Virus record (IMG/VR): IMGVR_UViG_3300037297_000066 | Span: 310,001 to 374,000 of that record | DNA length: 64,000 nt | Strand: one strand, 5' to 3' | Part shown: piece by piece, positions 1 to 64,000 of the stretch | Layout: every line of letters begins with the position of its first letter | How positions within the stretch are numbered: position 1 is the first letter of the stretch | The notes under the pieces: generated by a model | Seen by the model: the letters and a program-made list of their open reading frames with translations, nothing else | Databases searched by the model: none | Told to the model about the DNA's origin: nothing | Made by a program: the position numbers and the translations under genes

Positions 1-1
1 T

Positions 2-142
2 GGTCCTACTGTGGTGACTTTGAGCCCCAACGACTTTTTGAGTCAGTCTGTTGTGGACTTGAACGCTGATACGTTCTACAAGAGAGTACTCGGAACTCTG
101 CAGGGGGTCTTTACTGAAGAGTATCCGACGGCCAGTCTGTGA
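2..142 (+). CDS. 3' end of a hypothetical protein (truncated by window start)
   Basis: Open frame from base 2 (GPTVVTLSPNDFLSQ...YPTASL) to TGA at 140-142, followed 7 nt later by the next ATG. Confidence 0.55.
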   Translation, partial: GPTVVTLSPNDFLSQSVVDLNADTFYKRVLGTLQGVFTEEYPTASL

Positions 143-149
143 GGTTGCT

Positions 150-392
150 ATGTCCGAAAAGGCAGAAGCTGTCGAGGCTGTTTTGCCTGCTTCAGAAGCT
201 GTAGAGAAGGCTCCTAAAGACTTCGAACAACCCCCTCGAAAGACGGTGCAGATTCGTTGTCGAATGCCTAAGTGCGATTCGATGTTGCATTACGAACTTT
301 TGGGAGCGGACGGAGTCCCACTACGAGCCTATGAGTGCGTGGAGTGTGGCAACGTTTGGAACTTGAACCTGGGTGGAGACCCTGGTTTTTAG
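150..392 (+). CDS. Small zinc-ribbon protein
   Basis: 80 aa; CRMPKC...CVEC four-Cys pattern; GAGG upstream of ATG. Confidence 0.7.
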   Translation: MSEKAEAVEAVLPASEAVEKAPKDFEQPPRKTVQIRCRMPKCDSMLHYELLGADGVPLRAYECVECGNVWNLNLGGDPGF

Positions 393-455
393 GCTGTTTT
401 CGTTGTCCAGCCCGCCGGTTAGCTACTTCGTTTATCAGACGTCCTAACTGCCCCT

Positions 456-668
456 ATGCCTTCCTCTACGAAGCCTAATAGCTTGATGTTCTGCACGAGC
501 TGCAGGGGCAGACTAGAAATGAGTGGGAGGGAGCCTTACCGCTACGTGTGCTCCGATTGTGGGCAGAACTTCATGGCTGTGATGCAGCTTGTGCCTGTGG
601 CTTCGAATCAGGAGTCACCCCAACTTCCAGGAGAGTCTGTTGCTGGATCGGGTGAAGGAACAAGCTGA
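456..668 (+). CDS. Small zinc-ribbon protein
   Basis: 70 aa; CTSC-x15-CSDC; overlaps the start of holB. Confidence 0.6.
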   Translation: MPSSTKPNSLMFCTSCRGRLEMSGREPYRYVCSDCGQNFMAVMQLVPVASNQESPQLPGESVAGSGEGTS

Positions 669-1572
669 AGGCGTTCGCTTCCTGCGTAGGGTAGTTGACG
701 GTAACCTGACCACCCCTCTCATGCTAGTGGGGCCGGAGGGTACCGGCCGCAGGTTATCCGTTCTTGAAGCTGCTAGAGAGATGTTTGGAGGAGGCGAGCA
801 TCACGATCTTTTGATCGACGAAGGGAAGCACCCTGATTTGAAGGTGCTGGTTCCAGAATCTGGCAAGGATCTGGGAGTGGATGCTGTTCGAGGGCTGTTG
901 AGGGAGACGATCTTCTTTCCCGTTGACGCTCCCAAGAAGTTTTTCGTTATCGATGAGGCTGACCGAATGACTCCAGCAGCGTCCAACGCTTTGCTGAAGA
1001 CGTTGGAGGAGCCGCCAAGCACGTGTCGCTTCTTTCTTCTGGTGCAGTCTACTGACCGAGTTTTGCCAACGATTCGGTCTCGTTGCGGCGTTGTTCAGTA
1101 CCGTCAGTTGTCTGAGTCGTTGGTGATGAGTCACCTTAGTCGTTTCGAGAAGGACGGCACTAAAGCACTTGTCTACGCTCGCTTAGCAGAAGGCTCTATA
1201 GGAAGAGCCGTTTCCCTATGGGGCTCCGGTCGTCTCACTTTACGAGATCAAGTCTTGGGGCTCTTAAAAACAGGGTTATCAGGCGACACGTCTTCTCTCT
1301 TTTCGACTGTGGATGGGCTACAGTCAGAACTCCCGTTGGGTCTTCGTTTTCTAGAACACGTAGTTCAAGATCTGCTGATGCTTCCCTACTGTTCAGAGCG
1401 TTTGACCAACCTAGATGTCGTCGATTCTCTGACGGATCTAAGGGCTCAAATGGGGGACGCTCGTTTGAGGAAGCTTCGAGAGGGTTTGAAGTCTTTGTTG
1501 GGTAAGACCTACCTGACGACGTTGCCCTTTCATACCAAGACGTTTTTGGCTGACGTGTTGGAGGGCGGTTGA
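640..1572 (+). CDS. holB: DNA polymerase III delta' (clamp loader) subunit
   Basis: Degenerate Walker A GPEGTGRR, FFVIDEADRMTPAASNALLKTLEEPP, TIRSRC; start moved from 589 to TTG 640, which has GGAG upstream. Confidence 0.9.
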   Translation: MLDRVKEQAEGVRFLRRVVDGNLTTPLMLVGPEGTGRRLSVLEAAREMFGGGEHHDLLIDEGKHPDLKVLVPESGKDLGVDAVRGLLRETIFFPVDAPKKFFVIDEADRMTPAASNALLKTLEEPPSTCRFFLLVQSTDRVLPTIRSRCGVVQYRQLSESLVMSHLSRFEKDGTKALVYARLAEGSIGRAVSLWGSGRLTLRDQVLGLLKTGLSGDTSSLFSTVDGLQSELPLGLRFLEHVVQDLLMLPYCSERLTNLDVVDSLTDLRAQMGDARLRKLREGLKSLLGKTYLTTLPFHTKTFLADVLEGG

Positions 1573-2543
1573 TGGCTAAGCCCTTCCCGTTCCACGTGGC
1601 CTATGGAGAAGACACCTTCATGTTGGGGCGTCACCTGGCATTCGGAAGGTCTTTCCGGAACCGAGACATAATTCAGCTGGACGGGGCTGTTGTTGGTGAA
1701 GAGGAACTGGTTTCTGCCTGTGAGTCCTTTTCGCTTGGGGGTCAAGATCGGGTAGTTGTTTTGGACAACGCCCAGAAGGTGAAAGGCAAGGAACTATCTC
1801 GGTACATCGAGGAGAAGGAGCGTAAGGATCTGGCTACGATTCTGGTGGCTGTGGTTCGAGCCAAGTCACTCCCTGATCCGTGGTCTAAGCTTGGCTCCAA
1901 AGGTCAAACGGTTTGTTTTCAGGAGTTGAAGCCGTGGTCGGAGGAGCCTGCCAAAAAACTGATGGCAGAGGAAGCAGAGCGTTTGGGGATCAAGTTGAGT
2001 GTGGAAGTACCGGGGATCCTTTGGAGATCCCTAGGGAACAACTCCGGGCGCATCTGCAACGAGCTCGGCAAGCTTTCGGTGTTGGTAGGCCCCCGAGGCA
2101 CTGTCAAAAAAGAACACCTGAAGCTGGTGTTGTCTGCGATACCTTCGGTAGACAGTTACCAGGCGACTCAACTAGCTGAAGCAGCCTTTAGTTTCAAGGT
2201 CAACACGGCCATGAAGAAGGCGTCTTCGTTGTACAAACATCAGGGGGAAGGGGTTTCTGTGCCTATCGTCTCTGCTTTGATGAAGCAGGCAGAGCGCTAC
2301 TATGTTGCTCGTAGGATGCTTGATTCGGGGGACACCGTAGGGATAGTGGCCCATCGGTTTGGGATGGGGGGTAGTCGAGAGTTTTTCTTCAAGAGAGATG
2401 TGCTGCCTAGTGTGCAGAAGCGAACTGCCGTTTCTCTTTTGAAGCAGATGAAATTTCTATGCGAACTAGATGTGAAGGTAAAGGGACCGGCTCACTCGAA
2501 AAGGTCCTTGGTCGAGCTGGCAGTGTTGTCCATCACCTCATGA
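1572..2543 (+). CDS. holA: DNA polymerase III delta subunit (HolA-like)
   Basis: YGED at the N-terminus, NELGKL lid motif, C-terminal ELDVKVKG...LVELAV typical of delta; ATG overlaps the holB stop. Confidence 0.8.
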   Translation: MAKPFPFHVAYGEDTFMLGRHLAFGRSFRNRDIIQLDGAVVGEEELVSACESFSLGGQDRVVVLDNAQKVKGKELSRYIEEKERKDLATILVAVVRAKSLPDPWSKLGSKGQTVCFQELKPWSEEPAKKLMAEEAERLGIKLSVEVPGILWRSLGNNSGRICNELGKLSVLVGPRGTVKKEHLKLVLSAIPSVDSYQATQLAEAAFSFKVNTAMKKASSLYKHQGEGVSVPIVSALMKQAERYYVARRMLDSGDTVGIVAHRFGMGGSREFFFKRDVLPSVQKRTAVSLLKQMKFLCELDVKVKGPAHSKRSLVELAVLSITS

Positions 2544-2552
2544 GGAACTCCA

Positions 2553-4493
2553 ATGGAGATCGTCACCGTTTCCCAACCCATTGAATTTCGACTTCGTGAA
2601 GACTTCTTGGCTCCTTACCGGCAGAAAGGGGACCCGTTCACTAGTCTCTTGGCTCGCTCTACCTATCTGACAAAGTATTGCCGGGAAGGAGAGACTTGGA
2701 CGGACACTGTCCGGCGTGTAGTGGAGGGGAATTTGTCCTTGGTGATGGGAAGCAGCAACACGGAAGCAGAGTTGCTCTTTCATCTGTTTTGGACGGGCCA
2801 GTCGCTGCCCCCTGGCCGTGGTCTTTGGGTCGGGGGCGTTCCGGGCATTCCTTCTGATGCCAGGTACAACTGCTGGTATACAACCCTCTATGGTATCGAC
2901 GATTGGTGCTGGATTGCCAATCAGCTCATGTTGGGAGGGGGCGTCGGAGTTGGGTTGCTAGAGATCGATAAGATGCCTGTGGTTCTGAAAAGCAACGCTC
3001 GCCTGGTTCTACGGTGTGCGTCGTCTCACCCGAACCGAGACGAAGTCAAACCTGATGACAACGATCCCCTTAACGGGAGCACGCAGGTGTTCGTGATTCC
3101 CGACTCCCGGGAAGGTTGGGTGGAAGGCATTGGTATGATGCTGGAACACGCTTTCAATGGCGTGGACCTGATCATGGATGTGAGCAAGATCCGTCCCCGG
3201 GGGCAGCCTCTTAAGACCTTTGGCGGAATCGCTTGTGGACCAGGTCCTTTGGCTCACCTTCTTCGGTCGGCTTGGAAGATCATACGAGGGGGCCAGGGCC
3301 GGAAGTTGACCTCTGTCGAGGTCCTGGATGTGACCAACCACATTGGGCTGTGCATCAAGAGCGGTAACGTTCGGCGTTCGGCCATGATCACTCTGGGAAG
3401 TGCCTATGACCAAGCCTTCCGGGACGCCAAGAAGGATTGGGAGGCAGTCGCTTCTCATCGGCACACCAGCAACAACTCGATTGCGTTCCAGTCGTGGAAG
3501 GAGATCGAGGATTTCGATTGGCGTTCTTTGGTGGAGGACAACTCAGTCTATGGAGAGCCTGGCATTCTGAACTTGCCTTTAGGATGGCAGACGGATCCCG
3601 GGGCTAAGGGAGTGAACCCTTGTGGTGAGCAGCTTTTGCACGATCGAGAGGCATGCAACTTGGGGGAGGTGTTCCCGGCAAAGTTTGAAAAAGATCTGGA
3701 TCCTGTAGTGGCGTTTAGGCTCGTGACCCGTTACTGCCTCAGGCAGAGGATGACCCCTCTTTTGGATTCTCAAAGCCAAGCGGTGGGTACCCAAAACATG
3801 CGGATTGGAGTTGGTCTTGGAGGGATCTGCGATTTCGATTGGACCCCTGAGATGCTGGCCAACTGGTTCATGGTGTGCCGGAAAGAGGCTGACAGCTATG
3901 CTGACGAGCTAGGGGTCAATCGACCTACAACCGTCACCACTGTCAAGCCTTCGGGGACTGTCAGTTTGCTCAATGGATCGAGTCCAGGGATGCATGCTCC
4001 CGAGGCTCCTTACTACCTTCGGAGAACCCGGATCGCTAAGAACGATCCGATGTCTTACGCCATGATGGAGGCGGGTGTCCCCTTCGAGGAGGATGTGTAC
4101 GACAAGTCAGGGAACACTTGGGTGTTTTCTTTCCCGATGAAGGCTCCTCATACCACGTTCACTCGAAGCACTGAAACTTTGCTAGAGCAGTTCGAGCGGC
4201 AGGCGGCGGTGCAGGAATGGTGGTCTGACAATGCTGTTTCGGCCACTCTCAATTTCAATGCGGATACGGAGCGGGAAGAACTAGCTTCGTGTCTCAAAGA
4301 ATTCGTTCCACGTCTCAAGAGCACCAGCTGTATGCCCCGGGCCCACGGCTACGAGCAGCCTCCTTACGAGCCGATCGACGAGATCACCTACCGGCGTATG
4401 GCTGGCTACATCAACAACGAGCATCCTCTAGTAGGGGGCGGCGAGATCGAGGTAGCCGATTCGTGTTCCAGTGGGGCTTGTCCGATTCGATGA
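2553..4493 (+). CDS. nrdJ: Class II (adenosylcobalamin-dependent) ribonucleotide reductase
   Basis: RYNC, GVNPCGE, TTVKPSGT motifs and the C-terminal CSSGACPIR redox pair; no adjacent beta-subunit gene. Confidence 0.9.
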   Translation: MEIVTVSQPIEFRLREDFLAPYRQKGDPFTSLLARSTYLTKYCREGETWTDTVRRVVEGNLSLVMGSSNTEAELLFHLFWTGQSLPPGRGLWVGGVPGIPSDARYNCWYTTLYGIDDWCWIANQLMLGGGVGVGLLEIDKMPVVLKSNARLVLRCASSHPNRDEVKPDDNDPLNGSTQVFVIPDSREGWVEGIGMMLEHAFNGVDLIMDVSKIRPRGQPLKTFGGIACGPGPLAHLLRSAWKIIRGGQGRKLTSVEVLDVTNHIGLCIKSGNVRRSAMITLGSAYDQAFRDAKKDWEAVASHRHTSNNSIAFQSWKEIEDFDWRSLVEDNSVYGEPGILNLPLGWQTDPGAKGVNPCGEQLLHDREACNLGEVFPAKFEKDLDPVVAFRLVTRYCLRQRMTPLLDSQSQAVGTQNMRIGVGLGGICDFDWTPEMLANWFMVCRKEADSYADELGVNRPTTVTTVKPSGTVSLLNGSSPGMHAPEAPYYLRRTRIAKNDPMSYAMMEAGVPFEEDVYDKSGNTWVFSFPMKAPHTTFTRSTETLLEQFERQAAVQEWWSDNAVSATLNFNADTEREELASCLKEFVPRLKSTSCMPRAHGYEQPPYEPIDEITYRRMAGYINNEHPLVGGGEIEVADSCSSGACPIR

Positions 4494-4756
4494 CGGACAT
4501 TCGTGCCTTAGGCCACCTTCTGGAAGGGGTGGTGGAGCAGGACCCTCTTACGGATCATTATCAAATTCGTACGGTGGACTCGGACGGGCGTCACGTCTCA
4601 GTGGATCTGCATGCGTTGTTGGAGAAGTACCAAGGTAAGCCTGTTCGGCTTACCTTAGCCTCCCTGGAGAACCTGGCCAAACTGGCTGCTCTGGTAGAGA
4701 GTCAGGGAGGAGGGGGCCAGGTGACGGGTGTAGGGTCGGATCTGCTTCGCAAATAG
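4490..4756 (+). CDS. Hypothetical protein (88 aa)
   Basis: ATG at 4490 overlaps the nrdJ stop (ATGA); MTDIRALGHLLEG... Confidence 0.7.
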   Translation: MTDIRALGHLLEGVVEQDPLTDHYQIRTVDSDGRHVSVDLHALLEKYQGKPVRLTLASLENLAKLAALVESQGGGGQVTGVGSDLLRK

Positions 4757-4780
4757 GACCATCTAGTGTAGAACGGAGTC

Positions 4781-6706
4781 GTGGACTTCTTCGACCAGAT
4801 GGATGAGGCTCGTATTGCCGAGCTGGAAAAGAAAATTTCCGAGGCTCGCAAATCCTACTTCAACGGGGTGGCTACCGTTTCAGACGAGCTGTACGACGCT
4901 TGGATGGACGAGCTAGAGGAGCTGAAGAAGGACAGCCCTCAGGTCCTGGCTGTAGGAGCCCCGGTTTCTGAAGCGTGGCCTAAGACTCGCCATGTCATTC
5001 CCATGGGATCCTTGGGGAAGATCAACTCTTTGGAGGAGCTCACTTCTTGGGTTCACGAGGTCAGTCGTCCTCCCACGAAGGAAATCCCCTATGAAGAGCT
5101 GATTGTCACAGACAAGCTGGATGGGTTGAGCACTTCGATCACTTATGTAGAGGGTGTTCTTACCCAGGGGGTGACTCGTGGGGATGGTCTAGTTGGTTCG
5201 GACGTCACTCCCAACATCGCTCGTATTCCAGACGTTCCCAACAAGCTACCTAAGCCGCTTGACCTGACTTTGAGAGCTGAGATAGTGCTCTACCGAGGTG
5301 TGTTTGAAGAGCGTTTCCAATCAAACTACAAGAACACTCGAAACGCAGCCTCTGGCATCATTCAAAGGCTGGATGGTAGAGGGTGCGAGCATTTGAGCGT
5401 GCGATTCTTCGAGGTGGCCGAGGGGTTTGACTGCGAGAAGCGTTCTGATCAGTTCGAGTTTATGGATCAGTTGGGGCTACCTATCCCCAACTGGTATGTG
5501 ACGGCTATGGTGCCTGGGGCCAAGACCCCTCACGATTTGTGGGTTGAGTATCAGCAGACCGTTCGGGAGCAGTTACCTTACGACATTGATGGCCTGGTAG
5601 TGGAGGTCAACGACCTTGGGTATCTTTTGGAGTTGGGGATAGGAAGCGACAACCGTCCCAAGGGGGCCCGAGCCTTCAAGTTTTCTGCGGTGACTCGGGA
5701 AACGGTTGCCGTTCGGAGGATCGACCAGGTGGGGGGAACGGGGCGTATCACCCCAGTGGCTGAGTTCCGACCCGTTCGCTTGTTGGGGGCAGAGGTCTCC
5801 AGAGCCAGTCTCTACAACCAGGACTACATCAAGCAGATCGGTTTCGATGTGGGGGCCAAGATCTTGGTGGCCCGAGCCAATGATGTGATCCCCAGGGTGG
5901 TCTCTGTGTTGCAGCCCACTGGAACGATCTCTAAACCTCCGACCCATTGTCCGGAATGCGGTACCCCCACAGAATGGGACGGAAAGTTCCTGATCTGTCC
6001 AAACATCTATGAGTGTCCGGCCCAGACTGAGGGTCGGATCAAACAGTGGATTCGAGAGTTGAACATCCTTGGGTGGGGGGACGTTCTCATTGAGAGACTG
6101 GTTTCCGAGAAATTGGTGACCTCGGTTCCGGACCTCTACAAGCTCTCCAGAGAGCAGATCGCCTCTTTGGACCGGATGGGCACCACTTCGGCAGAAAACG
6201 TCTTGAGGACGCTCTGGGAGGTCGTACCGATGCCTCTGGAGCAGTTTTTGGGAGCTCTATCCATTCCCTTCTGTGCCACTACCACGGTTCGGATCATCGT
6301 GGATGCGGGATTTGACTCGTTGGCCAAAATACAGGAGGCTTCCGAGCAGGATCTTCAGCAGATCGCTGGGGTGGGCCCCCGGAGAGCCTCGGCTATCTGT
6401 GGGTGGCTCCGGCGTCATGAAGACCTTCTCTCTGACCTGCAGGAGGCGGGGGTCAAGATCAAGGATCGTCCAGTCGGAGTGTTGACTGGCAAGAGTATCT
6501 GCTTCACGGGCAAGATGGCCTACAAGCGGGCAGAGATGGAAAGAATGGCGCAGGAGCAAGGGGCTTCTGTAAAGAACACGGTGGGAAAGGGTCTTACTCT
6601 TTTGGTAGTGGGGGACAATGTTGGGCAGAAGAAAATCGCTGCTGCTCAGAAACACAAGACGCAAACTCTCACCGTGGAAGAGTTTCTTCAGTTGATTGGC
6701 GGCTAA
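4781..6706 (+). CDS. ligA: NAD-dependent DNA ligase
   Basis: MGSLGK, KLDG adenylation motif, DIDG, AFKF, CPEC zinc finger, HhH repeats, C-terminal BRCT (ICFTG). Confidence 0.95.
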   Translation: MDFFDQMDEARIAELEKKISEARKSYFNGVATVSDELYDAWMDELEELKKDSPQVLAVGAPVSEAWPKTRHVIPMGSLGKINSLEELTSWVHEVSRPPTKEIPYEELIVTDKLDGLSTSITYVEGVLTQGVTRGDGLVGSDVTPNIARIPDVPNKLPKPLDLTLRAEIVLYRGVFEERFQSNYKNTRNAASGIIQRLDGRGCEHLSVRFFEVAEGFDCEKRSDQFEFMDQLGLPIPNWYVTAMVPGAKTPHDLWVEYQQTVREQLPYDIDGLVVEVNDLGYLLELGIGSDNRPKGARAFKFSAVTRETVAVRRIDQVGGTGRITPVAEFRPVRLLGAEVSRASLYNQDYIKQIGFDVGAKILVARANDVIPRVVSVLQPTGTISKPPTHCPECGTPTEWDGKFLICPNIYECPAQTEGRIKQWIRELNILGWGDVLIERLVSEKLVTSVPDLYKLSREQIASLDRMGTTSAENVLRTLWEVVPMPLEQFLGALSIPFCATTTVRIIVDAGFDSLAKIQEASEQDLQQIAGVGPRRASAICGWLRRHEDLLSDLQEAGVKIKDRPVGVLTGKSICFTGKMAYKRAEMERMAQEQGASVKNTVGKGLTLLVVGDNVGQKKIAAAQKHKTQTLTVEEFLQLIGG

Positions 6707-8881
6707 ATGGCTTGGGTTGCGGGACGTGTTACGTCAGTCAAGTTCACTTCGGATAGTTTTTGCGTCTGTGAGCTGAGAGTCGCTGAAGCAGCGCCTTTAG
6801 CGTCTTCTTTGATCACCGTCAAAGGCCATTTCTACGGATTGCTGCAGGTGGCTCATGGCATGCCTATCAAAGTGATTGGTACTTGGAGAACTCATCCAAA
6901 GTACGGTCGTCAGTTTCACGTGAGCTCGTGGGAACCTTGGGCTAGGAATGATAACGAGAGAGTTCACTTTCTGAGTCTCTGCATCCAGGACTTTGGGATA
7001 GGGCCAGCCCAAGCGGTAGTTCAGGAGTATGGGTCCGAAGTTTTCGAGGCTCTGACGCACAAGGCGTCCGAGGTCTTGTCAAAGGTCAAGAAGGACGGGA
7101 TAGGGCCAGCCCTTCTCAGTTGGAAGGTAGCCTTGTCCACAAGAGATGTGACTGTCCTTCTTCGTAGCGGGGGTCTGAAGTCAGCTGAAGTAGCTTCGGC
7201 TATGGCTCGTTTTGGTTTGGAGGCGGGGACCGTCATCAAGAAGAATCCTTACCGTCTCATGGAGATCTCGGGGTACGACTTTTCCAAAGTAGACTTGCTG
7301 GCCAAATACCTAGGGTTTGACCGGAACGCTCCTTGTCGATTGGAGGGACTTGTCTTGTGGGCTCTCCAAGCAGCTGCCTTGGATGGGCATCTGTATCTTC
7401 GAAGAGGAGACATCTCCCAACATGTGACCGAGCTGTTGGATCGGAATTCGACGGCGGGTCCGGATCTTGATGACTGTGCTTCTGACACCTATGCTCGGGT
7501 AGTGGCTGAATTGGAGGGGCGTCGAGTAGTAGTGGTGGACTCTGGTACGGGGGTCTACTTGCCTGAGTTCTATGAGTACGAGAGAACGTCAGCTAAGATG
7601 TTTGGGGAGTTGTTGAAGCCCTCCCCTATCGAGGTAGATCTGAAGCCTTTTCTGGAAGAGTATGAGCGCTCAAATCGAATCACGTTGTCAGAGGCTCAGC
7701 GGGAGGCTGTTTCATCTTTGGCAGAGCATCGGGTTCTCGTCCTTACAGGGCTCCCGGGGACTGGTAAAACAACGGCGCTCAGGGCACTAGTTCGATTGTT
7801 TGAAGAGGCTAGAACCTCCTTTGTGTTGATGGCTCCTACCGGGGTGGCGGCCAAACGGTTGGCTGCTGTTACGGGTCATCCTGCTGCGACCGTGCATCGT
7901 ACTCTCAGGTATGATGGGAGTTCCTGGGGGCACAACCAGAACAACCGTTTTTTGGTGGACGCTGCCATCGTGGATGAGGTGAGTATGATGGATCAGGAGT
8001 TGTTCTATAGACTTCTGTCCGCTCTTCGTTCTGACACGATGTTGGTCCTGGTAGGGGATGATGCCCAGCTTCCCTCAGTAGGCCCTGGCAATGTGTTGCA
8101 GCAGTTGGTGTCTTGCAGGAGTGTGCCTCACATCAAGCTAACTCAGATCTACCGACAAGACGAGAAAGGGGACATCGTCTCCAACAGTCACAAGATCAAT
8201 CGGGGGGAGATGCTCGACCTTCCTAACCCCAGGCTTCCCTCAGAGTTCAAGCTGGTTCGGATCCGGGATGAGGAGAAGATCGCAGACTTTATCGTGCAGT
8301 TGGCTACTAAGCTCAAGAGCAAGGATGCCAATTTCCAGGTGCTTTCTCCTAAGTACGCTGGTGAGGTAGGTGTAGACTCTCTCAACGAAAGGTTGCGTGA
8401 TGCTCTCAACCCCAAAGGCCCTCCTGAGTGGAACGGACATGGGTTGAACTTTCGGTTAGGGGACCGGTTGATGGTGGTCAAGAATGACTACGAACTGGAC
8501 GTTTACAATGGGGATGTGGGGAAGCTGGTCAAGATTGGATCTGACCATCTCCTGGTGAGAGTCCACGGGGAAGGCGTAGACTCAGAAGTTGAGTTTCCGA
8601 TTGGGTCGGTTCCAGATAAGCTTCGTTTGGCCTACTGTGTGACGGCCCACAAGAGCCAAGGCTCTGAGTTCGATACCATTGTGATGCCTGTGGTTCGTAG
8701 CCAAGGACGTATGTTGCAACGCAACTTGCTCTACACAGCTGTCACCCGGGCCCGGGAGCATGTTTGGTTGGTGGGGGAGGAAGCGGCTGTTCAAAGGGCC
8801 ATCGCCAATGATAAGGTGGTCCGCAGGAACACTGTGTTGGCGAAAACCATTTCTTCAGTGGTGGAGAGTCTGTGTCCCTGA
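6707..8881 (+). CDS. recD2: RecD2-family SF1B helicase
   Basis: HPKYGRQF, NPYRL, GLPGTGKTT, DEVSM, GDDAQLPSVGPG, HKSQGSEF, RNLLYTAVTRA. Confidence 0.93.
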   Translation: MAWVAGRVTSVKFTSDSFCVCELRVAEAAPLASSLITVKGHFYGLLQVAHGMPIKVIGTWRTHPKYGRQFHVSSWEPWARNDNERVHFLSLCIQDFGIGPAQAVVQEYGSEVFEALTHKASEVLSKVKKDGIGPALLSWKVALSTRDVTVLLRSGGLKSAEVASAMARFGLEAGTVIKKNPYRLMEISGYDFSKVDLLAKYLGFDRNAPCRLEGLVLWALQAAALDGHLYLRRGDISQHVTELLDRNSTAGPDLDDCASDTYARVVAELEGRRVVVVDSGTGVYLPEFYEYERTSAKMFGELLKPSPIEVDLKPFLEEYERSNRITLSEAQREAVSSLAEHRVLVLTGLPGTGKTTALRALVRLFEEARTSFVLMAPTGVAAKRLAAVTGHPAATVHRTLRYDGSSWGHNQNNRFLVDAAIVDEVSMMDQELFYRLLSALRSDTMLVLVGDDAQLPSVGPGNVLQQLVSCRSVPHIKLTQIYRQDEKGDIVSNSHKINRGEMLDLPNPRLPSEFKLVRIRDEEKIADFIVQLATKLKSKDANFQVLSPKYAGEVGVDSLNERLRDALNPKGPPEWNGHGLNFRLGDRLMVVKNDYELDVYNGDVGKLVKIGSDHLLVRVHGEGVDSEVEFPIGSVPDKLRLAYCVTAHKSQGSEFDTIVMPVVRSQGRMLQRNLLYTAVTRAREHVWLVGEEAAVQRAIANDKVVRRNTVLAKTISSVVESLCP

Positions 8882-9264
8882 AAGACCTTCCTGAGCAAGC
8901 CAGAGAGCGGTTGAAAAGGCTTCAGCAGGAGATCCAGGTTGACAAGGTCACGGTCTCCTTCTCGATCGAAAACCGAACTTTTGATGGGCGCAAGGTTTCA
9001 GCGTTTTTCGCTTCTACTGCCTCTCGTGGGCACCTTTCTAACGAGGGGCCTACAGATCAAGGCTGGGGGTTAGACGATTGTCGTTTGGTGACCCACTTGC
9101 TGAGCAAAGAGGTCGTCTTCATCACCTATCAGAACGCCGTGAGACAAAGAGTTATGTCTGCCTCACAGGCCAAGAAAGAACTGGTAGAGATTCTGAAAGC
9201 TTACGACGAGGACATCCGTAAACGGTTGGAAAAAGAAAGGGTCTCGGGTAGTAAAGAGACATGA
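8872..9264 (+). CDS. Hypothetical protein
   Basis: 130-aa ORF overlapping both neighbours in an operon-like arrangement. Confidence 0.7.
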   Translation: MSLKDLPEQARERLKRLQQEIQVDKVTVSFSIENRTFDGRKVSAFFASTASRGHLSNEGPTDQGWGLDDCRLVTHLLSKEVVFITYQNAVRQRVMSASQAKKELVEILKAYDEDIRKRLEKERVSGSKET

Positions 9265-10310
9265 AGGCTAAGCGAGTCCAAGAGATTTACGACGAGATCG
9301 GGGGGTACATCATCGAGTTGGATCCAGATCCTGTGACCCGTGGCCCCGCCTATCTGCAGGATCTTATTGCCAAGTGTCGAGGCTACCAGAATGCCGTGAG
9401 TCTCATCTTGCATGAGGTTCATCGGGAGAAGCATGCTTTGGAGTCGAAGCTCTGGAGCTTGAAAGCTTCTTTCCAGGTATCTTCGGATGAGCTGTTGTCG
9501 GGGGACCGGCGGGTGAAAAACCTACCTTCCATTGATGATCGGAAGGCATCGATCAACACGATTCTGTGCAAGGAACGTGACCAGATCGACGAGGCAGAGA
9601 ACGAGCTGCGGGACCTAGGGTTCGTTGACAAAGCTGTGCGTCACAGGAGTAAGGAGCTCTCGGACACTATGAGCGCCATTAGACTCCAAAGATCTCTCAT
9701 TCGAGACGAGCTGGATACAGGGTCCTTCTATGGGGACGAGTCTCGTGAGTCTAGGAACCAGCAACTCTTGAAAGAGGGGTCTTTGGATGGTTTTGGGCAG
9801 GAAGAGGACTTCAGGGATCTGTTAGAAGACGCCTTTGGGGAGGATGAGTCTGAGGAAGATTCGGAAAAGTCAGAAGACGAGTCCGAGGGGGATCTGGAAG
9901 AGGTAGTCGAAGAAGACGCTTCAGAGGAGGAGCCTGAAGAGGACTTAGAGGAAGAGGGGGAGCCTGTCGAAGAAGAGCCTCTCAAACACTCGGAGGATGA
10001 GGAGGAGGACTTTGGGGATCTCTTCGAGGATGATTCTGAGGTAGTGCGGTTTTCGGAGTCCAAATCCGAGAGTTCTGATTCTGAGTTTGAAGGGCTATTC
10101 GAGGACGAGGAAGAGTCTGGGTCTGGTGACGGGGAGGCGTCCGAAAAAAGCGTTTTGTCGGAGCCTGAGGTTTCTGATGCAAACGAGTCTGAGGAGACCC
10201 CCCAAGATGTTGGGGGTGAGGACCCGGAAGATACCGACATAGACGAGTTCCTAAAAGAAGGTGGTTACGAAGACCTTTTTGAGGGACTCGAAGACGAAGA
10301 TACGGTATAA
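9261..10310 (+). CDS. Coiled-coil protein with a very long acidic C-terminal region (possible recombination mediator)
   Basis: Helical N-terminal ~155 aa, then ~190 aa dominated by E/D/S; lies beside the SSB-like and recA genes; function inferred only. Confidence 0.75.
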   Translation: MKAKRVQEIYDEIGGYIIELDPDPVTRGPAYLQDLIAKCRGYQNAVSLILHEVHREKHALESKLWSLKASFQVSSDELLSGDRRVKNLPSIDDRKASINTILCKERDQIDEAENELRDLGFVDKAVRHRSKELSDTMSAIRLQRSLIRDELDTGSFYGDESRESRNQQLLKEGSLDGFGQEEDFRDLLEDAFGEDESEEDSEKSEDESEGDLEEVVEEDASEEEPEEDLEEEGEPVEEEPLKHSEDEEEDFGDLFEDDSEVVRFSESKSESSDSEFEGLFEDEEESGSGDGEASEKSVLSEPEVSDANESEETPQDVGGEDPEDTDIDEFLKEGGYEDLFEGLEDEDTV

Positions 10311-10331
10311 GGGGAGCACCTTTCGTTCATA

Positions 10332-10365
10332 GCTGCCCCACCTTCTAGTCGCTTTGTGGGGTGGC
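10332..10365 (+). promoter_or_regulatory. Stem-loop upstream of the SSB-like gene
   Basis: GCTGCCCCAC / GTGGGGTGGC, 10-bp stem (2 G-U), 14-nt loop, no U-tract. Confidence 0.4.
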
Positions 10366-10389
10366 GTGACCCTACAAGGAGACAATCTA

Positions 10390-11250
10390 GTGCCTGATTA
10401 CTCGGAATACGAGGAGTACGAGGACGATATCGGTCTCGACTCTGACGAGGACAAGAAATTCATCAGGAGTGGTAACCAGGATTGGTTCAAAGGAGACAAA
10501 GGACGTACCTATCGAGTCGCCTTCGTCTACTTCCATCCGTTGGATGTGGTAGCTGTCATGGCTGCCAAGAAGAAGAATCCTGAGATCACTGACGAAGAGA
10601 TCGAAAAGTTGGTTCAGAAGGTTCTGTCCAAGCGGGCCGAAGAGGTTGGGAAGCCTGTCGATCAACTGGCGGATCACGAGAAGCTCGACCTGAGGAGAGT
10701 TCAGTTCAAGCGGATCAGAGCTCACTTCAAGGAAGGCTTCGGTTACGTGGTTTCCAGATTGGGCAAGGACGGCAAGGACGCTGACCGCATCTGGGAACAA
10801 CTGGGAGAGCCACGTGACTACTTTTCTACCCTCTTGTTGATCTATCCGACTGACCGAGATGGTGACGTGGACAAGGCAGAGCTGTCCAAAGGCAAGGGGT
10901 GGATAGTCAACCCTTGGAGGTTCTCTGGAAAGGTGGCTGAAAGGGTCATGAGTCTGGGCAAGTCGCTGAGGAACAACGACTTGTCTTTGGCTGCTCAGGA
11001 CCTGACCATGAAGTGTACAAATTCGGAGTACCAGAACTTCGATCTTGACCCGGCTGGGAAGGCCATTTGGCTGCAGAGTCCCAAGTTCAGGTCCAAGGTT
11101 CTGGAAGCCGCTTTGAAGCTGTACTCCAAGATGAATCCTTTCCGGGAGATGAGTACGGCAGACGTACGCATCAAGCTTGGGATCAGTGACGGTGATGTCG
11201 GAGAGTCTGTCGATGAAGAAGACTGGTCCGGCATGCTGGGCAACGTCTAG
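10390..11250 (+). CDS. Phage single-stranded DNA-binding protein-like (gp32-like)
   Basis: DWFKGDKGRTYRVAF, aromatic-rich core, acidic tail (DEEDW); context between recD2 and ruvC/recA; GTG 10390 has AAGGAG upstream. Confidence 0.55.
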   Translation: MPDYSEYEEYEDDIGLDSDEDKKFIRSGNQDWFKGDKGRTYRVAFVYFHPLDVVAVMAAKKKNPEITDEEIEKLVQKVLSKRAEEVGKPVDQLADHEKLDLRRVQFKRIRAHFKEGFGYVVSRLGKDGKDADRIWEQLGEPRDYFSTLLLIYPTDRDGDVDKAELSKGKGWIVNPWRFSGKVAERVMSLGKSLRNNDLSLAAQDLTMKCTNSEYQNFDLDPAGKAIWLQSPKFRSKVLEAALKLYSKMNPFREMSTADVRIKLGISDGDVGESVDEEDWSGMLGNV

Positions 11251-11260
11251 GTCTTGGTAG

Positions 11261-11968
11261 GTGATTACGCTTGGCATCGACCCTTCGTTGACAGGGTTTG
11301 GCTGGTGCGTGCACAACGGATCGGTCATCGGTGCCAAGCGTGTCATCGGCAAGGGGGTGTTCGAGACCTCTTCCAAGAGACCTTTCATTTGGAGGTACAT
11401 CTTCTTGCGTCAGGCCGTGTTTAAGCTGCTCGATGCCTACCCGGAAGTGGAGGCTTTGGGGGTGGAGTCACCTCCTTTTGGGGAGCAGTTCTCCGAGGGG
11501 TTGTATGGCCTGTTTATCATGGTCATCGAGGCTGTTTTCCAGAGACGTAAGAACGTAGTTTTCTTCGATCCTCTGACAGTCAAGTTGTTGGCCAAGATGG
11601 ATCCGTCCATCCGCAAAGGGCAGATGGATAAGGCCGACATGGTGGAGGCATCCAAGGCAGACACGGGGATCAAGAAATGGAACCATAATGAAGCGGATGC
11701 TTTCATCATTTCCAGATCAGCCGCTAGGTTCTGGGACTTCTACGAAGAACGAGTGGTGGAAGAGGAGTTAACCCCTTCTGAGAAACATGTGTTCGCTAGA
11801 AAGCACACCTACAAGAGAGGTCGTCGAGCTGGGCGGACGGTCAAGAAGGGTACTGTCTATCGTGAGGGGGAACGGTTCTTTCGTTTCTCCGAGCTAACAC
11901 CTGAATACGTGGATGTGAGAGTGTTGTTTGAGCGTGGAGATCGTTATGTCCGAGACCGCCAAAACTGA
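11261..11968 (+). CDS. ruvC: RuvC-like Holliday junction resolvase
   Basis: TLGIDPSLTGFGW, conserved E (GVES), K...D, HNEADA. Confidence 0.85.
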   Translation: MITLGIDPSLTGFGWCVHNGSVIGAKRVIGKGVFETSSKRPFIWRYIFLRQAVFKLLDAYPEVEALGVESPPFGEQFSEGLYGLFIMVIEAVFQRRKNVVFFDPLTVKLLAKMDPSIRKGQMDKADMVEASKADTGIKKWNHNEADAFIISRSAARFWDFYEERVVEEELTPSEKHVFARKHTYKRGRRAGRTVKKGTVYREGERFFRFSELTPEYVDVRVLFERGDRYVRDRQN

Positions 11969-13361
11969 AGCCCCGAAACAGCAGGTTAAGAGGGGTCCCG
12001 GTCGGCCTCCTAAGAATCCTGGCGCCAAGCCTGGTCCGAAACCAGGTAAGAAGTCAGTAAAGAACGCCAACGCCAATCGTTCTGCCAAGTCAGCTGCAGC
12101 AGCTAGAAATGCCATTCACAAGTATCTGAAGCAAGATCCTGTGGCTATGAATGTTTCGCAGCTTCCCCACCTCTCTACGGGGAGCTCTAGCATCGACAAC
12201 CTGATTGGAGGCACTCCGTCCAAGGACGGCAGCGGCCCTGTCTGTCCTGGCTTCCCTAGAAAGCATGTCTCGGAAGTGTTTGGTCCTGAGTCAAGTGGAA
12301 AGACCACGTTGGCTTTGGAAACCGTTGTCCGTGTTCAGAAGAATGGCGGGGTAGCCATGTTTCTGGACTTTGAGCACGCTCTTCACCATGGCTATGCAAG
12401 CGCCGTTGGGGTGGATTTTCATAAGGACAGGTTGCTTCTCTATGCCCCTGAGACTCTTGAACAGGGTTTCAAAATGATTTGGACTGCCATCCATACGGGA
12501 GTGGATCTTGTGGTGGTGGATTCCGTATCTAGCATGGTGCCCAAGTCTGAGATGGAGAAGAAGCCCGATGAGGCGGCAAAGGTAGGGGCCCAGGCAGCTT
12601 CCTTTTCGATCATGCTTCCCAAGCTGATCAACTGGCTCCACAGTGAGGCTGCTCTGAAAATCAACCCTCAAGGAACGGCCATTATTTTCTTGAACCAGGA
12701 ACGGGCTTTCATTCAGACGTCGGGGGGTAAGGGAGGTCCGAAGGCCCGGGAGGGAACCGTCAACACCTCAGGAGGGAAGGCGCTCAAGTTCTATGCCTAC
12801 GTGCGGCTGATGATGACGAAAAAGGGGCATGACACCATCAAGCGGAAGGATCGTTTCACTGGCAAAGAACGGACATACCCCTACGGTAACCACGTCACAG
12901 TCAAGGTGGTGAAGTCGAAGATCGATGCTAAGCAGGGCCATTCCTGTGACATCTTCATTCGCTACGGTCAAGGCATCGACGATTACCACAGCATCCTTCA
13001 GGGGGCGTTGTCCAATCGTCTCGTCAAGACAGGAGGGGGAGGTTACTACGAATACGAAGGACAGCGGATTCGGGGTAAAGACAAGTTCCGTCAGTACCTT
13101 GTAGACAATCCGAAGATCTTCAAGAAGCTTCGGGCAGCTGTGCTGTCGGCCGTAGTAGAAACCGAGCCTCCGGTGGAGCTGGAGGAAGATGACGATCTGA
13201 TCAGTCAGATGGAGTCGGCGTTTGAAGGGGAGGACTTCGATTTGGCAGCTGCTGTGAACGAAGAGTACGAGGGAGAGGTCATCGAGGAAGATTCTTCGGA
13301 AGAGGAGGATTCCTCTGAAGAGGGGGAGGACTCCTCAGAGGAGGGGTCGGGGGAGGACTAG
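11946..13361 (+). CDS. recA: RecA recombinase with basic N-terminal and acidic C-terminal extensions
   Basis: EVFGPESSGKTTLAL, FLDFEHAL, VVVDSVSSMVP, IFLNQ, SGGKALKFYA, VKSKI; start probably ATG 11946. Confidence 0.95.
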   Translation: MSETAKTEAPKQQVKRGPGRPPKNPGAKPGPKPGKKSVKNANANRSAKSAAAARNAIHKYLKQDPVAMNVSQLPHLSTGSSSIDNLIGGTPSKDGSGPVCPGFPRKHVSEVFGPESSGKTTLALETVVRVQKNGGVAMFLDFEHALHHGYASAVGVDFHKDRLLLYAPETLEQGFKMIWTAIHTGVDLVVVDSVSSMVPKSEMEKKPDEAAKVGAQAASFSIMLPKLINWLHSEAALKINPQGTAIIFLNQERAFIQTSGGKGGPKAREGTVNTSGGKALKFYAYVRLMMTKKGHDTIKRKDRFTGKERTYPYGNHVTVKVVKSKIDAKQGHSCDIFIRYGQGIDDYHSILQGALSNRLVKTGGGGYYEYEGQRIRGKDKFRQYLVDNPKIFKKLRAAVLSAVVETEPPVELEEDDDLISQMESAFEGEDFDLAAAVNEEYEGEVIEEDSSEEEDSSEEGEDSSEEGSGED

Positions 13362-13366
13362 TCTGA

Positions 13367-14722
13367 ATGATTGAAGTCACCATTCAGAACTTCCAGTCGA
13401 TTCGAAAGGTATCCCTTCGGATTGATCGGTTCACAGCCCTAGTGGGTCGTTCTAACATTGGCAAGTCAGCTATTGTTAGGGCGATCCGCTGTGCTCTGAC
13501 AGGAGCTGCTGGTACCGAGTTCGTTCGACACGATCCAGAGACGTGTGCTCGTCTGCTCAAGGGGAACAAGAAGTGTAAATGCTTCACCTCTGTGCGTCTC
13601 AAGATGAACGGCATTTCCTTGCTTTGGGAAAAGGGGGATGCCGTCAACAAGTACACGGTTGTCAAAGATGGGGTGGAACAGGTCTACACCAAGGTAGAGC
13701 GGGGGACCCCTGAGTTTCTGAGCCCTGAGTTTTCTTTGGTCAAAGTTGGGGACTCCAAGGATCTGGTTCAGGTTTCTGAGCAGTTTGATCCTATCTTCTT
13801 GTTGGACCAATCAGGGGCTACCGTAGCGGATGTCCTCAGTGATGTAGCAAAACTGGATAGCATCAACGAGGCCATGCGGTTGGCCGAGAAGGATCGTAGG
13901 GAGGCGGTCTCTACTCGGAAGGTTAGAGAGAAGGATCTGAAGGCCATACGTGACGAACTTTCGGCCTATGACGGTTTGGATTCTACGGTGGCTCGGGCTC
14001 GCAGGGTACAGGAGGAGTACGAGGGCGTTTTGGCAGCCTCTAAACGGCTTCAGGAGCTCGTTGCCTATCGGCAGTCTCTAAGGGACCAGGTGACAGCCGC
14101 AAAGCTTCTGAAGGCCGCTACGGAGCCAGACTTACCTGATCGTGACGTATTGAGCTCCCAGTACACGAAGGCGAGTCAGCTGGAGAAGTTGGCCCGTCGT
14201 TCGGTTCAGCTTCGAGGACTGGTCAAGTGCATGCGGGAAGCTCTAGCCCCGGATCTACCTGACCACAGTTCGCTGGAGGCGTCTCATAGCAAGGCAAAAG
14301 AGTTGGAAGTCTTTGCGGGACGTCTTGTCGTAGTTCGTAAACAGATCAAGGCTCTTTTGGTGGTGCAAGGCACCTCCCTTATGGACGAGGCACCTGTTCA
14401 GAAAGCTTTGAACCGGACTGTGTTGTTGGGAGAGTGGGCGTCTCGTGTTCGTGGGCTTGTTGGGCTGTTGAAAGGATCCGAAAAGCTTCAGCAGTCGTTG
14501 GCAGCTCCTGATGCTTGCTCGAAGCCTTTGGAGAAGGTTGTTCGTTTGGCGGCCTTTTCCCAAAGGTATGAGACTCTTGTGGGCCAGGTGGGGGATCTGG
14601 AAGAGAGTCTTGAGAGGGCTGTAGAGGATGAAAAAGGGTTGCGACAGGAGTTCAATGAGCTCGGGGCGTGTCCCACTTGTTCTCAGCGTCTTAGTCCTGA
14701 ACACATGCTGGGGCACTCCTGA
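13367..14722 (+). CDS. sbcC: SbcC/Rad50-like ATPase, N-terminal half (Walker A, coiled coil, zinc hook)
   Basis: IQNFQSI, LVGRSNIGKSAI, coiled coil, CPTC at 14669-14680, then stop; no signature or Walker B. Confidence 0.85.
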   Translation: MIEVTIQNFQSIRKVSLRIDRFTALVGRSNIGKSAIVRAIRCALTGAAGTEFVRHDPETCARLLKGNKKCKCFTSVRLKMNGISLLWEKGDAVNKYTVVKDGVEQVYTKVERGTPEFLSPEFSLVKVGDSKDLVQVSEQFDPIFLLDQSGATVADVLSDVAKLDSINEAMRLAEKDRREAVSTRKVREKDLKAIRDELSAYDGLDSTVARARRVQEEYEGVLAASKRLQELVAYRQSLRDQVTAAKLLKAATEPDLPDRDVLSSQYTKASQLEKLARRSVQLRGLVKCMREALAPDLPDHSSLEASHSKAKELEVFAGRLVVVRKQIKALLVVQGTSLMDEAPVQKALNRTVLLGEWASRVRGLVGLLKGSEKLQQSLAAPDACSKPLEKVVRLAAFSQRYETLVGQVGDLEESLERAVEDEKGLRQEFNELGACPTCSQRLSPEHMLGHS

Positions 14723-15699
14723 TGGCTATTCGATTTCTCTACCGGACAGACGTACACATGGCGGATCGATCCCCCGCTTCATGGAAGGGAGACTACCCTG
14801 CTGAGCTCTGGGAGTCCCTTCGGCAGATCGGGGAGCTGGCCAGGAAGTACCAGGTACAAGCGGTGTTGGATGGGGGAGACTACTTCCACGTCAAAGCTGC
14901 TACCCGTAACTCTCATGCCATCGTGGCCAAGACGGCTTCTTTGCATCTGTCGGAGTACTCTTGTCCGGTGTGGGCTATCGAGGGCAACCATGACATTGCC
15001 TATCGCTCTCTGGACACCTTGGATAGACAACCTCTGGGTGTACTTTTTGCCTCGGGGGTGTTTCATAAGTTGAGGAATGAGGTTTTCCGAGAAGGCTCCC
15101 TTAAGGTGAGGGTGGTGGGGGTTCCATTTGATCCTCTTCTGAAGCTGGAAGATCTTCTGGCCATCAAGAAGGAGCCCGGTGATACCCACCTGATCATGGT
15201 GGTGCATGCTCTAGCGTCGAAAGACCCTCCTCCCAACGTGAACGAGTTTTTCGGAGAGTCTGTTTTCCGGTACAGTGACCTGGTTCACGAAGGGGGCCCT
15301 GACGTAGTCTGCTTTGGACATTGGCATCGGGACCAGGGAGTTGAGGTTATTGATGGTCGCTACTTCGTCAATCCTGGAGCTATCAGCCGGGGAGCTTTGA
15401 TCAAGGAGAACCTCAATCGAATTCCGAAGGTGGTTCTCATCGAGTGTTCGGAGGAGGGGATTTCTATCTCAGCTGCTCCTCTCAAGGTGGCCCCAGCTCG
15501 GGAGGTCTTTGACCTAGAGCGTAAAGCTCGTCAAGAACGGGAGAATGAGTCCATCGAGCAATTCGTGGACAGGATTCGACAAGACGTTCAGTTGGAGGCT
15601 TCCTCTTCGGTAGAGGAAACTGTTCGATCCCTTGACTTTGCTCGTGATGTGAGGGATGCGGCTTTGGAGTATCTTGAACGAGCTAGGGCCCAAAGCTGA
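14722..15699 (+). CDS. sbcD: SbcD/Mre11-like metallophosphoesterase nuclease
   Basis: TDVH, GGDYFH, EGNHD, VVH, FGHWH, NPGAISR motifs. Confidence 0.9.
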   Translation: MAIRFLYRTDVHMADRSPASWKGDYPAELWESLRQIGELARKYQVQAVLDGGDYFHVKAATRNSHAIVAKTASLHLSEYSCPVWAIEGNHDIAYRSLDTLDRQPLGVLFASGVFHKLRNEVFREGSLKVRVVGVPFDPLLKLEDLLAIKKEPGDTHLIMVVHALASKDPPPNVNEFFGESVFRYSDLVHEGGPDVVCFGHWHRDQGVEVIDGRYFVNPGAISRGALIKENLNRIPKVVLIECSEEGISISAAPLKVAPAREVFDLERKARQERENESIEQFVDRIRQDVQLEASSSVEETVRSLDFARDVRDAALEYLERARAQS

Positions 15700-16580
15700 T
15701 GTATCTGTCTTACTCTGGCTGGAAGAAACTGAGCGACTGCGAGTTTGCCTATTGGCTGGCTTACGTTGCTCGGTTACCCATCGAGGGTGTGGACAACATG
15801 GTCAACTCCTTGTTTGGGTCGGTGTTGGGGGAACTCTTCGAGGACTTTTACAATGGGGGGTACTGGCGCAAGAATCGACGGAACGGCCTCTCTTCCGAAG
15901 AGTTCTTGGATAGTCGGACAAAGGATAAGCTGCTGCAGGTAGTTAAGGATAAGAAGCGAAAGGGACAGGTCATCCAGTGGAAGGACGAGGACCCTTTAGC
16001 TACCTACAAGTCCAAGGATGAGTTGTTGAGGGACTTGCGTCAGGGTATTCGGTCTGGGTTGGCCAGCATACGGTTTCACAGGCTAATTGGGAAAGACGCA
16101 AGGGCCGAGGTGAAGCTGGATGGTACCTTCCATAGCCATCGGATTGCTGGCCGAGCAGACTTGCTAATGACTCGGATCCCTCCTGATGAGGATCTAGTCT
16201 TGTTAGATGGCAAAGGGTCCAAACCTCACAATCGGAAGTACGTGGACCCTGACCAGTTGCGTTGGTACGGAATGCTCTACCGGCACAAGTTCAAGAGACT
16301 TCCTGACAAACTTGGTTTTCTGTTTTGGAGAGCCGGACCGGTAGAGAGCATCGATTGGCTGGCTTTTTGCGAAGACGACCTGTCAGAGCTTTTTGAACGT
16401 GTGCTAACCGTTGCGAATAGTGTAGAATCTCGCCTTGCTCGGTTAGAGAGCAGCCCTTCTCTGTCGTCTGTCAGGAAGATTTTCAGAGACCGTCCGAGCC
16501 AGTCGGCTTGTCGTTTCTGCCCTTACGCCGTCCGCAAGATTTGTCCCGAAGGGTTCTCTTTGACCCATCAATCTGACTAA
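15699..16580 (+). CDS. PD-(D/E)XK nuclease, Cas4/AddB-like with four-Cys motif
   Basis: SYS...C near the N-terminus, GRADLL, LLDGK, QLRWY, CRFCPY...C. Confidence 0.85.
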   Translation: MYLSYSGWKKLSDCEFAYWLAYVARLPIEGVDNMVNSLFGSVLGELFEDFYNGGYWRKNRRNGLSSEEFLDSRTKDKLLQVVKDKKRKGQVIQWKDEDPLATYKSKDELLRDLRQGIRSGLASIRFHRLIGKDARAEVKLDGTFHSHRIAGRADLLMTRIPPDEDLVLLDGKGSKPHNRKYVDPDQLRWYGMLYRHKFKRLPDKLGFLFWRAGPVESIDWLAFCEDDLSELFERVLTVANSVESRLARLESSPSLSSVRKIFRDRPSQSACRFCPYAVRKICPEGFSLTHQSD

Positions 16581-16589
16581 GGAACAGCA

Positions 16590-16862
16590 ATGTCTCTCGA
16601 TCGACTACAGAAGAGATTTGAGGATCTTTCTCAACGGTACCACAAGGCTTCTGGGAACAAAGCCAAGCTGGAAGCCCAGCTGGAGATGAAGAAGAAGGAG
16701 TTGACTGATCTTGTAGAAGAGATCAAGGCAGCTGGTTTCGACCCTAAGAAGCTGAAGGAGGCTGTGGACGATGCTGAGAAAGAGCTGGTAGCTCTCATGG
16801 ATGAGTACGAGTCCAAGCTCAAGAGTGTGGAAGAGGCCCTAGAAGCCTACAAAAACAGATGA
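16590..16862 (+). CDS. Small coiled-coil protein (possible missing SbcC arm segment)
   Basis: 90 aa of heptad-rich helices broken by GFDP; AAGGA upstream. Confidence 0.75.
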   Translation: MSLDRLQKRFEDLSQRYHKASGNKAKLEAQLEMKKKELTDLVEEIKAAGFDPKKLKEAVDDAEKELVALMDEYESKLKSVEEALEAYKNR

Positions 16863-18118
16863 GGATGGAGATGAAGTTCAACGCATTGGTGAAGGATTTG
16901 GTGGCATCCTTGGATGTCGTTTCTGTGGTGCCTCCCAAGTATCCGGGGGCTGACAAGAGAGATTCTGGCTACTTGTTCGTGCTCAAAGAGGACAGGTGTC
17001 TGGTCTACTCTTCTGATGGGTCTCGGGTAGTTCGGTCAGAGTTTCCTGTGACGGAGGTAGAAGGCACTGGATCCTTCGTGTATCCCGGGGATGTCAAGGC
17101 CAGCGCCCCTTTGCGATTCTTGGACCAAGATTCGGAGATCACGATGGAGGCTGGTCACGAGGAGACCGGAGACCGTTACTTCGTCAAATACCAGGTGGGC
17201 CAGGCCAAATCGGAGAAGTCCACTTACGACCCGAGGCGGTTCTCTACCTTCGACGATGCTCTACAGAGGGCCGGGGAAGGGTTCGAGGTTGTCACTTCTG
17301 TGTTGAGGACTTCCTTGCAAATGGCCAAGCCTTACGTAGCTAATAGTTCGGATCCGGACAGTGCTTTTGCTACGGTGTGCTTGTTCGACGATTCGAACGA
17401 AGCCTGGGCCGCCGGCAACGGGGTCGTTTACGCAGCCGACAACAAGGGCAGCACGGCTTTTTTCTTCCAGTGCAGTGAGTTGGAAGGAAAGGGGCTATCG
17501 GTTCATGGCCAACACCTGCCGTTCGTGGGGGCTTTTTTGTCTAGGTGTGGGGTCAAAACCCGGGTTCTTGTAGGGGAGTCGATGACTTACCTTGTCAACG
17601 ACGATAACCAGGTCTTTGGTTGGAGTCGTTGCCAGAGTAATCACGATCACTTTCGCTACCCTGCTCTGAAGAAAGACCAGTTCGTTCTGCGCATGTCTTT
17701 GGAGAGTCTCCTGAACGCTCTTCGACACATGCAAGCGGAGATGGGGTCTCAACAGAGCAGGATCAACATGCGGTATTCTCACGAAGAGAAGATCCTGCAG
17801 TTCCGTGGTAGGGGCGGTTCGAACAAGGTGCAGAGTGTCCCGGTGGCAGTCACTCCTGTGAAAGACGAGGATGAGGCTGGAGGGGGTTCTGCTGGAGACT
17901 CAGAGGACTTTAGCCTCAACGCAAACGTCAACCATCTCATTTCGTTGGTGGAGACTTCCAAAGCTCACGAGGTGAACTTGAGAGTGAGTGCCGCTGGCAA
18001 GAAAGCGTTCTTCCGGACCATCGATGAGTTCCGTTTGGACGACAAAGGGAGAGTTGTGGCTGAGGTAGATGGGACCTACTTGTGCAGCGTGACACGATTT
18101 GCAACGACCCAAGCCTAG
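16859..18118 (+). CDS. dnaN: DNA polymerase sliding clamp (beta, DnaN-like), divergent
   Basis: 419 aa with three-domain periodicity; SSDG/AADN segments equivalent to beta-clamp ATD motifs, FRYP, FSLNANVNHL; context with holA/holB/dnaX. Confidence 0.65.
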   Translation: MRMEMKFNALVKDLVASLDVVSVVPPKYPGADKRDSGYLFVLKEDRCLVYSSDGSRVVRSEFPVTEVEGTGSFVYPGDVKASAPLRFLDQDSEITMEAGHEETGDRYFVKYQVGQAKSEKSTYDPRRFSTFDDALQRAGEGFEVVTSVLRTSLQMAKPYVANSSDPDSAFATVCLFDDSNEAWAAGNGVVYAADNKGSTAFFFQCSELEGKGLSVHGQHLPFVGAFLSRCGVKTRVLVGESMTYLVNDDNQVFGWSRCQSNHDHFRYPALKKDQFVLRMSLESLLNALRHMQAEMGSQQSRINMRYSHEEKILQFRGRGGSNKVQSVPVAVTPVKDEDEAGGGSAGDSEDFSLNANVNHLISLVETSKAHEVNLRVSAAGKKAFFRTIDEFRLDDKGRVVAEVDGTYLCSVTRFATTQA

Positions 18119-18807
18119 TCTCTAGGGTCCAGGCTCTTGGAGAGTCTTCGGCCAGATTGGTTGCTTTGCGTGATCGTCTGGTCGAAGACTTGAAGGCCAA
18201 AGAGACAGAGGTGGAGACCTTGGGGAGCACGATTGACAAGCTCACCAAGGTAGGGGAGTTGTTTCGCAAGTTGATGGATCTGTTGGTTCATGAGCAGGTC
18301 CAGGCAGTCAAGAGTCTCATTTCTAAAGGCTTTCAAGCCATTTTCTACGACCTTGATCTGTCCTTCGAGGCGGACATCCTGTCCAAGCACAACCGGGTTT
18401 GGATCGACTTCTTCATTCGGCACGGGCAACCAGACGACCCTCTCTCACATCGAGGGAAGCCCTTGGACTCGTTTGGAGGAGGCCCCTCTAGTGTGGCCTC
18501 TTTGGTGTTGCGTATCATCACATTGCTGAAGCTCAAGCGCTATCCGTTGCTGGTGTTGGACGAGGCTTTAGGGGCGGTATCTGACGAGTACACGGAACGT
18601 ACGGGTATGTTCCTGAACAAGCTGGCTGACGAAACGGGGATCGATATTCTGTTGGTGACGCACAAGGCGGCCTATCTAGATCATGCTAACCAAGCGTACC
18701 GCAGCTCCGAGGGGATAGAGGGGAGTGTACGGTACTTGATGCTCAAGGGCCTTCGACATGAAGACAGCACGAGAGATCGAAAACCGAATTCGTCAGTTGT
18801 TGGTTGA
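18082..18807 (+). CDS. sbcC: SbcC/Rad50-like ATPase, C-terminal half (signature, Walker B)
   Basis: Short coil, then DSFGGG signature, LLVLDEALGAVS Walker B/D-loop, LLVTH H-loop; start codon uncertain. Confidence 0.85.
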   Translation: MQRDTICNDPSLVSRVQALGESSARLVALRDRLVEDLKAKETEVETLGSTIDKLTKVGELFRKLMDLLVHEQVQAVKSLISKGFQAIFYDLDLSFEADILSKHNRVWIDFFIRHGQPDDPLSHRGKPLDSFGGGPSSVASLVLRIITLLKLKRYPLLVLDEALGAVSDEYTERTGMFLNKLADETGIDILLVTHKAAYLDHANQAYRSSEGIEGSVRYLMLKGLRHEDSTRDRKPNSSVVG

Positions 18808-19303
18808 CGAGGTCGATCGTCGAGTGGCGGTGGCTCAGGCTCGCATTCCTGTGAACTGCAAATTCAACCACCGTCAGCCGCTTGACCCTAGAAAGTTGGT
18901 AGGCGGGGAACCCAACCCTCAATACAATCGAATCAGCGACACGGAGCAGACTATTGGTCTGTGTATGGTGGGGGCGGAGGATCCTGAAGATTGGAAGGGT
19001 ACCATCTGCGAGGATGCTCTTGATGCTCAACGTTGCCCTCTCTTCCAATCTGTCTTGAGCAAGGAGGCCGTTTGGAAGCAACTGAAACTGGACTTGGTGA
19101 TGGAAGGCTGGGCTAAGGAGCGTATGCCCGAGCTCTACGCCTTGCTATGGGTGTTAGACCACGCTCTCTCTCCATTCATTCCGTGGTGGAAGAGAGTATG
19201 GTTTTGGTTTCTTCGGGTAGAGCCCGAGCCCCGTCTGACCTTCATTCCGGACTCACTGCTGCAACTTCCAAGCTCAGGATCTGATGAGACTGCCGGTTCT
19301 TGA
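18758..19303 (+). CDS. Hypothetical protein with four spaced Cys and a hydrophobic/Trp-rich C-terminal patch
   Basis: 181 aa; NCKFNH, GLC, TICE, RCPLF; PWWKRVWFWFL. Confidence 0.7.
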   Translation: MKTAREIENRIRQLLVDEVDRRVAVAQARIPVNCKFNHRQPLDPRKLVGGEPNPQYNRISDTEQTIGLCMVGAEDPEDWKGTICEDALDAQRCPLFQSVLSKEAVWKQLKLDLVMEGWAKERMPELYALLWVLDHALSPFIPWWKRVWFWFLRVEPEPRLTFIPDSLLQLPSSGSDETAGS

Positions 19304-19901
19304 ACGAATCCTGTGTGTGGAGAGACTACGTCGTCAGGCTTCTTTGTCTGGGGGTTTCTCTGTGCCTGTGATGTTGCAGTGGCCTGTTGGGCCGGAAGAG
19401 AGCCCCTTTCTGGTCAGCAACATGAAAGGTAGGTTTTTGTTAGGCCGTAGATCTAGGGAAGGGGATACCCGGCTGGCTTTCTTCAGCTGTGTTACGGAGG
19501 AAGAGGAAGCTGCTTTCCGGCGTTTTCTAGAAGATCTGCACCGAATTTCTGTGGATGGAGGATGGGGGAATCGGTGTACTAGTGTTCGAGGAGCTCAAGC
19601 CTTCATGGTTGGCCAGGGTCTTGAGCCTAAGATGCTGGTGGTGCCTTACTCTATGCTTCGTGCAGTTGGTGTTGACGTCAGTCTGGAAGAGGCAGAGAAT
19701 CTCATGCTGGCTCAGGGATGCGTTGCAGAAGTAGAAGGATTGAGAGTGATCACAAGCACGGTTTTGTCTTCGGGGTCTGCTGTCTTGTCCACTGCTCCTG
19801 CGTTGGTGGGGACCTGTGTCCGAGTGGACGACAGGTTGGGGGTCTTGATCAGGCAGGCTAACCGGTCAATTGTACTGGTGGGGGATGTCCTGGGTGAGTG
19901 A
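19284..19901 (+). CDS. Hypothetical protein
   Basis: 205-aa ORF overlapping both neighbours. Confidence 0.65.
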   Translation: MRLPVLERILCVERLRRQASLSGGFSVPVMLQWPVGPEESPFLVSNMKGRFLLGRRSREGDTRLAFFSCVTEEEEAAFRRFLEDLHRISVDGGWGNRCTSVRGAQAFMVGQGLEPKMLVVPYSMLRAVGVDVSLEEAENLMLAQGCVAEVEGLRVITSTVLSSGSAVLSTAPALVGTCVRVDDRLGVLIRQANRSIVLVGDVLGE

Positions 19902-20592
19902 TTTGGTGTCTCTAGCTCATGAGTCGGTAGACGAAGAGCGTCTTACCCTGTGGGGTAGAGGAGTCTCTGACTCTCAGATCGAGCAGTTCCAGGTAGGGTA
20001 TCTGGAGGAGATTCCGGATAGCCTGGAGGTCGATCAGGGGTTTTTGGAATGGGCCCGGAAGAAGGGCCTCTACAAGGCTCTGATGTTCCCCTTGACGAAT
20101 ACCTTGGGGGAGGTTAAGGGATTCCAGTTCCGGGTGGTTAGGCAAGGCAAGTCGGTCTACTCGGACTACTTCCTGACCGAAGAGGAGCCCGTTTACTTCG
20201 GGCTAGCTCAAGCGATCCCCTCGATTTGGGAGACTCGCAAGATCTTCATTGTCGAAGGGTGCTTCGATTTGTTCCCGATTCAGAGGGTGTTGCCGTACAC
20301 CATCGCCACCCTGAAGGCTGGGGTGTCCGAGAGCTTGGTCCCCTTGTTGAGAAGACTGGTGGACCAGGTGTGGATGGGGTACGACAATGACCCCGTGGGC
20401 CGAAAGCACGCTTACGGTTTTGCCAAGGAACACGGCCGTGAATTTGACGTGCAAGTGGTGCGCTACCCTGAGGTACCGTTAGCCGATGGCAAGAGAGCCA
20501 AGGACCCTGGTAACCTTTGGGAAGCCTGGGGGGATGAAGGTCTGAGAGACTTTCTCAATCGAAAGATGCAACCATACTCACAGGAGATATGA
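19885..20592 (+). CDS. dnaG: DNA primase catalytic core (TOPRIM), lacking the zinc-binding domain
   Basis: RGVSDSQIEQFQVGY, LMFPL, GFQFR, IVEGCFDL, MGYDNDPVG, KDPGNL; ATG 19885. Confidence 0.85.
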   Translation: MSWVSDLVSLAHESVDEERLTLWGRGVSDSQIEQFQVGYLEEIPDSLEVDQGFLEWARKKGLYKALMFPLTNTLGEVKGFQFRVVRQGKSVYSDYFLTEEEPVYFGLAQAIPSIWETRKIFIVEGCFDLFPIQRVLPYTIATLKAGVSESLVPLLRRLVDQVWMGYDNDPVGRKHAYGFAKEHGREFDVQVVRYPEVPLADGKRAKDPGNLWEAWGDEGLRDFLNRKMQPYSQEI

Positions 20593-21143
20593 AGATGGCG
20601 AGGACCTACGATTCCGGGGATGCTATTGAGTCGGTGGCCAATGGCTTGATTCCTCAGTACCACCCTGAACTAACCTCTGCTCGAATGGCGTATGTCTTCG
20701 TCGATCGAGCGGGCAAGAAAGCCGGCAAAGAGGTGATGGGAGTCACCAAAAAAATCGGTGGCGTTCACGAGTACCTTCTAGAGAAGGACTTCTTGATCGT
20801 CATTGCTCTGGACAAGTGGAACGAGCTCAACGAAGGCCAGCGGTTGGCTTTGGTTGACCACTTGCTAGAACGGTGCACCGGTGAGGAGGACGAAAGCACG
20901 GGTGAGATGCGCTGGAAGGTGCGTGAACCTGATGTTCAGGAGTTCGCTTCGATTCTGCAGCGTCGGGGCGTGTGGCATTCGGACCTTTCTGGGTTCGTTT
21001 CCGTGGCTCAGTTGATTTCCGTGGACGAGATCGTCGAGGAAGAAGTGGAAGTCCAGGGCGAAGAAGGGGAGAGGGAGAACGTTGTCGTTTCTGAGTCGGC
21101 GGACGACGACGAAGACGAAGATTTCGATTTCGATGACGACTAG
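20589..21143 (+). CDS. Putative phage metallopeptidase-fold protein with a degenerate HExxH
   Basis: DFLIVI..DKW, LVDHLLERC, WKVREPDVQEF..ILQRRG resemble that family; acidic tail. Confidence 0.6.
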   Translation: MKMARTYDSGDAIESVANGLIPQYHPELTSARMAYVFVDRAGKKAGKEVMGVTKKIGGVHEYLLEKDFLIVIALDKWNELNEGQRLALVDHLLERCTGEEDESTGEMRWKVREPDVQEFASILQRRGVWHSDLSGFVSVAQLISVDEIVEEEVEVQGEEGERENVVVSESADDDEDEDFDFDDD

Positions 21144-21158
21144 ACCAACTTGACGAAC

Positions 21159-21202
21159 CCAGGGGTCGGTGGGGACTTCGGTCTCCACCCGGGGCCTCCT
21201 GG
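21159..21202 (+). promoter_or_regulatory. Stable C(UUCG)G hairpin upstream of dnaX
   Basis: GGTGGGGAC-TTCG-GTCTCCACC (21168-21189) inside an outer CCAGG/CCTGG pair. Confidence 0.6.
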
Positions 21203-21218
21203 TAGGTAGGCTCCTTTC

Positions 21219-22613
21219 ATGTGGGACGTTAAGTATCGTCCAAAGAAGTTCTCTGACGTGCTGGGCCAACCCGGCATCGTACAGGTGTTGAAGGCTAGGC
21301 TGAAGAACGGCACTGCTCTAGACACTTCGTACATTTTTTCCGGGGGTCATGGGATCGGCAAAACCACCCTGTCCAGGATTTTGGCCAGGGCTTTGCTTTG
21401 TCATGATCTTCAGCCTGAGGGAGAGCCCTGCAATCAGTGTGACAACTGTCGAGACATCTTGAGCGAGACCTCTCATGCGTTTCAGGAGCTGGATGCTGCC
21501 AGCTCGGGGACCATAGACAACGTACGTTCGATGGTCGAGTCTCTGCCCTTTGCTGTGCAAGGGGCTGCCAAGAGGATCATCCTCTTCGATGAGATGCATC
21601 GCATGTCTCGGGATAGCCAAGACGTGTTGCTGAAGCCTATCGAAGACAAGCGTTTGGTGGGCATCTTCTGCACTACTGAACCTACCAAGATCCGAGCTAC
21701 TATTCAGTCCAGGTGTGAGGAGTTCACGCTAAGGCCAATCACTCGGGAGGACATCCTGGCTCGAATGAAGAGGGTCTTAGAACAAGAGGGGGTCACCTAC
21801 GATGAAGACGCTGTGAACATCGTCATCGACTATTCAGGGGGACATGTACGGGATGTGCTCAACCGGCTGGAGATGATGGGACAGCTTGGGGAGATCACCC
21901 AGGAGTCTGTTCGAGAGTATCTGAACCTGTCTGTGGTCTCGCTTTACTATGAGATCTTGTTGTCTCTGGGGGACCCTGCTGTCTCTTTGCGGTTAGTAGA
22001 TCAGGCTGTGGATCGAGTGGGGGCGGATCAGGTGACCTCTGGTTTGGCCGAAGCTGCTATGAGCTCCTATCGGCTGGCTCACAAGATGCATTCTGACTTC
22101 GTGTATGCCGATCGAAAACTGGCAGTGAAGGTTTACGAGGTCTACGGGGATGCTGTGGTTCAGTTAGCTAGGTATTTCCTGAGGGATCGTAAGGTAACGG
22201 CTCCAGGGTTGTTGTGTGATGTGGTCTTGTGTGCCGGAGGGGTCCCTTCTGCGGTAGCTGAGAGCACTTCTCAGGTGGTCGTGAACGCCCCTCAGAGCGC
22301 CCCTGTTTCGGTTTCTTTACCAGAGGCCCCTACTGCTCCTACTGCCTCCAATCCTGTTTCTGAGCCAACCTCAGCCGTTGCTGCTGTGTCTGGTTCTGAG
22401 ACCTTGAAACCAGAAAAAGTCCCTGCTCCTGCCACTAGAACGTTGACTAGTTTGGATCACAAGGCAATATCTCCTGACATGCCCCGAGGTAGTTGTCCTG
22501 AGGAGCCTTTGGTGATCCCCAAAGGGACCAGTGATCGTGCCAATGACCTTTTGACTCCGGCGGAATGGCGACAGGCTTTTCAGAAGCTCTACTTGAGTCA
22601 AAATCGTGGGTGA
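21219..22613 (+). CDS. dnaX: DNA polymerase III gamma/tau subunit
   Basis: KYRPKKFSDVLGQ, GGHGIGKTT, zinc module C..EPCNQCDNC, ELDAAS, FDEMH, TIQSRC, GGHVRD; Pro/Ala/Ser linker. Confidence 0.95.
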   Translation: MWDVKYRPKKFSDVLGQPGIVQVLKARLKNGTALDTSYIFSGGHGIGKTTLSRILARALLCHDLQPEGEPCNQCDNCRDILSETSHAFQELDAASSGTIDNVRSMVESLPFAVQGAAKRIILFDEMHRMSRDSQDVLLKPIEDKRLVGIFCTTEPTKIRATIQSRCEEFTLRPITREDILARMKRVLEQEGVTYDEDAVNIVIDYSGGHVRDVLNRLEMMGQLGEITQESVREYLNLSVVSLYYEILLSLGDPAVSLRLVDQAVDRVGADQVTSGLAEAAMSSYRLAHKMHSDFVYADRKLAVKVYEVYGDAVVQLARYFLRDRKVTAPGLLCDVVLCAGGVPSAVAESTSQVVVNAPQSAPVSVSLPEAPTAPTASNPVSEPTSAVAAVSGSETLKPEKVPAPATRTLTSLDHKAISPDMPRGSCPEEPLVIPKGTSDRANDLLTPAEWRQAFQKLYLSQNRG

Positions 22614-24423
22614 ATGGTTAGTTATAGAGCTGTCCTCTCGGTGTGAGGGGGAGGACCCTAGAGTCCTTCAGGAGGCTTTGACGCGCTTGGTCAAAACCTC
22701 TGAGGTGTTCGTTCCTGCGGCCGTCACAGAGATAGGGGACGATGTTGTCTACTCATATCTCTTGGAGGGGTATGCCTTCGTTCGTCGAGACAGCCCTGAT
22801 TCCACTTATTTGAGATTGGAGAACAGCCGTTACGTAGAGTCTGTTTTGACGGAGCCTCGGGGTTCAGGGGGGAGTCGTCGGTTGTCTACTGTATCAGAAG
22901 AGGACATAGACAGGTTTCGGCGACAGGTGAAGGCTATTTCAGATCAGGGGATCAGCGTTGGAGACACCGTCACAATCACCTCTGGTCCCTATCGGAATAT
23001 AGAGGCTACGGTAGTCGAGGACATCGCAGAAGAGGGGATGGTCCAGGTGCACGTGAAGCTGCGCTCCAAGCAGTCTCTGGTGACGTTGCCACGAGGCTTC
23101 TTGAGGGTAGTAAAGAGGGCCCCTCTTTCCCCGGTCTACAATCGGATGGCTTCCCTAAGGGCCTGGTCCACGATGGCTACGGCCCTCTTGGAGTGGGAGG
23201 AAGGCGATTGGAGCCAGGTCCAAGCGGCGTATGACCGGTACCATCGACTGCACCAGTGGTCCAACAAAGGGAGGCTTCTCTACTCCTTCCTAGGGTCCAA
23301 AGGAATTTTGGACCATTCTTATCGGGATTTGCAGCGGAGACTGCAACGTTTGTCTCGTGTAAAGGCAGCGGCTAGAAAGGCCAGTAGGATCTGTAATCTC
23401 ATAGCCTTTTCTAGGGGGTGGGCGGGACCCCGTGATTTGGAGTCTCTTCAGAACAAACTGATGGATTTGGCGTGGCTGGATGACGTGATGCGTCGAGTTC
23501 AGGAGCTCCATCGTAGCTACAATGTACTGAATCGTAGGTTAACCCATAGGAACGAGAAGCGTAAGATGGTTCAGAACGTGTTGATTGATGGGCACAACTT
23601 GGCTTTTCGGTGCATGTATGCCCCTGGAATGTCCAGGCTGTCTGATAGTCAGGGACGTCCTACGGGGCTTATTGTGGGGTTCCTTCGTAGCCTGGGGGCT
23701 CTTCGCAAGAAATACCCCACGGCCCGCTTTTGGGTTACTTGGGACGGCTCTTCGCAAAGGCGCAAGTCGTCATTTGCTGACTACAAGGCAAATCGTCCAG
23801 TTAGGGAGGCCGATGAGTCTGGGTTTGACCAAATGGCTTATGTACGCAAAGTTATTGTGTATTTAGGGGTGACTCAAGCCTTCAACCCAGAAGAAGAAGC
23901 GGATGACGTGATTGGGGCTTTGGTGAAGGGGGACTTGGTTTCCCAGAAGAACGTGATCTTTTCCTCCGACAAAGATCTCCTACAGTTGGTTACACACGAC
24001 ACTTTCCTGTTGATCCCGGCCATCGGAAGTAGAAAGGAAATTTTGTTCGAAGGTCCCGAAATCGTTGAAGAATATATGGGGGTTCCACCTGGAAAAATGG
24101 TGGAGTTTAGGGCTCTGTGTGGGGACCCTAGTGACAACATTCCTGGGGTGCCTAGAGTTCCAAAGAAGGTATTGCGAGCATTGATTCAGGCCCATGGTTC
24201 GGTGGATGGCATATACAAATCTGGATTGGCTGGTTTGACAAGAAATCAATATGATCGCTTGCGTTCCGCCGAACCTCAGGTGAGAATTAACCTAGAACTG
24301 ATGGCGTTAGTTGACGTCGAAGTCTCTCTCACGTATCCAGATGTAAACAGCAGTGTTGCTCAGCAGTTGATGGAGGAAGTGGGGATCAAACCCCAACCCA
24401 TCCTTAAAGCGTTTGGATTGTAG
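22606..24423 (+). CDS. Fusion of a NusG-family NGN+KOW domain, a helical linker and a 5'-3' exonuclease (PolA N-terminal/FEN-like)
   Basis: aa 1-170: WLVI, EVFVP, LLEGYAFV, VGDTVTITSGPY; from aa 321: VLIDGHNLAFR, WDG, YKANR, EEADDVIG, SSDKDLLQL, GDPSDNIPGVP. Confidence 0.85.
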   Translation: MGEWLVIELSSRCEGEDPRVLQEALTRLVKTSEVFVPAAVTEIGDDVVYSYLLEGYAFVRRDSPDSTYLRLENSRYVESVLTEPRGSGGSRRLSTVSEEDIDRFRRQVKAISDQGISVGDTVTITSGPYRNIEATVVEDIAEEGMVQVHVKLRSKQSLVTLPRGFLRVVKRAPLSPVYNRMASLRAWSTMATALLEWEEGDWSQVQAAYDRYHRLHQWSNKGRLLYSFLGSKGILDHSYRDLQRRLQRLSRVKAAARKASRICNLIAFSRGWAGPRDLESLQNKLMDLAWLDDVMRRVQELHRSYNVLNRRLTHRNEKRKMVQNVLIDGHNLAFRCMYAPGMSRLSDSQGRPTGLIVGFLRSLGALRKKYPTARFWVTWDGSSQRRKSSFADYKANRPVREADESGFDQMAYVRKVIVYLGVTQAFNPEEEADDVIGALVKGDLVSQKNVIFSSDKDLLQLVTHDTFLLIPAIGSRKEILFEGPEIVEEYMGVPPGKMVEFRALCGDPSDNIPGVPRVPKKVLRALIQAHGSVDGIYKSGLAGLTRNQYDRLRSAEPQVRINLELMALVDVEVSLTYPDVNSSVAQQLMEEVGIKPQPILKAFGL

Positions 24424-24432
24424 GAGTGTGAT

Positions 24433-25104
24433 ATGGCTGCTTCTGGGTATGTGATCCCTGTAAATCCTCACGAGCTTGCAAGTAGGGTTCCCACCCACGA
24501 TCCTTGGTACGACGAAGAGAATACGTTCGAAGACGATGACGAAGAGGAGGATGGTTTTTCTGAAGTCGATGAAGAGGAAATGGCTGCTTTGGTAGCCACC
24601 ATTGACTACGAGAGCCAGATAGCCCCTTTTTTGGATCGTATTCCCGAGCGTGAAGCAGACCTGATCTATCTCTACTTCATCCAACACAAACGACAAGCGG
24701 ATATAGCCACCATTTTTGGAGTGACACAGGCGGCTATCTCCTATCGATTGGACCGGGGTATCAAGCGAATCAAGTTCCTCTTGGACATCCCTCAAGTGAC
24801 GGAAGACGACCTTCGGGCTGACCTCCCTGAAGTGTTCCCGGACTCGATGGATATCGATATCTTGGTGGGTATGTGGAAGACAACCTGCCAATCGGAAGTA
24901 GCCTCTCAACTCCGGTTAACACAGGGCCGGGTGCGCCACCGGTTCTTCAAAGCTGTCCGGGTGTTGCAGGAGGCGGCCGAACAGAACGAGAGGTTAAAGC
25001 CTTACAGTCAGATTTTCTCGAAAATTTCAAGCAAGCGGTTCAACATTCTGAGGGAAGTTAAATTACCACAGTGGTCAAATCGGGGTGGTGACGAGTGCTT
25101 GTGA
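24433..25104 (+). CDS. Protein with two sigma70 region-4-like helix-turn-helix domains
   Basis: IPEREADLIYLYF...RQADIATIFGVTQAAISYRLDRG and CQSEVASQLRLTQGRVRHRFFKA; acidic N-terminus; no region 2 recognised. Confidence 0.75.
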   Translation: MAASGYVIPVNPHELASRVPTHDPWYDEENTFEDDDEEEDGFSEVDEEEMAALVATIDYESQIAPFLDRIPEREADLIYLYFIQHKRQADIATIFGVTQAAISYRLDRGIKRIKFLLDIPQVTEDDLRADLPEVFPDSMDIDILVGMWKTTCQSEVASQLRLTQGRVRHRFFKAVRVLQEAAEQNERLKPYSQIFSKISSKRFNILREVKLPQWSNRGGDECL

Positions 25105-25124
25105 GTTTCACTGGAGTTGCAGTA

Positions 25125-25172
25125 GGCCCGGAGGCTGGGGGGTGAAGGCCCCTAAGGCCGGGTTTTCTTTTA
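25125..25172 (+). terminator. Possible intrinsic terminator at the end of the replication module
   Basis: GC-rich CCCGG...GGGG...CCCC...CCGGG pairing followed by TTTTCTTTT. Confidence 0.4.
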
Positions 25173-25174
25173 TG
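25161..25174 (+). promoter_or_regulatory. Putative late-promoter motif GGTTTTCTTTTATG
   Basis: Near-identical to GGTTTCTTTTATG at 58735-58747; both are intergenic and upstream of virion genes. Confidence 0.5.
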
Positions 25175-25198
25175 TAGTCTCTTCCTCGGGAGAGACTA
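25175..25198 (+). promoter_or_regulatory. Hairpin covering the ribosome-binding site of the first virion gene
   Basis: TAGTCTCT (25175-25182) / AGAGACTA (25191-25198) perfect inverted repeat containing GGGAGAG; GTG start at 25201. Confidence 0.6.
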
Positions 25199-25200
25199 TC

Positions 25201-26106
25201 GTGACTCTAGCCGCCAATCTCCGAACTCAAAGTTACCAGTATGGGTACCAGGTTGCCGAAGGCCGGTGGGTCTGGACTACCCAGGTAGATGTGACTTTGG
25301 CGTCTCCCGTCTACCGAATCACGAACATCGTCTCTCCCTACGGAATCCTTCGAGACACGATCCCCATTCCGGGAGAGGTCATCACGGCGATGAGTGATTC
25401 CATTGCCGAGATCCAGCAGCAGTTCCCACCGACCATCTTGCTGGGGCCTCCTACGTCTCTCACCTTTACAGTGGACGAGGGCCGGGGTTTCAGCCCGTCC
25501 CAGAACGTGGTGTTGACCAACACTGGGGTTTACGGGTCGTTGCTGGGCACCACTCTTGTAGCTTCGGCTTCTTACATCCTGGTGGACCCCGAGACGGTGG
25601 GGAACCTGTCCTTCAATGAGTCTGGGGCCTTTGATGTGTCTGTGGACTCCACAGACTTGTTGGCGGCGTCCAGTCCTTACGTTGGTAGCGTCACGGTCCA
25701 GGATGTTCACGCCACCAACAGTCCCCAACTGTTGCCGGTGAATATCATCGTGCGACCCAAGGCTGTCATTGATCTGTCTGTGCCTTCATTGAGTTTCTCG
25801 GTAGTGAAGCCTCTCACGGGTGTGTTCCCGCCGATTCCCTCCCAGGACTTCACGATCGAGAACATTGGGCCTTCTGGTTCTGTGCTGGACTACCAGGTAC
25901 AGAGGGTTGGCACAGCTTCACATACTTGGTTGACCAGTTTCTCTCCTGTCAGCGGTACTCTTGGTTCTGCCGAGACTGATATTGTCACTGTCAACGTAGC
26001 TCCTGATTCCAACTTGACGGCGGGGGTCTACACGGAGACTTTGCGTGTGAGTGGGTACAGTTCCAACTCCTATGTGGATTTGGAAGTGACCTTGACCATC
26101 ACCTGA
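25201..26106 (+). CDS. Virion protein with two Ig-like (BACON-like) domains
   Basis: Repeated pattern SLTFTV...QNVVLTNTG / SLSFSV...QDFTIENIG, WLTSFSPVSGTL, NLTAGVYTETLRV. Confidence 0.7.
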   Translation: MTLAANLRTQSYQYGYQVAEGRWVWTTQVDVTLASPVYRITNIVSPYGILRDTIPIPGEVITAMSDSIAEIQQQFPPTILLGPPTSLTFTVDEGRGFSPSQNVVLTNTGVYGSLLGTTLVASASYILVDPETVGNLSFNESGAFDVSVDSTDLLAASSPYVGSVTVQDVHATNSPQLLPVNIIVRPKAVIDLSVPSLSFSVVKPLTGVFPPIPSQDFTIENIGPSGSVLDYQVQRVGTASHTWLTSFSPVSGTLGSAETDIVTVNVAPDSNLTAGVYTETLRVSGYSSNSYVDLEVTLTIT

Positions 26107-26113
26107 GGCGATC

Positions 26114-26398
26114 ATGAAAGATTTTGATTTAGGTTCTGTGCAGAGTAGCAATGCTGGTCTCGATGCTTTTTTCGAGAACGAGCCGCAGGTGGTATCTCCT
26201 GTAGGAGCCGTCAAGCCCAAGACCTCTAGCATGATGCGGGTGGGCTCTCTGCAGCAGCTTCAGCCCTTCCAGCGGGTGTCTGCCGAGACCTTGGTGAACA
26301 AGTCCACTCAGGATTTGTGGGCTCTCCGTAAAAGCCAGAATGGGGAGTTCTTCATCGAGCGTCTGTTCGATGAAAAGGGGGCCCCTCTCAAGGGTTAA
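26114..26398 (+). CDS. Hypothetical virion-module protein
   Basis: 94 aa; GAGG upstream. Confidence 0.7.
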   Translation: MKDFDLGSVQSSNAGLDAFFENEPQVVSPVGAVKPKTSSMMRVGSLQQLQPFQRVSAETLVNKSTQDLWALRKSQNGEFFIERLFDEKGAPLKG

Positions 26399-26402
26399 GG
26401 GT

Positions 26403-28193
26403 ATGAGCCGCAAGACTTCGAATCTGTCCGACATTGCCCAAAGGGTGCGGTGTCGATACTTGTTGGCTGCTCAAGGGCTGGAAGGGGCTGACTTGAGCTC
26501 CACAAAAGGTTCAACCGATTCAGAAGGAACGGTCAGAACGGCATCTTTCCCCTTTCAGAAGCAGGATGGCCCTTCCGGCTCTCCTGCGGGCAACCAGAAG
26601 AGGGATATCCCCAAGGACCACCCCTTCGACCCCCGATCTCTAAAGCCTCTCAGCAAGGCTTTATGGGCCTCTAGTGTGGGTCTTGGGCACGCACTCACGG
26701 CCTACCGGTATCTGTCACGTCTCAAGAGTGCCACGATCAGTCCGGACGGCCTGTTGGGAGGGCGGGGGTACGTGATGCCCGTGTCCGAGATGCGCCGGAA
26801 GCTCTACGAGGCATGTGAAGCCCTGAGCAACCTCTCGGATACGCTGTATGACGAGATTTCCGCCCCGCACTGGAAGCCCCGTTTGGCTCAACTCGACGAG
26901 AATACGGCTGAGGATGTGGAGCGCTTCGTCGAAGAGTCTCAGCAAGTGCTGGATAACCCTGAAGAGGGTGCTGAGGACAAGATCAAGGAGATCGAGGAGG
27001 AAAACGACGGTAACTCTGAGACTTCTAAGGAAAAGTCTTCTCAGTTGCCGGAAGCGGGGCAGGACTCGTCGCTTTCTGCTGAAATGGCTCCGCAGGAGAA
27101 GGAGGCCCGCCTTCGAGGGGTCCCAAAGCTCGTTGCCTATCTGGATGACCATCAAGGGTTTTCCAAGAAGGGCGCTCTGGTCACCATGGAGCAGCTTTTG
27201 GCGTGGAGCGAGGATGATTCTGTACCTCGTGTAGACAACAGGGATCCTGGTGAGGGACAAGGGCCTTTCGGTTCCTTCAACAAAGACGAGCCTCTTGTTT
27301 CTGACGAGTGGGGGCAGCAACAGGGAGGGCGGTTCGATGATGACTATGACTACCCTTCTGAGTGGGAAAATGACCTGCGGATGGCAGGGATGCTGGTCTA
27401 TCTCAATGACGGCACTCCTGTAGACCCTACGGATCTTCCTTCTGGTGTGCCCTCCAACTCTGTGCCTTTGACTGAAGTTCAGGAGCGTCTTGGTCAATTG
27501 GCCGGTGTGGTAGAGGTGCAAGCTTCTGAAGGACCTAGCACCCTGGCCGAGATCAAAGAACAGTTTGGGGTGGATGTTAGCCCTATCAGGTTTTCTCAGT
27601 CGGTGATGCCGGAAGACTCTACGCCTACTGAAGCTTGGGACTATGGGTTGGGGTATGGTGCCCGCGGACAAGGCGTCTTGGAGATGGAAGTTCCGGGACC
27701 TCAATCCGAGCTCCCTTCGTCTGCAGCGCCTGAATGGGGTTCTGGGGGGGATGCCGTAGATGTGTCTCTGAATGAGCGTCGTGGGCAAGGTCGTGGGCAA
27801 GGGGGTTACGGTCGTGGACAAGGTCCTGGAAGGGGCCAAGGACCTGGCTGTACAGAGGAAGGGCCAGGTCAAGGTCAAGGTGTTGGTCAGGGACAACGCC
27901 AGCGTATGCGTAAACGGGATCCCTCCAACTGCCCTCGTCTTGAATCCACCTTACCAGGAGACGGTCAGCCTCCTGTTGCCCGATCGGACTACTATTATGG
28001 TCCTGGCGGGGGTCCTACTCTGTCAGAGTCAGGGCTGCCTTCAGAAGCAACTCCGGTAGAGGACTTCGATACCGGGCTTCTCGATACATCGTATAAGTCG
28101 GAAGATGTAGAAACCCCTTACGTGCGTTTCGAAGACTCCTTCAGTGGGTACCGAGACGATCCGTTCCACGACTGGCCGCAAAAGGATGCGTGA
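26403..28193 (+). CDS. Large acidic low-complexity head-associated protein with GQG repeats
   Basis: ATG 26403; helical core (aa ~70-200), acidic linkers, GRGQGRGQG... tract near 27779-27900. Confidence 0.75.
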   Translation: MSRKTSNLSDIAQRVRCRYLLAAQGLEGADLSSTKGSTDSEGTVRTASFPFQKQDGPSGSPAGNQKRDIPKDHPFDPRSLKPLSKALWASSVGLGHALTAYRYLSRLKSATISPDGLLGGRGYVMPVSEMRRKLYEACEALSNLSDTLYDEISAPHWKPRLAQLDENTAEDVERFVEESQQVLDNPEEGAEDKIKEIEEENDGNSETSKEKSSQLPEAGQDSSLSAEMAPQEKEARLRGVPKLVAYLDDHQGFSKKGALVTMEQLLAWSEDDSVPRVDNRDPGEGQGPFGSFNKDEPLVSDEWGQQQGGRFDDDYDYPSEWENDLRMAGMLVYLNDGTPVDPTDLPSGVPSNSVPLTEVQERLGQLAGVVEVQASEGPSTLAEIKEQFGVDVSPIRFSQSVMPEDSTPTEAWDYGLGYGARGQGVLEMEVPGPQSELPSSAAPEWGSGGDAVDVSLNERRGQGRGQGGYGRGQGPGRGQGPGCTEEGPGQGQGVGQGQRQRMRKRDPSNCPRLESTLPGDGQPPVARSDYYYGPGGGPTLSESGLPSEATPVEDFDTGLLDTSYKSEDVETPYVRFEDSFSGYRDDPFHDWPQKDA

Positions 28194-29857
28194 TGTCTGA
28201 TCTAGGCGATATCAGCAAGTTCATCGAAGGTTCGGTGCCCAACCTGGATTGGTTGGAAGTCGATGATAGGGATTACCAAGCCCTGGATCGGTTGCCCAAA
28301 CAGAACTTGGACATTCTTCCCGACTTGGAGGAGGCATGGAGCCACGGGGACGCTCCTCTCCATGGCAATTTGGAGCCTAACACTGGAGAATCTTTGACCA
28401 TGCTCGATGTTGGTCGAAGGGGCCCCAAAATGGCCACTGTCAAGGAGATTGCCAGGGTTGCTGTGAAGGCTTTGAACGAGTCTTCCAGCGTGCCCGCCAT
28501 GGTTAAGCTGCTTGCTAGTGCGTTTGATCAGACCTCCCTGCAGGCAGCTCATCCTGTGCTTAAGCGGGTAGTGGCGTCGTTTCGTCAACACCAGAAGCAG
28601 GCGGCCACCAAAGCCCCGGGGGAGTTCTCAGGGCAGCGTCAGACGGTGGCCAAGAAGGAAGCTTCATCCAAGGAGCAGGTGCAGCAGGGCTTGGAGGCCG
28701 TGTCCAAAACGGCTGCCGACGAATCCAAGAAGCAGCAGTGGAAGGTTGCGGCTGAGAAGGCTGCTCCAGTTGTGGCTCTGCTCCGTCGGGAAATGCTCAA
28801 GGGGCGTTCGGCCTCGGACATTCTGAAGGCTCTGAAGATGTCTTTTGATGTCCGAGATCTGCAGGCTACTCGGGAGCATTGGGAGCCTCTGTTCCGTAAG
28901 GTAGGGCTTTACGGGGTGGTATACTCTAGTCAGGATTCGTTCCCAACCTGTCCTGAGGGAGCAGACTTCTTGGCCAAGCACGCTTCCTCGGTGAAGGGAA
29001 TTGTAGCTGGCGACAAGTGCGGCTCTTGCATCTTCAGCCAGGTCGGTCGCTGCATGATGTATGGCCGCCGACTAGTGGCTAAGGAGGGAGATCTCATCAC
29101 AGCAGAGATGGTTCAGGCTTTGTTGGACGAGCATAAGCTCTCTGGTCGTCTGCCCCACGACTTCCAACCTACCGGGGAGACGTTGGAAGAGAATCTGAAG
29201 GCTATTCATGAGGCGGCCATGTCTCCCAAGCCTTCTGCTGCACTCAATCTTCGGAGTACCGTCGAGCGGGCTTTCACAGGAGCCACCCGTCAGCACAAGA
29301 CGAGTTCTATGACCGTCAGGGAAGTGGTGAAGACAGCTTGTCAGTACATGAACGAAGGTTTGTATGGCCGAGAACTGTTGGCCGTGCTCAAGTCTCGATT
29401 CGAAGAGCGAGACATTCAGGCATCCGTTCCCGAACTGAAGCAGGTCTTGGCAGAACAAGGGTTGCAGGGCTACAAGTTCGTCGATCCTACGGTCTACGAC
29501 GACTATGGTAAAGGCTGCAAAGTTGCTGCTCGAAAGTTCCGTACCAAGACGGCGGTGCAGTATCTCAAGGTGGGTAGCAAGTGCAATTCTTGTGTCCATC
29601 AAACTAGTCCGGGCTTCTGTTCTGTCATCCACAAGCAGCTCGTGGTGGAGCCCCCATACGTAGACAAGGCGGCAGAGCAGAAAGCCATCTTGAGTTCTGG
29701 ATCTGCTATAGATGTTCCCCTTGGCAACCTGGTCAACAGTGGGTTGAGCATGTTGCAAGAGTACCAACTGCAACAGTCCGGAGACGTTGATCTGAACCCC
29801 GAAGCTCCTTCGATGGAGGTGTCCGTAGAGTTGGGTACGTCCGAAGTGAAGCTCTAG
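28190..29857 (+). CDS. Protein with a duplicated Cys4 domain
   Basis: Two copies of a helical + G(L)Y/QG + C-x21/22-C-x2-C-x7/8-C unit and a partial third copy at the N-terminus. Confidence 0.8.
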   Translation: MMSDLGDISKFIEGSVPNLDWLEVDDRDYQALDRLPKQNLDILPDLEEAWSHGDAPLHGNLEPNTGESLTMLDVGRRGPKMATVKEIARVAVKALNESSSVPAMVKLLASAFDQTSLQAAHPVLKRVVASFRQHQKQAATKAPGEFSGQRQTVAKKEASSKEQVQQGLEAVSKTAADESKKQQWKVAAEKAAPVVALLRREMLKGRSASDILKALKMSFDVRDLQATREHWEPLFRKVGLYGVVYSSQDSFPTCPEGADFLAKHASSVKGIVAGDKCGSCIFSQVGRCMMYGRRLVAKEGDLITAEMVQALLDEHKLSGRLPHDFQPTGETLEENLKAIHEAAMSPKPSAALNLRSTVERAFTGATRQHKTSSMTVREVVKTACQYMNEGLYGRELLAVLKSRFEERDIQASVPELKQVLAEQGLQGYKFVDPTVYDDYGKGCKVAARKFRTKTAVQYLKVGSKCNSCVHQTSPGFCSVIHKQLVVEPPYVDKAAEQKAILSSGSAIDVPLGNLVNSGLSMLQEYQLQQSGDVDLNPEAPSMEVSVELGTSEVKL

Positions 29858-29870
29858 AAAGAGAGCTAGT

Positions 29871-30440
29871 ATGTCTGACGAGAAAACTGAGAAACCTGGG
29901 GCCCAGATTGTGCCCATCCACTCAGCCACAGCCACTGAGAGGCCAACCGTAAAGCGGGGCAAAGGACGTCCGAAGAAGGTAGTCCTCAAGCCTTCTCGAG
30001 AGGACCTAGAGTACCATGCTGAGATGGCTCAGGAGCGTGAGAGGTTTGTGGATCTCGACGCTGTGGTACAGGACTGTAAGGATGGAAAGGACACTCTAGA
30101 GCGTCTTCGAAGCCTTCAGTTGCAGATGGCCCGGGAAGCGGCGGCTTTGCAGTTCACTCGGCTGGAACAAGAGAAGTACGGCAAAGAAACGGCTCAGATT
30201 TCTACTCGACGTCTCAACGCCCTCAAGCTCGTTGCGGACATCGAGTTGGAGATCAAGAAGTTGGGGACCAATGTTCTGGACTTGCATAGTGAGAAAGTCC
30301 AGAAGCTCTTCCAGTTGTGGATCGAGTTCATCAAGGAAGCTGCCTCTCCTCTTCCTCCCGAACAGTCCGATCTGTTCTTCAATCGGCTGGAGAATCTGAT
30401 GAGCGACTGGGAGGAAAAGGCATCTGAGGTTCTCCGGTAA
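29871..30440 (+). CDS. Probable terminase small subunit (positional)
   Basis: Helical 189-aa protein immediately upstream of TerL; KRGKGRPKK basic motif. Confidence 0.5.
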   Translation: MSDEKTEKPGAQIVPIHSATATERPTVKRGKGRPKKVVLKPSREDLEYHAEMAQERERFVDLDAVVQDCKDGKDTLERLRSLQLQMAREAAALQFTRLEQEKYGKETAQISTRRLNALKLVADIELEIKKLGTNVLDLHSEKVQKLFQLWIEFIKEAASPLPPEQSDLFFNRLENLMSDWEEKASEVLR

Positions 30441-30448
30441 GGAGTACT

Positions 30449-32449
30449 TTGGCTTCTCCCAGCAACAAAGGCGTAGCCTCTATGATTCGCCAGGCGAATC
30501 GAGAGGTGAAACGCAATCAGAAGGATGTTGTTCAGACCGAGAGAGACGGTCGTAGCCGCACCTTCAGTGTTCTGGACTACATCGAACAGCCCTGGGGCCT
30601 CAACATGAGGTTGTTTCCAGCGCAAAGGTTCTTGGTCAAGCTCTACTACAACATCCCTTTGGACACAGCGCTGCCTGAGCGTCCTGAGTCTCGTATTCAG
30701 ATCCCGGACATGTTTGCTACTCGGATCCTCTACGAGTTCAGCGAGCGTCAGTATTTGAGCTACCTGTTTAATGAGGGGCGCTGCAACGTCGGGAAACAAG
30801 ACCTAGAGCATGATCGTAGGGAGTTGATCCTTGCCATCGGTAGAAGGGCGGGAAAGACAACTTTATCAGGTATTTTCGCTAGTTACGAGGTTTACCGGCT
30901 GCTCAATCTCTACAACCCTCAGGAGTACTACGGGCTTCCCAACGGCAATCGAATCCAGATCATCTCGGTAGCTACGGACAAGGATCAGGCGGGGCTGCTC
31001 TACAACGAGGTGAGCACACACTTGGCCAAGTGCGAGTACTTCAAACCCTACATGAGCAACTTCACTCAGTCTAGGGTGGACTTCCGGACGCCTTATGACA
31101 TCGAGAAGTTTGGGGTCAACACCTGGCACGAAAACGGTCGCTTCGTTTCTCAGCAAGGCAAAGCCACGCTTCGGGTGACCTTCAAGAGCTGTATCGCCAA
31201 GGGTCTCAGAGGCTCTGGAAACGTGGTTGTGATCTTGGATGAGATCGCCCACTTCCAGGACAAAGGCAACAGCTCGGCGAAAGAGATCTACGATGCAGTG
31301 ACTCCTTCGACCGCTGCCTTTTCCCGAAAGGATCCGGAGACGGGGCTACCTGCAGTGGACCCTGAATCGGGAGACAAGGCTCCTGTTGAGGCTAGGGTTA
31401 TCCTCATCTCCTCTCCGTTGGGTAGGTCAGGGAAGTTCTTTGAGCTGTTCGATCTAGCCATGCACGGGGGTGAAGGCTCTGAGAACCTGTTGGCGATTCA
31501 AGCTCCCACTTGGGAGATCAACCCAACAATCCCGACCTCCTACTACAAGGAGAAGTATCACGCTGACCCTCAGGTTTTCTCGGTCGAGCACGGAGCTCAG
31601 TTCTCGGATCAAACCAAGGGTTGGATCGAGCGTGAGGGGGATATCCAAGACTGTATTCGTTCAGAGCTTCGTCCCCAGCAGCAAGCTCGTCCCAAGATGC
31701 CTCACCAGATGGGCATTGACGTTGGATTGGTAGGGGACGGAACGGGTATCGTCATCACGCACATAGAAGACGACAAAGTCGTGTTGGACTACCACGAGGT
31801 TTGGTATGCGGGGGTGGATTGGCGAGAAAGCAACCCCCATTTAGGCAACCTTTACCCTACCGACTATGCAAAGGTCCTTGGGGATCTTGAGCGTTTGGAC
31901 TTCGATGAGATCGCCAACTGGATAGTGGCTTTGTCCAAACGCTTCCACATTGTGCAGGGGTTGTTTGACCGTTGGAATGGTATCCCTCTTGAGCAGACTC
32001 TCCACAAGCGGGGCTTCAAGCAGTTCAAGGCTGAGTTCTTCACTCGGGACACGACCAGCAAGATCTACCAGACGGCCAAGATGTTGATGTTGGATGAGCG
32101 CCTGGTACTCTATGACTGGCCGATACCAGAGCAGGGGGCTGTAAAGCACTCAGGGCTCATAGCGGAGCTTCTGGCTTTGCAGGCTCGGCAGATTTCCAAG
32201 AATTTGGTGTTGGTGGAGGCCCCTGTGAAACGGGGCGCCCATGACGACCTGAGTGACGCCTTTGTACGCAGTGTTTGGCTATCTGTGGAGCAAATGCTCA
32301 ATCAGAAGCATACGGCCCACGGGGGAGTCTACCGTCCCCATGTGGCCAGTAGCATGACTTCCCAGCGGTATCAGGCTATGCGGATGAGAAAGCATGGAGT
32401 TCCAAGCAGGATGCCTGGCAGGGTTCGGCAGCGCTTTGGGGTTAGGTAG
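30449..32449 (+). CDS. terL: Terminase large subunit
   Basis: IGRRAGKTT Walker A, VVILDEIAHF Walker B, ISSP coupling motif, nuclease MGIDVG...DGTG, HDDLSDAFV. Confidence 0.92.
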   Translation: MASPSNKGVASMIRQANREVKRNQKDVVQTERDGRSRTFSVLDYIEQPWGLNMRLFPAQRFLVKLYYNIPLDTALPERPESRIQIPDMFATRILYEFSERQYLSYLFNEGRCNVGKQDLEHDRRELILAIGRRAGKTTLSGIFASYEVYRLLNLYNPQEYYGLPNGNRIQIISVATDKDQAGLLYNEVSTHLAKCEYFKPYMSNFTQSRVDFRTPYDIEKFGVNTWHENGRFVSQQGKATLRVTFKSCIAKGLRGSGNVVVILDEIAHFQDKGNSSAKEIYDAVTPSTAAFSRKDPETGLPAVDPESGDKAPVEARVILISSPLGRSGKFFELFDLAMHGGEGSENLLAIQAPTWEINPTIPTSYYKEKYHADPQVFSVEHGAQFSDQTKGWIEREGDIQDCIRSELRPQQQARPKMPHQMGIDVGLVGDGTGIVITHIEDDKVVLDYHEVWYAGVDWRESNPHLGNLYPTDYAKVLGDLERLDFDEIANWIVALSKRFHIVQGLFDRWNGIPLEQTLHKRGFKQFKAEFFTRDTTSKIYQTAKMLMLDERLVLYDWPIPEQGAVKHSGLIAELLALQARQISKNLVLVEAPVKRGAHDDLSDAFVRSVWLSVEQMLNQKHTAHGGVYRPHVASSMTSQRYQAMRMRKHGVPSRMPGRVRQRFGVR

Positions 32450-32451
32450 TT

Positions 32452-32697
32452 ATGGACGACTTTCCCAAAACACCGCTGGTTTTTGCCAATAAGGTGATTC
32501 AGCAGCTGATTGATCACGTGGTGGGGGACGACTACATAGTGACCAATGGGGACTACCTGACTATCCGAATTGCATTTCGGAATGGTGGAGGCCGGTGGCT
32601 TAAGGTAGCTTTGGGGGATATCATTCACAGTCGATTGTTGACCAATATCGTTGTTGCCTGGGGTAAGATGCCCTGTCGGCAGAAAAAGCCTTTTTGA
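32452..32697 (+). CDS. Hypothetical protein
   Basis: 81-aa ORF with AGGT upstream. Confidence 0.55.
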   Translation: MDDFPKTPLVFANKVIQQLIDHVVGDDYIVTNGDYLTIRIAFRNGGGRWLKVALGDIIHSRLLTNIVVAWGKMPCRQKKPF

Positions 32698-32726
32698 GAA
32701 ACAACTTCTAATCCCCCTAGATTCGA

Positions 32727-33203
32727 ATGCCTGAACTGACTGCTAAACAAGAGGCTTTGCTCCAAGAGGAGTTACAGCGTATTGAGGCTGAACGATCCAG
32801 AGCGGCTGAGGCAGCTCGGCATCAAGGGAAGTCGGTAGAAGACGTGATCTTCCAGATTCAGGCAACTCGGGGAGAGCTGGAAGAGAAGGCCGCTCGTTTG
32901 CAAGAGTTGGCAACTCGGCTTCGTTCGGAAATCCGCAATGCGGCTGACTTGGAAGGCATTCGTCACTACACAACGTTCAACAACGCCCACCTTCGATTGG
33001 CTGGGGCTGTCTTTCAGGCAGTACGCCGAACAGTGTCAACGGACCGGCTTTTGACAGCAGCCAAAGCAGACCAGGAAGACGCTCAACGACGGGATGCTAG
33101 GGAGCGTCAGTATCAGGAGGCCCGGGTTCGTCAAAAGGCTGTAGAGCGTCTTCAGATTCCTCAGGAAGACGACTTTGAATCTATCTACGGAGAGCTAGTC
33201 TGA
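32727..33203 (+). CDS. Coiled-coil hypothetical protein
   Basis: 158 aa, helical; stop overlaps the portal ATG. Confidence 0.7.
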   Translation: MPELTAKQEALLQEELQRIEAERSRAAEAARHQGKSVEDVIFQIQATRGELEEKAARLQELATRLRSEIRNAADLEGIRHYTTFNNAHLRLAGAVFQAVRRTVSTDRLLTAAKADQEDAQRRDARERQYQEARVRQKAVERLQIPQEDDFESIYGELV

Positions 33204-35029
33204 TGCCTGACTACTTTTCCAACACTCCAGAACCTTCCTATATCGCGAGGACGTCGGTACGAACTACTCGTCCGTACGTTTCAGGGGGATACCACACTCA
33301 GCTGACGGCCCGTGAGCGTTTGGCTCGTGAGCAGCAGAAACTGGCTAGTTGTGGTTCTTTTGGGGGAGCTGTTGGAGGGATGGGTTACTCAGGGGGAGCT
33401 GCTGGTGGTTTCGGCAACACCATCATGTCGGGGTCGGACAACTTCTTCTCGGTCCAGCTTTCGACTGACTTTCTAGAGCTCCCACAGACACTTAGAGAGA
33501 AGCGGGAGATCTACCGCCACTTCTACAACTCTGATGAACTGGTGGGACAGGCCATTGACTTGCATACGGAACTTCCGTTGAGCAAGGTTCGGTTGGCTCC
33601 TCCCAAAGCTCGGACGGCTCCTGAAGGGTTCAAGGATCCTCACGACTACAGTCGCTACATCCTGTCTAGATTCGAAAGGATGTGTAAGAGGACGAAGCTC
33701 TTTCAGCGCCTCGTCACAGTAGTCCACCACTATTGGTTGGATGGGGGCGCCGTGGTGTTTGCGGAGGACAGTGCTGTCCCTATCCCCGATAACGTTGGTT
33801 TTGATGAGACTGTGGTAAAGCAAGCTGTTCTCACAGAGTCAGGGGAGGCTCTTGAGGTTCCTAAAAAGACTTTGGTAGCCCGAGCAGACAAGGAAGAACA
33901 AGAGCTAGCCTACTACCAGAGACACTACAGTGGTTGGGCTAAGCTCATTGTGATTCCATTGGATCGAGTGAAGGTCACTACGGCAGACTTCACAGAGAAG
34001 GTTAGGATTGAGCTCATTCCTAGCAATCGGACTAGAAAGCTGGTGCAGGATGCTCAGATGGGTAATCCTGAGGCTGAGCAGATGGTCCGGGACATCCCTG
34101 AAGAGGTGCGGAGTCACATCGAGAACGGGAACCTGATTCCTCTTGGTACGAATCCTGACGAGGGTAGTTTTGCGGTCATGGTCACGGCGGACAAGAGCGC
34201 CGAGCCCCACCTGGGTCGGAGCATTCTTGACCGTTGCTTACGGACTCTCTACTTCCGAGAAAAGCTTCGCCAGGCTCAGACCAGCATTGCTTCTCGGGCG
34301 ATGACCCCCAAGCGTATTGTGTGGGCGGAAGGGCTTTCTGACGCTGATACAGACGATCTTCGGGAGCAGGTGGACCTGGCTCTGGTGGATCCTGACTACA
34401 GCATCGTTGCGAACTACGAGATTCGTTGGGAAGAGATGGGGGCTCGGGACCGCCTTCTGGATCTTTCCTCGGAGTATGAGAACACCCAGCGTCTGTTGAT
34501 CTCTGGCTTGGGTGTGACCGAGAGTCTGATGAGTGGGGAGTCTCTTTACTCCGGGGATCGCCTCAAGCTAGAAGTCATCAACCAACGCTACCTGTACCTT
34601 AGAGAGGTTCTGCAGGACTTCGTGGAAGAGTCCTTGTTCAAGCCGGTGGCTCGACGTATGGGGTTCGTTGAGACTGATGAGTGGGGCCAAGAGGTAGTTC
34701 TCTTCCCCCGTCTCAGCTTCACCCGACTACCCCTTCGAGACAGCCAGGATACTTTTGATGCCCTCTTCAACCTCTACCAGAAGGGTTCGATCAGTATTGA
34801 CCTCATTCTGGAGATGTTGAATATCGATCCTGAAGATACCCGGGCCAAGATTGAAAAAGACTTGTTCACGGTCAACGATGCCCTCTTCAACGAGGTCATG
34901 CGTAGCGTCTACTCTGAGGTGGGCCGTGCTTTGGCCGAGAAGACGGATTTGGTAGAGAAGATCGCTGCTTACCTCAAATTGGACATGACCAAGGGTGGTG
35001 AGGACGAAGGTGGCGGGGGTAGGTATTGA
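33203..35029 (+). CDS. Portal protein
   Basis: 608 aa between TerL and protease; YRHFY...LVGQAIDLHTELP, YWLDG, GRSILDRC, GLGVTESLMSGE, VLQDFVEESLFKPVA. Confidence 0.8.
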   Translation: MPDYFSNTPEPSYIARTSVRTTRPYVSGGYHTQLTARERLAREQQKLASCGSFGGAVGGMGYSGGAAGGFGNTIMSGSDNFFSVQLSTDFLELPQTLREKREIYRHFYNSDELVGQAIDLHTELPLSKVRLAPPKARTAPEGFKDPHDYSRYILSRFERMCKRTKLFQRLVTVVHHYWLDGGAVVFAEDSAVPIPDNVGFDETVVKQAVLTESGEALEVPKKTLVARADKEEQELAYYQRHYSGWAKLIVIPLDRVKVTTADFTEKVRIELIPSNRTRKLVQDAQMGNPEAEQMVRDIPEEVRSHIENGNLIPLGTNPDEGSFAVMVTADKSAEPHLGRSILDRCLRTLYFREKLRQAQTSIASRAMTPKRIVWAEGLSDADTDDLREQVDLALVDPDYSIVANYEIRWEEMGARDRLLDLSSEYENTQRLLISGLGVTESLMSGESLYSGDRLKLEVINQRYLYLREVLQDFVEESLFKPVARRMGFVETDEWGQEVVLFPRLSFTRLPLRDSQDTFDALFNLYQKGSISIDLILEMLNIDPEDTRAKIEKDLFTVNDALFNEVMRSVYSEVGRALAEKTDLVEKIAAYLKLDMTKGGEDEGGGGRY

Positions 35030-35055
35030 ATTTCTGTCGATGCTTTCCCTAAAGC

Positions 35056-38000
35056 GTGCAGCCGATCTGGGCCACCAAAAACGATTTGGAGTCGGAGAAC
35101 GAGGAAACTGAACGTCTCGTTCGAGAAGCTCCTAAGAAAAAACCCCCTCGTCGAGACCGGCGACGGGAACGGGTGAACCCTGATCGAGACCTTGATACGC
35201 AAGGGGATCCGGACCTGAAGAATGATCCGGATCTGAGCCTAAACTACAAGGACGTGGGGGGCTCCGTATCGGAGCGGGTGGCCTTTAGGTTTGTTGCCAA
35301 AAAAGACCGTATCAAGGTCCGGCGTAAAGACACGGGTACCGTTGTCTACGTCACCAAGGAGAAGCTCAGGGAAGAAGGCGGTAAATACGAACTGGTCAAA
35401 CCAAAGGAGGATCCTCCTTGGGGGGGCAAGGGAGCCCAGCCGGGGGAGACCGATACAGAGCCTCCTTGGAAGGAAAAAGGGCCTCCTGAGAAGCCTGGTA
35501 AGGAGCCCCAGAAGCCTTCTGAGAAGCCTCCCGTTGAGGAGGGGGCCCAACCCGAGAAAGAGGAGAAGCCTGCTGAAGGGGGCCCTGAGGAGCCTGGAAA
35601 AGGGGGAGAGAAGCCTGCCGAGGGAGAGCATACTGAAGAGAAGCCGTCGGCCGCTGAGGCTGAAATCGACAAGCTGATCGAGCAGGACCCTTCATTCCAA
35701 AAAGCCCTCTTGTCGGTGCAGGAAAAGGCTAATGCCTACGCTCAGAAATCAGAGGGCATTCTCAAGGAGTTGGAGGGCCTGGAGAAGGATAGCAGCCCCG
35801 AAGCTGCTGAGCGAAAGAAGGCTCTAGTTGATGAGCTCAATTCTGGTCAGGATGAGCTGAATTCCTACATGGAGGCTGTCCAGTCTAGAGTGGACAGAGC
35901 TCAGGCCAAACAAGATTTGGCGCAACAAAAGGCCGATAAGGAGCAGGCAGAGGCCGAGGCTGAGGCAGCCAAATCAGAGGCTGAAAAGGCTGGGATCAAA
36001 GATCCTCAACGGCCTGAGCCTACTGAAGCGGAACGAATGGAAGCGATGGAGATGGTGGTGGACACCTTCCCTCCAGACATCGCTGCCGACATCATTGCCA
36101 AAGGGTACCATCCCTCAGATCTTCAGAGCATGGCGGCTTCCTATGAGGCTGCCAAGGTTTCTCCCATTCCCAAGGGAGATTTGAAGGACTTCGCTGCCAA
36201 GGTTGGGAAGATCTACCAAATTGACCCCAGCAAGGTGAAGCCTCCCAAGACCTGGGAGAAGGAAGGGCGTGAGGTCCCCTTTGAGGAGTTGAGTCCCAAA
36301 GAGCAGTCGGAGGCTATGCGTCAGCACCAGATGCAGACGGTGGCCATGAGTCTGGCAGCCAAAGACCAGCTTACGGAGGCCCTGACTCAAAGAACTCGCT
36401 CGGGGAAAGCTCAGATTCCTGAGGAACTGGCCGGTACCCTAGCTGACTTCATGCTGTCTCCAGAGGGAAAGGGTCGGGAGGATCAGGCTAAGAATCTCGC
36501 CTCCCAAACCTTCAAGATTACTAGGGAAAAGGGCGAAGCAGAGAACATCAAGGATGGCGTAGTCAAGAAGCTTTTGGGGTCCTTGCCGAAGGAAGCTCAG
36601 CAAATCGCTTCAGGCTTCTTGCAGGCCAATGACTATCTGGTAGCTCGGGAGAAATTTCTCGACTCTGGGGAGATTTCTGAGCATCAGAGCCCGGGGGATA
36701 TTGTTAGTGGTTTCCGAGACTTGGACAGTTACTTCCAGAAGAGATCCAAGTTGTATCCTGGGGGGAATGACCAGCATGCGGGGAAGCTGCTGCAGAGCCA
36801 GATTCGAACTCGTCTGAAGGAACTGGACCAGCGCAAGTACGGAGAAGTCCGAAAGCGTTTGGATGCCATTGCTGCAGATGAGTACGACATCGCTGAAGGT
36901 AAGTGGAGAAAGGCGCGTAAAGCCTGGGAAGTAAAGAAGAAAAAGCACCAGCAGAAGGTCAGAGAGTACGACAACGCTCATCTGATCACAGACTGGAAGA
37001 ACCTTCCTGAAGGGCATCCTGGAGAGTTTACAGAGGCTCCCCCTGAGCCCCCGAAGAAGCCTCTTCGGTATGATTTGGTTCGAGGGAAGCGTCCTCGGGT
37101 TTGGGAGGAGCAGTTCCGGCGCATGGGCCAGAAGGTAGCTTCTCGATATCTCAAATCCTTTTATCCCTGCTCTGTACCGATGGACTCGAATTCTAGGACA
37201 GGTGCCTACCATGGGGTAGAGCCTGCGGACAACTCCCCCCCAGAAGGGTATGCCGGCTGGCAGCAAGCTCATCAGAGAGATCTAGGAGAGTCTGATTTCG
37301 ACATCATCTTGCAGAGTGCTCGGGAGTGGATGAAAAGTCCTGTTCTTTCCAAGGACATCGACGGTTACCTGCCTGACATGCAGCTTCGGGCGGCCTTGGA
37401 TTTGGCTATTCAGAGCAGCCCCTACAATCGAGCCATCAATCCTCAGACCTACAACATCTTGTTGGCTCGGTTGGCCAACATCCCTCCTGAGGAGTTCCTG
37501 GGGCAAACACTTCGTTCGGCCACAGTGTTGGTGAGGACTGCTGGAAGCAGCTACGTCGTCGAGAAGATGAGCCTAGTTGTTTATGGAAAGGGTCCTTTCA
37601 ATATCGATGTGATTCGAGCCATTGAAGGGCAGTACTTTCAGTACCGGGACGAGGAAGGGAATGTCCGGGATGATGGGTACGCTCATGTCGATGATGTGAA
37701 ATACGGACGAGCTCTTCCCCGGATGCAGGAACTGCAAGGCTTCGTGCCTGAAGGCTCTCTCAACATCTCTTATCCCAAAGGAGCCTCTGCTGAAGCCTTC
37801 AAGGCTGTGCAGGCGGCTTGTCGCAAACATAAGCTCCAGGTCGAAAAGGCCAAACCCGGATACAAGCCGAGCTTTCGGAAAATGCCGGGATCAAAAACCC
37901 GAAGGGCGCAATCCAGCAAAGGTGAGGACAGCATGAACAAGCAAGCGGCCAATGGCATTCTGGGTCGTCTCGATCGGCTCGCCGACAACATCCAGAACAA

Positions 38001-38295
38001 TCACGAGAAGATGGGCATGAACTTCGACACTGCCAAGGGTCTCGTGAATGAGTTGGATCGAGTAGCGGACGAGATCGAGAAGGAAGCCTTCGGTGAGGAG
38101 TCGTTGCATCGTCGGCAGGCCGAGGTGCTCCAGCGGGATCAAGACGAGCCCTACATGGACACGTTCAACTCTCCAATGGCGCCCGTTCAGACCGATTCCG
38201 ACGAACCCTACATGGATGCCTTCGTGGACGACCAGAGCGTGGCCGTGGACGATGGCAAGTCCCAGGACGGCAAGGAACTGACTCCCAACAACTGA
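35056..38295 (+). CDS. Very large modular head-associated protein (1079 aa)
   Basis: Basic N-terminal motif, P/E/K low-complexity tract, coiled coil, several globular segments; probable internal starts at 37180 and 37933. Confidence 0.75.
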   Translation: MQPIWATKNDLESENEETERLVREAPKKKPPRRDRRRERVNPDRDLDTQGDPDLKNDPDLSLNYKDVGGSVSERVAFRFVAKKDRIKVRRKDTGTVVYVTKEKLREEGGKYELVKPKEDPPWGGKGAQPGETDTEPPWKEKGPPEKPGKEPQKPSEKPPVEEGAQPEKEEKPAEGGPEEPGKGGEKPAEGEHTEEKPSAAEAEIDKLIEQDPSFQKALLSVQEKANAYAQKSEGILKELEGLEKDSSPEAAERKKALVDELNSGQDELNSYMEAVQSRVDRAQAKQDLAQQKADKEQAEAEAEAAKSEAEKAGIKDPQRPEPTEAERMEAMEMVVDTFPPDIAADIIAKGYHPSDLQSMAASYEAAKVSPIPKGDLKDFAAKVGKIYQIDPSKVKPPKTWEKEGREVPFEELSPKEQSEAMRQHQMQTVAMSLAAKDQLTEALTQRTRSGKAQIPEELAGTLADFMLSPEGKGREDQAKNLASQTFKITREKGEAENIKDGVVKKLLGSLPKEAQQIASGFLQANDYLVAREKFLDSGEISEHQSPGDIVSGFRDLDSYFQKRSKLYPGGNDQHAGKLLQSQIRTRLKELDQRKYGEVRKRLDAIAADEYDIAEGKWRKARKAWEVKKKKHQQKVREYDNAHLITDWKNLPEGHPGEFTEAPPEPPKKPLRYDLVRGKRPRVWEEQFRRMGQKVASRYLKSFYPCSVPMDSNSRTGAYHGVEPADNSPPEGYAGWQQAHQRDLGESDFDIILQSAREWMKSPVLSKDIDGYLPDMQLRAALDLAIQSSPYNRAINPQTYNILLARLANIPPEEFLGQTLRSATVLVRTAGSSYVVEKMSLVVYGKGPFNIDVIRAIEGQYFQYRDEEGNVRDDGYAHVDDVKYGRALPRMQELQGFVPEGSLNISYPKGASAEAFKAVQAACRKHKLQVEKAKPGYKPSFRKMPGSKTRRAQSSKGEDSMNKQAANGILGRLDRLADNIQNNHEKMGMNFDTAKGLVNELDRVADEIEKEAFGEESLHRRQAEVLQRDQDEPYMDTFNSPMAPVQTDSDEPYMDAFVDDQSVAVDDGKSQDGKELTPNN

Positions 38296-38308
38296 GCCTT
38301 GAAGTTCC

Positions 38309-39016
38309 ATGATTGACTACTGGAAACTCGTGAAGGACTTCTCGGTCGGGGACATCGTCCAGAAGTACATGCCGGGTCGTGGAGGAGCGTTGGCTCCCTT
38401 TGCAGGAAGGGTGACGGCGATTCTCAAAGGCATCGGTTTCCTAGATGTCCAGTGGCCATTCGGGAATGAGAGGGTCTCACCAGAAGAGGTGGTCAGGGTA
38501 AATCCTGCCTTTTCTGCGTACCTGCCTCCAACGTTGGATGCTTCCTACTATCCAGGGTGGGACACACGCCAAGCAGCGAAGAAGGGGATCTGGAGGGACA
38601 AGGAAGTCCCTCCAGGTTTCCACAAAGCTTTGGCCTCCCTCTGGAACAAGAAGTTTGGAGAGGTGGCTGCTTACGATGAGCTCTGGCATCGTTTTGCAGC
38701 TGGTTCCAACGACGAGGTCCTTCGGGAGGAAGTGGCAAAGTTCTATCGCTTTGCTTACAACTCGGCAGGGTTGCTGTTGGAGCAACATGCTCGGACAGCT
38801 ACCTACTGGTCTTCTCAAGGACGGCAGCACCGGGCCACGAGATCTGAAATGGATGCTCGTAAGCCCAATTGTCCGAAGTGTGGAACGCCTTTCCGTAAGA
38901 CCATCTACAAGATGGATGAGGGACGAAGAGCACGGCTGTTTGCTTGCCCTAGTTGTCTGTTCCTGATCAAGCAGGACAACATCCTGGGGCCGGGTGGAGA
39001 AGCCGTAGCGTGGTGA
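38309..39016 (+). CDS. Hypothetical protein with an SH3/KOW-like N-terminus and a C-terminal zinc ribbon
   Basis: FSVGDIVQ...GRVTAI...LDVQW; CPKC-x21-CPSC. Confidence 0.75.
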   Translation: MIDYWKLVKDFSVGDIVQKYMPGRGGALAPFAGRVTAILKGIGFLDVQWPFGNERVSPEEVVRVNPAFSAYLPPTLDASYYPGWDTRQAAKKGIWRDKEVPPGFHKALASLWNKKFGEVAAYDELWHRFAAGSNDEVLREEVAKFYRFAYNSAGLLLEQHARTATYWSSQGRQHRATRSEMDARKPNCPKCGTPFRKTIYKMDEGRRARLFACPSCLFLIKQDNILGPGGEAVAW

Positions 39017-39020
39017 ACAG

Positions 39021-40514
39021 ATGGCCTTTCTGAAGTACGCTAATGCCGCCGTAGTCAAGCCAGTCATTAACCTGGCTGGGTGGGATGACGTGCGTCATCA
39101 ATCGGTGACTTCAGGAAACGTCTTCAATGAGCGACAGGCGGCCAAGGCTTTCAATCAGTTCAGTCCCAACAAGTACATGCTTTCGCATTGTACGATAATC
39201 GCTTCGGTAGACACTGAAGAGGGCCCGGGGCCCCTTGGTCGGCAGTTGGTAGATGGTTTCCAGGTTGACCGTCAGTACGGGGATTACTACATCACCCCCG
39301 GCACTACCCAGTACGTCAACAACAACAACGACAGCTGGGAACGTAAACTACTACTTTCGGCTTTCCACACCTTCATTGGTGGAGAGAACTACGTTGAGCA
39401 TCTTCAAATTCCTGAGCTCAGCAAAGGGAAGATTGTAGATGCGGTGGCTCGGGACATTGGGGATTCCATCTACGTGGACATCCTGGTTGCGACGGACAAG
39501 AAGCACAAGCCTCTAGTCGCTGCCATTGAGAGCCAACAGCTTCAAACCCTTTCGATGGGGTGTTCGGTACGTTTCACGATCTGTAGTCGATGTGGAAACA
39601 TTGCCATCGATGAGACTCAACTCTGCCCTCATATTCGATATGGAAAGGGTAACACTTTCCAGGATGCTTTGGGGCAGACTCGCAAGACGGCTGAACTATG
39701 TGGGCACTTCAACGCTGAGCCTGGGAGTGTCAAATTCGTCGAAGCCTCTTGGGTAGGAAACCCGGCTTTCAAGGGAGCCGTACTTCGCAATATCCTCACT
39801 CCTCAGGAAGCGGAAGCCTATTCGAATCGAATTCAAGTGGCTTTCTCTCAACCTGCTCGAACTGCCGATGCCTCTCTGATGCAGAGAGCGGCATTCAACC
39901 TCAAGGGGTTCAACTTCGAAGATGAGGAGTCTTTCGAGGGTGAGGGGGAGAGTACCAATAAGGAAGAGAAGGATCCTCTCGAAACTCTAGTAGATGAGGT
40001 GGCCGACAAGATTCGAGATCTGGCCAAACAAAAGGTCAAGCAAGAACTCAGTGGTGGTGGATTGGCAGATTTGCCCGCTGACAGGGATGAAGATCTCAAT
40101 AACACCCTAATCAAAGAGGCGGCCCTGAAGAATCTGATGCTTCGGCAGCCTGCCTGGTTGAAAGTAGCCAGGATGGTCCTGAAGCGGGTACAAGATCCCG
40201 TTTTGGCTAGGAAAATCCTCCGGGGTCTCGTTCTCTACAAGAAAGCTGGGTGGGAGGCTGTACGACAGTCTAGGGAGTTCTCTGGGAGAGAGATTCTAGC
40301 TATCTCCCAATTCGCTGATCAACTCAGTCATAGAGTTTCCATGGCTGGGGAAAATCGCATTTACCGCACGGTTTTAGCTGTTGGCGGTATGACCCCCTAT
40401 CCAGATGTAAACAGCTATTTGGCCGTTTGTCGGCGCATCATAAACCGTGACCTGACGGGAGCTGAGAAGGAAGCTCTCGTCTTAAAAGGGAAACTTTACG
40501 ACTTAGGGTCGTGA
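39021..40514 (+). CDS. Prohead (capsid maturation) protease with zinc ribbon
   Basis: Position portal-protease-scaffold-MCP; NNNDSW, VEH, GKIVDA, candidate nucleophile LSMGC, CSRCGN...CPHI. Confidence 0.7.
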   Translation: MAFLKYANAAVVKPVINLAGWDDVRHQSVTSGNVFNERQAAKAFNQFSPNKYMLSHCTIIASVDTEEGPGPLGRQLVDGFQVDRQYGDYYITPGTTQYVNNNNDSWERKLLLSAFHTFIGGENYVEHLQIPELSKGKIVDAVARDIGDSIYVDILVATDKKHKPLVAAIESQQLQTLSMGCSVRFTICSRCGNIAIDETQLCPHIRYGKGNTFQDALGQTRKTAELCGHFNAEPGSVKFVEASWVGNPAFKGAVLRNILTPQEAEAYSNRIQVAFSQPARTADASLMQRAAFNLKGFNFEDEESFEGEGESTNKEEKDPLETLVDEVADKIRDLAKQKVKQELSGGGLADLPADRDEDLNNTLIKEAALKNLMLRQPAWLKVARMVLKRVQDPVLARKILRGLVLYKKAGWEAVRQSREFSGREILAISQFADQLSHRVSMAGENRIYRTVLAVGGMTPYPDVNSYLAVCRRIINRDLTGAEKEALVLKGKLYDLGS

Positions 40515-40557
40515 ATCTCTTTATAGCCCTCCTGGGGCAAGAAGGAGTCATCCTGCC

Positions 40558-41979
40558 ATGCGTGAGAGAACCACTTGGAGCCTAGAAGCTATTGCCGCCA
40601 GGACTGCAGCGGAGCAGGAGCGTACCGCTGACGATCCTCGGGCAATGAATCAAGACCACCATTCTCAGCAACCGTCGGCAGACCAGTACGAGATCGGTGG
40701 GCCCAGCGACTTCGCAGAGGATGTGACTCCTCCCAACTGGAAGGACGAGCAGGCTGGTGGCGAGACGAAGAGGGATGAGATCGGACTTCCCCAGTTCGAC
40801 TCGGACACCTTCAAGCAAGGCGCCTTGGACGAGGAGCATCTGCTCAAGAAGTCCGAGGTCTGTTCGAAGGTGGCCTCTTTGATCCTTGGCGAGGCCACAG
40901 AGGCTGCTGTCGAAGATCAGGCTGTCGAGTTGATGGACCTCTCCGATGCCACTCTTCTGTCGATGTACGCTCGTGTACTCGAAGCCAAGGGTCAGGTTCC
41001 TCCCCAGTTCTTGAAGAACAAGGGCGACGACAAGGGCGACGACAAGGGCGACGACAAGGGTCAAGAGCAAGACAAGGAAGCTGCCCAGCAGAAGCAGCAG
41101 CAGGACCAAGCCGAAGACCAGGAAGGTCAAGAAGGCAAGGAAGCTGCCCAGCAGAAGCAGCAGCAGGACCAAGCCGAAGACCAGGAAGGTCAAGAAGGCA
41201 AGGAAGCCGCTCAGCAGAAGCAGCAGCAGGACCAAGCCGAAGACCAGGAAGGTCAAGAAGGCAAGGAAGCTGCTCAGCAGAAGCAGCAGCAGCAGGGTGA
41301 AGGCGAGGAAGGCGACCAGGAGCAAGGCAAGGAAGCCGAGGCTCTCAAGCAGGCTTCCGAGGCTCTGACCCTTTTGGCTCAGCAGCAACCGTTCCAGGCT
41401 CAGGCTCAGCAGTTGCTATCGCTGGTTCAGCAACAGTTGGCCCAACAGCAGCAGCAGTCTTGCTCGACTCCGATGTCGCAGCAACAGCAGCAGGCTCAGC
41501 AGCAGATGCAGCAGGCTCAGCAGATGATGGAGCAGGCTCAGCAGATGATGCAGCAAGCCCAGCAGCCGCAGCCGCAACAGTCGATGGAGGACGAGCTCCT
41601 CCAGCAGTTGCAGCAGGAGCCTGGTCAGGATGACCTGATGGAAGAGACCATCGAGATGGAAAGCCCTTCGATGGATGTCGGTGAGATCGCTCTGGACCAG
41701 CAGGATGCAGAGACTCTCGGACAGCTCTTCGCTTCCAATCCGGAAGTTCAGCAGGCCAGGCAGGCTCAGGCTCTGGAGACCGGGGTGCCTCAGGCTCCCT
41801 CAGCTCCAATGACTCGCACTGCTTCGGTCAATCCGTCCCTGCGAACTGTTGGCACTCAGCCGACAGGTGGGGTCTCCCAATTGGGAGGTGCTGCTGCTGC
41901 TGACTCCGGCTCCCAGGATACGGACAAGCTTTCAGCTCTCTGGAATTCGGCTCCTGACGTCAAGGATGTTTTCCGCTGA
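40558..41979 (+). CDS. Capsid scaffolding protein, Gln-rich with tandem repeats
   Basis: 473-aa low-complexity helical protein between protease and capsid genes; AAGGAG RBS. Confidence 0.7.
   Translation: MRERTTWSLEAIAARTAAEQERTADDPRAMNQDHHSQQPSADQYEIGGPSDFAEDVTPPNWKDEQAGGETKRDEIGLPQFDSDTFKQGALDEEHLLKKSEVCSKVASLILGEATEAAVEDQAVELMDLSDATLLSMYARVLEAKGQVPPQFLKNKGDDKGDDKGDDKGQEQDKEAAQQKQQQDQAEDQEGQEGKEAAQQKQQQDQAEDQEGQEGKEAAQQKQQQDQAEDQEGQEGKEAAQQKQQQQGEGEEGDQEQGKEAEALKQASEALTLLAQQQPFQAQAQQLLSLVQQQLAQQQQQSCSTPMSQQQQQAQQQMQQAQQMMEQAQQMMQQAQQPQPQQSMEDELLQQLQQEPGQDDLMEETIEMESPSMDVGEIALDQQDAETLGQLFASNPEVQQARQAQALETGVPQAPSAPMTRTASVNPSLRTVGTQPTGGVSQLGGAAAADSGSQDTDKLSALWNSAPDVKDVFR
41018..41060 (+). repeat. 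12-bp tandem repeat, about 3.6 copies (ACAAGGGCGACG; encodes KGDD)
   Basis: Read directly from sequence. Confidence 0.9.
41073..41292 (+). repeat. 63-bp tandem repeat, about 3.5 copies (encodes KEAAQQKQQQDQAEDQEGQEG)
   Basis: Units start at 41073, 41136, 41199 and 41262 and are nearly identical. Confidence 0.92.
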
Positions 41980-42061
41980 TCGTCGGGGCCCGAGGCCCAT
42001 TCAGATGAAGATGTAGATAGGCCCATCCACCCCAGTCAATGAGAAGATCTAGGAGCAATTA

Positions 42062-42685
42062 ATGCCTCTCAGCATCGGACAAGGCTCGGGTGACTTCCGG
42101 GAGACCTCCGGTAGGGTACAAATCCTCCATGCAGGAGTCCGCAACTCTGTGGGCATTCTGACGGCGGATGCGTTCACGCAGGCGAATCCCCCCATCGTCA
42201 CCACGGCAGCCAACGTCAGCACGACATTGTCGGGCATCTCGAAGTTGGGTGTCTTGGGTGCTTCCATCGCCTTCACCAGGCCCGATATCGGCAATGCCCG
42301 AATCGGTGGCCCGGTGCAGGTGGGTGCTGCCTATGTGGCAGCTCAGAAGCCCCTCGGCATCTTCATCAACGATTCGCTCGGCAATGCCTACGAAAACACA
42401 CCGGGTCCCGCCTCCGAGCGTGGTCCGTACCTCTCAGGTCAAGGTACCTGTGCCGTATCTCTCTGGGAGACCCAGATCCAGATCGGTGCCAACACGGCCC
42501 TGACCTACGCTGCTGGTGACAAGCTGTACGCCAGTGTGAACGGCCTGCTCACGAACAGGATTGAGGACGCTTATGAGTACAACGTGTCCGGTCAGAACGA
42601 CCCGGATTTCGTGACAATCATGGGTGTCGTCAAGATCGCTCCTGATGCAAGCAACACTCTGATGGTCCTCGACCTGCGAGTCTAA
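42062..42685 (+). CDS. Capsid decoration/cement protein (positional)
   Basis: 207 aa, beta-rich, directly upstream of MCP; YAAGDKLYASVNGLLT; strongly C-ending codons. Confidence 0.6.
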   Translation: MPLSIGQGSGDFRETSGRVQILHAGVRNSVGILTADAFTQANPPIVTTAANVSTTLSGISKLGVLGASIAFTRPDIGNARIGGPVQVGAAYVAAQKPLGIFINDSLGNAYENTPGPASERGPYLSGQGTCAVSLWETQIQIGANTALTYAAGDKLYASVNGLLTNRIEDAYEYNVSGQNDPDFVTIMGVVKIAPDASNTLMVLDLRV

Positions 42686-42701
42686 GCGGAGGAAAGGTGA
42701 C

Positions 42702-43580
42702 ATGAATCAGGTTTCCAACGCTGTCAAGCAGCAGATCATCAGCGAGTACATCAAGACCGCAGCTGGCCGTGCCAAGCTGGCAGCCTCGATGACCCAACCT
42801 CTGCGTCTCCGCAGAGACTACACCGCCGTCGGCCGCAAGACCTTCTTGGTCGAAGAGCTGCCTGATGGCGCACTCCCCATCTACGACAAGGACCCCGAGG
42901 TCACAGCGTACGTCGTGGGCGAGGAAGGCGAGAACATCGTCGCCATCCAGAAGCCACGTCGTGTGATCTTCCCGTTGTTCGAGATCGCCTCGAATCCCGA
43001 GATCCCCTTGACCCAGATCAAGGAGCGTCGTTTCGATCTGATCGAACGATCCCAAGACCTGGCCAAGGCTCAGATTCAGGCGGCCGAGGACGAGCGGGTC
43101 TTCGCCGTTCTGGACTCCATCGCCGTATCGGGCTTCGACACGCTTCCGGGTGGAACAAACCCGGATGTGAACGTCGTTGCTCCGATCAGCCCGTCGGTGC
43201 TGGCTGACGCCTTCGCTGAAGTGGAGAGGCACGACCTTCGGGTCGCTCGCATCTACATGAATGCGGTGGACTACGCCGACATCCGCAAGTTCGGTCGGGA
43301 CATCCTGGACATCGAGAGCCAGGCCACCCTGCTGAAGACGGGTCTGCAGGCAACCCTCTGGGGCGCTCAGATCATCACGAGCCGCCTGGTTCCGGCCGGG
43401 TACGTGTATGTCTGTGCAGAACCGGAGAACTTCGGCCGGTTCCCCGTTCGGACCGAACTTACCGTTCTGTCGGCAGACGATCCGAAGGCTCGAACCATCG
43501 GGTTCAGCTGCTTCCAGAACGTCGGAATCGGTGCCTTCAACCCCCGTGGGTTGGTCCGCATCGTGGTCACTCGACTGTAG
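42702..43580 (+). CDS. Major capsid protein (HK97-like fold)
   Basis: 292 aa; GRKTFLVEELPDGALPIYD, spine-helix-like DLIERSQDLAKAQIQAAEDERVF, LWGAQIITS, G+V; strong GGAGG RBS; followed by a hairpin. Confidence 0.8.
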   Translation: MNQVSNAVKQQIISEYIKTAAGRAKLAASMTQPLRLRRDYTAVGRKTFLVEELPDGALPIYDKDPEVTAYVVGEEGENIVAIQKPRRVIFPLFEIASNPEIPLTQIKERRFDLIERSQDLAKAQIQAAEDERVFAVLDSIAVSGFDTLPGGTNPDVNVVAPISPSVLADAFAEVERHDLRVARIYMNAVDYADIRKFGRDILDIESQATLLKTGLQATLWGAQIITSRLVPAGYVYVCAEPENFGRFPVRTELTVLSADDPKARTIGFSCFQNVGIGAFNPRGLVRIVVTRL

Positions 43581-43607
43581 TAGTTTAGGCTACTTAGCGA
43601 GTATTGT

Positions 43608-43643
43608 TGAGCCCCTGGTCGGCAACAGCTGGCCGGGGGCTCA
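43608..43643 (+). terminator. Long hairpin after the capsid gene
   Basis: TGAGCCCC...GGGGCTCA outer stem extended by G-U pairs; followed by GCATATTTGT. Confidence 0.65.
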
Positions 43644-43646
43644 GCA

Positions 43647-43660
43647 TATTTGTCTGACTG
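43647..43660 (+). repeat. Direct repeat, left copy (TATTTGTCTGACTG)
   Basis: 13/14 identical to 45407-45420. Confidence 0.8.
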
Positions 43661-43828
43661 GTTGGCCTGTTTAAGGGTCTAAGGTAACGGGAACCGTCCG
43701 AAGTTTATTTGTGATAACCATCCCTACCGAGATCGCTCGTGAGTTGATGATCTTGGCCGACCGGGTGGCCGCTAAACCTAGCGTCTAGGGAGTTACTTTC
43801 GTCCGTCTGCTGGTGTATCTCTAGAGGG

Positions 43829-44494
43829 ATGCATGCGTCTTGGAAGAAGATCCTCCAAGGGGAGTTCGAGAAGCCCTACTTTCAGTCTTTGATAGAGTTC
43901 GTCAATAAGGAGCGTAGGGAGGGCGTGGTCTTTCCTCCTCCGGGGACGCTTTTCAATGCCTTTCAAGTCCCCTACGAAGAGGTCAAGGTTCTGATCCTAG
44001 GGCAAGATCCTTACCCCAATGCCGGACAGGCTTACGGTTTCTGCTTTTCGGTGCAGCCTGGCGTCAAGCCTCCCCCTAGCCTTGTGAACATCTACAAGGA
44101 GCTGGAGGGGGACCTGGGGATCAAGCCTCCAAAGCACGGATGCCTTCAGCATTGGGTGGACCAGGGGGTCTTCCTTCTCAACGCTGTATTGACGGTCCGA
44201 GCTCACCAGTCGGGTTCTCACCAAGGCAAGGGGTGGGAGCAGTTCACAGACAAGGTCATACGGCTCCTAGACGCCCGTCAGGAGCCTGTTGTCTTCGTTC
44301 TATGGGGCAGGTATGCCCGGAACAAGAAGGACCTCATAGACTGCCAGAGGCACCTTGTATTGGAGGCTGCTCATCCCTCTCCAATGTCGGCTAGGAACGG
44401 GTTCTTCGGAAGCCGCCCCTTCTCTCAGATCAACGCAGCCTTGGAGTATTCGGGGCTGGATCCTATAGACTGGCAACTACCCCCGAAGGTCTGA
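43829..44494 (+). CDS. ung: Uracil-DNA glycosylase, family 1
   Basis: ILGQDPY, GFCFSV, PPSLVNIYKEL, QGVFLLN, VFVLWG, HPSPMS. Confidence 0.96.
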   Translation: MHASWKKILQGEFEKPYFQSLIEFVNKERREGVVFPPPGTLFNAFQVPYEEVKVLILGQDPYPNAGQAYGFCFSVQPGVKPPPSLVNIYKELEGDLGIKPPKHGCLQHWVDQGVFLLNAVLTVRAHQSGSHQGKGWEQFTDKVIRLLDARQEPVVFVLWGRYARNKKDLIDCQRHLVLEAAHPSPMSARNGFFGSRPFSQINAALEYSGLDPIDWQLPPKV

Positions 44495-45099
44495 TGGAGC
44501 AGCTAGCTTTTCCGTTCTTTGAGTGGGAGGTAGCAGTACCTTTGGAGCCTCAACCCTACTATGGGAGCAGTTTTTTTGGGGGTAATGACTGGCACTTCTG
44601 GACAGGCGGGGGGTGTACTTCTGTCGCTACTTTCCCAACCAAATCCTACGAGAACAAGGGGACCTACTATCATGCTTGCCCTTTCAAGGTAGGAAGACAG
44701 GCTGGGGGTGGGGTGATAAGGAAAATCCGGCTCTTCCAAGGGTACTCAGAGACCTGGTACTGGATTCTGAGTCTGGATCCGGTGGGAGATTGTGTAGACT
44801 TGCTGAGCGATTGGGAGTCTCTCGGGGTTTCTAACAGGGAATGGTACCACTACGACGACAGATACTGGCACAACGAAGAAATCCATGTGAGGTCTCGGGA
44901 TGCTATTGTTGCTCGGAAGAAGACTCCTTCCAAGATTCCATACTTGACCTTAGAGTACAACGTGGAAGGGGATGTGGTGGGCGCTAAACTAGAACTTTTT
45001 AGGGCTTATTCAGGTGAAGAGCTTGAAGAGCTCAAGAACTTGGTTCCCTCAAAGGCTTTCGATCTAATTAAGTCTGCCTATCAGGAATGCATGTGTTAG
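44494..45099 (+). CDS. Hypothetical protein, aromatic-rich
   Basis: 201 aa; ATG overlaps the ung stop. Confidence 0.65.
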   Translation: MEQLAFPFFEWEVAVPLEPQPYYGSSFFGGNDWHFWTGGGCTSVATFPTKSYENKGTYYHACPFKVGRQAGGGVIRKIRLFQGYSETWYWILSLDPVGDCVDLLSDWESLGVSNREWYHYDDRYWHNEEIHVRSRDAIVARKKTPSKIPYLTLEYNVEGDVVGAKLELFRAYSGEELEELKNLVPSKAFDLIKSAYQECMC

Positions 45100-45108
45100 G
45101 GCTTGTGG

Positions 45109-45378
45109 ATGACTAGCATGGACCAAATTGTAGAAGAGATGGACTTTCAGGTTCTGCAAGAGGGAATCGAGAGTATTCAAGGTGGGGTCTCTACTCTGAA
45201 GGTTTGGGTAATAGGGCTGGTTCGCAAGAACTCTGGGGAGAGTGTACCCCTTTTGGTCTACCTGGAGCGCGAAGAGGCTATGAAAAGCTACGGATCCATG
45301 ACTCAAGTGATGCTGAAGCGAGGGTTGGATTCCGAGTGGGAGTTGACTCTCAAGAGCAGGTATCTGGAGAATTTGTGA
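45109..45378 (+). CDS. Hypothetical protein
   Basis: About 90 aa; start uncertain (45103, 45109 or 45118). Confidence 0.55.
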   Translation: MTSMDQIVEEMDFQVLQEGIESIQGGVSTLKVWVIGLVRKNSGESVPLLVYLEREEAMKSYGSMTQVMLKRGLDSEWELTLKSRYLENL

Positions 45379-45406
45379 GAGGGGAGGCCCTCTGCTTTCG
45401 GTAAAG

Positions 45407-45420
45407 TATTTGTCTGATTG
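45407..45420 (+). repeat. Direct repeat, right copy (TATTTGTCTGATTG)
   Basis: 13/14 identical to 43647-43660. Confidence 0.8.
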
Positions 45421-45460
45421 TCTTAGGGGGAGCCTATTTGCTCTTCAGGAGATGATCAAG

Positions 45461-46570
45461 ATGAGTAACCAGATCCGATACAAGTTGGGGGACTACTTGA
45501 CCTACACGGCCACCCGGAGCTTCGATCTTGGCGCCCACCCGGGCCTGAAGATTTCGGCGGGAGATGAGGTACTGTTCGACGGTACCATCATGAAGTTTGC
45601 CGGAATGGAGGTATCCATTCCCAAGCTTCGGGGAGCTATCAAGCTGGGGTGGTTGGTACCGGCTCAGCAGTACGATCCTGAGGCCCCGGTATTTCCTGTT
45701 TCGGCAGGCATTCAGGTTCGGGCGGCTGATGGCGGCAACCCGATGAACCCCAACCCCCCAAAAACACTTTCCTCTACGGTAGCTGCCGAAGAACAGGAAG
45801 TGATGGCTGTCAGCAGCCACGCCGCTCAGACGAGAGACCGAAACGTGACCAACTACCGGCGTACCCCTGCTTCTGAGAGCAGCCAGGGACAGAGGTATGA
45901 GGGCACCACTGTCGAAGCTCAGGATGGTACGGTGGTCCGGAGCATTCGTACCCCGGCTCGTCAGGACACCAATCTTGGCAAGAAAACGCCTGGACAGGCC
46001 ATCTCCGAGGCTGAGAAGGCTTCCAAGATTCAGCCTGGTCAAGGCATGACCCAGGAGGATTTGCTGGCTAGGATGAGTCCTGAGGACCGTGAGCAATACC
46101 TCTCAGAGATCCGTGCCCGCAAGAGCCAGTACGTAGACGAGCCTCAGGTGGTAGGCCGTGTGTCTGCTACTCAGGTTTCGGAGAGCATGGGTATCAAGAC
46201 GGCTATGACGGTTGGTGGGGGCACGGCCATTGCAGATCCCAGCTCTGGGGAGAGGGCTCCTCAGAACGTGGTAACCGAGGTAGAGGGGATCAAGTTCACC
46301 AACACCTCTTCGGTCAAGAAGCCAGTTCAGCCTCAGTCTCAGCCTGTGGCCCCTGCTGACGAGGGTAGTTCGAGGAAGATTGCCAAGGCGATTTGCTCGG
46401 ATTTCCCGGATAACTACGTGTTCACGGACCCCATTCGCAAGAAAATTGCCAGGCTTCAGGCAGACTACGATGATCGGCCGGACATCATTCGGGCCGTAGC
46501 AGCAGCGGATACCGATCCCGAGGTTCGAGGACGTCTGTTGGAGGAATTTCCCCAGGCATTCTCGGGGTGA
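45461..46570 (+). CDS. Hypothetical virion-module protein
   Basis: ATG 45461 lies 9 nt after AGGAG; N-terminal beta domain, Q/T/P-rich middle, helical C-terminus. Confidence 0.75.
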   Translation: MSNQIRYKLGDYLTYTATRSFDLGAHPGLKISAGDEVLFDGTIMKFAGMEVSIPKLRGAIKLGWLVPAQQYDPEAPVFPVSAGIQVRAADGGNPMNPNPPKTLSSTVAAEEQEVMAVSSHAAQTRDRNVTNYRRTPASESSQGQRYEGTTVEAQDGTVVRSIRTPARQDTNLGKKTPGQAISEAEKASKIQPGQGMTQEDLLARMSPEDREQYLSEIRARKSQYVDEPQVVGRVSATQVSESMGIKTAMTVGGGTAIADPSSGERAPQNVVTEVEGIKFTNTSSVKKPVQPQSQPVAPADEGSSRKIAKAICSDFPDNYVFTDPIRKKIARLQADYDDRPDIIRAVAAADTDPEVRGRLLEEFPQAFSG

Positions 46571-46613
46571 GCGGTTTCTATTTGTGGGCGGCCTAATCTG
46601 AATAGGTTGCCTC

Positions 46614-48746
46614 ATGAGCAAAACCGGTGACAGTGCTGGGCGTCCGAAAGATGCCTCCGCCACAGTTTATCTGATGGAGGAGCTGGGGGACGCTCGCCTC
46701 CGTTGCGACCAACTCATTCGGTATCTGGATGAGGCGGTCAAACTCGTGGAACAGTCCAAGTACAGGGACCACTTCTTCGAGGTAGCGGGGCATCTCATCA
46801 CAGGTCTGCCCGAGGCAGCCTTCAAGCTGCAGAAAGCTCTCCAGGCGGTGGCACTGGCGGCCGACCGTTTGGACTATGAAGAGGTCAAACAAGAACTTCG
46901 GCCCGAGAAGGTCGAGGAGCTTGAGCGAGTTCTTCAGGATGTTCGTATCCGCCAAATCAGACGTCGTTCGGAGCCTCCCATGAATTACAAGGATACCGCT
47001 GAAAGACTCAGACTTCTCGCTGCCAAGATCAAGGAGAGCCAAGCGTTCCCTGTGGTGGAGACGTTGCTTCTGGCGAGTGAGTTGGAAGGGCAACAGAAGG
47101 TGGCTAGTAACCGAGAGGTCTTGGCGGATTTCTTCGAGGGCCTGGCGACTTCTCTGGATGAGGCCCAGCCGGGAGAGATGAGTCGAGCCTATTTGGCCAA
47201 GCTGCTTCGGCGCGTGACCGGGGAGAACCTTCAGGTCAAGCCTCCTGTCAAGCAGGCGGAGTCAGAGGTGACTGCTCTTTCTACCGAGGTAGATGTCAAT
47301 CGTCTGGAGCGGGCGCTTGTTAATGCCGAGGCCCAGGTCAAGGAGATGCGACATTCTCTGAATCTGTACAAGAGAGACCCTGGTCGGAACCAGCCTCAGC
47401 TGAGTAATCTGGTGATAGCTGCCAGCTCTGCTGCCAAGGTTTTAGACCGGCTCATTATCAAGCCCTTGTGGGGGAAGCTGGGAGCCAAGGAAGAGGATCG
47501 AGAGTCTCGTTTCGAGGAGGGGAAGCCAGCGGACCCCACGAAGGACATGAGTCCCGAGGATGCCAAGAAGTGGCGAGAGCAGAATCGTAAGCACCGAGAC
47601 GAGTTCAAGGGCGCTGCTGGAGGAGACCCTGCTGACTTGGCTCACGAGATCCTAGAGCAAGGACTTCGGCATCCTGCTCTGAAGGAGATCACCAGATCTT
47701 GGTCGAAGGTGGAGGCCGATCTGAAGAAGGCGGAGACAGAGCACAAGAACCTGCATCGGTTTGGTGTTGGAAGCACCGAGGATGTGACTCTTGTCAATGC
47801 TCACATCGTTCCGGCTCTCAAGTCCTATCGTGATATGGTGGACATCATCATCGAGCAGATAAGCAAGCGTCTGAAGCGACGTACGGCTTCGGAAGAGGAT
47901 CGAGAGTCTCGTTTCGAGGAAGGGAAACCGGCCGATCCGACCAAGAACATGAGTCCTGAGGACGCCAAGAAGTGGAAAGAGCAGAACGATAGGCACAAGG
48001 ACAAGTTCAAGAGTGCTGATGCCCAAAAGGAGTCTGCCAAGTGGATCCAGAAGGCCATCAAGGACAAGGGAGCTCTTCATCGTCACTTCGGGATCCCTGA
48101 AGACGAGACGATCCCCACCGAGAAGATCAAGAGTGAGCTAGCCAAGCTGAAGAAGAAGGAAGACAAGAGCGACGCTGACAAGAAGCTCCAGCATCAGCTC
48201 AACATGGCTCTCACCCTGCGTGGTCCCAAGGTTCCCCCTCCAGGTGGGAAGAAGGCTGGCGACGAGTGGAAGGTGGAGGCTGTAGAGGTCACGGCTGCTC
48301 TCAAGCCTAAGGACAAGAAAGTCGTCGATGCTTTTGCCGACAAGAAGCCGATGGATGGTGACTTGCTCGACACGGACGGTAAGAAGCTGGAGAAGTCTGG
48401 CCTGGGTGGCGGTACATTCGCCGAGTGGAAGGGTGGCAAGATCCACATTCTGAGCCCGGGTGGGAACCGGAGCCATGACGCAATCCTCCGCTACATGAAG
48501 AAGTCGATCCCCAAGAACGACCTTGCCGACCATCCCCAGCTGAGGGCCGCGTCAGACCCTTGGAAGGCCGCAGCCCTCAAGTTCAAGCCTGGTGACAAGG
48601 TGAGGGTCAAGGACTCTCATGGTTCTGCCAAGTTCCGGGGCGACACTGGAGAGATCGAAAAGAACGTTCCGATGGGCAAGTACTACGTCCAGCTCAAGAA
48701 GAACGGACGGTCTTTGGTGGACGAGGGAGACCTGGAAAAGGCGTGA
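46614..48746 (+). CDS. Modular (polyprotein-like) head-associated protein
   Basis: Duplicated 40-aa unit, KWIQKAIKDKGALH module, C-terminal KOW/SH3-like FKPGDKVRV module; modules bounded by [KR]-x-A motifs. Confidence 0.8.
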   Translation: MSKTGDSAGRPKDASATVYLMEELGDARLRCDQLIRYLDEAVKLVEQSKYRDHFFEVAGHLITGLPEAAFKLQKALQAVALAADRLDYEEVKQELRPEKVEELERVLQDVRIRQIRRRSEPPMNYKDTAERLRLLAAKIKESQAFPVVETLLLASELEGQQKVASNREVLADFFEGLATSLDEAQPGEMSRAYLAKLLRRVTGENLQVKPPVKQAESEVTALSTEVDVNRLERALVNAEAQVKEMRHSLNLYKRDPGRNQPQLSNLVIAASSAAKVLDRLIIKPLWGKLGAKEEDRESRFEEGKPADPTKDMSPEDAKKWREQNRKHRDEFKGAAGGDPADLAHEILEQGLRHPALKEITRSWSKVEADLKKAETEHKNLHRFGVGSTEDVTLVNAHIVPALKSYRDMVDIIIEQISKRLKRRTASEEDRESRFEEGKPADPTKNMSPEDAKKWKEQNDRHKDKFKSADAQKESAKWIQKAIKDKGALHRHFGIPEDETIPTEKIKSELAKLKKKEDKSDADKKLQHQLNMALTLRGPKVPPPGGKKAGDEWKVEAVEVTAALKPKDKKVVDAFADKKPMDGDLLDTDGKKLEKSGLGGGTFAEWKGGKIHILSPGGNRSHDAILRYMKKSIPKNDLADHPQLRAASDPWKAAALKFKPGDKVRVKDSHGSAKFRGDTGEIEKNVPMGKYYVQLKKNGRSLVDEGDLEKA
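47489..48017 (+). repeat. Two dispersed copies of a ~126-bp coding repeat (EEDRESRFEEGKPADPTK[DN]MSPEDAKKW...FK)
   Basis: Copies begin at 47489 and 47891; the first 30 nt are identical. Confidence 0.9.
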
Positions 48747-49621
48747 AGCAGCCGCTCGTTCCTCGACCGCCCTATGGAGAGGGCCAGTCTCGGGAGCCAC
48801 AAGCGGAAGCTAGGCTCCCGCAGGGGGAACCTGCCGACAAAGGGCTGCCTCTGGACCCTGACTACTCGGGATACCAGACGTTTGCCAAGCCAGTGGAGGA
48901 CATTCGGGAGCCGGACAACGATGACGAGTCCATTTGGAGGGTGGATGGCCCCAACGACCTGACCAAGGACCAGAGCCATCCTGATGTGAACGAGGAGAAC
49001 TCTGACCAGAGCACCAGCTACCCTGGCCGAGGGTTCGATCAGGACAACTCCAAGACCAAATACCCGTATCGGGACGACCGGCCGAACACACACAACTCGG
49101 CTCAACCCAACCCTTGGCACGTAACCCTCCTTCATTTGCTCCAGAAGGCCCCCTCAAGGCTTTTCAGGGCTGGGGGAAGGGTCAAGGTCGCTGCTACCTC
49201 AGAGGAGATTCTGGCGGGTCTAGACCCTGATTTCCAGGAGCGAGCCCAGGCGTGTACGGTGACCCTCAAGAGGGCGGATATCCGAAACCTGAGGTGGATA
49301 TTCGTGGTCAACTGTGGGCACAAGGATTGGGCTTCCAAGATCAAGGCCGTTCGGGGCAAGGGCAACATCACCGACTTCAACAAGCTGGACTTGCAAATCA
49401 CCTGTTCCTGTCCGGCTTGGCGGTGGTTGGGTCCGGAATTTCACGCCAAAGGGGATCACTACATTGATGGGAAGCCTCGGGGCACGGCTTCACCTCCCAA
49501 CATACGAGATCCTGAGCGGGACAACTTCGTCTGCAAGCATGTTGCCGCTGTTTTAGCTTTTACCCGGGGATGGAAGGTGCCTGTGAAAGTCATCCGGAAG
49601 CCCCGGCCCAAAAAGAAATGA
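48743..49621 (+). CDS. Protein with an acidic N-terminus and a SWIM-like zinc finger
   Basis: ITCSCPAW...VCKHVAAVL. Confidence 0.75.
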   Translation: MKQPLVPRPPYGEGQSREPQAEARLPQGEPADKGLPLDPDYSGYQTFAKPVEDIREPDNDDESIWRVDGPNDLTKDQSHPDVNEENSDQSTSYPGRGFDQDNSKTKYPYRDDRPNTHNSAQPNPWHVTLLHLLQKAPSRLFRAGGRVKVAATSEEILAGLDPDFQERAQACTVTLKRADIRNLRWIFVVNCGHKDWASKIKAVRGKGNITDFNKLDLQITCSCPAWRWLGPEFHAKGDHYIDGKPRGTASPPNIRDPERDNFVCKHVAAVLAFTRGWKVPVKVIRKPRPKKK

Positions 49622-49628
49622 AGATCAG

Positions 49629-50039
49629 ATGCCTACCTACACAGTTCGCCGCAAAACCGATGGGGTATTTCTCCGACGACGTCTCTCTTTTGTGGAGTAC
49701 GATGCCGTCAAGGCCGGAGAACAAACACTGACTGACGAGGATGGGGTGGCTTTGGAGTTGGTGTTTGATCCGGGAGAGGTGGGCTTCGTTCTCAAAGACG
49801 GTCAGAGTGGTGGGTGGGCCACGAAGGCGGGTAAGGAGAACCAGTATCGGAAGGCTCGTCGTAAAGAGATGTCTCGTCGAGAACGAGACCATGTTTTCAA
49901 GAATCGGCTCGTTCCAAATGTGGGAGGACTGGAAGCTCCCACGTGGAAGGACGCTCAGGAAGAGGTTCGTCGGGTGAAGGGTTCAGAAGCAGCCAGCACC
50001 TATGACAAACACGTAGCTAAGGAGCAAGCGAATGGCTGA
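49629..50039 (+). CDS. Hypothetical protein, FmdB-like N-terminus without cysteines
   Basis: MPTYTVRRK...F..GGWATK resembles the MPxYxYxC...F.G.GWY layout. Confidence 0.65.
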   Translation: MPTYTVRRKTDGVFLRRRLSFVEYDAVKAGEQTLTDEDGVALELVFDPGEVGFVLKDGQSGGWATKAGKENQYRKARRKEMSRRERDHVFKNRLVPNVGGLEAPTWKDAQEEVRRVKGSEAASTYDKHVAKEQANG

Positions 50040-50676
50040 CCGACTGTTTTCTGTTGTCCGCAGACGCCCGAACATGGTGGACATCATCGTTCCCAAAATT
50101 CAAGGTGTAGAGGGCTACAGGTTTCTGTCGTCTCTCAACTTTGATGGGACTTTCAATGCCTTGTTCACAGCGCCTATCGCTTCAGGCTATTTGGATCAGA
50201 ACATCAATCCGGCAGTCTTGAGTTCTGTTCCAGGGAGCAGCTTAGTTCGCTGCGTGTTCGATCCTGCAACCTTTTCTGGAGTTCCTTGGAACCTGGTGGA
50301 CACCCAGCCTTTCTGGCTCAAATTCCAGCCAGTCCCTGGAACAGCCGGAGCTCCCTCCCTGCTTCTGCCCGATAGTGCCCATCATGGGATAGGGAGGGTG
50401 ACCATTTCTGGGACAGCTCCGAATGAATCTTCGGTGGCTGATTCTTTGGAGATACATCTGCCCATGAGCATGAAGGATGTCATCATCCTCAATGAGGAGC
50501 CTGGAGCAGGCAACGGTCTGTATGTGGCGTTTGAGACAGGAGGCCCGGAAGTTCTACTCCCTCAAGGTAGCCCGAAGTACGACCCTCGTGAGGGGAACAT
50601 CAGTAAGCTTCTGGTTCGAGGATCTGGTGGGACGGCTGCTTTCTCGGCTTCGTTCACCAATGTGTTTCCCGCATAG
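50032..50676 (+). CDS. Hypothetical virion protein (beta-rich)
   Basis: 214-aa ORF with AAGGAG upstream. Confidence 0.7.
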   Translation: MADRLFSVVRRRPNMVDIIVPKIQGVEGYRFLSSLNFDGTFNALFTAPIASGYLDQNINPAVLSSVPGSSLVRCVFDPATFSGVPWNLVDTQPFWLKFQPVPGTAGAPSLLLPDSAHHGIGRVTISGTAPNESSVADSLEIHLPMSMKDVIILNEEPGAGNGLYVAFETGGPEVLLPQGSPKYDPREGNISKLLVRGSGGTAAFSASFTNVFPA

Positions 50677-50697
50677 TTCGAGCTTGGTTGAGTAAGT

Positions 50698-51024
50698 GTG
50701 TACCTTGTCAACTATCTCGATGCCCAGACGATTGCCCAGCAGTATATCGCTACTGCCAGGTTCCGTACTGGGCAGGTCCTGCTAGGGACCAAGGATGGGG
50801 TGAACGTAATCTTCACCATCCCATTCGGAGACAAGTTCACGCACAATCTGCCCTTTCTGACGATACAGGTCTACTACAACGGGCAGAGAATCCTTTTGAT
50901 CGACGACTATACCATTGCTGAAAGTGGGGGTTTTGGCACGGGATACGACACCGTGATCATGGAGATTGCTCCTTTGCCCACCGACAAGCTTTGGGCGGAC
51001 TACATTGCTATTGGATCTCCTTGA
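50698..51024 (+). CDS. Small virion protein, fibre-associated beta domain
   Basis: GTKDGVNVIFT, VYYNGQRI...DDY; shares a VY.NGQ motif with the C-terminus of 51090-52640. Confidence 0.7.
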   Translation: MYLVNYLDAQTIAQQYIATARFRTGQVLLGTKDGVNVIFTIPFGDKFTHNLPFLTIQVYYNGQRILLIDDYTIAESGGFGTGYDTVIMEIAPLPTDKLWADYIAIGSP

Positions 51025-51048
51025 TAGCTCTCTTATACCCTTGCTTTG

Positions 51049-51088
51049 CTAGGAACTCACCACCTCTCTGATCCTAGGAACTCACCAC
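51049..51088 (+). repeat. 15-bp direct repeat containing an RBS (CTAGGAACTCACCAC x2)
   Basis: Copies at 51049-51063 and 51074-51088, just before ATG 51090. Confidence 0.85.
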
Positions 51089-51089
51089 T

Positions 51090-52640
51090 ATGGCTCGTAC
51101 ATTCATTCGACAGGTAACTCAGATTTGGAACTCCGATACCTACGATGACACCATTGCAGCGGGTTCTACGATGGAGTCAGGTGTCACTACCATCGAGGGA
51201 GATCTGAATACGCTTCGGTCCCAAGCCAAACGGGCAATGTGGGCGGATTCGGCGGGCAACTGGTACGACGATCTGACGACCACGAACTCCAAGAAGCGTG
51301 GCATCAATACCCTGAACAGCGACCTGGATGACATCGAGGAGAAGCGCTTTCTGTTCCGGGCGGATATCCTGACAGACGTCACGGTCACGGCGGCTCAGAA
51401 CTATGAGATCTTGGTTGTAGCCAGTAGCGAGGCACCTACCCAAACCGCTGCCGTTGGTGCTGTTACCACGGTGGGTGCTGTGGTCGCCTTCCACTCAGGT
51501 ACTTTCGGAACTCACAGTTTGGACGAGGTTACGGGCGACACGGCTCTGACTCCGAAGAACTTGTGTCTGGTTCGTGATGGGACGACAGGTGACCCCATCC
51601 TATCGGACAACCGTCAAGTCTTTGCTCTCATCCAGTCCGAGAGCGCCGTGGACGGGCACACTTTCGACGATGCCAGCAATCGAGTCCAGCTCTCGTTCGT
51701 ACGTCCCAACTCGACGTTCGATGACCTAGAGGCTTGCCCGGTGGCAGACATCGCCGGCAAGACCATCAACTATTCGTACGTCCGGCGTATCGATCTCGAC
51801 AGTATCCCTGAAGACGCCTACCTCAATGGGAGCTTCGTGGACCAGTCGGGTTCTGTGGACGTGACCCTGGACAACGCCATCGACAATCAGTCGGGGCCAG
51901 CCACTCAGACCCAGACCATCGAGTGGCAGATCGCCGACACCTACACCCTAGACTTCCAGGATTCCACGGGTGGCACCAACCTGCTTCGCATTGCTCCGAA
52001 TGCGGCGGGTGACGAGATCGAGATGAACGTCGATACCCTCGACGTGAACACCACGAACGATGTGGACTTCAACCAGGCTCTCAAGGTGGATACGGCAGGC
52101 ACCGAAATCGACGTCGGTGTCACGGCTGGATCTATCGAGACCACGGGCTCCGACGATCTACGTATCAACGGTGCTGGTGAGTTGTACCTGGATGACGGCA
52201 ACCAGACGGGTTCCACCTGGGCCCAGACGGACGGCATCAAGCTGTCAGAGACGACCACAGAGTGGGACGACTTCGAAACAGCCTTCGGTGAGGTCAGCAT
52301 CCTGAACGCCATCTTGCAGGCCAACACCAGCACGGTGGTCCGGAGCAAGGGTGTGGCTGAGGTGACTGGCGGCAACTATGCTGCTGACACCAACATGACC
52401 GGTGCTGGAGGTACTCCGAACCTGTCGGCTCAGCTGCCTGACTACAGTGGTGTGACAGCCTTCGTGACTGACTGTGATGTCTACCTCAATGGTCAGTTGC
52501 TCTGGAACGGAGCGGATGCATCGGCGAACAATGACGTGTATCCTGGGGACGCCCCTGCCAACGGGGACCTCAAGTTCGAGTTCCAGGTGTTCGGCACGGG
52601 CTCCAAGAAAGATGTCATCACGCTGATCGTATGGGCGTAA
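51090..52640 (+). CDS. Acidic Thr/Asp-rich virion protein (fibre/collar-like)
   Basis: 516 aa, beta-rich, strongly C-ending codons; C-terminal DVYLNGQLL domain. Confidence 0.75.
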   Translation: MARTFIRQVTQIWNSDTYDDTIAAGSTMESGVTTIEGDLNTLRSQAKRAMWADSAGNWYDDLTTTNSKKRGINTLNSDLDDIEEKRFLFRADILTDVTVTAAQNYEILVVASSEAPTQTAAVGAVTTVGAVVAFHSGTFGTHSLDEVTGDTALTPKNLCLVRDGTTGDPILSDNRQVFALIQSESAVDGHTFDDASNRVQLSFVRPNSTFDDLEACPVADIAGKTINYSYVRRIDLDSIPEDAYLNGSFVDQSGSVDVTLDNAIDNQSGPATQTQTIEWQIADTYTLDFQDSTGGTNLLRIAPNAAGDEIEMNVDTLDVNTTNDVDFNQALKVDTAGTEIDVGVTAGSIETTGSDDLRINGAGELYLDDGNQTGSTWAQTDGIKLSETTTEWDDFETAFGEVSILNAILQANTSTVVRSKGVAEVTGGNYAADTNMTGAGGTPNLSAQLPDYSGVTAFVTDCDVYLNGQLLWNGADASANNDVYPGDAPANGDLKFEFQVFGTGSKKDVITLIVWA

Positions 52641-52665
52641 GCCTAACCTGTGAACCAGCCATACG

Positions 52666-52696
52666 GGAAGGCCGGGGAACAACCTCGGCCTTTCTT
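52666..52696 (+). terminator. Intrinsic terminator
   Basis: GAAGGCCGGGG-AACAA-CCTCGGCCTTTC followed by TT. Confidence 0.7.
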
Positions 52697-52719
52697 ACGA
52701 AAACCAGATGAGATGAAAA

Positions 52720-53445
52720 ATGAGCATTGAAAAGTCAGTGATCAAGATCGGAACCATTCAGGAACTTGGCAACCAGTTCGACGACTTCAAAGAGGAGGCT
52801 TTAGCTGAGCAACATCGGAATGAGGGGGCTCGATCGGCTCTCAAGCAGGCGATGAAGCTATTTCAGCCAATCTTCGATAAGGTAGAGGCGGAAGCCAAGG
52901 AGGGAGCGTTTGACGAGGTTGAGGGGGCTATAGCAATCTGTGAGGTGGTCAAGCGATCCCTTAAGCGAGTCTTGGGCGCCCTGGATGGGCTGGCCACACA
53001 AGCCAACGTCAACCGTTTGGTGCAAGAGGGTAAGGTCGCTGGCTACGAGAGGGTCATCAAGGTATCCAAAAAGGCTTTGGATACCGAGATCGCCAAGAAG
53101 ACGGCTCAGGAGAACGGTGAGAATGAGTCAAATCTGACCCCTCTTGGGGAAGAGCCGACGGATCCCAGGATCAAAGGTAGAGCCGGGGGTCAGACAGTTA
53201 GTGAACGTTCTGCTGGAATTCGTCCTGGCCTTTCTATAGCTGCTCAAAGGAAGTCTGAGGATGTTACTGAAACTACTGAGGAAAACACTTCAGTAACCCC
53301 TGATCAAGAAGCTCAGTTGCCCCAGGAGAAGGCTTCTGATATCCCCCCTCCGGTTTCAGCTTCCATTGGTAACGGAAGATCTAGTAAGAAGACATCTTCC
53401 AAGCCCGGCGCAAAGCGCAGAGGAAGACCTAGAAAGGTCACCTAA
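52720..53445 (+). CDS. Coiled-coil protein with a C-terminal AT-hook-like motif
   Basis: Helical N-terminal ~130 aa, disordered tail ending KRRGRPRK. Confidence 0.75.
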   Translation: MSIEKSVIKIGTIQELGNQFDDFKEEALAEQHRNEGARSALKQAMKLFQPIFDKVEAEAKEGAFDEVEGAIAICEVVKRSLKRVLGALDGLATQANVNRLVQEGKVAGYERVIKVSKKALDTEIAKKTAQENGENESNLTPLGEEPTDPRIKGRAGGQTVSERSAGIRPGLSIAAQRKSEDVTETTEENTSVTPDQEAQLPQEKASDIPPPVSASIGNGRSSKKTSSKPGAKRRGRPRKVT

Positions 53446-53750
53446 TGCCACAGACACCAGACAGGTTTCCTGGAGAACGATACGAGGAAGGTATCATTCT
53501 ACAGGACAATACTGCTGGTGATCCGACCGAGAACGGAGGCGTCCGCTACACGAGCGGAGACTTCCGGATGAAGGACTCGGTAGGTGTCTTCAATCCTCGG
53601 GAGGGGGGTCTCCCGGCGGCTAGTCAGGTGGGGGACATGTTGCTTTCTACGGATGGGTCTGAATTCACTGTCCAGCACCCCATCGTGAGTTGTGACGGTT
53701 GGTTAGCCAATTGGCATGGGGAGTTGTTGATCGAGGGGCTTGAACCATGA
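53445..53750 (+). CDS. Small virion/fibre-associated protein
   Basis: 101 aa; overlapping start and stop with both neighbours. Confidence 0.7.
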   Translation: MPQTPDRFPGERYEEGIILQDNTAGDPTENGGVRYTSGDFRMKDSVGVFNPREGGLPAASQVGDMLLSTDGSEFTVQHPIVSCDGWLANWHGELLIEGLEP

Positions 53751-54352
53751 CGTTAGCGGGCCACGCAAGACAGACTCTGACCAAAGGTATTCACACCCCG
53801 ATTACCTGGACTTTCACCAACTCCACGAATCGGACCAACTTCGTCCCAGCCAGCGGGATTCCCGACGGGTCAGTCTTTGCTCTGACGGCCGATGACGTTT
53901 ACAAGTTGGGCCTTCAGACTGACGACAGTAGTGTCTGGATTCTGACCAACCATAGTCCTGTTACATGGGAACAGTTTGGAGGGACGCCTTCCCCTGCTGC
54001 TGACTCTAGGTATGTTTGTGTGAGTGCCAACCGAGGAGCTTACTTTGTCACTGATACCTACCTTCGGTGGAACCAAAACGTTCCGATGAACTTGGCGGGT
54101 TTCGTGCTACCTTTTGACACGAACTTGTTTGCGATGTCTGCTGTCTGTGAAACGAGCTCTAGCTGGACAGCTGAGGTCCACAAGAACGGGGGAGGTCTGG
54201 TTTCGAGCGCTACTTTGTCGGTGAGCACGGCAAGGACAGCGTATCGAACGGACCTGGACATTGATTTCAGCGCTGGAGATGAGGTTCAGCTCTACTTGAA
54301 CGGAACCAACATCTTCAATCCAGGGATAAAGGCGTTTTTCAGGCGTAGGTAG
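53747..54352 (+). CDS. Fibre-associated protein
   Basis: 201 aa; C-terminal DIDFSAGDEVQLY beta-sandwich-like segment. Confidence 0.7.
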   Translation: MTLAGHARQTLTKGIHTPITWTFTNSTNRTNFVPASGIPDGSVFALTADDVYKLGLQTDDSSVWILTNHSPVTWEQFGGTPSPAADSRYVCVSANRGAYFVTDTYLRWNQNVPMNLAGFVLPFDTNLFAMSAVCETSSSWTAEVHKNGGGLVSSATLSVSTARTAYRTDLDIDFSAGDEVQLYLNGTNIFNPGIKAFFRRR

Positions 54353-54354
54353 AC

Positions 54355-56697
54355 ATGGCCCGACAATTTCTAGTCACCACTACTGGAACCCAGAATCCTG
54401 TTGTCATTGCTGACTTGGGCTCACGGTCTATCTCGCACCCTACGACGGATCTGGATCTGGCTCTGGAGTACAGTGCCGAGGAGATCGTAGCTTCGGCAGA
54501 CCTTCAGTCAGCCATCACTTCTGGCTACATTACGGCCGAAGACGAAAACTCCAACAGCATTACCAACATCGCCACCCAGGCTGGAGGCGTCACTAGCTTC
54601 AACTCTCGGGCGGGAGCGGTTGAGCCCACCTCAGGAGACTATGCCGTTTCGGATCTGGGATCGGGCACGTTGAGTCAGCTCAACTCGGTTATCAGTGATG
54701 CCACCCTAGATGATTCCAGCGATCCTCGGGACCCTACCAGCCATGCTTTGGGTGGAGCAGCTCACAGCACTTCTACGCTGTCCCAACTGAACGCCAAAAT
54801 CTCGGACGCTACTCTAGATGATTCTAGTGCTGCTAGGACTCCCACAGCTCACGCTTCCTCTCATTCTGATGGGGGTTCGGATGAAATCTCGGTAGAGGAT
54901 CTTGCAACGACTGCTTCTGACACTAGTCAAGTTCTTCGTCCTGATGGTGCAGGGGGCTTGGCTTTCGGAGCGGATGCTGGGGGACAAGAAATCTACGACG
55001 CTATTGTGGCTGCAAGTGGAGGGGATTACACGTCAGTAGCCGCAGCGTTCGCAGCTGGTAAGAAGTCGGTTTACGTACGCAAAGGGACCTACGTAGAAAC
55101 AGCTGACGTGGTTCTGACGGATGGTTGCAGACTCCATGGTGAAGTGGGGGCGATCATCTATCTAAACGGCAGCTATTCTGTCAAAGTGGACGGGTCTGGG
55201 GGAACCCAGGAAACTACTGGGACCATTGCGGTCACAAACGGCAGCACACAGGTCACAGGTACCAGCACTACCTTTACCAACTTGTCGGCGGGAGACTACA
55301 TCCTCATCGACACCACCTTCTACGAGATCGACTCAATCACCAGTGACACGGTGTTGGATCTGACGCTCATGTGGGAAGGGGCTACAGAGTCGGGTCTGAG
55401 CTACATCGCTCAGACGATGGTCAATGTTGCTGCCTTTCAGAGCATCATCATCACTGGCTCATCTTCTGTGGGACTCTACATTCGAGGGGGCTTGGCTGTC
55501 TCTCTCAACAACGTAGTGATCACGGGTTGTGCCAACAACGTACAGATCATCGATTCTGGATCCATCAGCATGTTGACTGTTCTGTCGAGAGACAGTGCAG
55601 GAGTGGGTCTCTCTTTTGATGGGGTTTATGGCAGCGGAATGGTCAACGTTGCTTCCTACAACAACAACGGGGCTGGTTTCTACTTCACAGGCTGTAGCGG
55701 CTTCTTTGTGGCTAGCTGCAACGCTTCTGGGAATGATGGGAATGGGTTCGATGTAACGGGTTCTTCAACCAAGGTTACTCTGACCACTTGTGGCTCTTCT
55801 CAGAACAATGGGAAAGGCTTCAACGTAGACTCAGGGGTAGAGCTCTGCACTATCAACGCTTGTCTGTGTCGGGGAAACGGCTCTGAAGGTATCGACATTG
55901 ACGGCTCTGAAAATGTGGTGGTCAACTGTGCCATTCGGGACAACGGGGCAAATGGCATTCAGTGTGGGATCAGTGGCCTGATTGCTAGCAACCAGATCTC
56001 GAATAACACCAGCAATGGGATCATGATCGGCTATGATGCCGATGTACTTGTAGACGGGAACATTATCTACGACAACGGGAACTACGGCATTAACACTGAG
56101 GGTACAGGTAACACCAACTGTATCGTTTCGAACAACCGAATCTATGACAACACCGGCAACATCGGGATTCGGATAGCCTCTGGGAGCACTGGCTGGGTGT
56201 TGAGCGGGAACCTGGTCACCGGACACACCACGAACATCTCGAATCTGGAGAGCACTACCAAGATCTCTGTGGATGCTACTGGGACTCCGGCGGCAGGTAA
56301 CTTGGTCAGGCACAACGGGACCAACCCTGCTTGGACTAGTGCACTAACGGGGCTGACTACAGCCTCCTTCACGGAATACCAGATCAATGGGGGCACGGCC
56401 GTTACGGGGAACTTTGCTCCGAACTTCACCACCAATGGGCAGAAGCAAATGGTGGTCCTGGGGGCATCCGTAAGTATCACGTCCCTGACTTTCCCAGGGG
56501 CAGGAAACTACATTCTTAGAATCGTTCAAGACGGGACTGGGAGTAGGGTATTGACCTGGCCGGCAGCGGTACAAGCACCAGGGGGAAAGACTTCAGGATT
56601 GGTGCTGAGTACGGGGGCTGGGGCAGTAGATGTTGCTGCGATCTATTACGACGGATCGACAGCACGGGTAGTTCTGTCAAAGAACTTCGCTACATGA
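54355..56697 (+). CDS. Tailspike/fibre with a right-handed parallel beta-helix (pectin-lyase/NosD-like), putative depolymerase
   Basis: Many xxNNxIxxNxxxGI repeats (aa ~400-640), YVRKGTYVE cap, N-terminal 36-aa duplication TLSQLN..ISDATLDDSS. Confidence 0.8.
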   Translation: MARQFLVTTTGTQNPVVIADLGSRSISHPTTDLDLALEYSAEEIVASADLQSAITSGYITAEDENSNSITNIATQAGGVTSFNSRAGAVEPTSGDYAVSDLGSGTLSQLNSVISDATLDDSSDPRDPTSHALGGAAHSTSTLSQLNAKISDATLDDSSAARTPTAHASSHSDGGSDEISVEDLATTASDTSQVLRPDGAGGLAFGADAGGQEIYDAIVAASGGDYTSVAAAFAAGKKSVYVRKGTYVETADVVLTDGCRLHGEVGAIIYLNGSYSVKVDGSGGTQETTGTIAVTNGSTQVTGTSTTFTNLSAGDYILIDTTFYEIDSITSDTVLDLTLMWEGATESGLSYIAQTMVNVAAFQSIIITGSSSVGLYIRGGLAVSLNNVVITGCANNVQIIDSGSISMLTVLSRDSAGVGLSFDGVYGSGMVNVASYNNNGAGFYFTGCSGFFVASCNASGNDGNGFDVTGSSTKVTLTTCGSSQNNGKGFNVDSGVELCTINACLCRGNGSEGIDIDGSENVVVNCAIRDNGANGIQCGISGLIASNQISNNTSNGIMIGYDADVLVDGNIIYDNGNYGINTEGTGNTNCIVSNNRIYDNTGNIGIRIASGSTGWVLSGNLVTGHTTNISNLESTTKISVDATGTPAAGNLVRHNGTNPAWTSALTGLTTASFTEYQINGGTAVTGNFAPNFTTNGQKQMVVLGASVSITSLTFPGAGNYILRIVQDGTGSRVLTWPAAVQAPGGKTSGLVLSTGAGAVDVAAIYYDGSTARVVLSKNFAT

Positions 56698-56710
56698 AAG
56701 GTACCAGTAA

Positions 56711-57310
56711 ATGGGAACAACTACATCCACACAAACCTACCTGTTGAGTGAATTCCCCAACACCAAGTGCAACGTCCAGATCTTGGAAGCCGAGATCGTG
56801 GCGGCCAGCTTGACCGTGAATCTGGTCAGTACTCCTCAACTGACAGGTTCTTCGGTAGTCTGCACTTTCGAAGACCTTTTGACTTCGGGAGATGTCACCT
56901 CTCTTGATGCCGTTGTGGCGGCTCACCAGGGGGACGACTTCGGTTCGACCCTTATCAAAGCCAACTCAACCGGTCAAAGTGAAAACAGCACTACCGATTG
57001 GGTAAGCAAACTGTCGTTGACGGCGGATCCTTTGCCCTCGGGGGTCTATTTGGTTTCGTGGGCGATCGAACATGAGATGGCAGCCATCGTTTCTGGAACA
57101 GGTTCTCAGGTTCGATTGACCTGGAATGGATCCTCTGTCTATGTGGACACTTGGGATCTGAACCAGCCTCACAACTTCGGTGGTGCTATCCCGATGGATC
57201 TCGACGCAGGAGCGGAGCCCGTGGTGGCTTTGGAGTTCAAGAAGATCGGAGCTTCGGCTGCGACGGCGTACTGTCGTCAAGCCCGTCTCTCCATTGCCAA
57301 GATCGGCTAG
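56711..57310 (+). CDS. Fibre-associated protein
   Basis: 199 aa; LDAVVAAHQG helix followed by a beta-sandwich. Confidence 0.7.
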   Translation: MGTTTSTQTYLLSEFPNTKCNVQILEAEIVAASLTVNLVSTPQLTGSSVVCTFEDLLTSGDVTSLDAVVAAHQGDDFGSTLIKANSTGQSENSTTDWVSKLSLTADPLPSGVYLVSWAIEHEMAAIVSGTGSQVRLTWNGSSVYVDTWDLNQPHNFGGAIPMDLDAGAEPVVALEFKKIGASAATAYCRQARLSIAKIG

Positions 57311-57322
57311 TCATAGCCTTCG

Positions 57323-58663
57323 ATGTCCATCATCTTTGATAACGCAACCTCAGCAGACAACGGCAGTGGTTCGTACACCTATACCCATACTCTGGGGATG
57401 GGTTCGGGATCCAACCGTCTGCTGGTGGTGGTGATCTGTCCGAGAGGGCCATCGAACACGGTTACCGGAGCAACCTACAACGGGGCCTCGATGACTCGGG
57501 GCCCCGAAACTTACGTGGACCAGTACGGTTATCGTCTTCGAGCTACGATGTTCTACATGCTGGACGCTCAACTACCGTCCAGTGCGGGATCGTACAGCAT
57601 AGCTTTCACAGTTGGGGGAACTGTCTGGGAATGGATCTCTGGGGCGGTGAGCATTTCGGGTGCTTACCAAGGGGCGCCTGAGTCTACGGTTTACGGGACT
57701 CAGCTGAGTGGTTCCACGATGTCTGTATCCCTGCCGTCTGTTAGCGATCAGTCGTGGTGTTTCGACGGGCTCCTAGAAGACCTGGCCTATGGCAGCGGAA
57801 CTCCTGATTCAGGGCAGATCGAGCGTTGGGATCGTAATCGAGCTAGTTGTTGTGGTATGGGATCCACCCATGGGAAGAGTGGGTCTGGTTCTCGGACTAT
57901 GGGGTGGACCTTTAGTGGGTCAGGAAACAGTTGTGCTCAGGTAGCGGCGGCTTGGGCTAAAGCCGGATCTGGTAGCCCGGCCGTGGTGGATTCCTCGCAA
58001 GGCAACCAGTCTGGGACCACTTGTACGGTCAGCCATACCTGTTCTGCAGGGTCGAATCGAAAGCTGATTGTCTTTGCTAGCGGGGAAAGAGCGGGGGCTA
58101 CGGACATAACTGGGGTTACCTACAACGGGCAGGCTTTGACCAAGGTCACAGAAATAGATCTTGGAACTACTTACCAGAACTGCCATTCGGCTTGGTACTT
58201 GGATGACACAGACTTTCCAGGGACTCCGGGTGCCTACAACGTGGTGGCTTCTTACAGTGCCAGTGTGTCTAACGGGATTGTCCACATTGTCGAGCTCAAC
58301 AATGCTGCTCAAGGGGATCCTGAGGCTTACAACACCAGTACGGCCTCAAGTACGACTACAATTTCTACCAGTGTTACCACTCAACATGACAACTCTTTGA
58401 TCGTGGGGGGAGTGTCGAGTGGGGACGGTGGAAGGACTTTTTCTCCAACTACAGGACAGACCGAGCTGGAGGAAACGGATGTCGGGGGTGCCTTTAATGC
58501 CGCTGTAACAGGGGCCGAGGCCATAGCTACGGCTGGATCTGAGTCTATGGCATGGTTGGCGTCTGCCAGCTGCAACCGGTTATTGCAAATTCTTCTTTCT
58601 ATTGGAGATGCCGGGACCGAGACAGGGGTGGAGAACTCTCCCTACTACGGGGCCAACTTTTAG
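57323..58663 (+). CDS. Virion protein with two tandem ~210-aa beta domains (putative adhesin/lectin-like)
   Basis: SNRLLVVVI...VTGATYNGASMT vs SNRKLIVFA...ITGVTYNGQALT; G/S/T-rich. Confidence 0.75.
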   Translation: MSIIFDNATSADNGSGSYTYTHTLGMGSGSNRLLVVVICPRGPSNTVTGATYNGASMTRGPETYVDQYGYRLRATMFYMLDAQLPSSAGSYSIAFTVGGTVWEWISGAVSISGAYQGAPESTVYGTQLSGSTMSVSLPSVSDQSWCFDGLLEDLAYGSGTPDSGQIERWDRNRASCCGMGSTHGKSGSGSRTMGWTFSGSGNSCAQVAAAWAKAGSGSPAVVDSSQGNQSGTTCTVSHTCSAGSNRKLIVFASGERAGATDITGVTYNGQALTKVTEIDLGTTYQNCHSAWYLDDTDFPGTPGAYNVVASYSASVSNGIVHIVELNNAAQGDPEAYNTSTASSTTTISTSVTTQHDNSLIVGGVSSGDGGRTFSPTTGQTELEETDVGGAFNAAVTGAEAIATAGSESMAWLASASCNRLLQILLSIGDAGTETGVENSPYYGANF

Positions 58664-58685
58664 GATTTCCTAGGTTGTTTTTGGG

Positions 58686-58710
58686 AAAGCCTCTCTCAGA
58701 AGGGCTTTTT
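58686..58710 (+). terminator. Intrinsic terminator
   Basis: AAAGCC...GGCTTT hairpin with a TTTTT tail. Confidence 0.6.
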
Positions 58711-58734
58711 GGGTTCGAGTGGAGGGGGCGCTGA

Positions 58735-58747
58735 GGTTTCTTTTATG
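58735..58747 (+). promoter_or_regulatory. Putative late-promoter motif GGTTTCTTTTATG
   Basis: Matches 25161-25174; lies just after a terminator. Confidence 0.5.
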
Positions 58748-58820
58748 GCCTGTCAGGGTCGTATAGGTAGTTTTCCGCCAGCCAGACAGCGGAAGTCCCC
58801 AGAATCAGGAGTTCAGGCTG

Positions 58821-59426
58821 ATGCTCAGGCTTATCCACAGTCAGACCGTTCAAGGCGCCCTTCTCGTTGACGATATCGATGACGGGCTTCCCAACAAGCA
58901 AGTTCACCGGCTTGGCACTTCGGCGGACCCTAACGCCTACCCTCGGGATGGCTACGCTAACGCTCCCAAGCAGTCTTGCTACATCCCTCGGGTCAAGCCA
59001 ACGGATGCCACTTTGCCCGGCTACATCGACCTCGACCAGACCCCTCGGGTGGTTTTGTCGGCGGACCGAGGCAAGATCTACGGCCTCCAGCAGGCAGGTC
59101 TCATTACGGTGGTTTCTTTCGTGGCCAGTGACTTAACGGCTCCGGCCGTGACAGGGGCTACCATTGGAGCTCCGGCGGCAGGAGACGTGACCATCGCTGG
59201 GACCAACTTCCTGAGTGTGACTCCGAACATCAGTACGGTTCACCTTTCGGGAGCTGGGGTGGGCGATGTCACTTTGACCCAGGCCCAGATCGTGGCGGTT
59301 TCTCCTGGTGCCATCACCGATACCCAGATCATCATCGATTCAACCCTCATTGCAAGCTTGGCACTCGGAGATGTCATCGTGGTGCACTCCGACGACCAGG
59401 ACAGCAACAGCTACACCATCGTCTAA
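58821..59426 (+). CDS. Virion protein with a C-terminal Ig/IPT-like domain
   Basis: AGDVTIAGTNF segment shared with 59819-60940; AGGAG RBS. Confidence 0.75.
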   Translation: MLRLIHSQTVQGALLVDDIDDGLPNKQVHRLGTSADPNAYPRDGYANAPKQSCYIPRVKPTDATLPGYIDLDQTPRVVLSADRGKIYGLQQAGLITVVSFVASDLTAPAVTGATIGAPAAGDVTIAGTNFLSVTPNISTVHLSGAGVGDVTLTQAQIVAVSPGAITDTQIIIDSTLIASLALGDVIVVHSDDQDSNSYTIV

Positions 59427-59434
59427 TCCGTGAC

Positions 59435-59809
59435 GTGCCTCAACTCCTCCGCAAAATCCTTGAGCAAGAAGGACGAGACTTCTACCGGATTGATCACCGG
59501 TGGCAGCCTCGGAGTCTTCTGCCCGAGCCTTATACTCGGAACATGCTCAAGGAAGCCCAAGAGAGATACGACCGTCTCTCCAAGGCTGAGGCAGAGTTTA
59601 AGGGGCTGTTGCGAGCAGACCGTTACATCAAGATTCTTCGGCGAATGCAGATCACCCTTCGGAAAGCTGCCTTCGCTTGGAGAGCTGACGACCTCAAATT
59701 TATCGCAGCCGTTTCGGAGTTCTTCATGGACTACGGGACCGTTCTCCAGATGCTCAAGATTGACGAAGCTCGGGGACGGTTGGACGAGCCAGAACCAGAG
59801 CAAGAGTAG
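59435..59809 (+). CDS. Hypothetical helical protein
   Basis: 124 aa; chosen over the overlapping 59430 frame on composition; start uncertain. Confidence 0.6.
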   Translation: MPQLLRKILEQEGRDFYRIDHRWQPRSLLPEPYTRNMLKEAQERYDRLSKAEAEFKGLLRADRYIKILRRMQITLRKAAFAWRADDLKFIAAVSEFFMDYGTVLQMLKIDEARGRLDEPEPEQE

Positions 59810-59818
59810 GAGCTGATC

Positions 59819-60940
59819 ATGCGTGTTGGAGTCATTCGTGGCGACCTAGGTGGACCCATCTTCTTGGCAGACGTGGAGCCGGTTTCTCGTAGGAACGTTC
59901 CCGTCGATCCTCCTGGTCAGGAGCGCTACATCGGGCGACCTACGGTAGCCGAGGTGGAAGCTGTCCTGGCCGACTCGACAGTCGGGGCTGGTGCTGTTCT
60001 GGAGGGAAGCGACATCGCAGGATCTTTCCCCCTGACCATCACTTTGGGTGTCGATGATGACCTCATGTTGAAGACCTCTTCTTCAGCATCTTTCTCTACC
60101 TACACGATTGCGGCTGGTGCCTACACCACTCTGCCGCTCTTGCTGGCGGCCATCAACACGGCCCTTGCCGGTTCGGGTATCACAGCCAGGGCTGGCACCG
60201 GGTCCGGATCGAGAGTGGCTCTGGAGTCGGACACGAAGGGTGTGGACAGCTACATCGAGAACGACACAGTGGCCCATGGCTCGACGGCCAACACTGGGTT
60301 GGGGTTGGCTGATGGAGCGGTTCGGGACATGCCCACGGCTGCTACCTTCATCACCGATTGCTTGCCCGTAGGCGGCCCTCTGGACGTCTCTTCGACCACG
60401 GTCAATGCCGTGGGGGCTACGACCAATGCCAATGCCCTGGGCCTGATTCCGTCGGCTAGGGGCACGGTCACGGCTCTGGCAGATGCCCTGGCTCCTCGGT
60501 TGGCTGACACAGCAGCTGCCATCGACAGCTTCCTGGTGGGCTATCTGAGTGAGTACCGGAATGCCAGTTTCAATCCTGATCCTCGTCGAGTCCCGGCCCT
60601 TTCCAGTGGGGCGGCTGTGGAGGTAGTGGCTGATGACGGTTCGACTCCGTACGCAGGCACTCTCCCGACCATCACCACTTCTACTCTGGGCAGTCCCACA
60701 GCGGGAGACGTGACGATCGCTGGAACAGGTCTGGGAGGAGAGGCCCCCGAGACCAAGGTGAAGTTCACTGGGGATGTCGTGAAGCTACTGGACCAACGGC
60801 TCATCGAGGCCAATGGTGGCTCAGTTTCGAGCACGGCCATCGTCATTCCGGCGGCCCTCATTCCAGGTGCGGCGACCACGACGACTTCGGTGCAAGTCCA
60901 GGTTCGTCAGCGTCTCTCAGCTGTTGATGCACTCGTCTAG
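59819..60940 (+). CDS. Virion protein, Ala/Thr/Gly-rich, with a C-terminal Ig/IPT-like domain
   Basis: LLAAINTALAGSGITA segment; PTAGDVTIAGTGL paralogous to 58821-59426. Confidence 0.75.
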   Translation: MRVGVIRGDLGGPIFLADVEPVSRRNVPVDPPGQERYIGRPTVAEVEAVLADSTVGAGAVLEGSDIAGSFPLTITLGVDDDLMLKTSSSASFSTYTIAAGAYTTLPLLLAAINTALAGSGITARAGTGSGSRVALESDTKGVDSYIENDTVAHGSTANTGLGLADGAVRDMPTAATFITDCLPVGGPLDVSSTTVNAVGATTNANALGLIPSARGTVTALADALAPRLADTAAAIDSFLVGYLSEYRNASFNPDPRRVPALSSGAAVEVVADDGSTPYAGTLPTITTSTLGSPTAGDVTIAGTGLGGEAPETKVKFTGDVVKLLDQRLIEANGGSVSSTAIVIPAALIPGAATTTTSVQVQVRQRLSAVDALV

Positions 60941-60945
60941 ATGAT

Positions 60946-61025
60946 GGGGGCTTTGGCCCCCTGTCCTGACCCAAATCCAAATCCAGATCAAATCAAGCGT
61001 AGTACGACCCTATTTTTTAGGGTCG
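60946..61025 (+). promoter_or_regulatory. Two hairpins flanking CAAATC-type repeats
   Basis: GGGGGC-TTTG-GCCCCC (60946-60961); CGACCCTA-TTTTT-TAGGGTCG (61005-61025). Confidence 0.55.
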
Positions 61026-61039
61026 AGATGGGATGCCAA

Positions 61040-61291
61040 ATGAGCAAGCAAGCTTCTGGCGGGGAGTTCCGTACCCACGATCTGTACTTTGCAGCCTATC
61101 TCCAGGTGGCTGGTGTGCAGATGCTTCGGGCAGACCGTAATGGATCAGGAAAGGTTGCCTTCGTATTCGATACGAGCATTTGCAACCTAGAGGAGCTCCA
61201 GACGGCCTGGTTCAACCAGACCGGCAAGGTGGCGGCTCTTCCGTACTCACACGCCGTCAAGTCTCTGAAATCGATTTGCCACATGACCTGA
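61040..61291 (+). CDS. DUF5659-like small protein
   Basis: FRTHDLYFAAYLQVAG...KVAFVF pattern; start 61028 or 61040. Confidence 0.65.
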   Translation: MSKQASGGEFRTHDLYFAAYLQVAGVQMLRADRNGSGKVAFVFDTSICNLEELQTAWFNQTGKVAALPYSHAVKSLKSICHMT

Positions 61292-61371
61292 GGAGGTCCG
61301 GCAAGGTTTCGGAGGGAGCAAGCCCAGAACGGGCTAACTTTGCTCTTGTTGCCTCTTCTTAGTGAGGAAGC

Positions 61372-61779
61372 ATGGCGACGACACGAGGAAGAGTCGTATA
61401 CACGAACCAGGTCGTAATCGATCAGGCAGACTTCTTTGAACCTGATGGGTTCACACGGGTCACCGGGTTGGTCATCGGAGACCTGACTTCAGAGCTGTTC
61501 TTCAATAACGTGTTGCAGCCTTGGTCTTTGACTGATGGTTCTGCAACTCAAGATGCCCAGGTAGTTTCTGGGGCAGTTCTCTGGAACGAAGTTTCAGGTA
61601 GCCCGGGTTTCTACAACGTTCGTTTTCGTCCGAACGCTGAGGGCTATTGGAGACTGCTGATCAACTACCCGGCAGGGACTCAGATCATGGGCCAGGACTA
61701 TGATGTGAAGACTCAGCCACCTTTCGCCGCACCTGGACTTCGGGCTTCTTTCGTTGGTTCTTCTGACGGGCCGTGTTGA
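61372..61779 (+). CDS. Hypothetical virion protein (beta-sandwich)
   Basis: 135 aa; GAGGAAG RBS. Confidence 0.7.
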   Translation: MATTRGRVVYTNQVVIDQADFFEPDGFTRVTGLVIGDLTSELFFNNVLQPWSLTDGSATQDAQVVSGAVLWNEVSGSPGFYNVRFRPNAEGYWRLLINYPAGTQIMGQDYDVKTQPPFAAPGLRASFVGSSDGPC

Positions 61780-61786
61780 GGTAGCG

Positions 61787-62170
61787 GTGCCCAAGACCAC
61801 CTACTTGAGGAACGCCCAACTCAACCAAGCGTTGAGAGGGACTGCGTGGACACCTCCTGCATTGGTCTACTGTGCCTTGTTCAACGTGGCTCCTACAGCA
61901 GCCGGGGGAGGCACCGAGGTTTCGGTAGGAGGCTACGTTCGGCAGTCTGTGACTTTCGGAGCTCCTTCCAATGGTCGAGTCTACAACAGTACGGATGTTG
62001 TGTTTCCTGTAGCTACGGCAGATCAAGGAGACGTTGTTGCCTACGGGATCATGGATGCTCTGACAGCCGGCAACCTACTTTACTGGGCTAACTTGAACGT
62101 TGCCTACCCTGTCCAAACCGACAACCAGTGGAAGTTCCCTGTAGGGACTCTTTTGGTGATCGAGGATTGA
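61787..62170 (+). CDS. Phage tail-fibre-associated protein
   Basis: TYLRNAQLN, VYCALF...GGGTEVS.GGYVRQSVTF, FPVAT, GNLLYW; GTG 61787 after GAGG. Confidence 0.75.
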   Translation: MPKTTYLRNAQLNQALRGTAWTPPALVYCALFNVAPTAAGGGTEVSVGGYVRQSVTFGAPSNGRVYNSTDVVFPVATADQGDVVAYGIMDALTAGNLLYWANLNVAYPVQTDNQWKFPVGTLLVIED

Positions 62171-62171
62171 T

Positions 62172-63197
62172 ATGGCCCAAGCGACTATCCAGATCACTCA
62201 AGGCGCAATCGTTGGCGGATCGGGGCAATCCATCATCGGCTTCGATACGACTACGGATGTGACCCTTACGGATGACGGTGGGGCAGGGGCCACCAGCTAC
62301 CAATGGGAGGTTGTGTCCTATCCAGCTCCTCTAGCGTCCCCTCCAACCATCAATGACGATACAGACCAGGTGGCAACCATCACGGACGCGCTTCTTGATG
62401 GGGTCTACGTGATACGTCTGACTCGGAATGACCCTGTGGACGGGGTCACGACCGATGTACGGTTCTTTGCGGTAGCCGACGAAGACGGGCTCAGCCTTCC
62501 CTCATGGGGGATGAACCGTAACATGTCCAACGTGGGAGGATCCGTTGCTGCTCAGTTGGCTGGTTGGTTTGGTTCTGAGGCAGCGAGCACCAACGTTTTC
62601 CTGGACGCCTACCTGCGAGACCTAAAAACCAAGGTCAAGCTAGTTCTTCCCGAAGCTCCCACGGACAATAGCAAGCTCACGTTCGCTTACAATGGGGGTT
62701 CGGTCTTTGCTGCAGGGATCAGTATCATTGATCCCACGGGAGCACAGAACGGTCTCGTGCTCTCTCGGATAGAGTCTACGGAAGGGCTTGTCTTCCAAGC
62801 GGGGGACATCACTGGGGCTGCGGGCAGTTCTGTGACTATCCAGGCTGGCTCTGTCTTGGCTGGGGACTTCAACGGGGGTGACGTGGTCATCTCTAGTGGA
62901 GCGGGCAACGGGGCTGGAGTGGAAGGATCTGTCACCTTGAACGTGGCTTCTGCGGAGATGGTCAAGTGCAGTGCCGTAGGAATCGGCTTGTATGGGGCTG
63001 ACCCGGTTCCTCAGGCGGATGACCCGGGGGAGATTGTAGACAACACTGGGGGCTCCACAGCGGGTCCCTTGGAGGATGTGGGGGCGACTTTCAACCAGAC
63101 CACCCTCAATAACAACTTGGCTTTGTTGGCCGATGGGTTTAACAAGATACGAGCCATCCTCTCTGAAGGCTCGGGTGGGATGGGCGTCTGCAAATAG
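62172..63197 (+). CDS. Tail fibre protein (N-terminal Ig-like domain, Gly-rich AG...GG repeats)
   Basis: SYQWEVV...GVYVIRL; IQAGSVLAGDFNGGDVVISSGAG. Confidence 0.7.
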   Translation: MAQATIQITQGAIVGGSGQSIIGFDTTTDVTLTDDGGAGATSYQWEVVSYPAPLASPPTINDDTDQVATITDALLDGVYVIRLTRNDPVDGVTTDVRFFAVADEDGLSLPSWGMNRNMSNVGGSVAAQLAGWFGSEAASTNVFLDAYLRDLKTKVKLVLPEAPTDNSKLTFAYNGGSVFAAGISIIDPTGAQNGLVLSRIESTEGLVFQAGDITGAAGSSVTIQAGSVLAGDFNGGDVVISSGAGNGAGVEGSVTLNVASAEMVKCSAVGIGLYGADPVPQADDPGEIVDNTGGSTAGPLEDVGATFNQTTLNNNLALLADGFNKIRAILSEGSGGMGVCK

Positions 63198-63244
63198 CTT
63201 TTCAGGCTGAGCCTGAAAGATGAGCATCGAATCACGAGGTAATC

Positions 63245-63673
63245 ATGCCAAGTCTGCGCAAAATTGAAGTTCCCAAACCCTTGAAAATGGTCGTCAACAA
63301 AGAAGAACAAGAGTTCGGTCTTTTTGAGCTGATTGAGCACTTCGTGAGGACTCAGTCGGCTTACAACGACGATGGAGCGGGCATCAAGTCAGCTTTGGTT
63401 TTGCTGGACAGGATCGAAAAGGCCAGGAAGGAAGCCGAAGAGCTGAAGAAGAGTCTTTCAATGAAGGAAGACGGAGAGGAAGCGGCCCAGGAGCTCACGC
63501 CGAAGCCTATGATTTTGGATGAAGAAGACTACCAACGCCTTCTGAAGACGATCCAGAAGCCTCACAAGCTCCGCAACCAGATGACTGGCGAGATGGTGTC
63601 TGGGTACCCCATTACCCCGGCCCACATTTTCGGGGATTACATCAAGGCAGTCGAAGAGGCTGAGAAGATCTAG
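63245..63673 (+). CDS. Hypothetical protein, possible fibre assembly chaperone
   Basis: 142 aa, helical, follows the fibre gene; GAGG RBS. Confidence 0.65.
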   Translation: MPSLRKIEVPKPLKMVVNKEEQEFGLFELIEHFVRTQSAYNDDGAGIKSALVLLDRIEKARKEAEELKKSLSMKEDGEEAAQELTPKPMILDEEDYQRLLKTIQKPHKLRNQMTGEMVSGYPITPAHIFGDYIKAVEEAEKI

Positions 63674-63682
63674 TGAGGGTAG

Positions 63683-64000
63683 ATGGCCTACGGGCAAGGT
63701 GAGTATGGGCAGATAGGGTACGGCGGCTCCTCTTTGGAGTCTGGCGGCCCTGCTCTGACTTTCTTTGATCCTTCAGAGGCCGAAGCCATCACTCAAGACG
63801 ACCCTTTGGAGTTCGTTGTTGAGTCTCCTGCTGAACTGGACGTCTTCAGTCTGAATCTAAGCCTGGGTGGGAAACAGGCTATCGTAGGTGGTGTGTTCCT
63901 CTCTGGGTATGAGGGGAGCATCACCTACGATCCTGAGACGAAAGTCGTCATCACCATAGAGAAACACCCTGACTTTCTGTCGAACACGGAAGTCAGCATC
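63683..64000 (+). CDS. 5' part of a virion protein (runs off the window)
   Basis: ATG 63683, MAYGQGEYGQIGYGG..., open to the window end. Confidence 0.65.
   Translation, partial: MAYGQGEYGQIGYGGSSLESGGPALTFFDPSEAEAITQDDPLEFVVESPAELDVFSLNLSLGGKQAIVGGVFLSGYEGSITYDPETKVVITIEKHPDFLSNTEVSI

What the first reader, a model, noticed from the sequence alone, without database searches (positions are those of the whole stretch)
26403..49621. [KR]-x-A-[AS] motif punctuates nearly every head-module protein: candidate maturation-protease code
Seen: VRTAS (26403 ORF); KQAA, KEAS, KTAA, KVAA (28190); KLAS near the portal N-terminus; KVAS, RTAG, KQAA (35056); RQAA, RTAT (38309); RQAA, RAAF, KEAA (protease); RTAA, RTAD, KEAA x4, KQAS, RTAS (scaffold); KTAA (MCP aa 17-20); KVAS, RTAS, KGAA, RAAS, KAAA (46614); KVAA (48743). 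Many sit at borders between low-complexity linkers and globular segments, and the scaffold tandem repeat multiplies the motif. Established: prohead proteases of T4 and phiKZ cut many head proteins at short consensus sites. Inference: the 39021 protease cleaves after [KR]-x-A, a specificity different from the Glu-directed T4/phiKZ enzymes. Caveat: the motif is short and occurs by chance.
Basis: partly seen in the sequence, partly recalled or inferred. Interest (0 to 1): 0.72.

Follow-up and report, generated by a model that had tools for sequence, protein, structure and literature searches.

The report
Predicted capsid-protease cut sites, huge phage
A short motif (Lys/Arg, any residue, Ala, then Ser/Ala) is selectively kept in the head-assembly proteins of a 437-kb phage and its relatives, and is most likely the cutting signal of their herpesvirus-like capsid protease, a specificity not yet described for any phage and directly testable in two cultured relatives.

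Summary
Every listed motif instance exists. With the scaffold's tandem repeat collapsed, [KR]-x-A-[AS] occurs 34 times in the head module against about 14 expected (0 of 3000 shuffles). The rest of the 437-kb genome has O/E 1.13.

Controls argue against an artefact:
- Order-permuted versions of the motif sit near 1.
- Other reading frames are not enriched.
- T4/phiKZ-type Glu motifs are not enriched.

The signal replicates in 50 related head modules (O/E 1.93 against 0.81-1.25 for controls). It also appears in the cultured phage Tunturi_5 (head proteins 23 vs 6.3, tail proteins 2 vs 6.6), whose scaffold shows no detectable similarity to this one.

Sites are kept in place in 40-92% of orthologues while the middle residue and K/R vary. 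Thr is preferred at P2 and Ser at P1'.

The 39021 protein has the herpesvirus-assemblin/T4 gp21 fold (Z 11.2 and 9.5), with conserved His127, Ser178 and His204. Conserved sites flank its catalytic domain. A conserved RTAS lies 51 residues before the scaffold C-terminus, resembling the herpes R and M sites (x-x-A|S).

Cleavage itself, and the exact bond cut, remain inferred. "Nearly every head protein" is overstated: 12 of 19 ORFs carry a strict match.

The parts
39021..40514 (+). Prohead protease, 497 aa. It comprises an N-terminal propeptide of about 40 aa, an assemblin-fold catalytic domain (about aa 50-278), a variable linker and a C-terminal helical domain (about 361-497).
   Evidence: It matches PHROG 18299, 'head maturation protease'. 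The AF2 model of aa 1-300 has pLDDT 84. VIA Z is 11.2 to VZV protease and 9.5 to T4 gp21, and the next unrelated fold scores 6.7. The family has 1511 representative clusters.
39399..39401 (+). His127 codon, the candidate catalytic His.
   Evidence: It is invariant in 45 homologues and is conserved in Tunturi_5, phage G and Myrna.
39552..39554 (+). Ser178 codon in TLSMGC, the candidate nucleophile.
   Evidence: S178-M-G is invariant in all alignments. It lies 51 residues after His127, compared with 55 in T4 gp21 and 69 in HCMV (those two spacings are from my own knowledge).
39630..39632 (+). His204 codon, the candidate third triad residue. It lies inside a CxxC...CxH segment.
   Evidence: It is conserved in the window, Tunturi_5, phage G, Myrna and L060. 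It sits 26 residues after the Ser, as in the herpesvirus Ser-His-His triad. Its geometry was not checked.
39132..39143 (+). Protease R38-Q-A40-A41, the candidate N-terminal autoprocessing site.
   Evidence: A40 is invariant in 23 homologues, while the flanking residues are only about 19% identical. It lies at a low-pLDDT segment just before the first strand.
39834..39896 (+). End of the catalytic domain, with two conserved Ala sites: Q272-V-A274-F, and R289-A-A291-F. These are the candidate 'release' sites.
   Evidence: A274 is 98% conserved and A291 100% conserved, in flanks of 20-26% identity. Phage G has KIAS and Tunturi_5 has HVAS at the A274 position.
40113..40124 (+). Protease K365-E-A367-A, a candidate site at the start of the C-terminal domain.
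   Evidence: [KRH]-x-A is nearly invariant in 23 homologues, and the flanks are about 23% identical.
40558..41979 (+). Scaffold-like Q/E-rich protein, 473 aa, with nine strict or relaxed sites.
   Evidence: It lies between the protease and the MCP. It has 8 strict matches against 0.74 expected. Forty-eight orthologues average 4.83 against 0.90, O/E 5.4.
41069..41292 (+). A 63-bp tandem repeat of 3.6 copies that multiplies KEAA.
   Evidence: Tandem Repeats Finder gives 97% matches. The copies are not retained in orthologues, except the first one, which is 54% relaxed.
41815..41826 (+). Scaffold R420-T-A-S, the candidate 'maturation' site, 51 residues before the C-terminus.
   Evidence: It is retained in 88-92% of 48 orthologues, after a hypervariable linker and before the conserved RTVGTRPTGGVS block. 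Myrna gp97 has PRTAS about 17 residues from its C-terminus.
40600..40632 (+). Scaffold N-terminal sites RTAA (aa 15) and RTAD (aa 22).
   Evidence: At aa 22, P3 is K/R in 94% and P1 is Ala in 96% of orthologues.
42702..43580 (+). Major capsid protein, 292 aa, with K18-T-A-A (42753-42764) and K25-L-A-A (42774-42785) in the N-arm.
   Evidence: It matches PHROG 2522 and PF05065. Both sites are 93-100% conserved. The second site is kept in Tunturi_5 (KLAAS), in L002 (RLAAS) and in phage G (RVAL).
33338..33349 (+). Portal K46-L-A-S, before a Gly-rich variable linker.
   Evidence: [KR]-x-A-[SN] is kept with a variable P2 in 64% of 42 orthologues, against 0% for the reversed control. Phage G portal has AKQAAS and RKMASP near its N-terminus.
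38309..39016 (+). ORF38309, 235 aa, function unknown. It carries sites RQAA (38567-38578), RFAA (38690-38701) and RTAT (38792-38803).
   Evidence: Forty-seven orthologues give O/E 5.1. Site 87 appears as KEAS, KQAS, REAS, RLAS or RKAS in a loop of variable length.
46614..48746 (+). ORF46614, 710 aa, function unknown. Its conserved sites are KDAS aa 12 (46647-46658) and KGAA aa 332 (47607-47618).
   Evidence: It has 6 sites against 2.1 expected. Orthologues average 6.1 against 2.06. Retention is 70-90%.
49184..49195 (+). ORF48743 K148-V-A-A.
   Evidence: P1 Ala is 100% conserved and P3 is K/R in 92%, with flanks 28% identical.
28190..29857 (+). ORF28190, 555 aa, function unknown, with seven strict sites. 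Four of them lie at aa 136-188.
   Evidence: It has 7 sites against 1.27 expected. Its 119 homologues average 5.16 against 1.86, with hot spots near aa 155, 285 and 545.
37132..37143 (+). ORF35056 (1079 aa) K693-V-A-S. A further site, KQAA, is at 37939-37950.
   Evidence: Retention is 60% and 43-46%, against 0-7% for the reversed control.
30449..32449 (+). Large terminase. It is motif-free and serves as an internal negative.
   Evidence: It matches PHROG 2, 9 and 17415. It has 0 sites against 0.72 expected. Twenty-four orthologues give O/E 0.36.

Best explanation
[KR]-x-A-[S/A/N], with Thr favoured at the x position, is the recognition site of the phage's own prohead protease (39021-40514). 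This enzyme is a divergent Ser-His(-His) protease with the herpesvirus-assemblin/T4 gp21 fold.

Proposed mechanism, inside the assembled procapsid:
1. The enzyme cuts after the Ala. In protease notation P3 = K/R, P1 = Ala, and P1' is a small or polar residue.
2. It trims itself, removing an N-terminal propeptide of about 40 residues and separating the catalytic domain from its C-terminal domain.
3. It dices the scaffold-like protein, including removal of that protein's conserved C-terminal 51 residues at RTA|S. This would detach the scaffold from the shell.
4. It removes the N-terminal 20 or 27 residues of the major capsid protein and the N-terminal 48 residues of the portal.
5. It processes several proteins of unknown function that are probably internal head proteins: ORFs 28190, 35056, 38309, 46614 and 48743.

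Shown here: selection on the motif, its restriction to head proteins, its association with this protease family, and the protease fold.

Inferred: that the motif is cut at all, by this enzyme, and at the Ala|Ser bond.
For: 1. Enrichment specific to residue order and to the head module. [KR]TA occurs 15 times against 3.6 in head proteins, while the rest of the genome has O/E 1.14.
2. The signal is not at DNA level. All synonymous codons are used, K and R interchange, and the other five frames give O/E 0.4-1.5.
3. Replication in 50 related head modules. The target motif has O/E 1.93 and is the top pattern in almost every locus, against controls of 0.81-1.25. Free positions carry information: P2 Thr is enriched 8.9-fold and P1' Ser 2.8-fold.
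4. Homology-independent replication in Tunturi_5. Head proteins have 23 sites against 6.3, and tail proteins 2 against 6.6. Its scaffold gp332 has 9 sites but no detectable similarity to this scaffold, E = 4.8. Phage G protease and portal, and the Myrna protease-scaffold fusion, carry the motif too.
5. Positional retention with sequence turnover. Retention is 40-92% within +/-8 residues, against 0-10% for the reversed motif. By my own reading of the contexts listed, 7-8 of the 13 conserved Ala residues in variable surroundings have K/R two residues upstream, against roughly 13% expected from the K+R content.
6. Substrate pattern. O/E is 5.4 for the scaffold, 5.1 for ORF38309, 3.3 for the MCP and 3.0 for ORF46614, but 0.36 for terminase.
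7. Enzyme. The fold matches assemblins and T4 gp21. His127, Ser178 and His204 are conserved out to phage G and Myrna. Conserved sites sit at low-confidence borders of its own domains. No ClpP or S78 homologue was found elsewhere in the genome.
8. Precedent. Herpesvirus assemblins cut YLQA|T (R site) and VQA|S (M site, 37 residues from the scaffold C-terminus) (PMC4498786). SPN3US gp245 reads A-x-E| with Ser at P1' (PMC10052503). Both use the same P3-x-P1 register.
Against: - No proteomic or biochemical evidence of any cleavage exists for this phage, nor was any found for its cultured relatives.
- The motif was chosen after looking at the sequence, so the within-genome p-values overstate significance. 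The related loci share ancestry and are not independent. Only Tunturi_5, and to a lesser extent phage G, provide near-independent support.
- Phage G is ambiguous. Its head set has 6 sites against 3.0, but neighbouring uncharacterised genes have 9 against 2.9.
- The MCP N-terminus is conserved throughout, so site conservation there is uninformative.
- Protease-peptide co-folding gave no answer.
- The catalytic geometry of His204 was not checked, and it lies within a Cys-rich, possibly zinc-binding segment.
Confidence: 0.62

Rival explanations
1. The motif is under selection in head proteins, but it is a binding or targeting signal, for example for docking to the scaffold, portal or shell or for incorporation into the procapsid. 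Alternatively it is cut in a different register, for example after the fourth residue, with Ala at P2.
For: The conserved RTAS abuts a conserved C-terminal block that could be one binding element. The MCP sites lie in a fully conserved N-arm. Nothing in the data fixes the scissile bond. Co-folding gave no answer.
Against: The motif recurs many times per protein in unalignable linkers, which suits dicing better than docking. Three to four conserved sites bracket the protease's own domains. Characterised enzymes of this fold read P3-x-P1 and then a small P1' residue.
Confidence: 0.2
2. Chance plus local composition or helical periodicity. On this view, Ala/Lys-rich helical and low-complexity segments of scaffold-like proteins generate K-x-A-A by themselves, and the reader picked the pattern after the fact.
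For: The motif is short. Two proteins contribute 15 of the 37 hits, and four hits are one duplication. An exhaustive exact-residue pattern ranking did not single it out.
Against: Window shuffles of 10-30 residues leave z at about 5.5. Permuted and reversed orders are not enriched. Many sites sit in Gly/Pro-rich, non-helical contexts. The motif is retained in orthologues with a variable P2. It is enriched in the unrelated Tunturi_5 scaffold and depleted in that phage's tail proteins.
Confidence: 0.06
3. The sites are cut by a different protease, from the host or encoded elsewhere in the phage genome, rather than by the 39021 enzyme.
For: No enzyme-substrate link has been shown directly. The genome has 614 ORFs, most of them unannotated.
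Against: The motif co-occurs with this protease family across hosts as different as Acidobacteriota, Bacillus/Lysinibacillus and Mycobacterium. The protease carries conserved sites itself. No ClpP or S78 homologue is present in the genome.
Confidence: 0.05
4. A DNA-level signal, such as a methylation, restriction-avoidance or regulatory word, happens to translate as K-x-A-A/S.
For: None beyond the fact that the motif is short.
Against: All four Ala codons, both Lys codons, all six Arg codons and six Ser codons occur at the sites. The other five reading frames are not enriched.
Confidence: 0.01

Closest known systems
Herpesvirus assemblin (pUL26/VP24; MEROPS S21) with its R and M sites
   Same: The fold matches: VIA Z is 11.2 to VZV, 11.0 to PrV and 9.3 to HSV-2. 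The order and spacing His...Ser...His match. P1 is Ala, followed by Ser or Thr (YLQA|T, VQA|S; PMC4498786). A site lies at the end of the catalytic domain and another lies a few tens of residues before the scaffold C-terminus. In Myrna the protease and scaffold are one polypeptide, as in pUL26.
   Different: P3 is basic (K/R) rather than aliphatic, although [VLI]-x-A-S is also mildly enriched, 15 against 7.7. There are many sites per substrate and many substrates. The protease has a CxxC...CxH insert after the catalytic Ser. There is no sequence-level similarity: no Pfam or PDB sequence hit. In this phage the scaffold is a separate gene.
T4 gp21 (S77) and phiKZ gp175 / SPN3US gp245 (S80) prohead proteases
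   Same: The fold matches T4 gp21: Z 9.5, rmsd 2.0 A over 121 residues. The logic of a short P3-x-P1 code that cuts many head and internal proteins in large capsids is the same: 19 proteins in phiKZ, and A-x-E| with Ser at P1' in SPN3US (PMC10052503).
   Different: Those enzymes need Glu at P1. [LI]-x-E and [SAG]-x-E show no head-specific enrichment here, with O/E 0.9-1.3, no higher than in the rest of the genome.
Head modules of Bacillus phage G, Tunturiibacter phage Tunturi_5 and cluster C mycobacteriophages (Myrna)
   Same: The protease is homologous (39%, and about 30%, identity over the catalytic domain) and so is the MCP (47%, 38% and 30%). The same motif occurs in their proteases, portals and scaffolds.
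   Different: Their genomes are much smaller or unrelated outside the head module. The proteases of Tunturi_5 and phage G lack the C-terminal helical domain. No cleavage sites were found published for any of them in the library searched.

Membership tests
Assemblin-fold prohead proteases (herpes S21 / T4 S77 / HK97 S78 / phiKZ S80) | Shared beta-barrel assemblin fold | tested here: met
   The AF2 model has pLDDT 84. The top 37 PDB entries are all herpesvirus proteases or T4 gp21, with Z 7.3-11.2, followed by a drop to 6.7 for the unrelated MlaD. Foldseek probability reaches 0.97.
Assemblin-fold prohead proteases (herpes S21 / T4 S77 / HK97 S78 / phiKZ S80) | Catalytic Ser and His conserved and correctly ordered (His before Ser) | tested here: met
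   H127 and S178 are invariant in 45 homologues and in phage G, Tunturi_5 and Myrna. Their proximity in 3D was not examined.
Assemblin-fold prohead proteases (herpes S21 / T4 S77 / HK97 S78 / phiKZ S80) | Third triad residue (His in herpesviruses) | tested here: inconclusive
   H204 is conserved and lies 26 residues after the Ser. However, it lies in a Cys-rich segment that gives weak zinc-ribbon hits, and one relative (L002) has Cys there.
Assemblin-fold prohead proteases (herpes S21 / T4 S77 / HK97 S78 / phiKZ S80) | Match to a curated sequence model of one of these families | tested here: not met
   There is no Pfam hit for S21, S77, S78 or S80 even at E <= 10. PF04586 is not found in the genome. 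The only evidence is PHROG 18299 and weak language-model neighbours. It is therefore a distinct sequence family within the fold.
Assemblin-fold prohead proteases (herpes S21 / T4 S77 / HK97 S78 / phiKZ S80) | Gene placed between the portal and the scaffold/MCP | tested here: met
   The portal is at 33203, the protease at 39021, the scaffold-like gene at 40558 and the MCP at 42702.
Glu-directed cleavage code (T4 L/I-x-E, phiKZ S/A/G-x-E, SPN3US A-x-E) | Head-specific excess of x-x-E motifs | tested here: not met
   O/E in head proteins is 0.90-1.29, and 0.93-1.50 in the rest of the genome.
Herpesvirus-type cleavage code ((V/L/I)-x-A|S) | Ala at P1 with Ser/Thr/Ala at P1' | tested here: met
   At the third position only Ala is enriched (2.1-fold). 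Ser is the most enriched following residue (2.8-fold). This holds at sequence level only.
Herpesvirus-type cleavage code ((V/L/I)-x-A|S) | Aliphatic residue at P3 | tested here: not met
   P3 is mainly K (2.4-fold) and R (1.8-fold). Ile (1.8-fold) and [VLI]-x-A-S (O/E 1.94) are secondary.
Herpesvirus-type cleavage code ((V/L/I)-x-A|S) | Hydrolysis of the Ala|Ser bond | not testable with these tools
   This needs mass spectrometry or an enzyme assay. Co-folding gave no answer.
ClpP (S14) / SppA (S49) type prohead proteases (suggested by the 'SMG' motif) | ClpP/crotonase-like fold or a PF00574 match | tested here: not met
   There is no PF00574 match in the genome, and the fold is assemblin-like.

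The most novel reading that the evidence does not exclude
This large protease family has more than 1500 sequence clusters, and it spans soil and sediment huge phages, phage G and actinophages. On this reading it has kept the herpesvirus-style way of maturing capsids: Ala at P1, a release site after the protease domain, and a maturation site that clips the scaffold's capsid-binding tail. It would combine that with phiKZ-style wholesale processing of many internal proteins. If so, the motif is a sequence-only marker that predicts which proteins of uncultivated huge phages are packaged in the head, and where their mature ends lie.
Probability: 0.4. Interest if true: 0.75.

Novelty: new variant of a known kind. 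Interest (0 to 1): 0.6.

Why it matters
Proteolytic maturation codes are known for only a few phage proteases: T4, phiKZ/SPN3US, HK97 and 80alpha. None is known for the huge phages recovered from metagenomes.

A validated [KR]-x-A|S code would do three things:
- It would let mature capsid, portal and internal-protein ends be predicted from sequence for hundreds of uncultivated huge phages.
- It would point to candidate packaged or ejected proteins (ORFs 28190, 35056, 38309, 46614, 48743).
- It would strengthen the phage-herpesvirus link at the level of substrate specificity and processing layout, not only fold.

It is directly testable in two cultured phages, Tunturi_5 and phage G.

Tried and rejected
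- **First AF2 run.** The full-length protease modelled with 23 close homologues gave a poor model (pLDDT 56). It was replaced by aa 1-300 with 45 more diverse sequences.
- **PDB sequence-profile search.** No real hit.
- **Pfam at permissive E-values.** Only weak zinc-ribbon noise.
- **Co-folding.** The protease with scaffold residues 408-436 gave 'no answer' and is not evidence either way.
- **Exhaustive ranking of exact three-residue patterns.** It was dominated by Cys-containing and homology-repeated words and was uninformative for a degenerate multi-protein motif.
- **Literature.** No cleavage-site data were found for phage G, Tunturi_5 or cluster C mycobacteriophages. The phage G capsid paper (PMC7316594) is not held.
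- **The search for related loci with ORF28190 alone.** It found only the same phage. Homologues were obtained by protein search instead.
- **Protease C-terminal domain against the scaffold.** No similarity, so this phage has no herpes-like nested protease/scaffold pair.
- **ORF 42062 against phage G decoration protein gp26.** Not significant, E = 0.22, so I do not call it a decoration protein.
- **ClpP-type reading of 'SMGC'.** Rejected.
- **DNA-level explanation.** Rejected.

Full report
**Setting.** The window is bases 310001-374000 of a complete 437,331-bp virus record with direct terminal repeats. All head genes lie on the + strand:
- large terminase, 30449-32449
- portal, 33203-35029
- a 1079-aa ORF, 35056
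- ORF38309
- protease, 39021-40514
- a Q/E-rich scaffold-like protein, 40558-41979
- ORF42062
- a 292-aa HK97-type major capsid protein (MCP), 42702-43580
- further unannotated ORFs

The nearest records are an uncultured 485-kb phage, Tunturiibacter phage Tunturi_5 (309 kb), Bacillus phage G and cluster C mycobacteriophages.

- The strict motif [KR]-x-A-[AS] occurs 37 times in the 19 ORFs of 26340-49621, against 13.5 expected from each protein's composition. The other 595 ORFs of the genome give 176 against 156.
- Four KEAA copies come from one 63-bp tandem repeat. With that repeat collapsed the count is 34 against 13.4-14.2. This holds under whole-protein shuffles and under shuffles confined to 10-, 15- or 30-residue windows, and none of 3000 shuffles reached 34. 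Local composition is therefore not the cause.
- Ten order-permuted motifs with the same expectation give O/E 0.37-1.48.
- The head module is the best 19-gene window in the genome.
- Codons at the sites are diverse, and the other five reading frames are not enriched. The signal is in the protein.
- Two proteins, the scaffold and ORF28190, dominate. Without them the excess is 22 against 11.6, p about 0.004.
- Seven of the 19 ORFs have no strict site, so 'nearly every' is overstated.

**Replication and conservation.** The protease has more than 1295 close homologues and 1511 representative clusters.
- Eighty related loci were fetched. In the 50 loci of at least 18 kb (the near-identical L001 excluded), the motif's O/E is 1.93, against 0.81-1.25 for the controls, and it is the top pattern in almost every locus.
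- Positions that the motif definition leaves free carry information. P2 is Thr 8.9 times more often than expected. P1' is Ser 2.8 times more often. At the third position only Ala is enriched. At the first position K, R and Ile are enriched. In this genome [KR]TA occurs 15 times against 3.6 in head proteins.
- By orthogroup, O/E is 5.4 for the scaffold, 5.1 for ORF38309, 3.3 for the MCP, 3.0 for ORF46614, 0.36 for terminase and 0 for ORF42062.
- Sites are kept within +/-8 residues in 40-92% of orthologues while P2 and K/R change. ORF38309 site 87, for example, appears as KEAS, KQAS, REAS, RLAS or RKAS. The reversed motif is kept in 0-10%.
- By my own reading of the contexts listed, 7-8 of the 13 Ala residues conserved in otherwise variable surroundings have K/R two residues upstream, against roughly 13% expected from the K+R content.
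- The 119 homologues of ORF28190 average 5.16 sites against 1.86.
- These loci share ancestry, so the cleanest support comes from Tunturi_5. Its scaffold gp332 has no detectable similarity to this one (E = 4.8) yet carries 9 sites. Its gp328 carries 15. Its head set has 23 against 6.3, while its tail set has 2 against 6.6.
- Phage G's protease and portal carry K-x-A-[AS] despite an Ala-poor proteome. Its result is less clean, though, because neighbouring uncharacterised genes are also enriched.
- Myrna gp97, annotated as tape measure, is a protease-scaffold fusion with PRTAS near its C-terminus.

**The enzyme.** No Pfam or PDB sequence match exists.
- A model of residues 1-300 (pLDDT 84) matches herpesvirus proteases and T4 gp21 before anything else. 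Z is 11.2 for VZV and 9.5 for T4 gp21 (rmsd 2.0 A), and the next fold scores 6.7.
- His127, Ser178 (in TLSMGC) and His204 are conserved out to phage G and Myrna. Their order and spacing match the herpesvirus Ser-His-His triad. The role of His204 is uncertain because it sits in a CxxC...CxH segment.
- The genome has no ClpP or HK97-type protease match.
- The protease itself carries conserved sites at the borders of its domains: R38-x-A40, Q-V-A274, R289-A-A291 and K365-x-A367. Each lies next to low-confidence or variable segments.

**Mechanism proposed.** By analogy with every characterised enzyme of this fold, recognition is P3-x-P1 followed by a small P1' residue. Examples are herpes YLQA|T and VQA|S (PMC4498786) and SPN3US A-x-E| with Ser at P1' (PMC10052503).
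- Here that gives [KR]-x-A|[S/A/N].
- The layout mirrors herpesviruses. There is a 'release' site after the catalytic domain. There is also a 'maturation' site, RTA|S, 51 residues before the scaffold C-terminus. It follows a hypervariable linker and precedes a conserved block, RTVGTRPTGGVS, which I infer to be the shell-binding tail.
- The further scaffold sites would dice it for exit.
- MCP K18-T-A|A and K25-L-A|A would remove a 20- or 27-residue N-terminal peptide. Portal K46-L-A|S would remove 48 residues.
- T4/phiKZ-type Glu motifs show no head-specific excess.

**Limits.** No cleavage has been observed. Co-folding was uninformative. No proteomic cleavage data for the relatives were found. 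The motif was chosen post hoc. The register of the cut, and the identity of the protease that makes it, are inferences.

**Verdict.** It represents a new predicted specificity within a known kind of system.

Noticed in passing
window 42702-43580 and loci L002-L081: The 292-aa MCP is extraordinarily conserved, with median 92% identity across related loci. In the same loci the neighbouring protease, scaffold and portal are about 50%, 41% and 64% identical. The constraint on this small capsid protein in very large capsids is unexplained.
   Followed up: partly
protease homologues P0051, P0123, P0125, P0135 etc.; L002 8399-11161, L049, L078, L081: Many homologues of the protease are 600-1960 aa long, and the catalytic domain is matched in 2-5 separate stretches. 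One (P0051) carries Hint/intein Pfam domains. Inteins or other insertions seem to interrupt this protease gene repeatedly.
   Followed up: no
window 39582-39707 (protease aa 188-229): An invariant C188-x-x-C191 ... C202-x-H204, plus C227-G-H229, lies directly after the catalytic Ser. It gives weak zinc-ribbon Pfam hits. A metal-binding insert in an assemblin-fold protease would be unusual.
   Followed up: partly
L084 4701-8336 (Mycobacterium phage Myrna gp97): This protein is annotated 'tape measure'. However, its N-terminus is homologous to this prohead protease, and it sits just upstream of the MCP. It looks like a 1211-aa protease-scaffold fusion, like herpesvirus pUL26.
   Followed up: partly
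genome 243538-244386 and 266383-267249 (outside the window, upstream): Two ORFs far from the head module have an excess of the motif: 4 against 0.56, and 3 against 0.40. They could be further packaged substrates encoded elsewhere.
   Followed up: no
window 41018-41060 and 41485-41566: The scaffold gene holds further short tandem repeats: a 12-bp unit x 3.6 that encodes GDDK repeats, and 12/21-bp Q-rich units. The gene appears to evolve by repeat expansion.
   Followed up: no
window 30449-32449 and orthologues; L083 tail genes: Terminase (O/E 0.36 in 24 orthologues) and the Tunturi_5 tail proteins (2 against 6.6) have fewer motif matches than composition predicts. This may reflect avoidance of accidental cleavage.
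   Followed up: partly
L001 / L085 (IMGVR_UViG_3300042731_003040, 108 kb): A second public contig carries a 99-100% identical copy of this head module. The same phage was therefore assembled at least twice.
   Followed up: no

What the first reader, a model, noticed from the sequence alone, without database searches (positions are those of the whole stretch)
46614..48746. Polyprotein-like 710-aa protein made of small unrelated modules, possible capsid-delivered cargo array
Seen, in order: a helical N-terminal module; an in-frame internal ATG at 46980 with GGAG; a helical module; repeat 1 (EEDRESRFEEGKPADPT...FK); a helical module; repeat 2; a KWIQKAIKDKGALH module; a small beta module; and a KOW/SH3-like module ending LEKA. 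Almost every junction carries KLGA, KGAA, RTAS, KSA/KESA, KKA, RAAS or KAAA. Inference: a cassette-like gene whose product is packaged and cut into several small proteins, analogous to T4 internal proteins but encoded as one chain. The 40-aa repeat may be a targeting tag, and the modules may be swapped between related phages, possibly as injected anti-host or anti-defence effectors.
Basis: partly seen in the sequence, partly recalled or inferred. Interest (0 to 1): 0.68.

Follow-up and report, generated by a model that had tools for sequence, protein, structure and literature searches.

The report
Huge-phage protein: anchor plus swappable module array
A 710-residue protein in the structural gene block of a 437-kb phage has a conserved helical N-terminal domain followed by a string of roughly 90-residue modules that differ between related phages and are separated by a very conserved 44-residue spacer; it looks like a precursor of several small virion-carried proteins, but neither cutting nor packaging has been shown.

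Summary
The ORF at 46614-48746 (+), its 44-aa internal repeat, the in-frame ATG at 46980 and the small-residue junction motifs are all present as described. The window lies in a 437,331-bp phage genome with terminal repeats. The gene sits at a fixed, syntenic place between the major capsid gene and the tail-fibre genes.

More than 300 homologues exist, many on 350-465 kb contigs. All 120 that I examined share the same plan:
- a conserved all-alpha N-terminal domain (aa 1-205);
- a variable array of small modules, with a length peak at 80-99 aa and 73 sequence clusters among 209 modules;
- 1-4 copies of a highly conserved 44-45-aa spacer, and K-x-A-[S/A/G] junction motifs.

The three C-terminal modules also occur elsewhere as stand-alone 69-130-aa genes and inside unrelated proteins. 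The spacer almost never stands alone. No enzymatic domain was found; the only domain hints are for nucleic-acid binding (VP2-like, KOW, HMG).

Proteolytic processing and delivery in the capsid remain inference from gene position, the junction motifs and analogy with T4, phiKZ and SPN3US internal head proteins. The "targeting tag" idea gets little support: in this genome the spacer occurs only in this gene. I file it as a new variant of packaged multidomain ("polyvalent") phage proteins.

The parts
46614..48746 (+). Whole gene, 710 aa (P0001), pI 9.1, 36% charged residues
46647..46658 (+). aa 12-15: K-x-A-[G/S] motif just before the first helix, nearly invariant in the family; candidate N-terminal processing site (inferred)
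   Evidence: K12 in 92, A14 in 94 and G/S15 in 95 of 107 sequences, most of the rest being gaps
46659..46943 (+). aa 16-110: conserved helical hairpin plus third helix, the most conserved part of the N-terminal domain
   Evidence: pLDDT 90-96 over aa 21-80; 11 invariant columns
46944..46985 (+). aa 111-124: conserved but low-confidence (pLDDT <50 over 111-119) linker, family consensus V-R-I-R-x-V-Q-R-R-S-E-P-M-x-P; contains the in-frame ATG at 46980 (M123) with GGAG upstream
46986..47228 (+). aa 125-205: four-helix bundle, second half of the conserved N-terminal domain
47244..47483 (+). aa 211-290: variable helical module H3; cluster of 13 members, found at array positions 1, 2 or 3 in relatives
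47484..47615 (+). aa 291-334: spacer repeat copy 1
47616..47885 (+). aa 335-424: variable helical module H4 (cluster of 4 members)
47886..48017 (+). aa 425-468: spacer repeat copy 2
48018..48257 (+). aa 469-548: module M5, basic (net +7); weakly like Fusellovirus VP2 (PF25632) and phrog_15706; occurs as stand-alone 86-130-aa genes
48249..48275 (+). aa 546-554: junction motif of the [KR]-x-A-[SAG]-[DE]-x-W-K-[VA] type
48273..48533 (+). aa 554-640: module M6, a widespread roughly 85-aa alpha/beta domain; found stand-alone at 93-103 aa and inside proteins of up to 2118 aa; no known fold match
48543..48575 (+). aa 644-654: second junction motif (R-A-A-S-D-P-W-K-A-A-A)
48576..48743 (+). aa 655-710: module M7, basic, KOW/SH3-like by motif only; stand-alone 69-125-aa relatives exist; 75-85% identical copies end the arrays of P0009 and P0004
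39021..40514 (+). Context: prohead protease-like gene; candidate processing enzyme (inferred, not tested)
   Evidence: phrog_18299, E 2.7e-10; phrog_2774, E 4.5e-24
42702..43580 (+). Context: major capsid protein, 92-95% identical in relatives whose other structural genes are 40-69% identical

Best explanation
The gene encodes a lineage-specific structural-module protein of a clade of huge phages found in sediments and wetlands.

Shown:
- A conserved all-alpha N-terminal domain (aa 1-205).
- Behind it, an evolutionarily fluid array of autonomous modules of about 90 aa.
- Between modules, a strongly conserved 44-45-aa spacer and short K-x-A-[S/A/G] and [AS]-[DE]-P-W-K junction motifs.

Inferred:
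- The N-terminal domain acts like the long N-terminal propeptides or targeting regions of phiKZ/SPN3US internal head proteins and brings the chain into the prohead.
- The prohead protease encoded 6 kb upstream cuts at the small-residue junctions.
- The released basic modules of about 10 kDa, some apparently nucleic-acid-binding, stay with the DNA and enter the host with it.
- The spacer is the element that makes the array work. It could be a processing or docking unit recognised by a very conserved phage partner, and at the DNA level a shared stretch at which modules can be exchanged.
For: Family and architecture:
- There are 311 or more homologues of 405-1185 aa, many on 350-465 kb contigs.
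- 119 of 120 match the N-domain profile at their N-terminus, and all 120 carry 1-4 spacer copies.
- The lengths of segments between junctions peak at 80-99 aa (114 of 330), with a second hump at 140-180 aa.
- 209 single modules fall into 73 clusters, at varying positions along the array.
- Some modules are far more similar than the rest of the protein. M7 is 85% identical in P0004 and 74% in P0009, against 37-53% for the N-domain; M5 is 78% identical directly behind the N-domain of P0006.

Autonomy of the modules:
- M5, M6 and M7 each occur as stand-alone genes and in 140 representative proteins that lack both the N-domain and the spacer.
- The spacer was found in only 7 small proteins out of 5.8 billion clusters, mostly on contigs under 2 kb.

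Junction signals:
- K-x-A-[G/S] is nearly invariant at aa 12-15.
- K41 (97%), A43 (69%) and A/S44 (61%) close each spacer, and A or S precedes it.
- The [AS]-[DE]-P-W-K-[VA] motif recurs at junctions across the family.

Gene position:
- Gene order here is TerL, portal, protease, Gln-rich scaffold-like protein, p207, MCP, a variable insertion zone, p386, this gene, SWIM protein, p136, p214, and further on a tail fibre gene.
- From the protease to p214 the order is kept in the 421-kb and 433-kb relatives.

Module content:
- The C-terminal modules are basic.
- Domain hints are only VP2-like, KOW and HMG-box.

Precedent and a related family:
- SPN3US internal head proteins carry 111-254-aa N-terminal propeptides that the prohead protease removes by several cuts; the authors suggest, by analogy with T4, that these propeptides may target proteins into the prohead core (PMC10052503).
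- A second spacer-bearing family often carries an N-terminal C39-type peptidase domain, which links the spacer to proteolysis.
Against: - There is no proteomic or expression evidence. Only DNA runs hold the gene.
- The specificity of this protease is unknown, and the candidate site (basic, any, Ala, small) carries little information.
- The strict W-K junction motif and the spacer occur in no other ORF of the 437-kb genome, so they are not a general maturation signal shared with other head proteins.
- The N-domain and M6 have no significant fold match.
- One member of the second spacer-bearing family sits in a non-structural neighbourhood with Cpn60 and RNase T, so the spacer is not tied to virion genes everywhere.
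- Every large ORF in the window is on the + strand, so co-orientation adds nothing.
- The N-domain diverges at the same rate as its neighbours, 43-53% against 40-69%. There is therefore no sign of unusually fast evolution apart from the module turnover.
Confidence: 0.35

Rival explanations
1. It is an uncut multidomain internal or DNA-associated protein. The whole 80-kDa beads-on-a-string chain is incorporated through its N-terminal domain. It works intact, for example by organising or shielding the very long packaged genome with several weak nucleic-acid-binding modules. The spacers are folded mini-domains or rigid linkers.
For: The C-terminal modules are basic and there are VP2-like, KOW and HMG hints. 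The spacer has helix-capping motifs (D-P-T and S-P-E-D) and four conserved aromatic or hydrophobic positions (F9, M21, W29, F40), which suit a small fold. No cleavage has been demonstrated. In SPN3US, 42 head proteins are not cleaved (PMC10052503).
Against: Conserved small-residue motifs sit exactly at the junctions and at aa 12-15. The modules function alone elsewhere as single genes. Module number and order vary freely, which is hard to reconcile with one cooperative structure.
Confidence: 0.25
2. It is not a virion component. It is a late (or early) intracellular protein whose N-terminal domain oligomerises or localises it, and whose variable modules bind host or phage nucleic acids or proteins during takeover, replication or defence evasion.
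For: Only gene position links it to the particle. Huge-phage structural blocks hold non-structural insertions: a UDG sits two genes upstream here, and relatives have homing endonucleases and a patatin gene. A member of the second spacer family lies among non-structural genes. The small variable modules have the size typical of anti-defence proteins (my own knowledge).
Against: In the three genomes compared, the gene keeps a fixed place between the same two conserved neighbours while the insertion zone next to it varies. Conserved N-terminal part plus variable cargo is the usual layout of packaged or delivered proteins (PMC5512222; PMC10052503).
Confidence: 0.2
3. It is an assembly-only core or scaffold component. 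It helps build the very large prohead and is degraded and expelled at maturation; the junction motifs are degradation sites.
For: The N-terminal half is all-alpha and elongated. It lies near the protease and MCP. There are several candidate cleavage sites.
Against: A Gln-rich repetitive 473-aa protein sits in the classical scaffold position between the protease and MCP. A scaffold would not be expected to swap unrelated folded modules freely while the MCP stays 92-95% identical.
Confidence: 0.1
4. It is an external decoration or fibre protein that displays variable modules on the capsid surface for adhesion, in the manner of Hoc.
For: It has a variable C-terminal module array behind a conserved anchor, and it lies in the structural block.
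Against: None of the 63 longest members has an Ig-like, lectin or carbohydrate-binding domain. The modules are highly charged and basic. The beta-rich 207-aa protein immediately upstream of the MCP is a better decoration candidate.
Confidence: 0.05
5. The spacer is a self-processing unit. The almost invariant Asp-Pro-Thr in its centre is cut without a protease, as with Asp-Pro or Asn-Pro autocleavage in GDPH, FrpC-type or FlhB NPTH modules (my own knowledge), so the array falls apart on a pH or ion trigger.
For: D16, P17 and T18 are each 98% conserved in 250 gapless spacer copies, more than the flanking Ala positions.
Against: Known self-cleaving modules are folded domains of 100 residues or more, while the spacer has 45. 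The conservation is equally explained by folding or partner binding. Nothing here tests it.
Confidence: 0.04

Closest known systems
Polyvalent proteins of phages and conjugative elements (Iyer et al. 2017, PMC5512222)
   Same: Many unrelated domains are strung in one polypeptide. They are encoded by phages with portal-terminase packaging, next to virion genes. They are predicted to be packaged and delivered with the DNA and sometimes processed by proteolysis. Their architectures vary between relatives.
   Different: Described polyvalent proteins are built largely from recognisable enzymatic or DNA-binding effector domains (MuF, ART, ArdC-N, zincin-like peptidase and others). None of these was found in 63 family members. 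Here the modules are tiny (about 90 aa), the N-terminal domain is fixed, and a conserved spacer repeat separates the modules. I did not come across such a spacer in the passages of that paper I read.
phiKZ / SPN3US internal head (ejection) proteins with long N-terminal propeptides
   Same: They belong to giant phages. The head proteins have 111-254-aa N-terminal regions that the prohead protease removes by several cuts, and paralogues share the propeptide (PMC10052503). This is comparable to the conserved 205-aa N-domain here.
   Different: There is no sequence relationship: tblastn against 50,697 phage records finds only the spacer, in one uncultured phage. The candidate site here has small residues rather than a motif ending in Glu (the latter from my own knowledge). 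In those phages the cargo is one protein, not an array.
T4 internal proteins IPI-III and Alt with a capsid targeting sequence
   Same: They are small basic proteins carried in the head with the DNA and injected, loaded through an N-terminal signal that the prohead protease removes (PMC5512222; my own knowledge).
   Different: T4 encodes them as separate genes, each with a signal of about 10 aa. Here several modules would share one 205-aa N-domain in one chain. No homology was found.
Fusellovirus VP2 family (PF25632) / phrog_15706
   Same: Module M5 and its stand-alone relatives match the whole profile at E 2e-5 to 3e-3. VP2 is a small basic DNA-binding virion protein (Pfam description; my own knowledge).
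   Different: All scores (18-25 bits) lie below the curated cut-off of 27 bits, and the match concerns only 1 of 7 modules.
C39-peptidase-bearing spacer family of other huge phages (e.g. the ORF at L008:5740-7125 in LR745208.1, and P0267, P0280)
   Same: It carries the same 44-45-aa spacer, plus a variant of it, between variable segments. It is encoded by huge phages.
   Different: It has a different N-terminus (a papain-like C39 domain instead of the helical domain) and a conserved C-terminal domain. It is absent from this genome. Its neighbourhood is not always structural.

Membership tests
Polyvalent proteins (Iyer et al. 2017) | Two to fifteen distinct domains in one polypeptide, with architecture that varies between relatives | tested here: met
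   There are 7 modules plus 2 spacers in P0001. Across 120 relatives, 73 module clusters occur in varying number and order.
Polyvalent proteins (Iyer et al. 2017) | Encoded by a phage with a portal-terminase system, in the neighbourhood of virion genes | tested here: met
   TerL, portal, protease, MCP and tail fibre genes flank it, and synteny is kept in relatives.
Polyvalent proteins (Iyer et al. 2017) | Contains the characteristic effector or processing domains (MuF, ART, ArdC-N, zincin-like peptidase, nucleases, methylases and others) | tested here: not met
   A Pfam scan of the 63 longest members found only KOW, a VP2-like match and spurious matches to the spacer. PHROGs gave one family in one member.
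Polyvalent proteins (Iyer et al. 2017) | Packaged in the capsid and delivered to the host | not testable with these tools
   The phage is uncultured and no proteome is available; only DNA runs were found.
Giant-phage internal head proteins cleaved by the prohead protease (phiKZ/SPN3US type) | Sequence homology to known inner-body or ejection proteins | tested here: not met
   tblastn against 50,697 phage records finds only the spacer, in LR745208.1. There is no PHROG for the N-domain.
Giant-phage internal head proteins cleaved by the prohead protease (phiKZ/SPN3US type) | A long N-terminal propeptide removed at protease motifs | tested here: inconclusive
   A conserved 205-aa N-domain and conserved K-x-A-[S/A/G] motifs exist, but cleavage was not observed.
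T4 internal proteins / capsid targeting sequence | A short N-terminal targeting peptide ending in a T4-type protease site, on a small basic protein | tested here: not met
   There is no such short signal. Instead there is a 205-aa domain, and the protein is 710 aa. The protease matches phrog_18299 and no Pfam family, T4-type S77 included, at E <= 0.01.
Fusellovirus VP2 family PF25632 (module M5 only) | Score at or above the Pfam gathering threshold (27 bits) | tested here: not met
   M5 alone scores 21.4 bits, and its stand-alone relatives score 18.5-25.2 bits. The match is consistent but sub-threshold, so it is a lead and not membership.
KOW / SH3-like barrel (module M7 only) | A match to the KOW profile or an SH3-like fold | tested here: inconclusive
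   M7 has no KOW hit, only NHase_beta_C at E 0.042 and phrog_22674 at E 0.005. KOW profiles do hit modules of a family member (P0068) and of P0258, an unrelated M6-bearing protein.
Phage scaffolding proteins | The gene lies between the protease and the MCP; the protein is helical and has no autonomous folded cargo | tested here: not met
   That position is taken by the Gln-rich 473-aa ORF at 40558-41979. P0001 carries autonomous modules.

The most novel reading that the evidence does not exclude
Huge phages carry a genetically encoded cassette array. One conserved loading domain takes a changeable set of about 10-kDa proteins into the capsid. The conserved 44-aa spacer acts as the processing or docking signal at the protein level and as the recombination site for swapping cassettes at the DNA level. 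The released modules would form a pre-made cocktail of DNA-protecting or anti-defence factors injected with the genome. The same spacer logic is used by a second family that brings its own C39-type peptidase.
Probability: 0.2. Interest if true: 0.8.

Novelty: new variant of a known kind. Interest (0 to 1): 0.62.

Why it matters
Huge phages are known almost only from metagenomes, and most of their structural-module genes have no assigned role. This family is large (more than 300 clusters), sits at a fixed place beside the capsid genes, and shows a rare design: a constant N-terminal domain, a nearly invariant spacer, and dozens of interchangeable mini-proteins.

If the array is processed and delivered, three things would follow:
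- It would be a compact way for a phage to load many small factors with a single targeting domain.
- Its modules would be a ready catalogue of candidate DNA-binding or counter-defence proteins.
- The spacer and N-domain could serve as tools for loading foreign cargo into HK97-fold capsids.

If it is not processed, it is still an unusual example of domain shuffling around a conserved linker. The claim can be tested directly with two genes expressed in E. coli.

Tried and rejected
- Sequence searches for the N-domain or the whole protein gave nothing useful: Pfam, PHROGs, phmmer and a profile against PDB sequences, and the ESM Atlas feature search.
- Fold searches found no significant match. The N-domain model's best Foldseek E-value was 0.34, against generic helical hairpins. 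The M6 model's best E-value was 0.17, and VIA-align gave Z 4.2, which is background level.
- I tried to build one alignment of aa 285-710 from module fragments. MAFFT stacked the M6 and M7 pieces and the spacer pieces onto the wrong regions, so alignment A2 was discarded. M6 was folded alone instead.
- The complex prediction of MCP, protease (aa 1-300) and aa 280-345 of P0001 returned 'no answer' (score 0.00, controls not run). It is evidence neither for nor against binding.
- The 'spacer as general targeting tag' idea was checked by searching the whole 437-kb genome in six frames. No other ORF has the spacer, the W-K junction motif or any P0001 module.
- I looked for a C39-type peptidase as the processing enzyme in this phage. 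The spacer-bearing C39 family is absent, and only two sub-threshold PF13529 hits lie elsewhere in the genome.
- The internal ATG at 46980 as a second start was not adopted. The residue is W, L, V or I in 20 of 107 homologues, and the GGAG overlaps the codons of the conserved Ser-Glu just upstream.
- 'Fast evolution of the gene' was rejected. The N-domain diverges like its neighbours; the MCP is the outlier, being unusually conserved.
- A first single-linkage clustering of segments collapsed into one giant cluster. I replaced it with a stricter clustering of single modules.
- Laying metagenome contigs on the gene showed that contigs break at the spacers, and showed one weak joint from 47977 to 48738 (side 32 nt). 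This is too weak to call a strain variant.
Full report
**1.

The window is bases 310001-374000 of a 437,331-bp virus record with direct terminal repeats, rated 100% complete. The ORF at 46614-48746 (+) is open for 710 codons. The database gene call starts at M21 (P0002, 690 aa). Residues 12-20 are conserved in 107 homologues, so the ATG at 46614 is the likelier start.

The two repeat copies are aa 291-334 and aa 425-468.
- They are 36/44 identical in protein and 107/132 identical in DNA.
- Of the 36 codons with the same residue, 11 differ synonymously. The protein sequence, not only the DNA, is under constraint.

The in-frame ATG at 46980 (M123) with GGAG 6 nt upstream is there. A generalised pattern falls within 5 residues of a module boundary 10 times, against 1.2 +/- 1.2 in shuffles. 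The boundaries were partly set afterwards from homology, so this test is not fully independent.

**2. Context**

All large ORFs of the window are on the + strand. The gene order around the finding is as follows:

| Coordinates | Gene |
|---|---|
| 30449-32449 | large terminase |
| 33203-35029 | portal |
| 35056-38295 | 1079-aa protein with a low-complexity region |
| 39021-40514 | prohead protease-like protein |
| 40558-41979 | Gln-rich repetitive 473-aa protein in the scaffold position |
| 42062-42685 | beta-rich 207-aa protein |
| 42702-43580 | major capsid protein |
| 43829-44494 | uracil-DNA glycosylase |
| 44494-45099, 45410-46570 | unknowns of 201 and 386 aa |
| 46614-48746 | this gene |
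| 48743-49621 | SWIM-finger protein |
| 49629-50039, 50032-50676 | small unknowns |
| 54355-56697 | beta-helix tail fibre |

Two relatives, on contigs of 421 kb and 433 kb, keep the same order from the protease to the 214-aa gene. Variable insertions (homing endonucleases, UDG, DUF5661) occur only between the capsid gene and the 386-aa gene. The gene is therefore a fixed member of the structural block.

**3. The family**

A word-based search found at least 311 homologues of 405-1185 aa. Many lie on contigs of 350-465 kb. I mapped the best 120 in detail.
- 119 match the N-domain profile at their N-terminus; a BLAST map had at first missed it in P0106 and P0120.
- The N-terminal domain has 11 invariant and 33 nearly invariant positions.
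- An AlphaFold2 model (107 sequences, mean pLDDT 79) gives a long helical hairpin plus a third helix (aa 16-110). A conserved but low-confidence linker follows, and then a four-helix bundle (aa 125-205).
- No solved structure matches significantly.

Behind the N-domain the proteins differ.
- Each has 1-4 copies of the spacer, 286 copies in all.
- The spacer is remarkably conserved. D16, P17, T18, M21, W29, D38 and K41 are at 96-98%. F9, E10, G12, P14, A15, D25, A26, K30 and F40 are at 87-96%.
- The segments between spacers and junction motifs have a sharp length peak at 80-99 aa (114 of 330) and a second hump near twice that.
- 209 single modules fall into 73 sequence clusters, 37 of them singletons, and the clusters occupy different positions along the array.
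- Modules shared with P0001 can be much more similar than the rest of the protein, and they sit elsewhere in the chain. M5 lies directly behind the N-domain in P0006, P0022 and P0081. M6 lies directly behind it in P0031. M7 is 85% and 74% identical at the ends of P0004 and P0009.

**4. Modules versus spacer**

An exhaustive HMMER search with aa 470-710 found 664 representative proteins. Of the 143 new ones among the best 150, 140 have neither the N-domain nor the spacer.

| Module | Residues | Stand-alone sizes | Other contexts |
|---|---|---|---|
| M5 | 472-549 | 86-130 aa | inside other proteins |
| M6 | 554-640 | 93-103 aa | once or twice in proteins of up to 2118 aa |
| M7 | 644-709 | 69-125 aa | one copy lies two genes (one on the opposite strand) from a UDG gene on a 2.7-kb contig (L007) |

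The spacer behaves in the opposite way. A search restricted to small proteins found only 7, mostly on contigs under 2 kb, which are probably fragments of larger genes. The modules are therefore autonomous proteins, while the spacer is an element of arrays.

In this genome neither the spacer, nor the W-K junction motif, nor any P0001 module occurs in another ORF. One ORF outside the window shares a module with a relative's array.

**5. What the modules are**

No enzymatic domain was found in the 63 longest members. The only matches were KOW, a VP2-like match, and spurious matches to the spacer (OAS1_C, DUF2280). PHROGs gave almost nothing. One member has a precomputed HMG-box hit.
- M5 and its stand-alone relatives match the Fusellovirus VP2 profile consistently, but below threshold.
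- M6 models as helix, four strands, helix (pLDDT 74), without a significant fold match.
- M5, M6 and M7 are basic, with net charges of +7, +2 and +4.

The hints point to small nucleic-acid-binding proteins rather than enzymes or toxins.

**6. Junction signals**

Three kinds of conserved short motif mark the boundaries.
- K-x-A-[G/S] lies at aa 12-15, just before the first helix, and is nearly invariant.
- The end of each spacer carries K41 (97%), A43 (69%) and A/S44 (61%). The start of each spacer is preceded by A or S, often after a basic residue.
- A separate motif of the type [KR]-x-A-S-[DE]-P-W-K-[VA]-x-A-A recurs at junctions in many relatives. It occurs in P0001 at aa 546-554 and aa 644-654.

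All three share the pattern basic, any, Ala, small. A conserved low-confidence linker between the two halves of the N-domain is a fourth candidate. Short conserved motifs exactly at the joints of otherwise unrelated modules are what a polyprotein would show. They would also suit docking sites or linker caps.

**7. A second spacer family**

The only hit in 50,697 phage records was the spacer, in the 485-kb uncultured phage LR745208.1. There it lies in a 461-aa ORF without the helical N-domain. That ORF has 62 homologues.
- Many start with a papain-like C39-type peptidase domain (PF13529, PF03412).
- After it come the spacer, a variant of it, and variable segments.
- They end in a conserved C-terminal domain.

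This genome lacks that family, and one member sits among non-structural genes. The spacer is thus portable between two array-type families, one of which brings its own peptidase. That is indirect support for a link between the spacer and proteolysis, but it is not evidence about this gene.

**8. Rates of change**

In the two relatives the capsid protein is 92-95% identical. The protease, p207, p386, the SWIM protein, p136 and p214 are 39-69% identical. The array's N-domain is 43-53% identical. The N-domain is therefore not evolving unusually fast. The unusual features are the module turnover and the high conservation of the spacer. Among the genes compared here, only the capsid protein is conserved to a comparable or greater degree. 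I note it as a possible partner, but this is inference only.

**9. Mechanism**

I commit to an internal head protein precursor.
- The N-domain loads the chain into the prohead.
- The prohead protease cuts at the small-residue junctions.
- The basic mini-proteins remain with the DNA.

The modular architecture is shown. The virion location rests on gene position and on analogy. In SPN3US, internal head proteins have 111-254-aa N-terminal propeptides removed by several cuts, and the authors suggest a targeting role for them by analogy with T4 (PMC10052503). Polyvalent proteins are predicted to be packaged and processed (PMC5512222). The cleavage is inferred from motifs alone. My overall confidence is 0.35. 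The rivals are an uncut internal protein (0.25), a non-virion protein (0.2), an assembly-only core protein (0.1), an external decoration (0.05) and Asp-Pro self-processing (0.04).

**10. Tests that gave no answer**

A complex prediction of the capsid protein, the protease and aa 280-345 gave no verdict. Only DNA runs from wetland and marine-sediment metagenomes hold the gene. Their contigs break at the spacers, as expected for repeats, and one weak joint hints at a variant without M5-M7.

**11. Novelty**

The family is unannotated and shares no recognisable domain with described polyvalent or internal head proteins. Its general logic is known: a conserved loading part with variable cargo, in the virion gene block. 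What is new is the regular array of roughly 90-aa cassettes separated by a nearly invariant spacer, which is shared with a peptidase-bearing family. I file it as a new variant of a known kind, with interest 0.62.

Noticed in passing
window 40558-41979 (+): A 473-aa Gln/Glu-rich protein sits between the protease and capsid genes. It has three tandem copies of a unit of about 24 aa rich in Gln, Glu and Lys, and a long poly-Gln-rich stretch. It is probably the scaffolding protein. Only its two ends are conserved in a relative (45% and 44% identity).
   Followed up: partly
window 42702-43580 (+); L002:3098-3973; L004:1712-2593: The major capsid protein is 92-95% identical between phages whose other structural genes are only 39-69% identical. 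That is unusually strong constraint on a 292-aa HK97-type capsid protein of a huge phage.
   Followed up: partly
L002:1-984 and the 433-kb contig (gene upstream of the ~450-aa scaffold-like gene): In both relatives the protease homologue is about 915 aa and carries intein and homing-endonuclease domains (Hom_end_hint, Intein_splicing, LAGLIDADG_3). The window's protease (497 aa) has none.
   Followed up: no
window 43829-44494 (+) and the zone 43581-45409: A uracil-DNA glycosylase gene lies directly after the capsid gene. In relatives the same zone holds different insertions (LAGLIDADG or GIY-YIG endonucleases, DUF5661, small ORFs), so it is a hot spot for gene insertion inside the structural block.
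   Followed up: partly
window 48743-49621 (+): A 292-aa protein with a SWIM zinc-finger match (E 1e-4) starts 4 nt before the end of the array gene. It is conserved and syntenic in relatives (48-55% identity). A zinc-finger protein inside a structural block is unexplained.
   Followed up: no
window 35056-38295 (+): A 1079-aa protein lies directly after the portal gene. It has a long Pro/Glu/Lys-rich low-complexity region and no family match. Its position recalls MuF-like head morphogenesis proteins.
   Followed up: no
L008:5120-7125 (LR745208.1): In this 485-kb phage the C39-like peptidase part (207-aa ORF) and the spacer-bearing part (461-aa ORF) are separate ORFs that overlap by 4 nt. In most homologues they form one protein. 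This could be a split gene or a frameshift.
   Followed up: partly
G000:C1:395849-397138 (outside the window): A 430-aa ORF of the same genome shares a 78-aa segment (40% identity, E 7e-8) with a variable module of the relative P0091. This is another case of a module shared between an array and a different gene.
   Followed up: no
window 47484-48017, runs X2, X3 and X5: Metagenome contigs end or diverge inside the two spacer copies, and loose ends lead into different sequences. One contig in X2 joins 47977 to 48738. The cause may be co-occurring relatives with other modules or assembly branching at the repeat.
   Followed up: partly
window 46614-46676: The public gene call for this protein (690 aa) starts at the second ATG (M21), although conserved residues lie upstream of it. 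The ATG at 46614 has only a weak AGG-type ribosome-binding site.
   Followed up: yes
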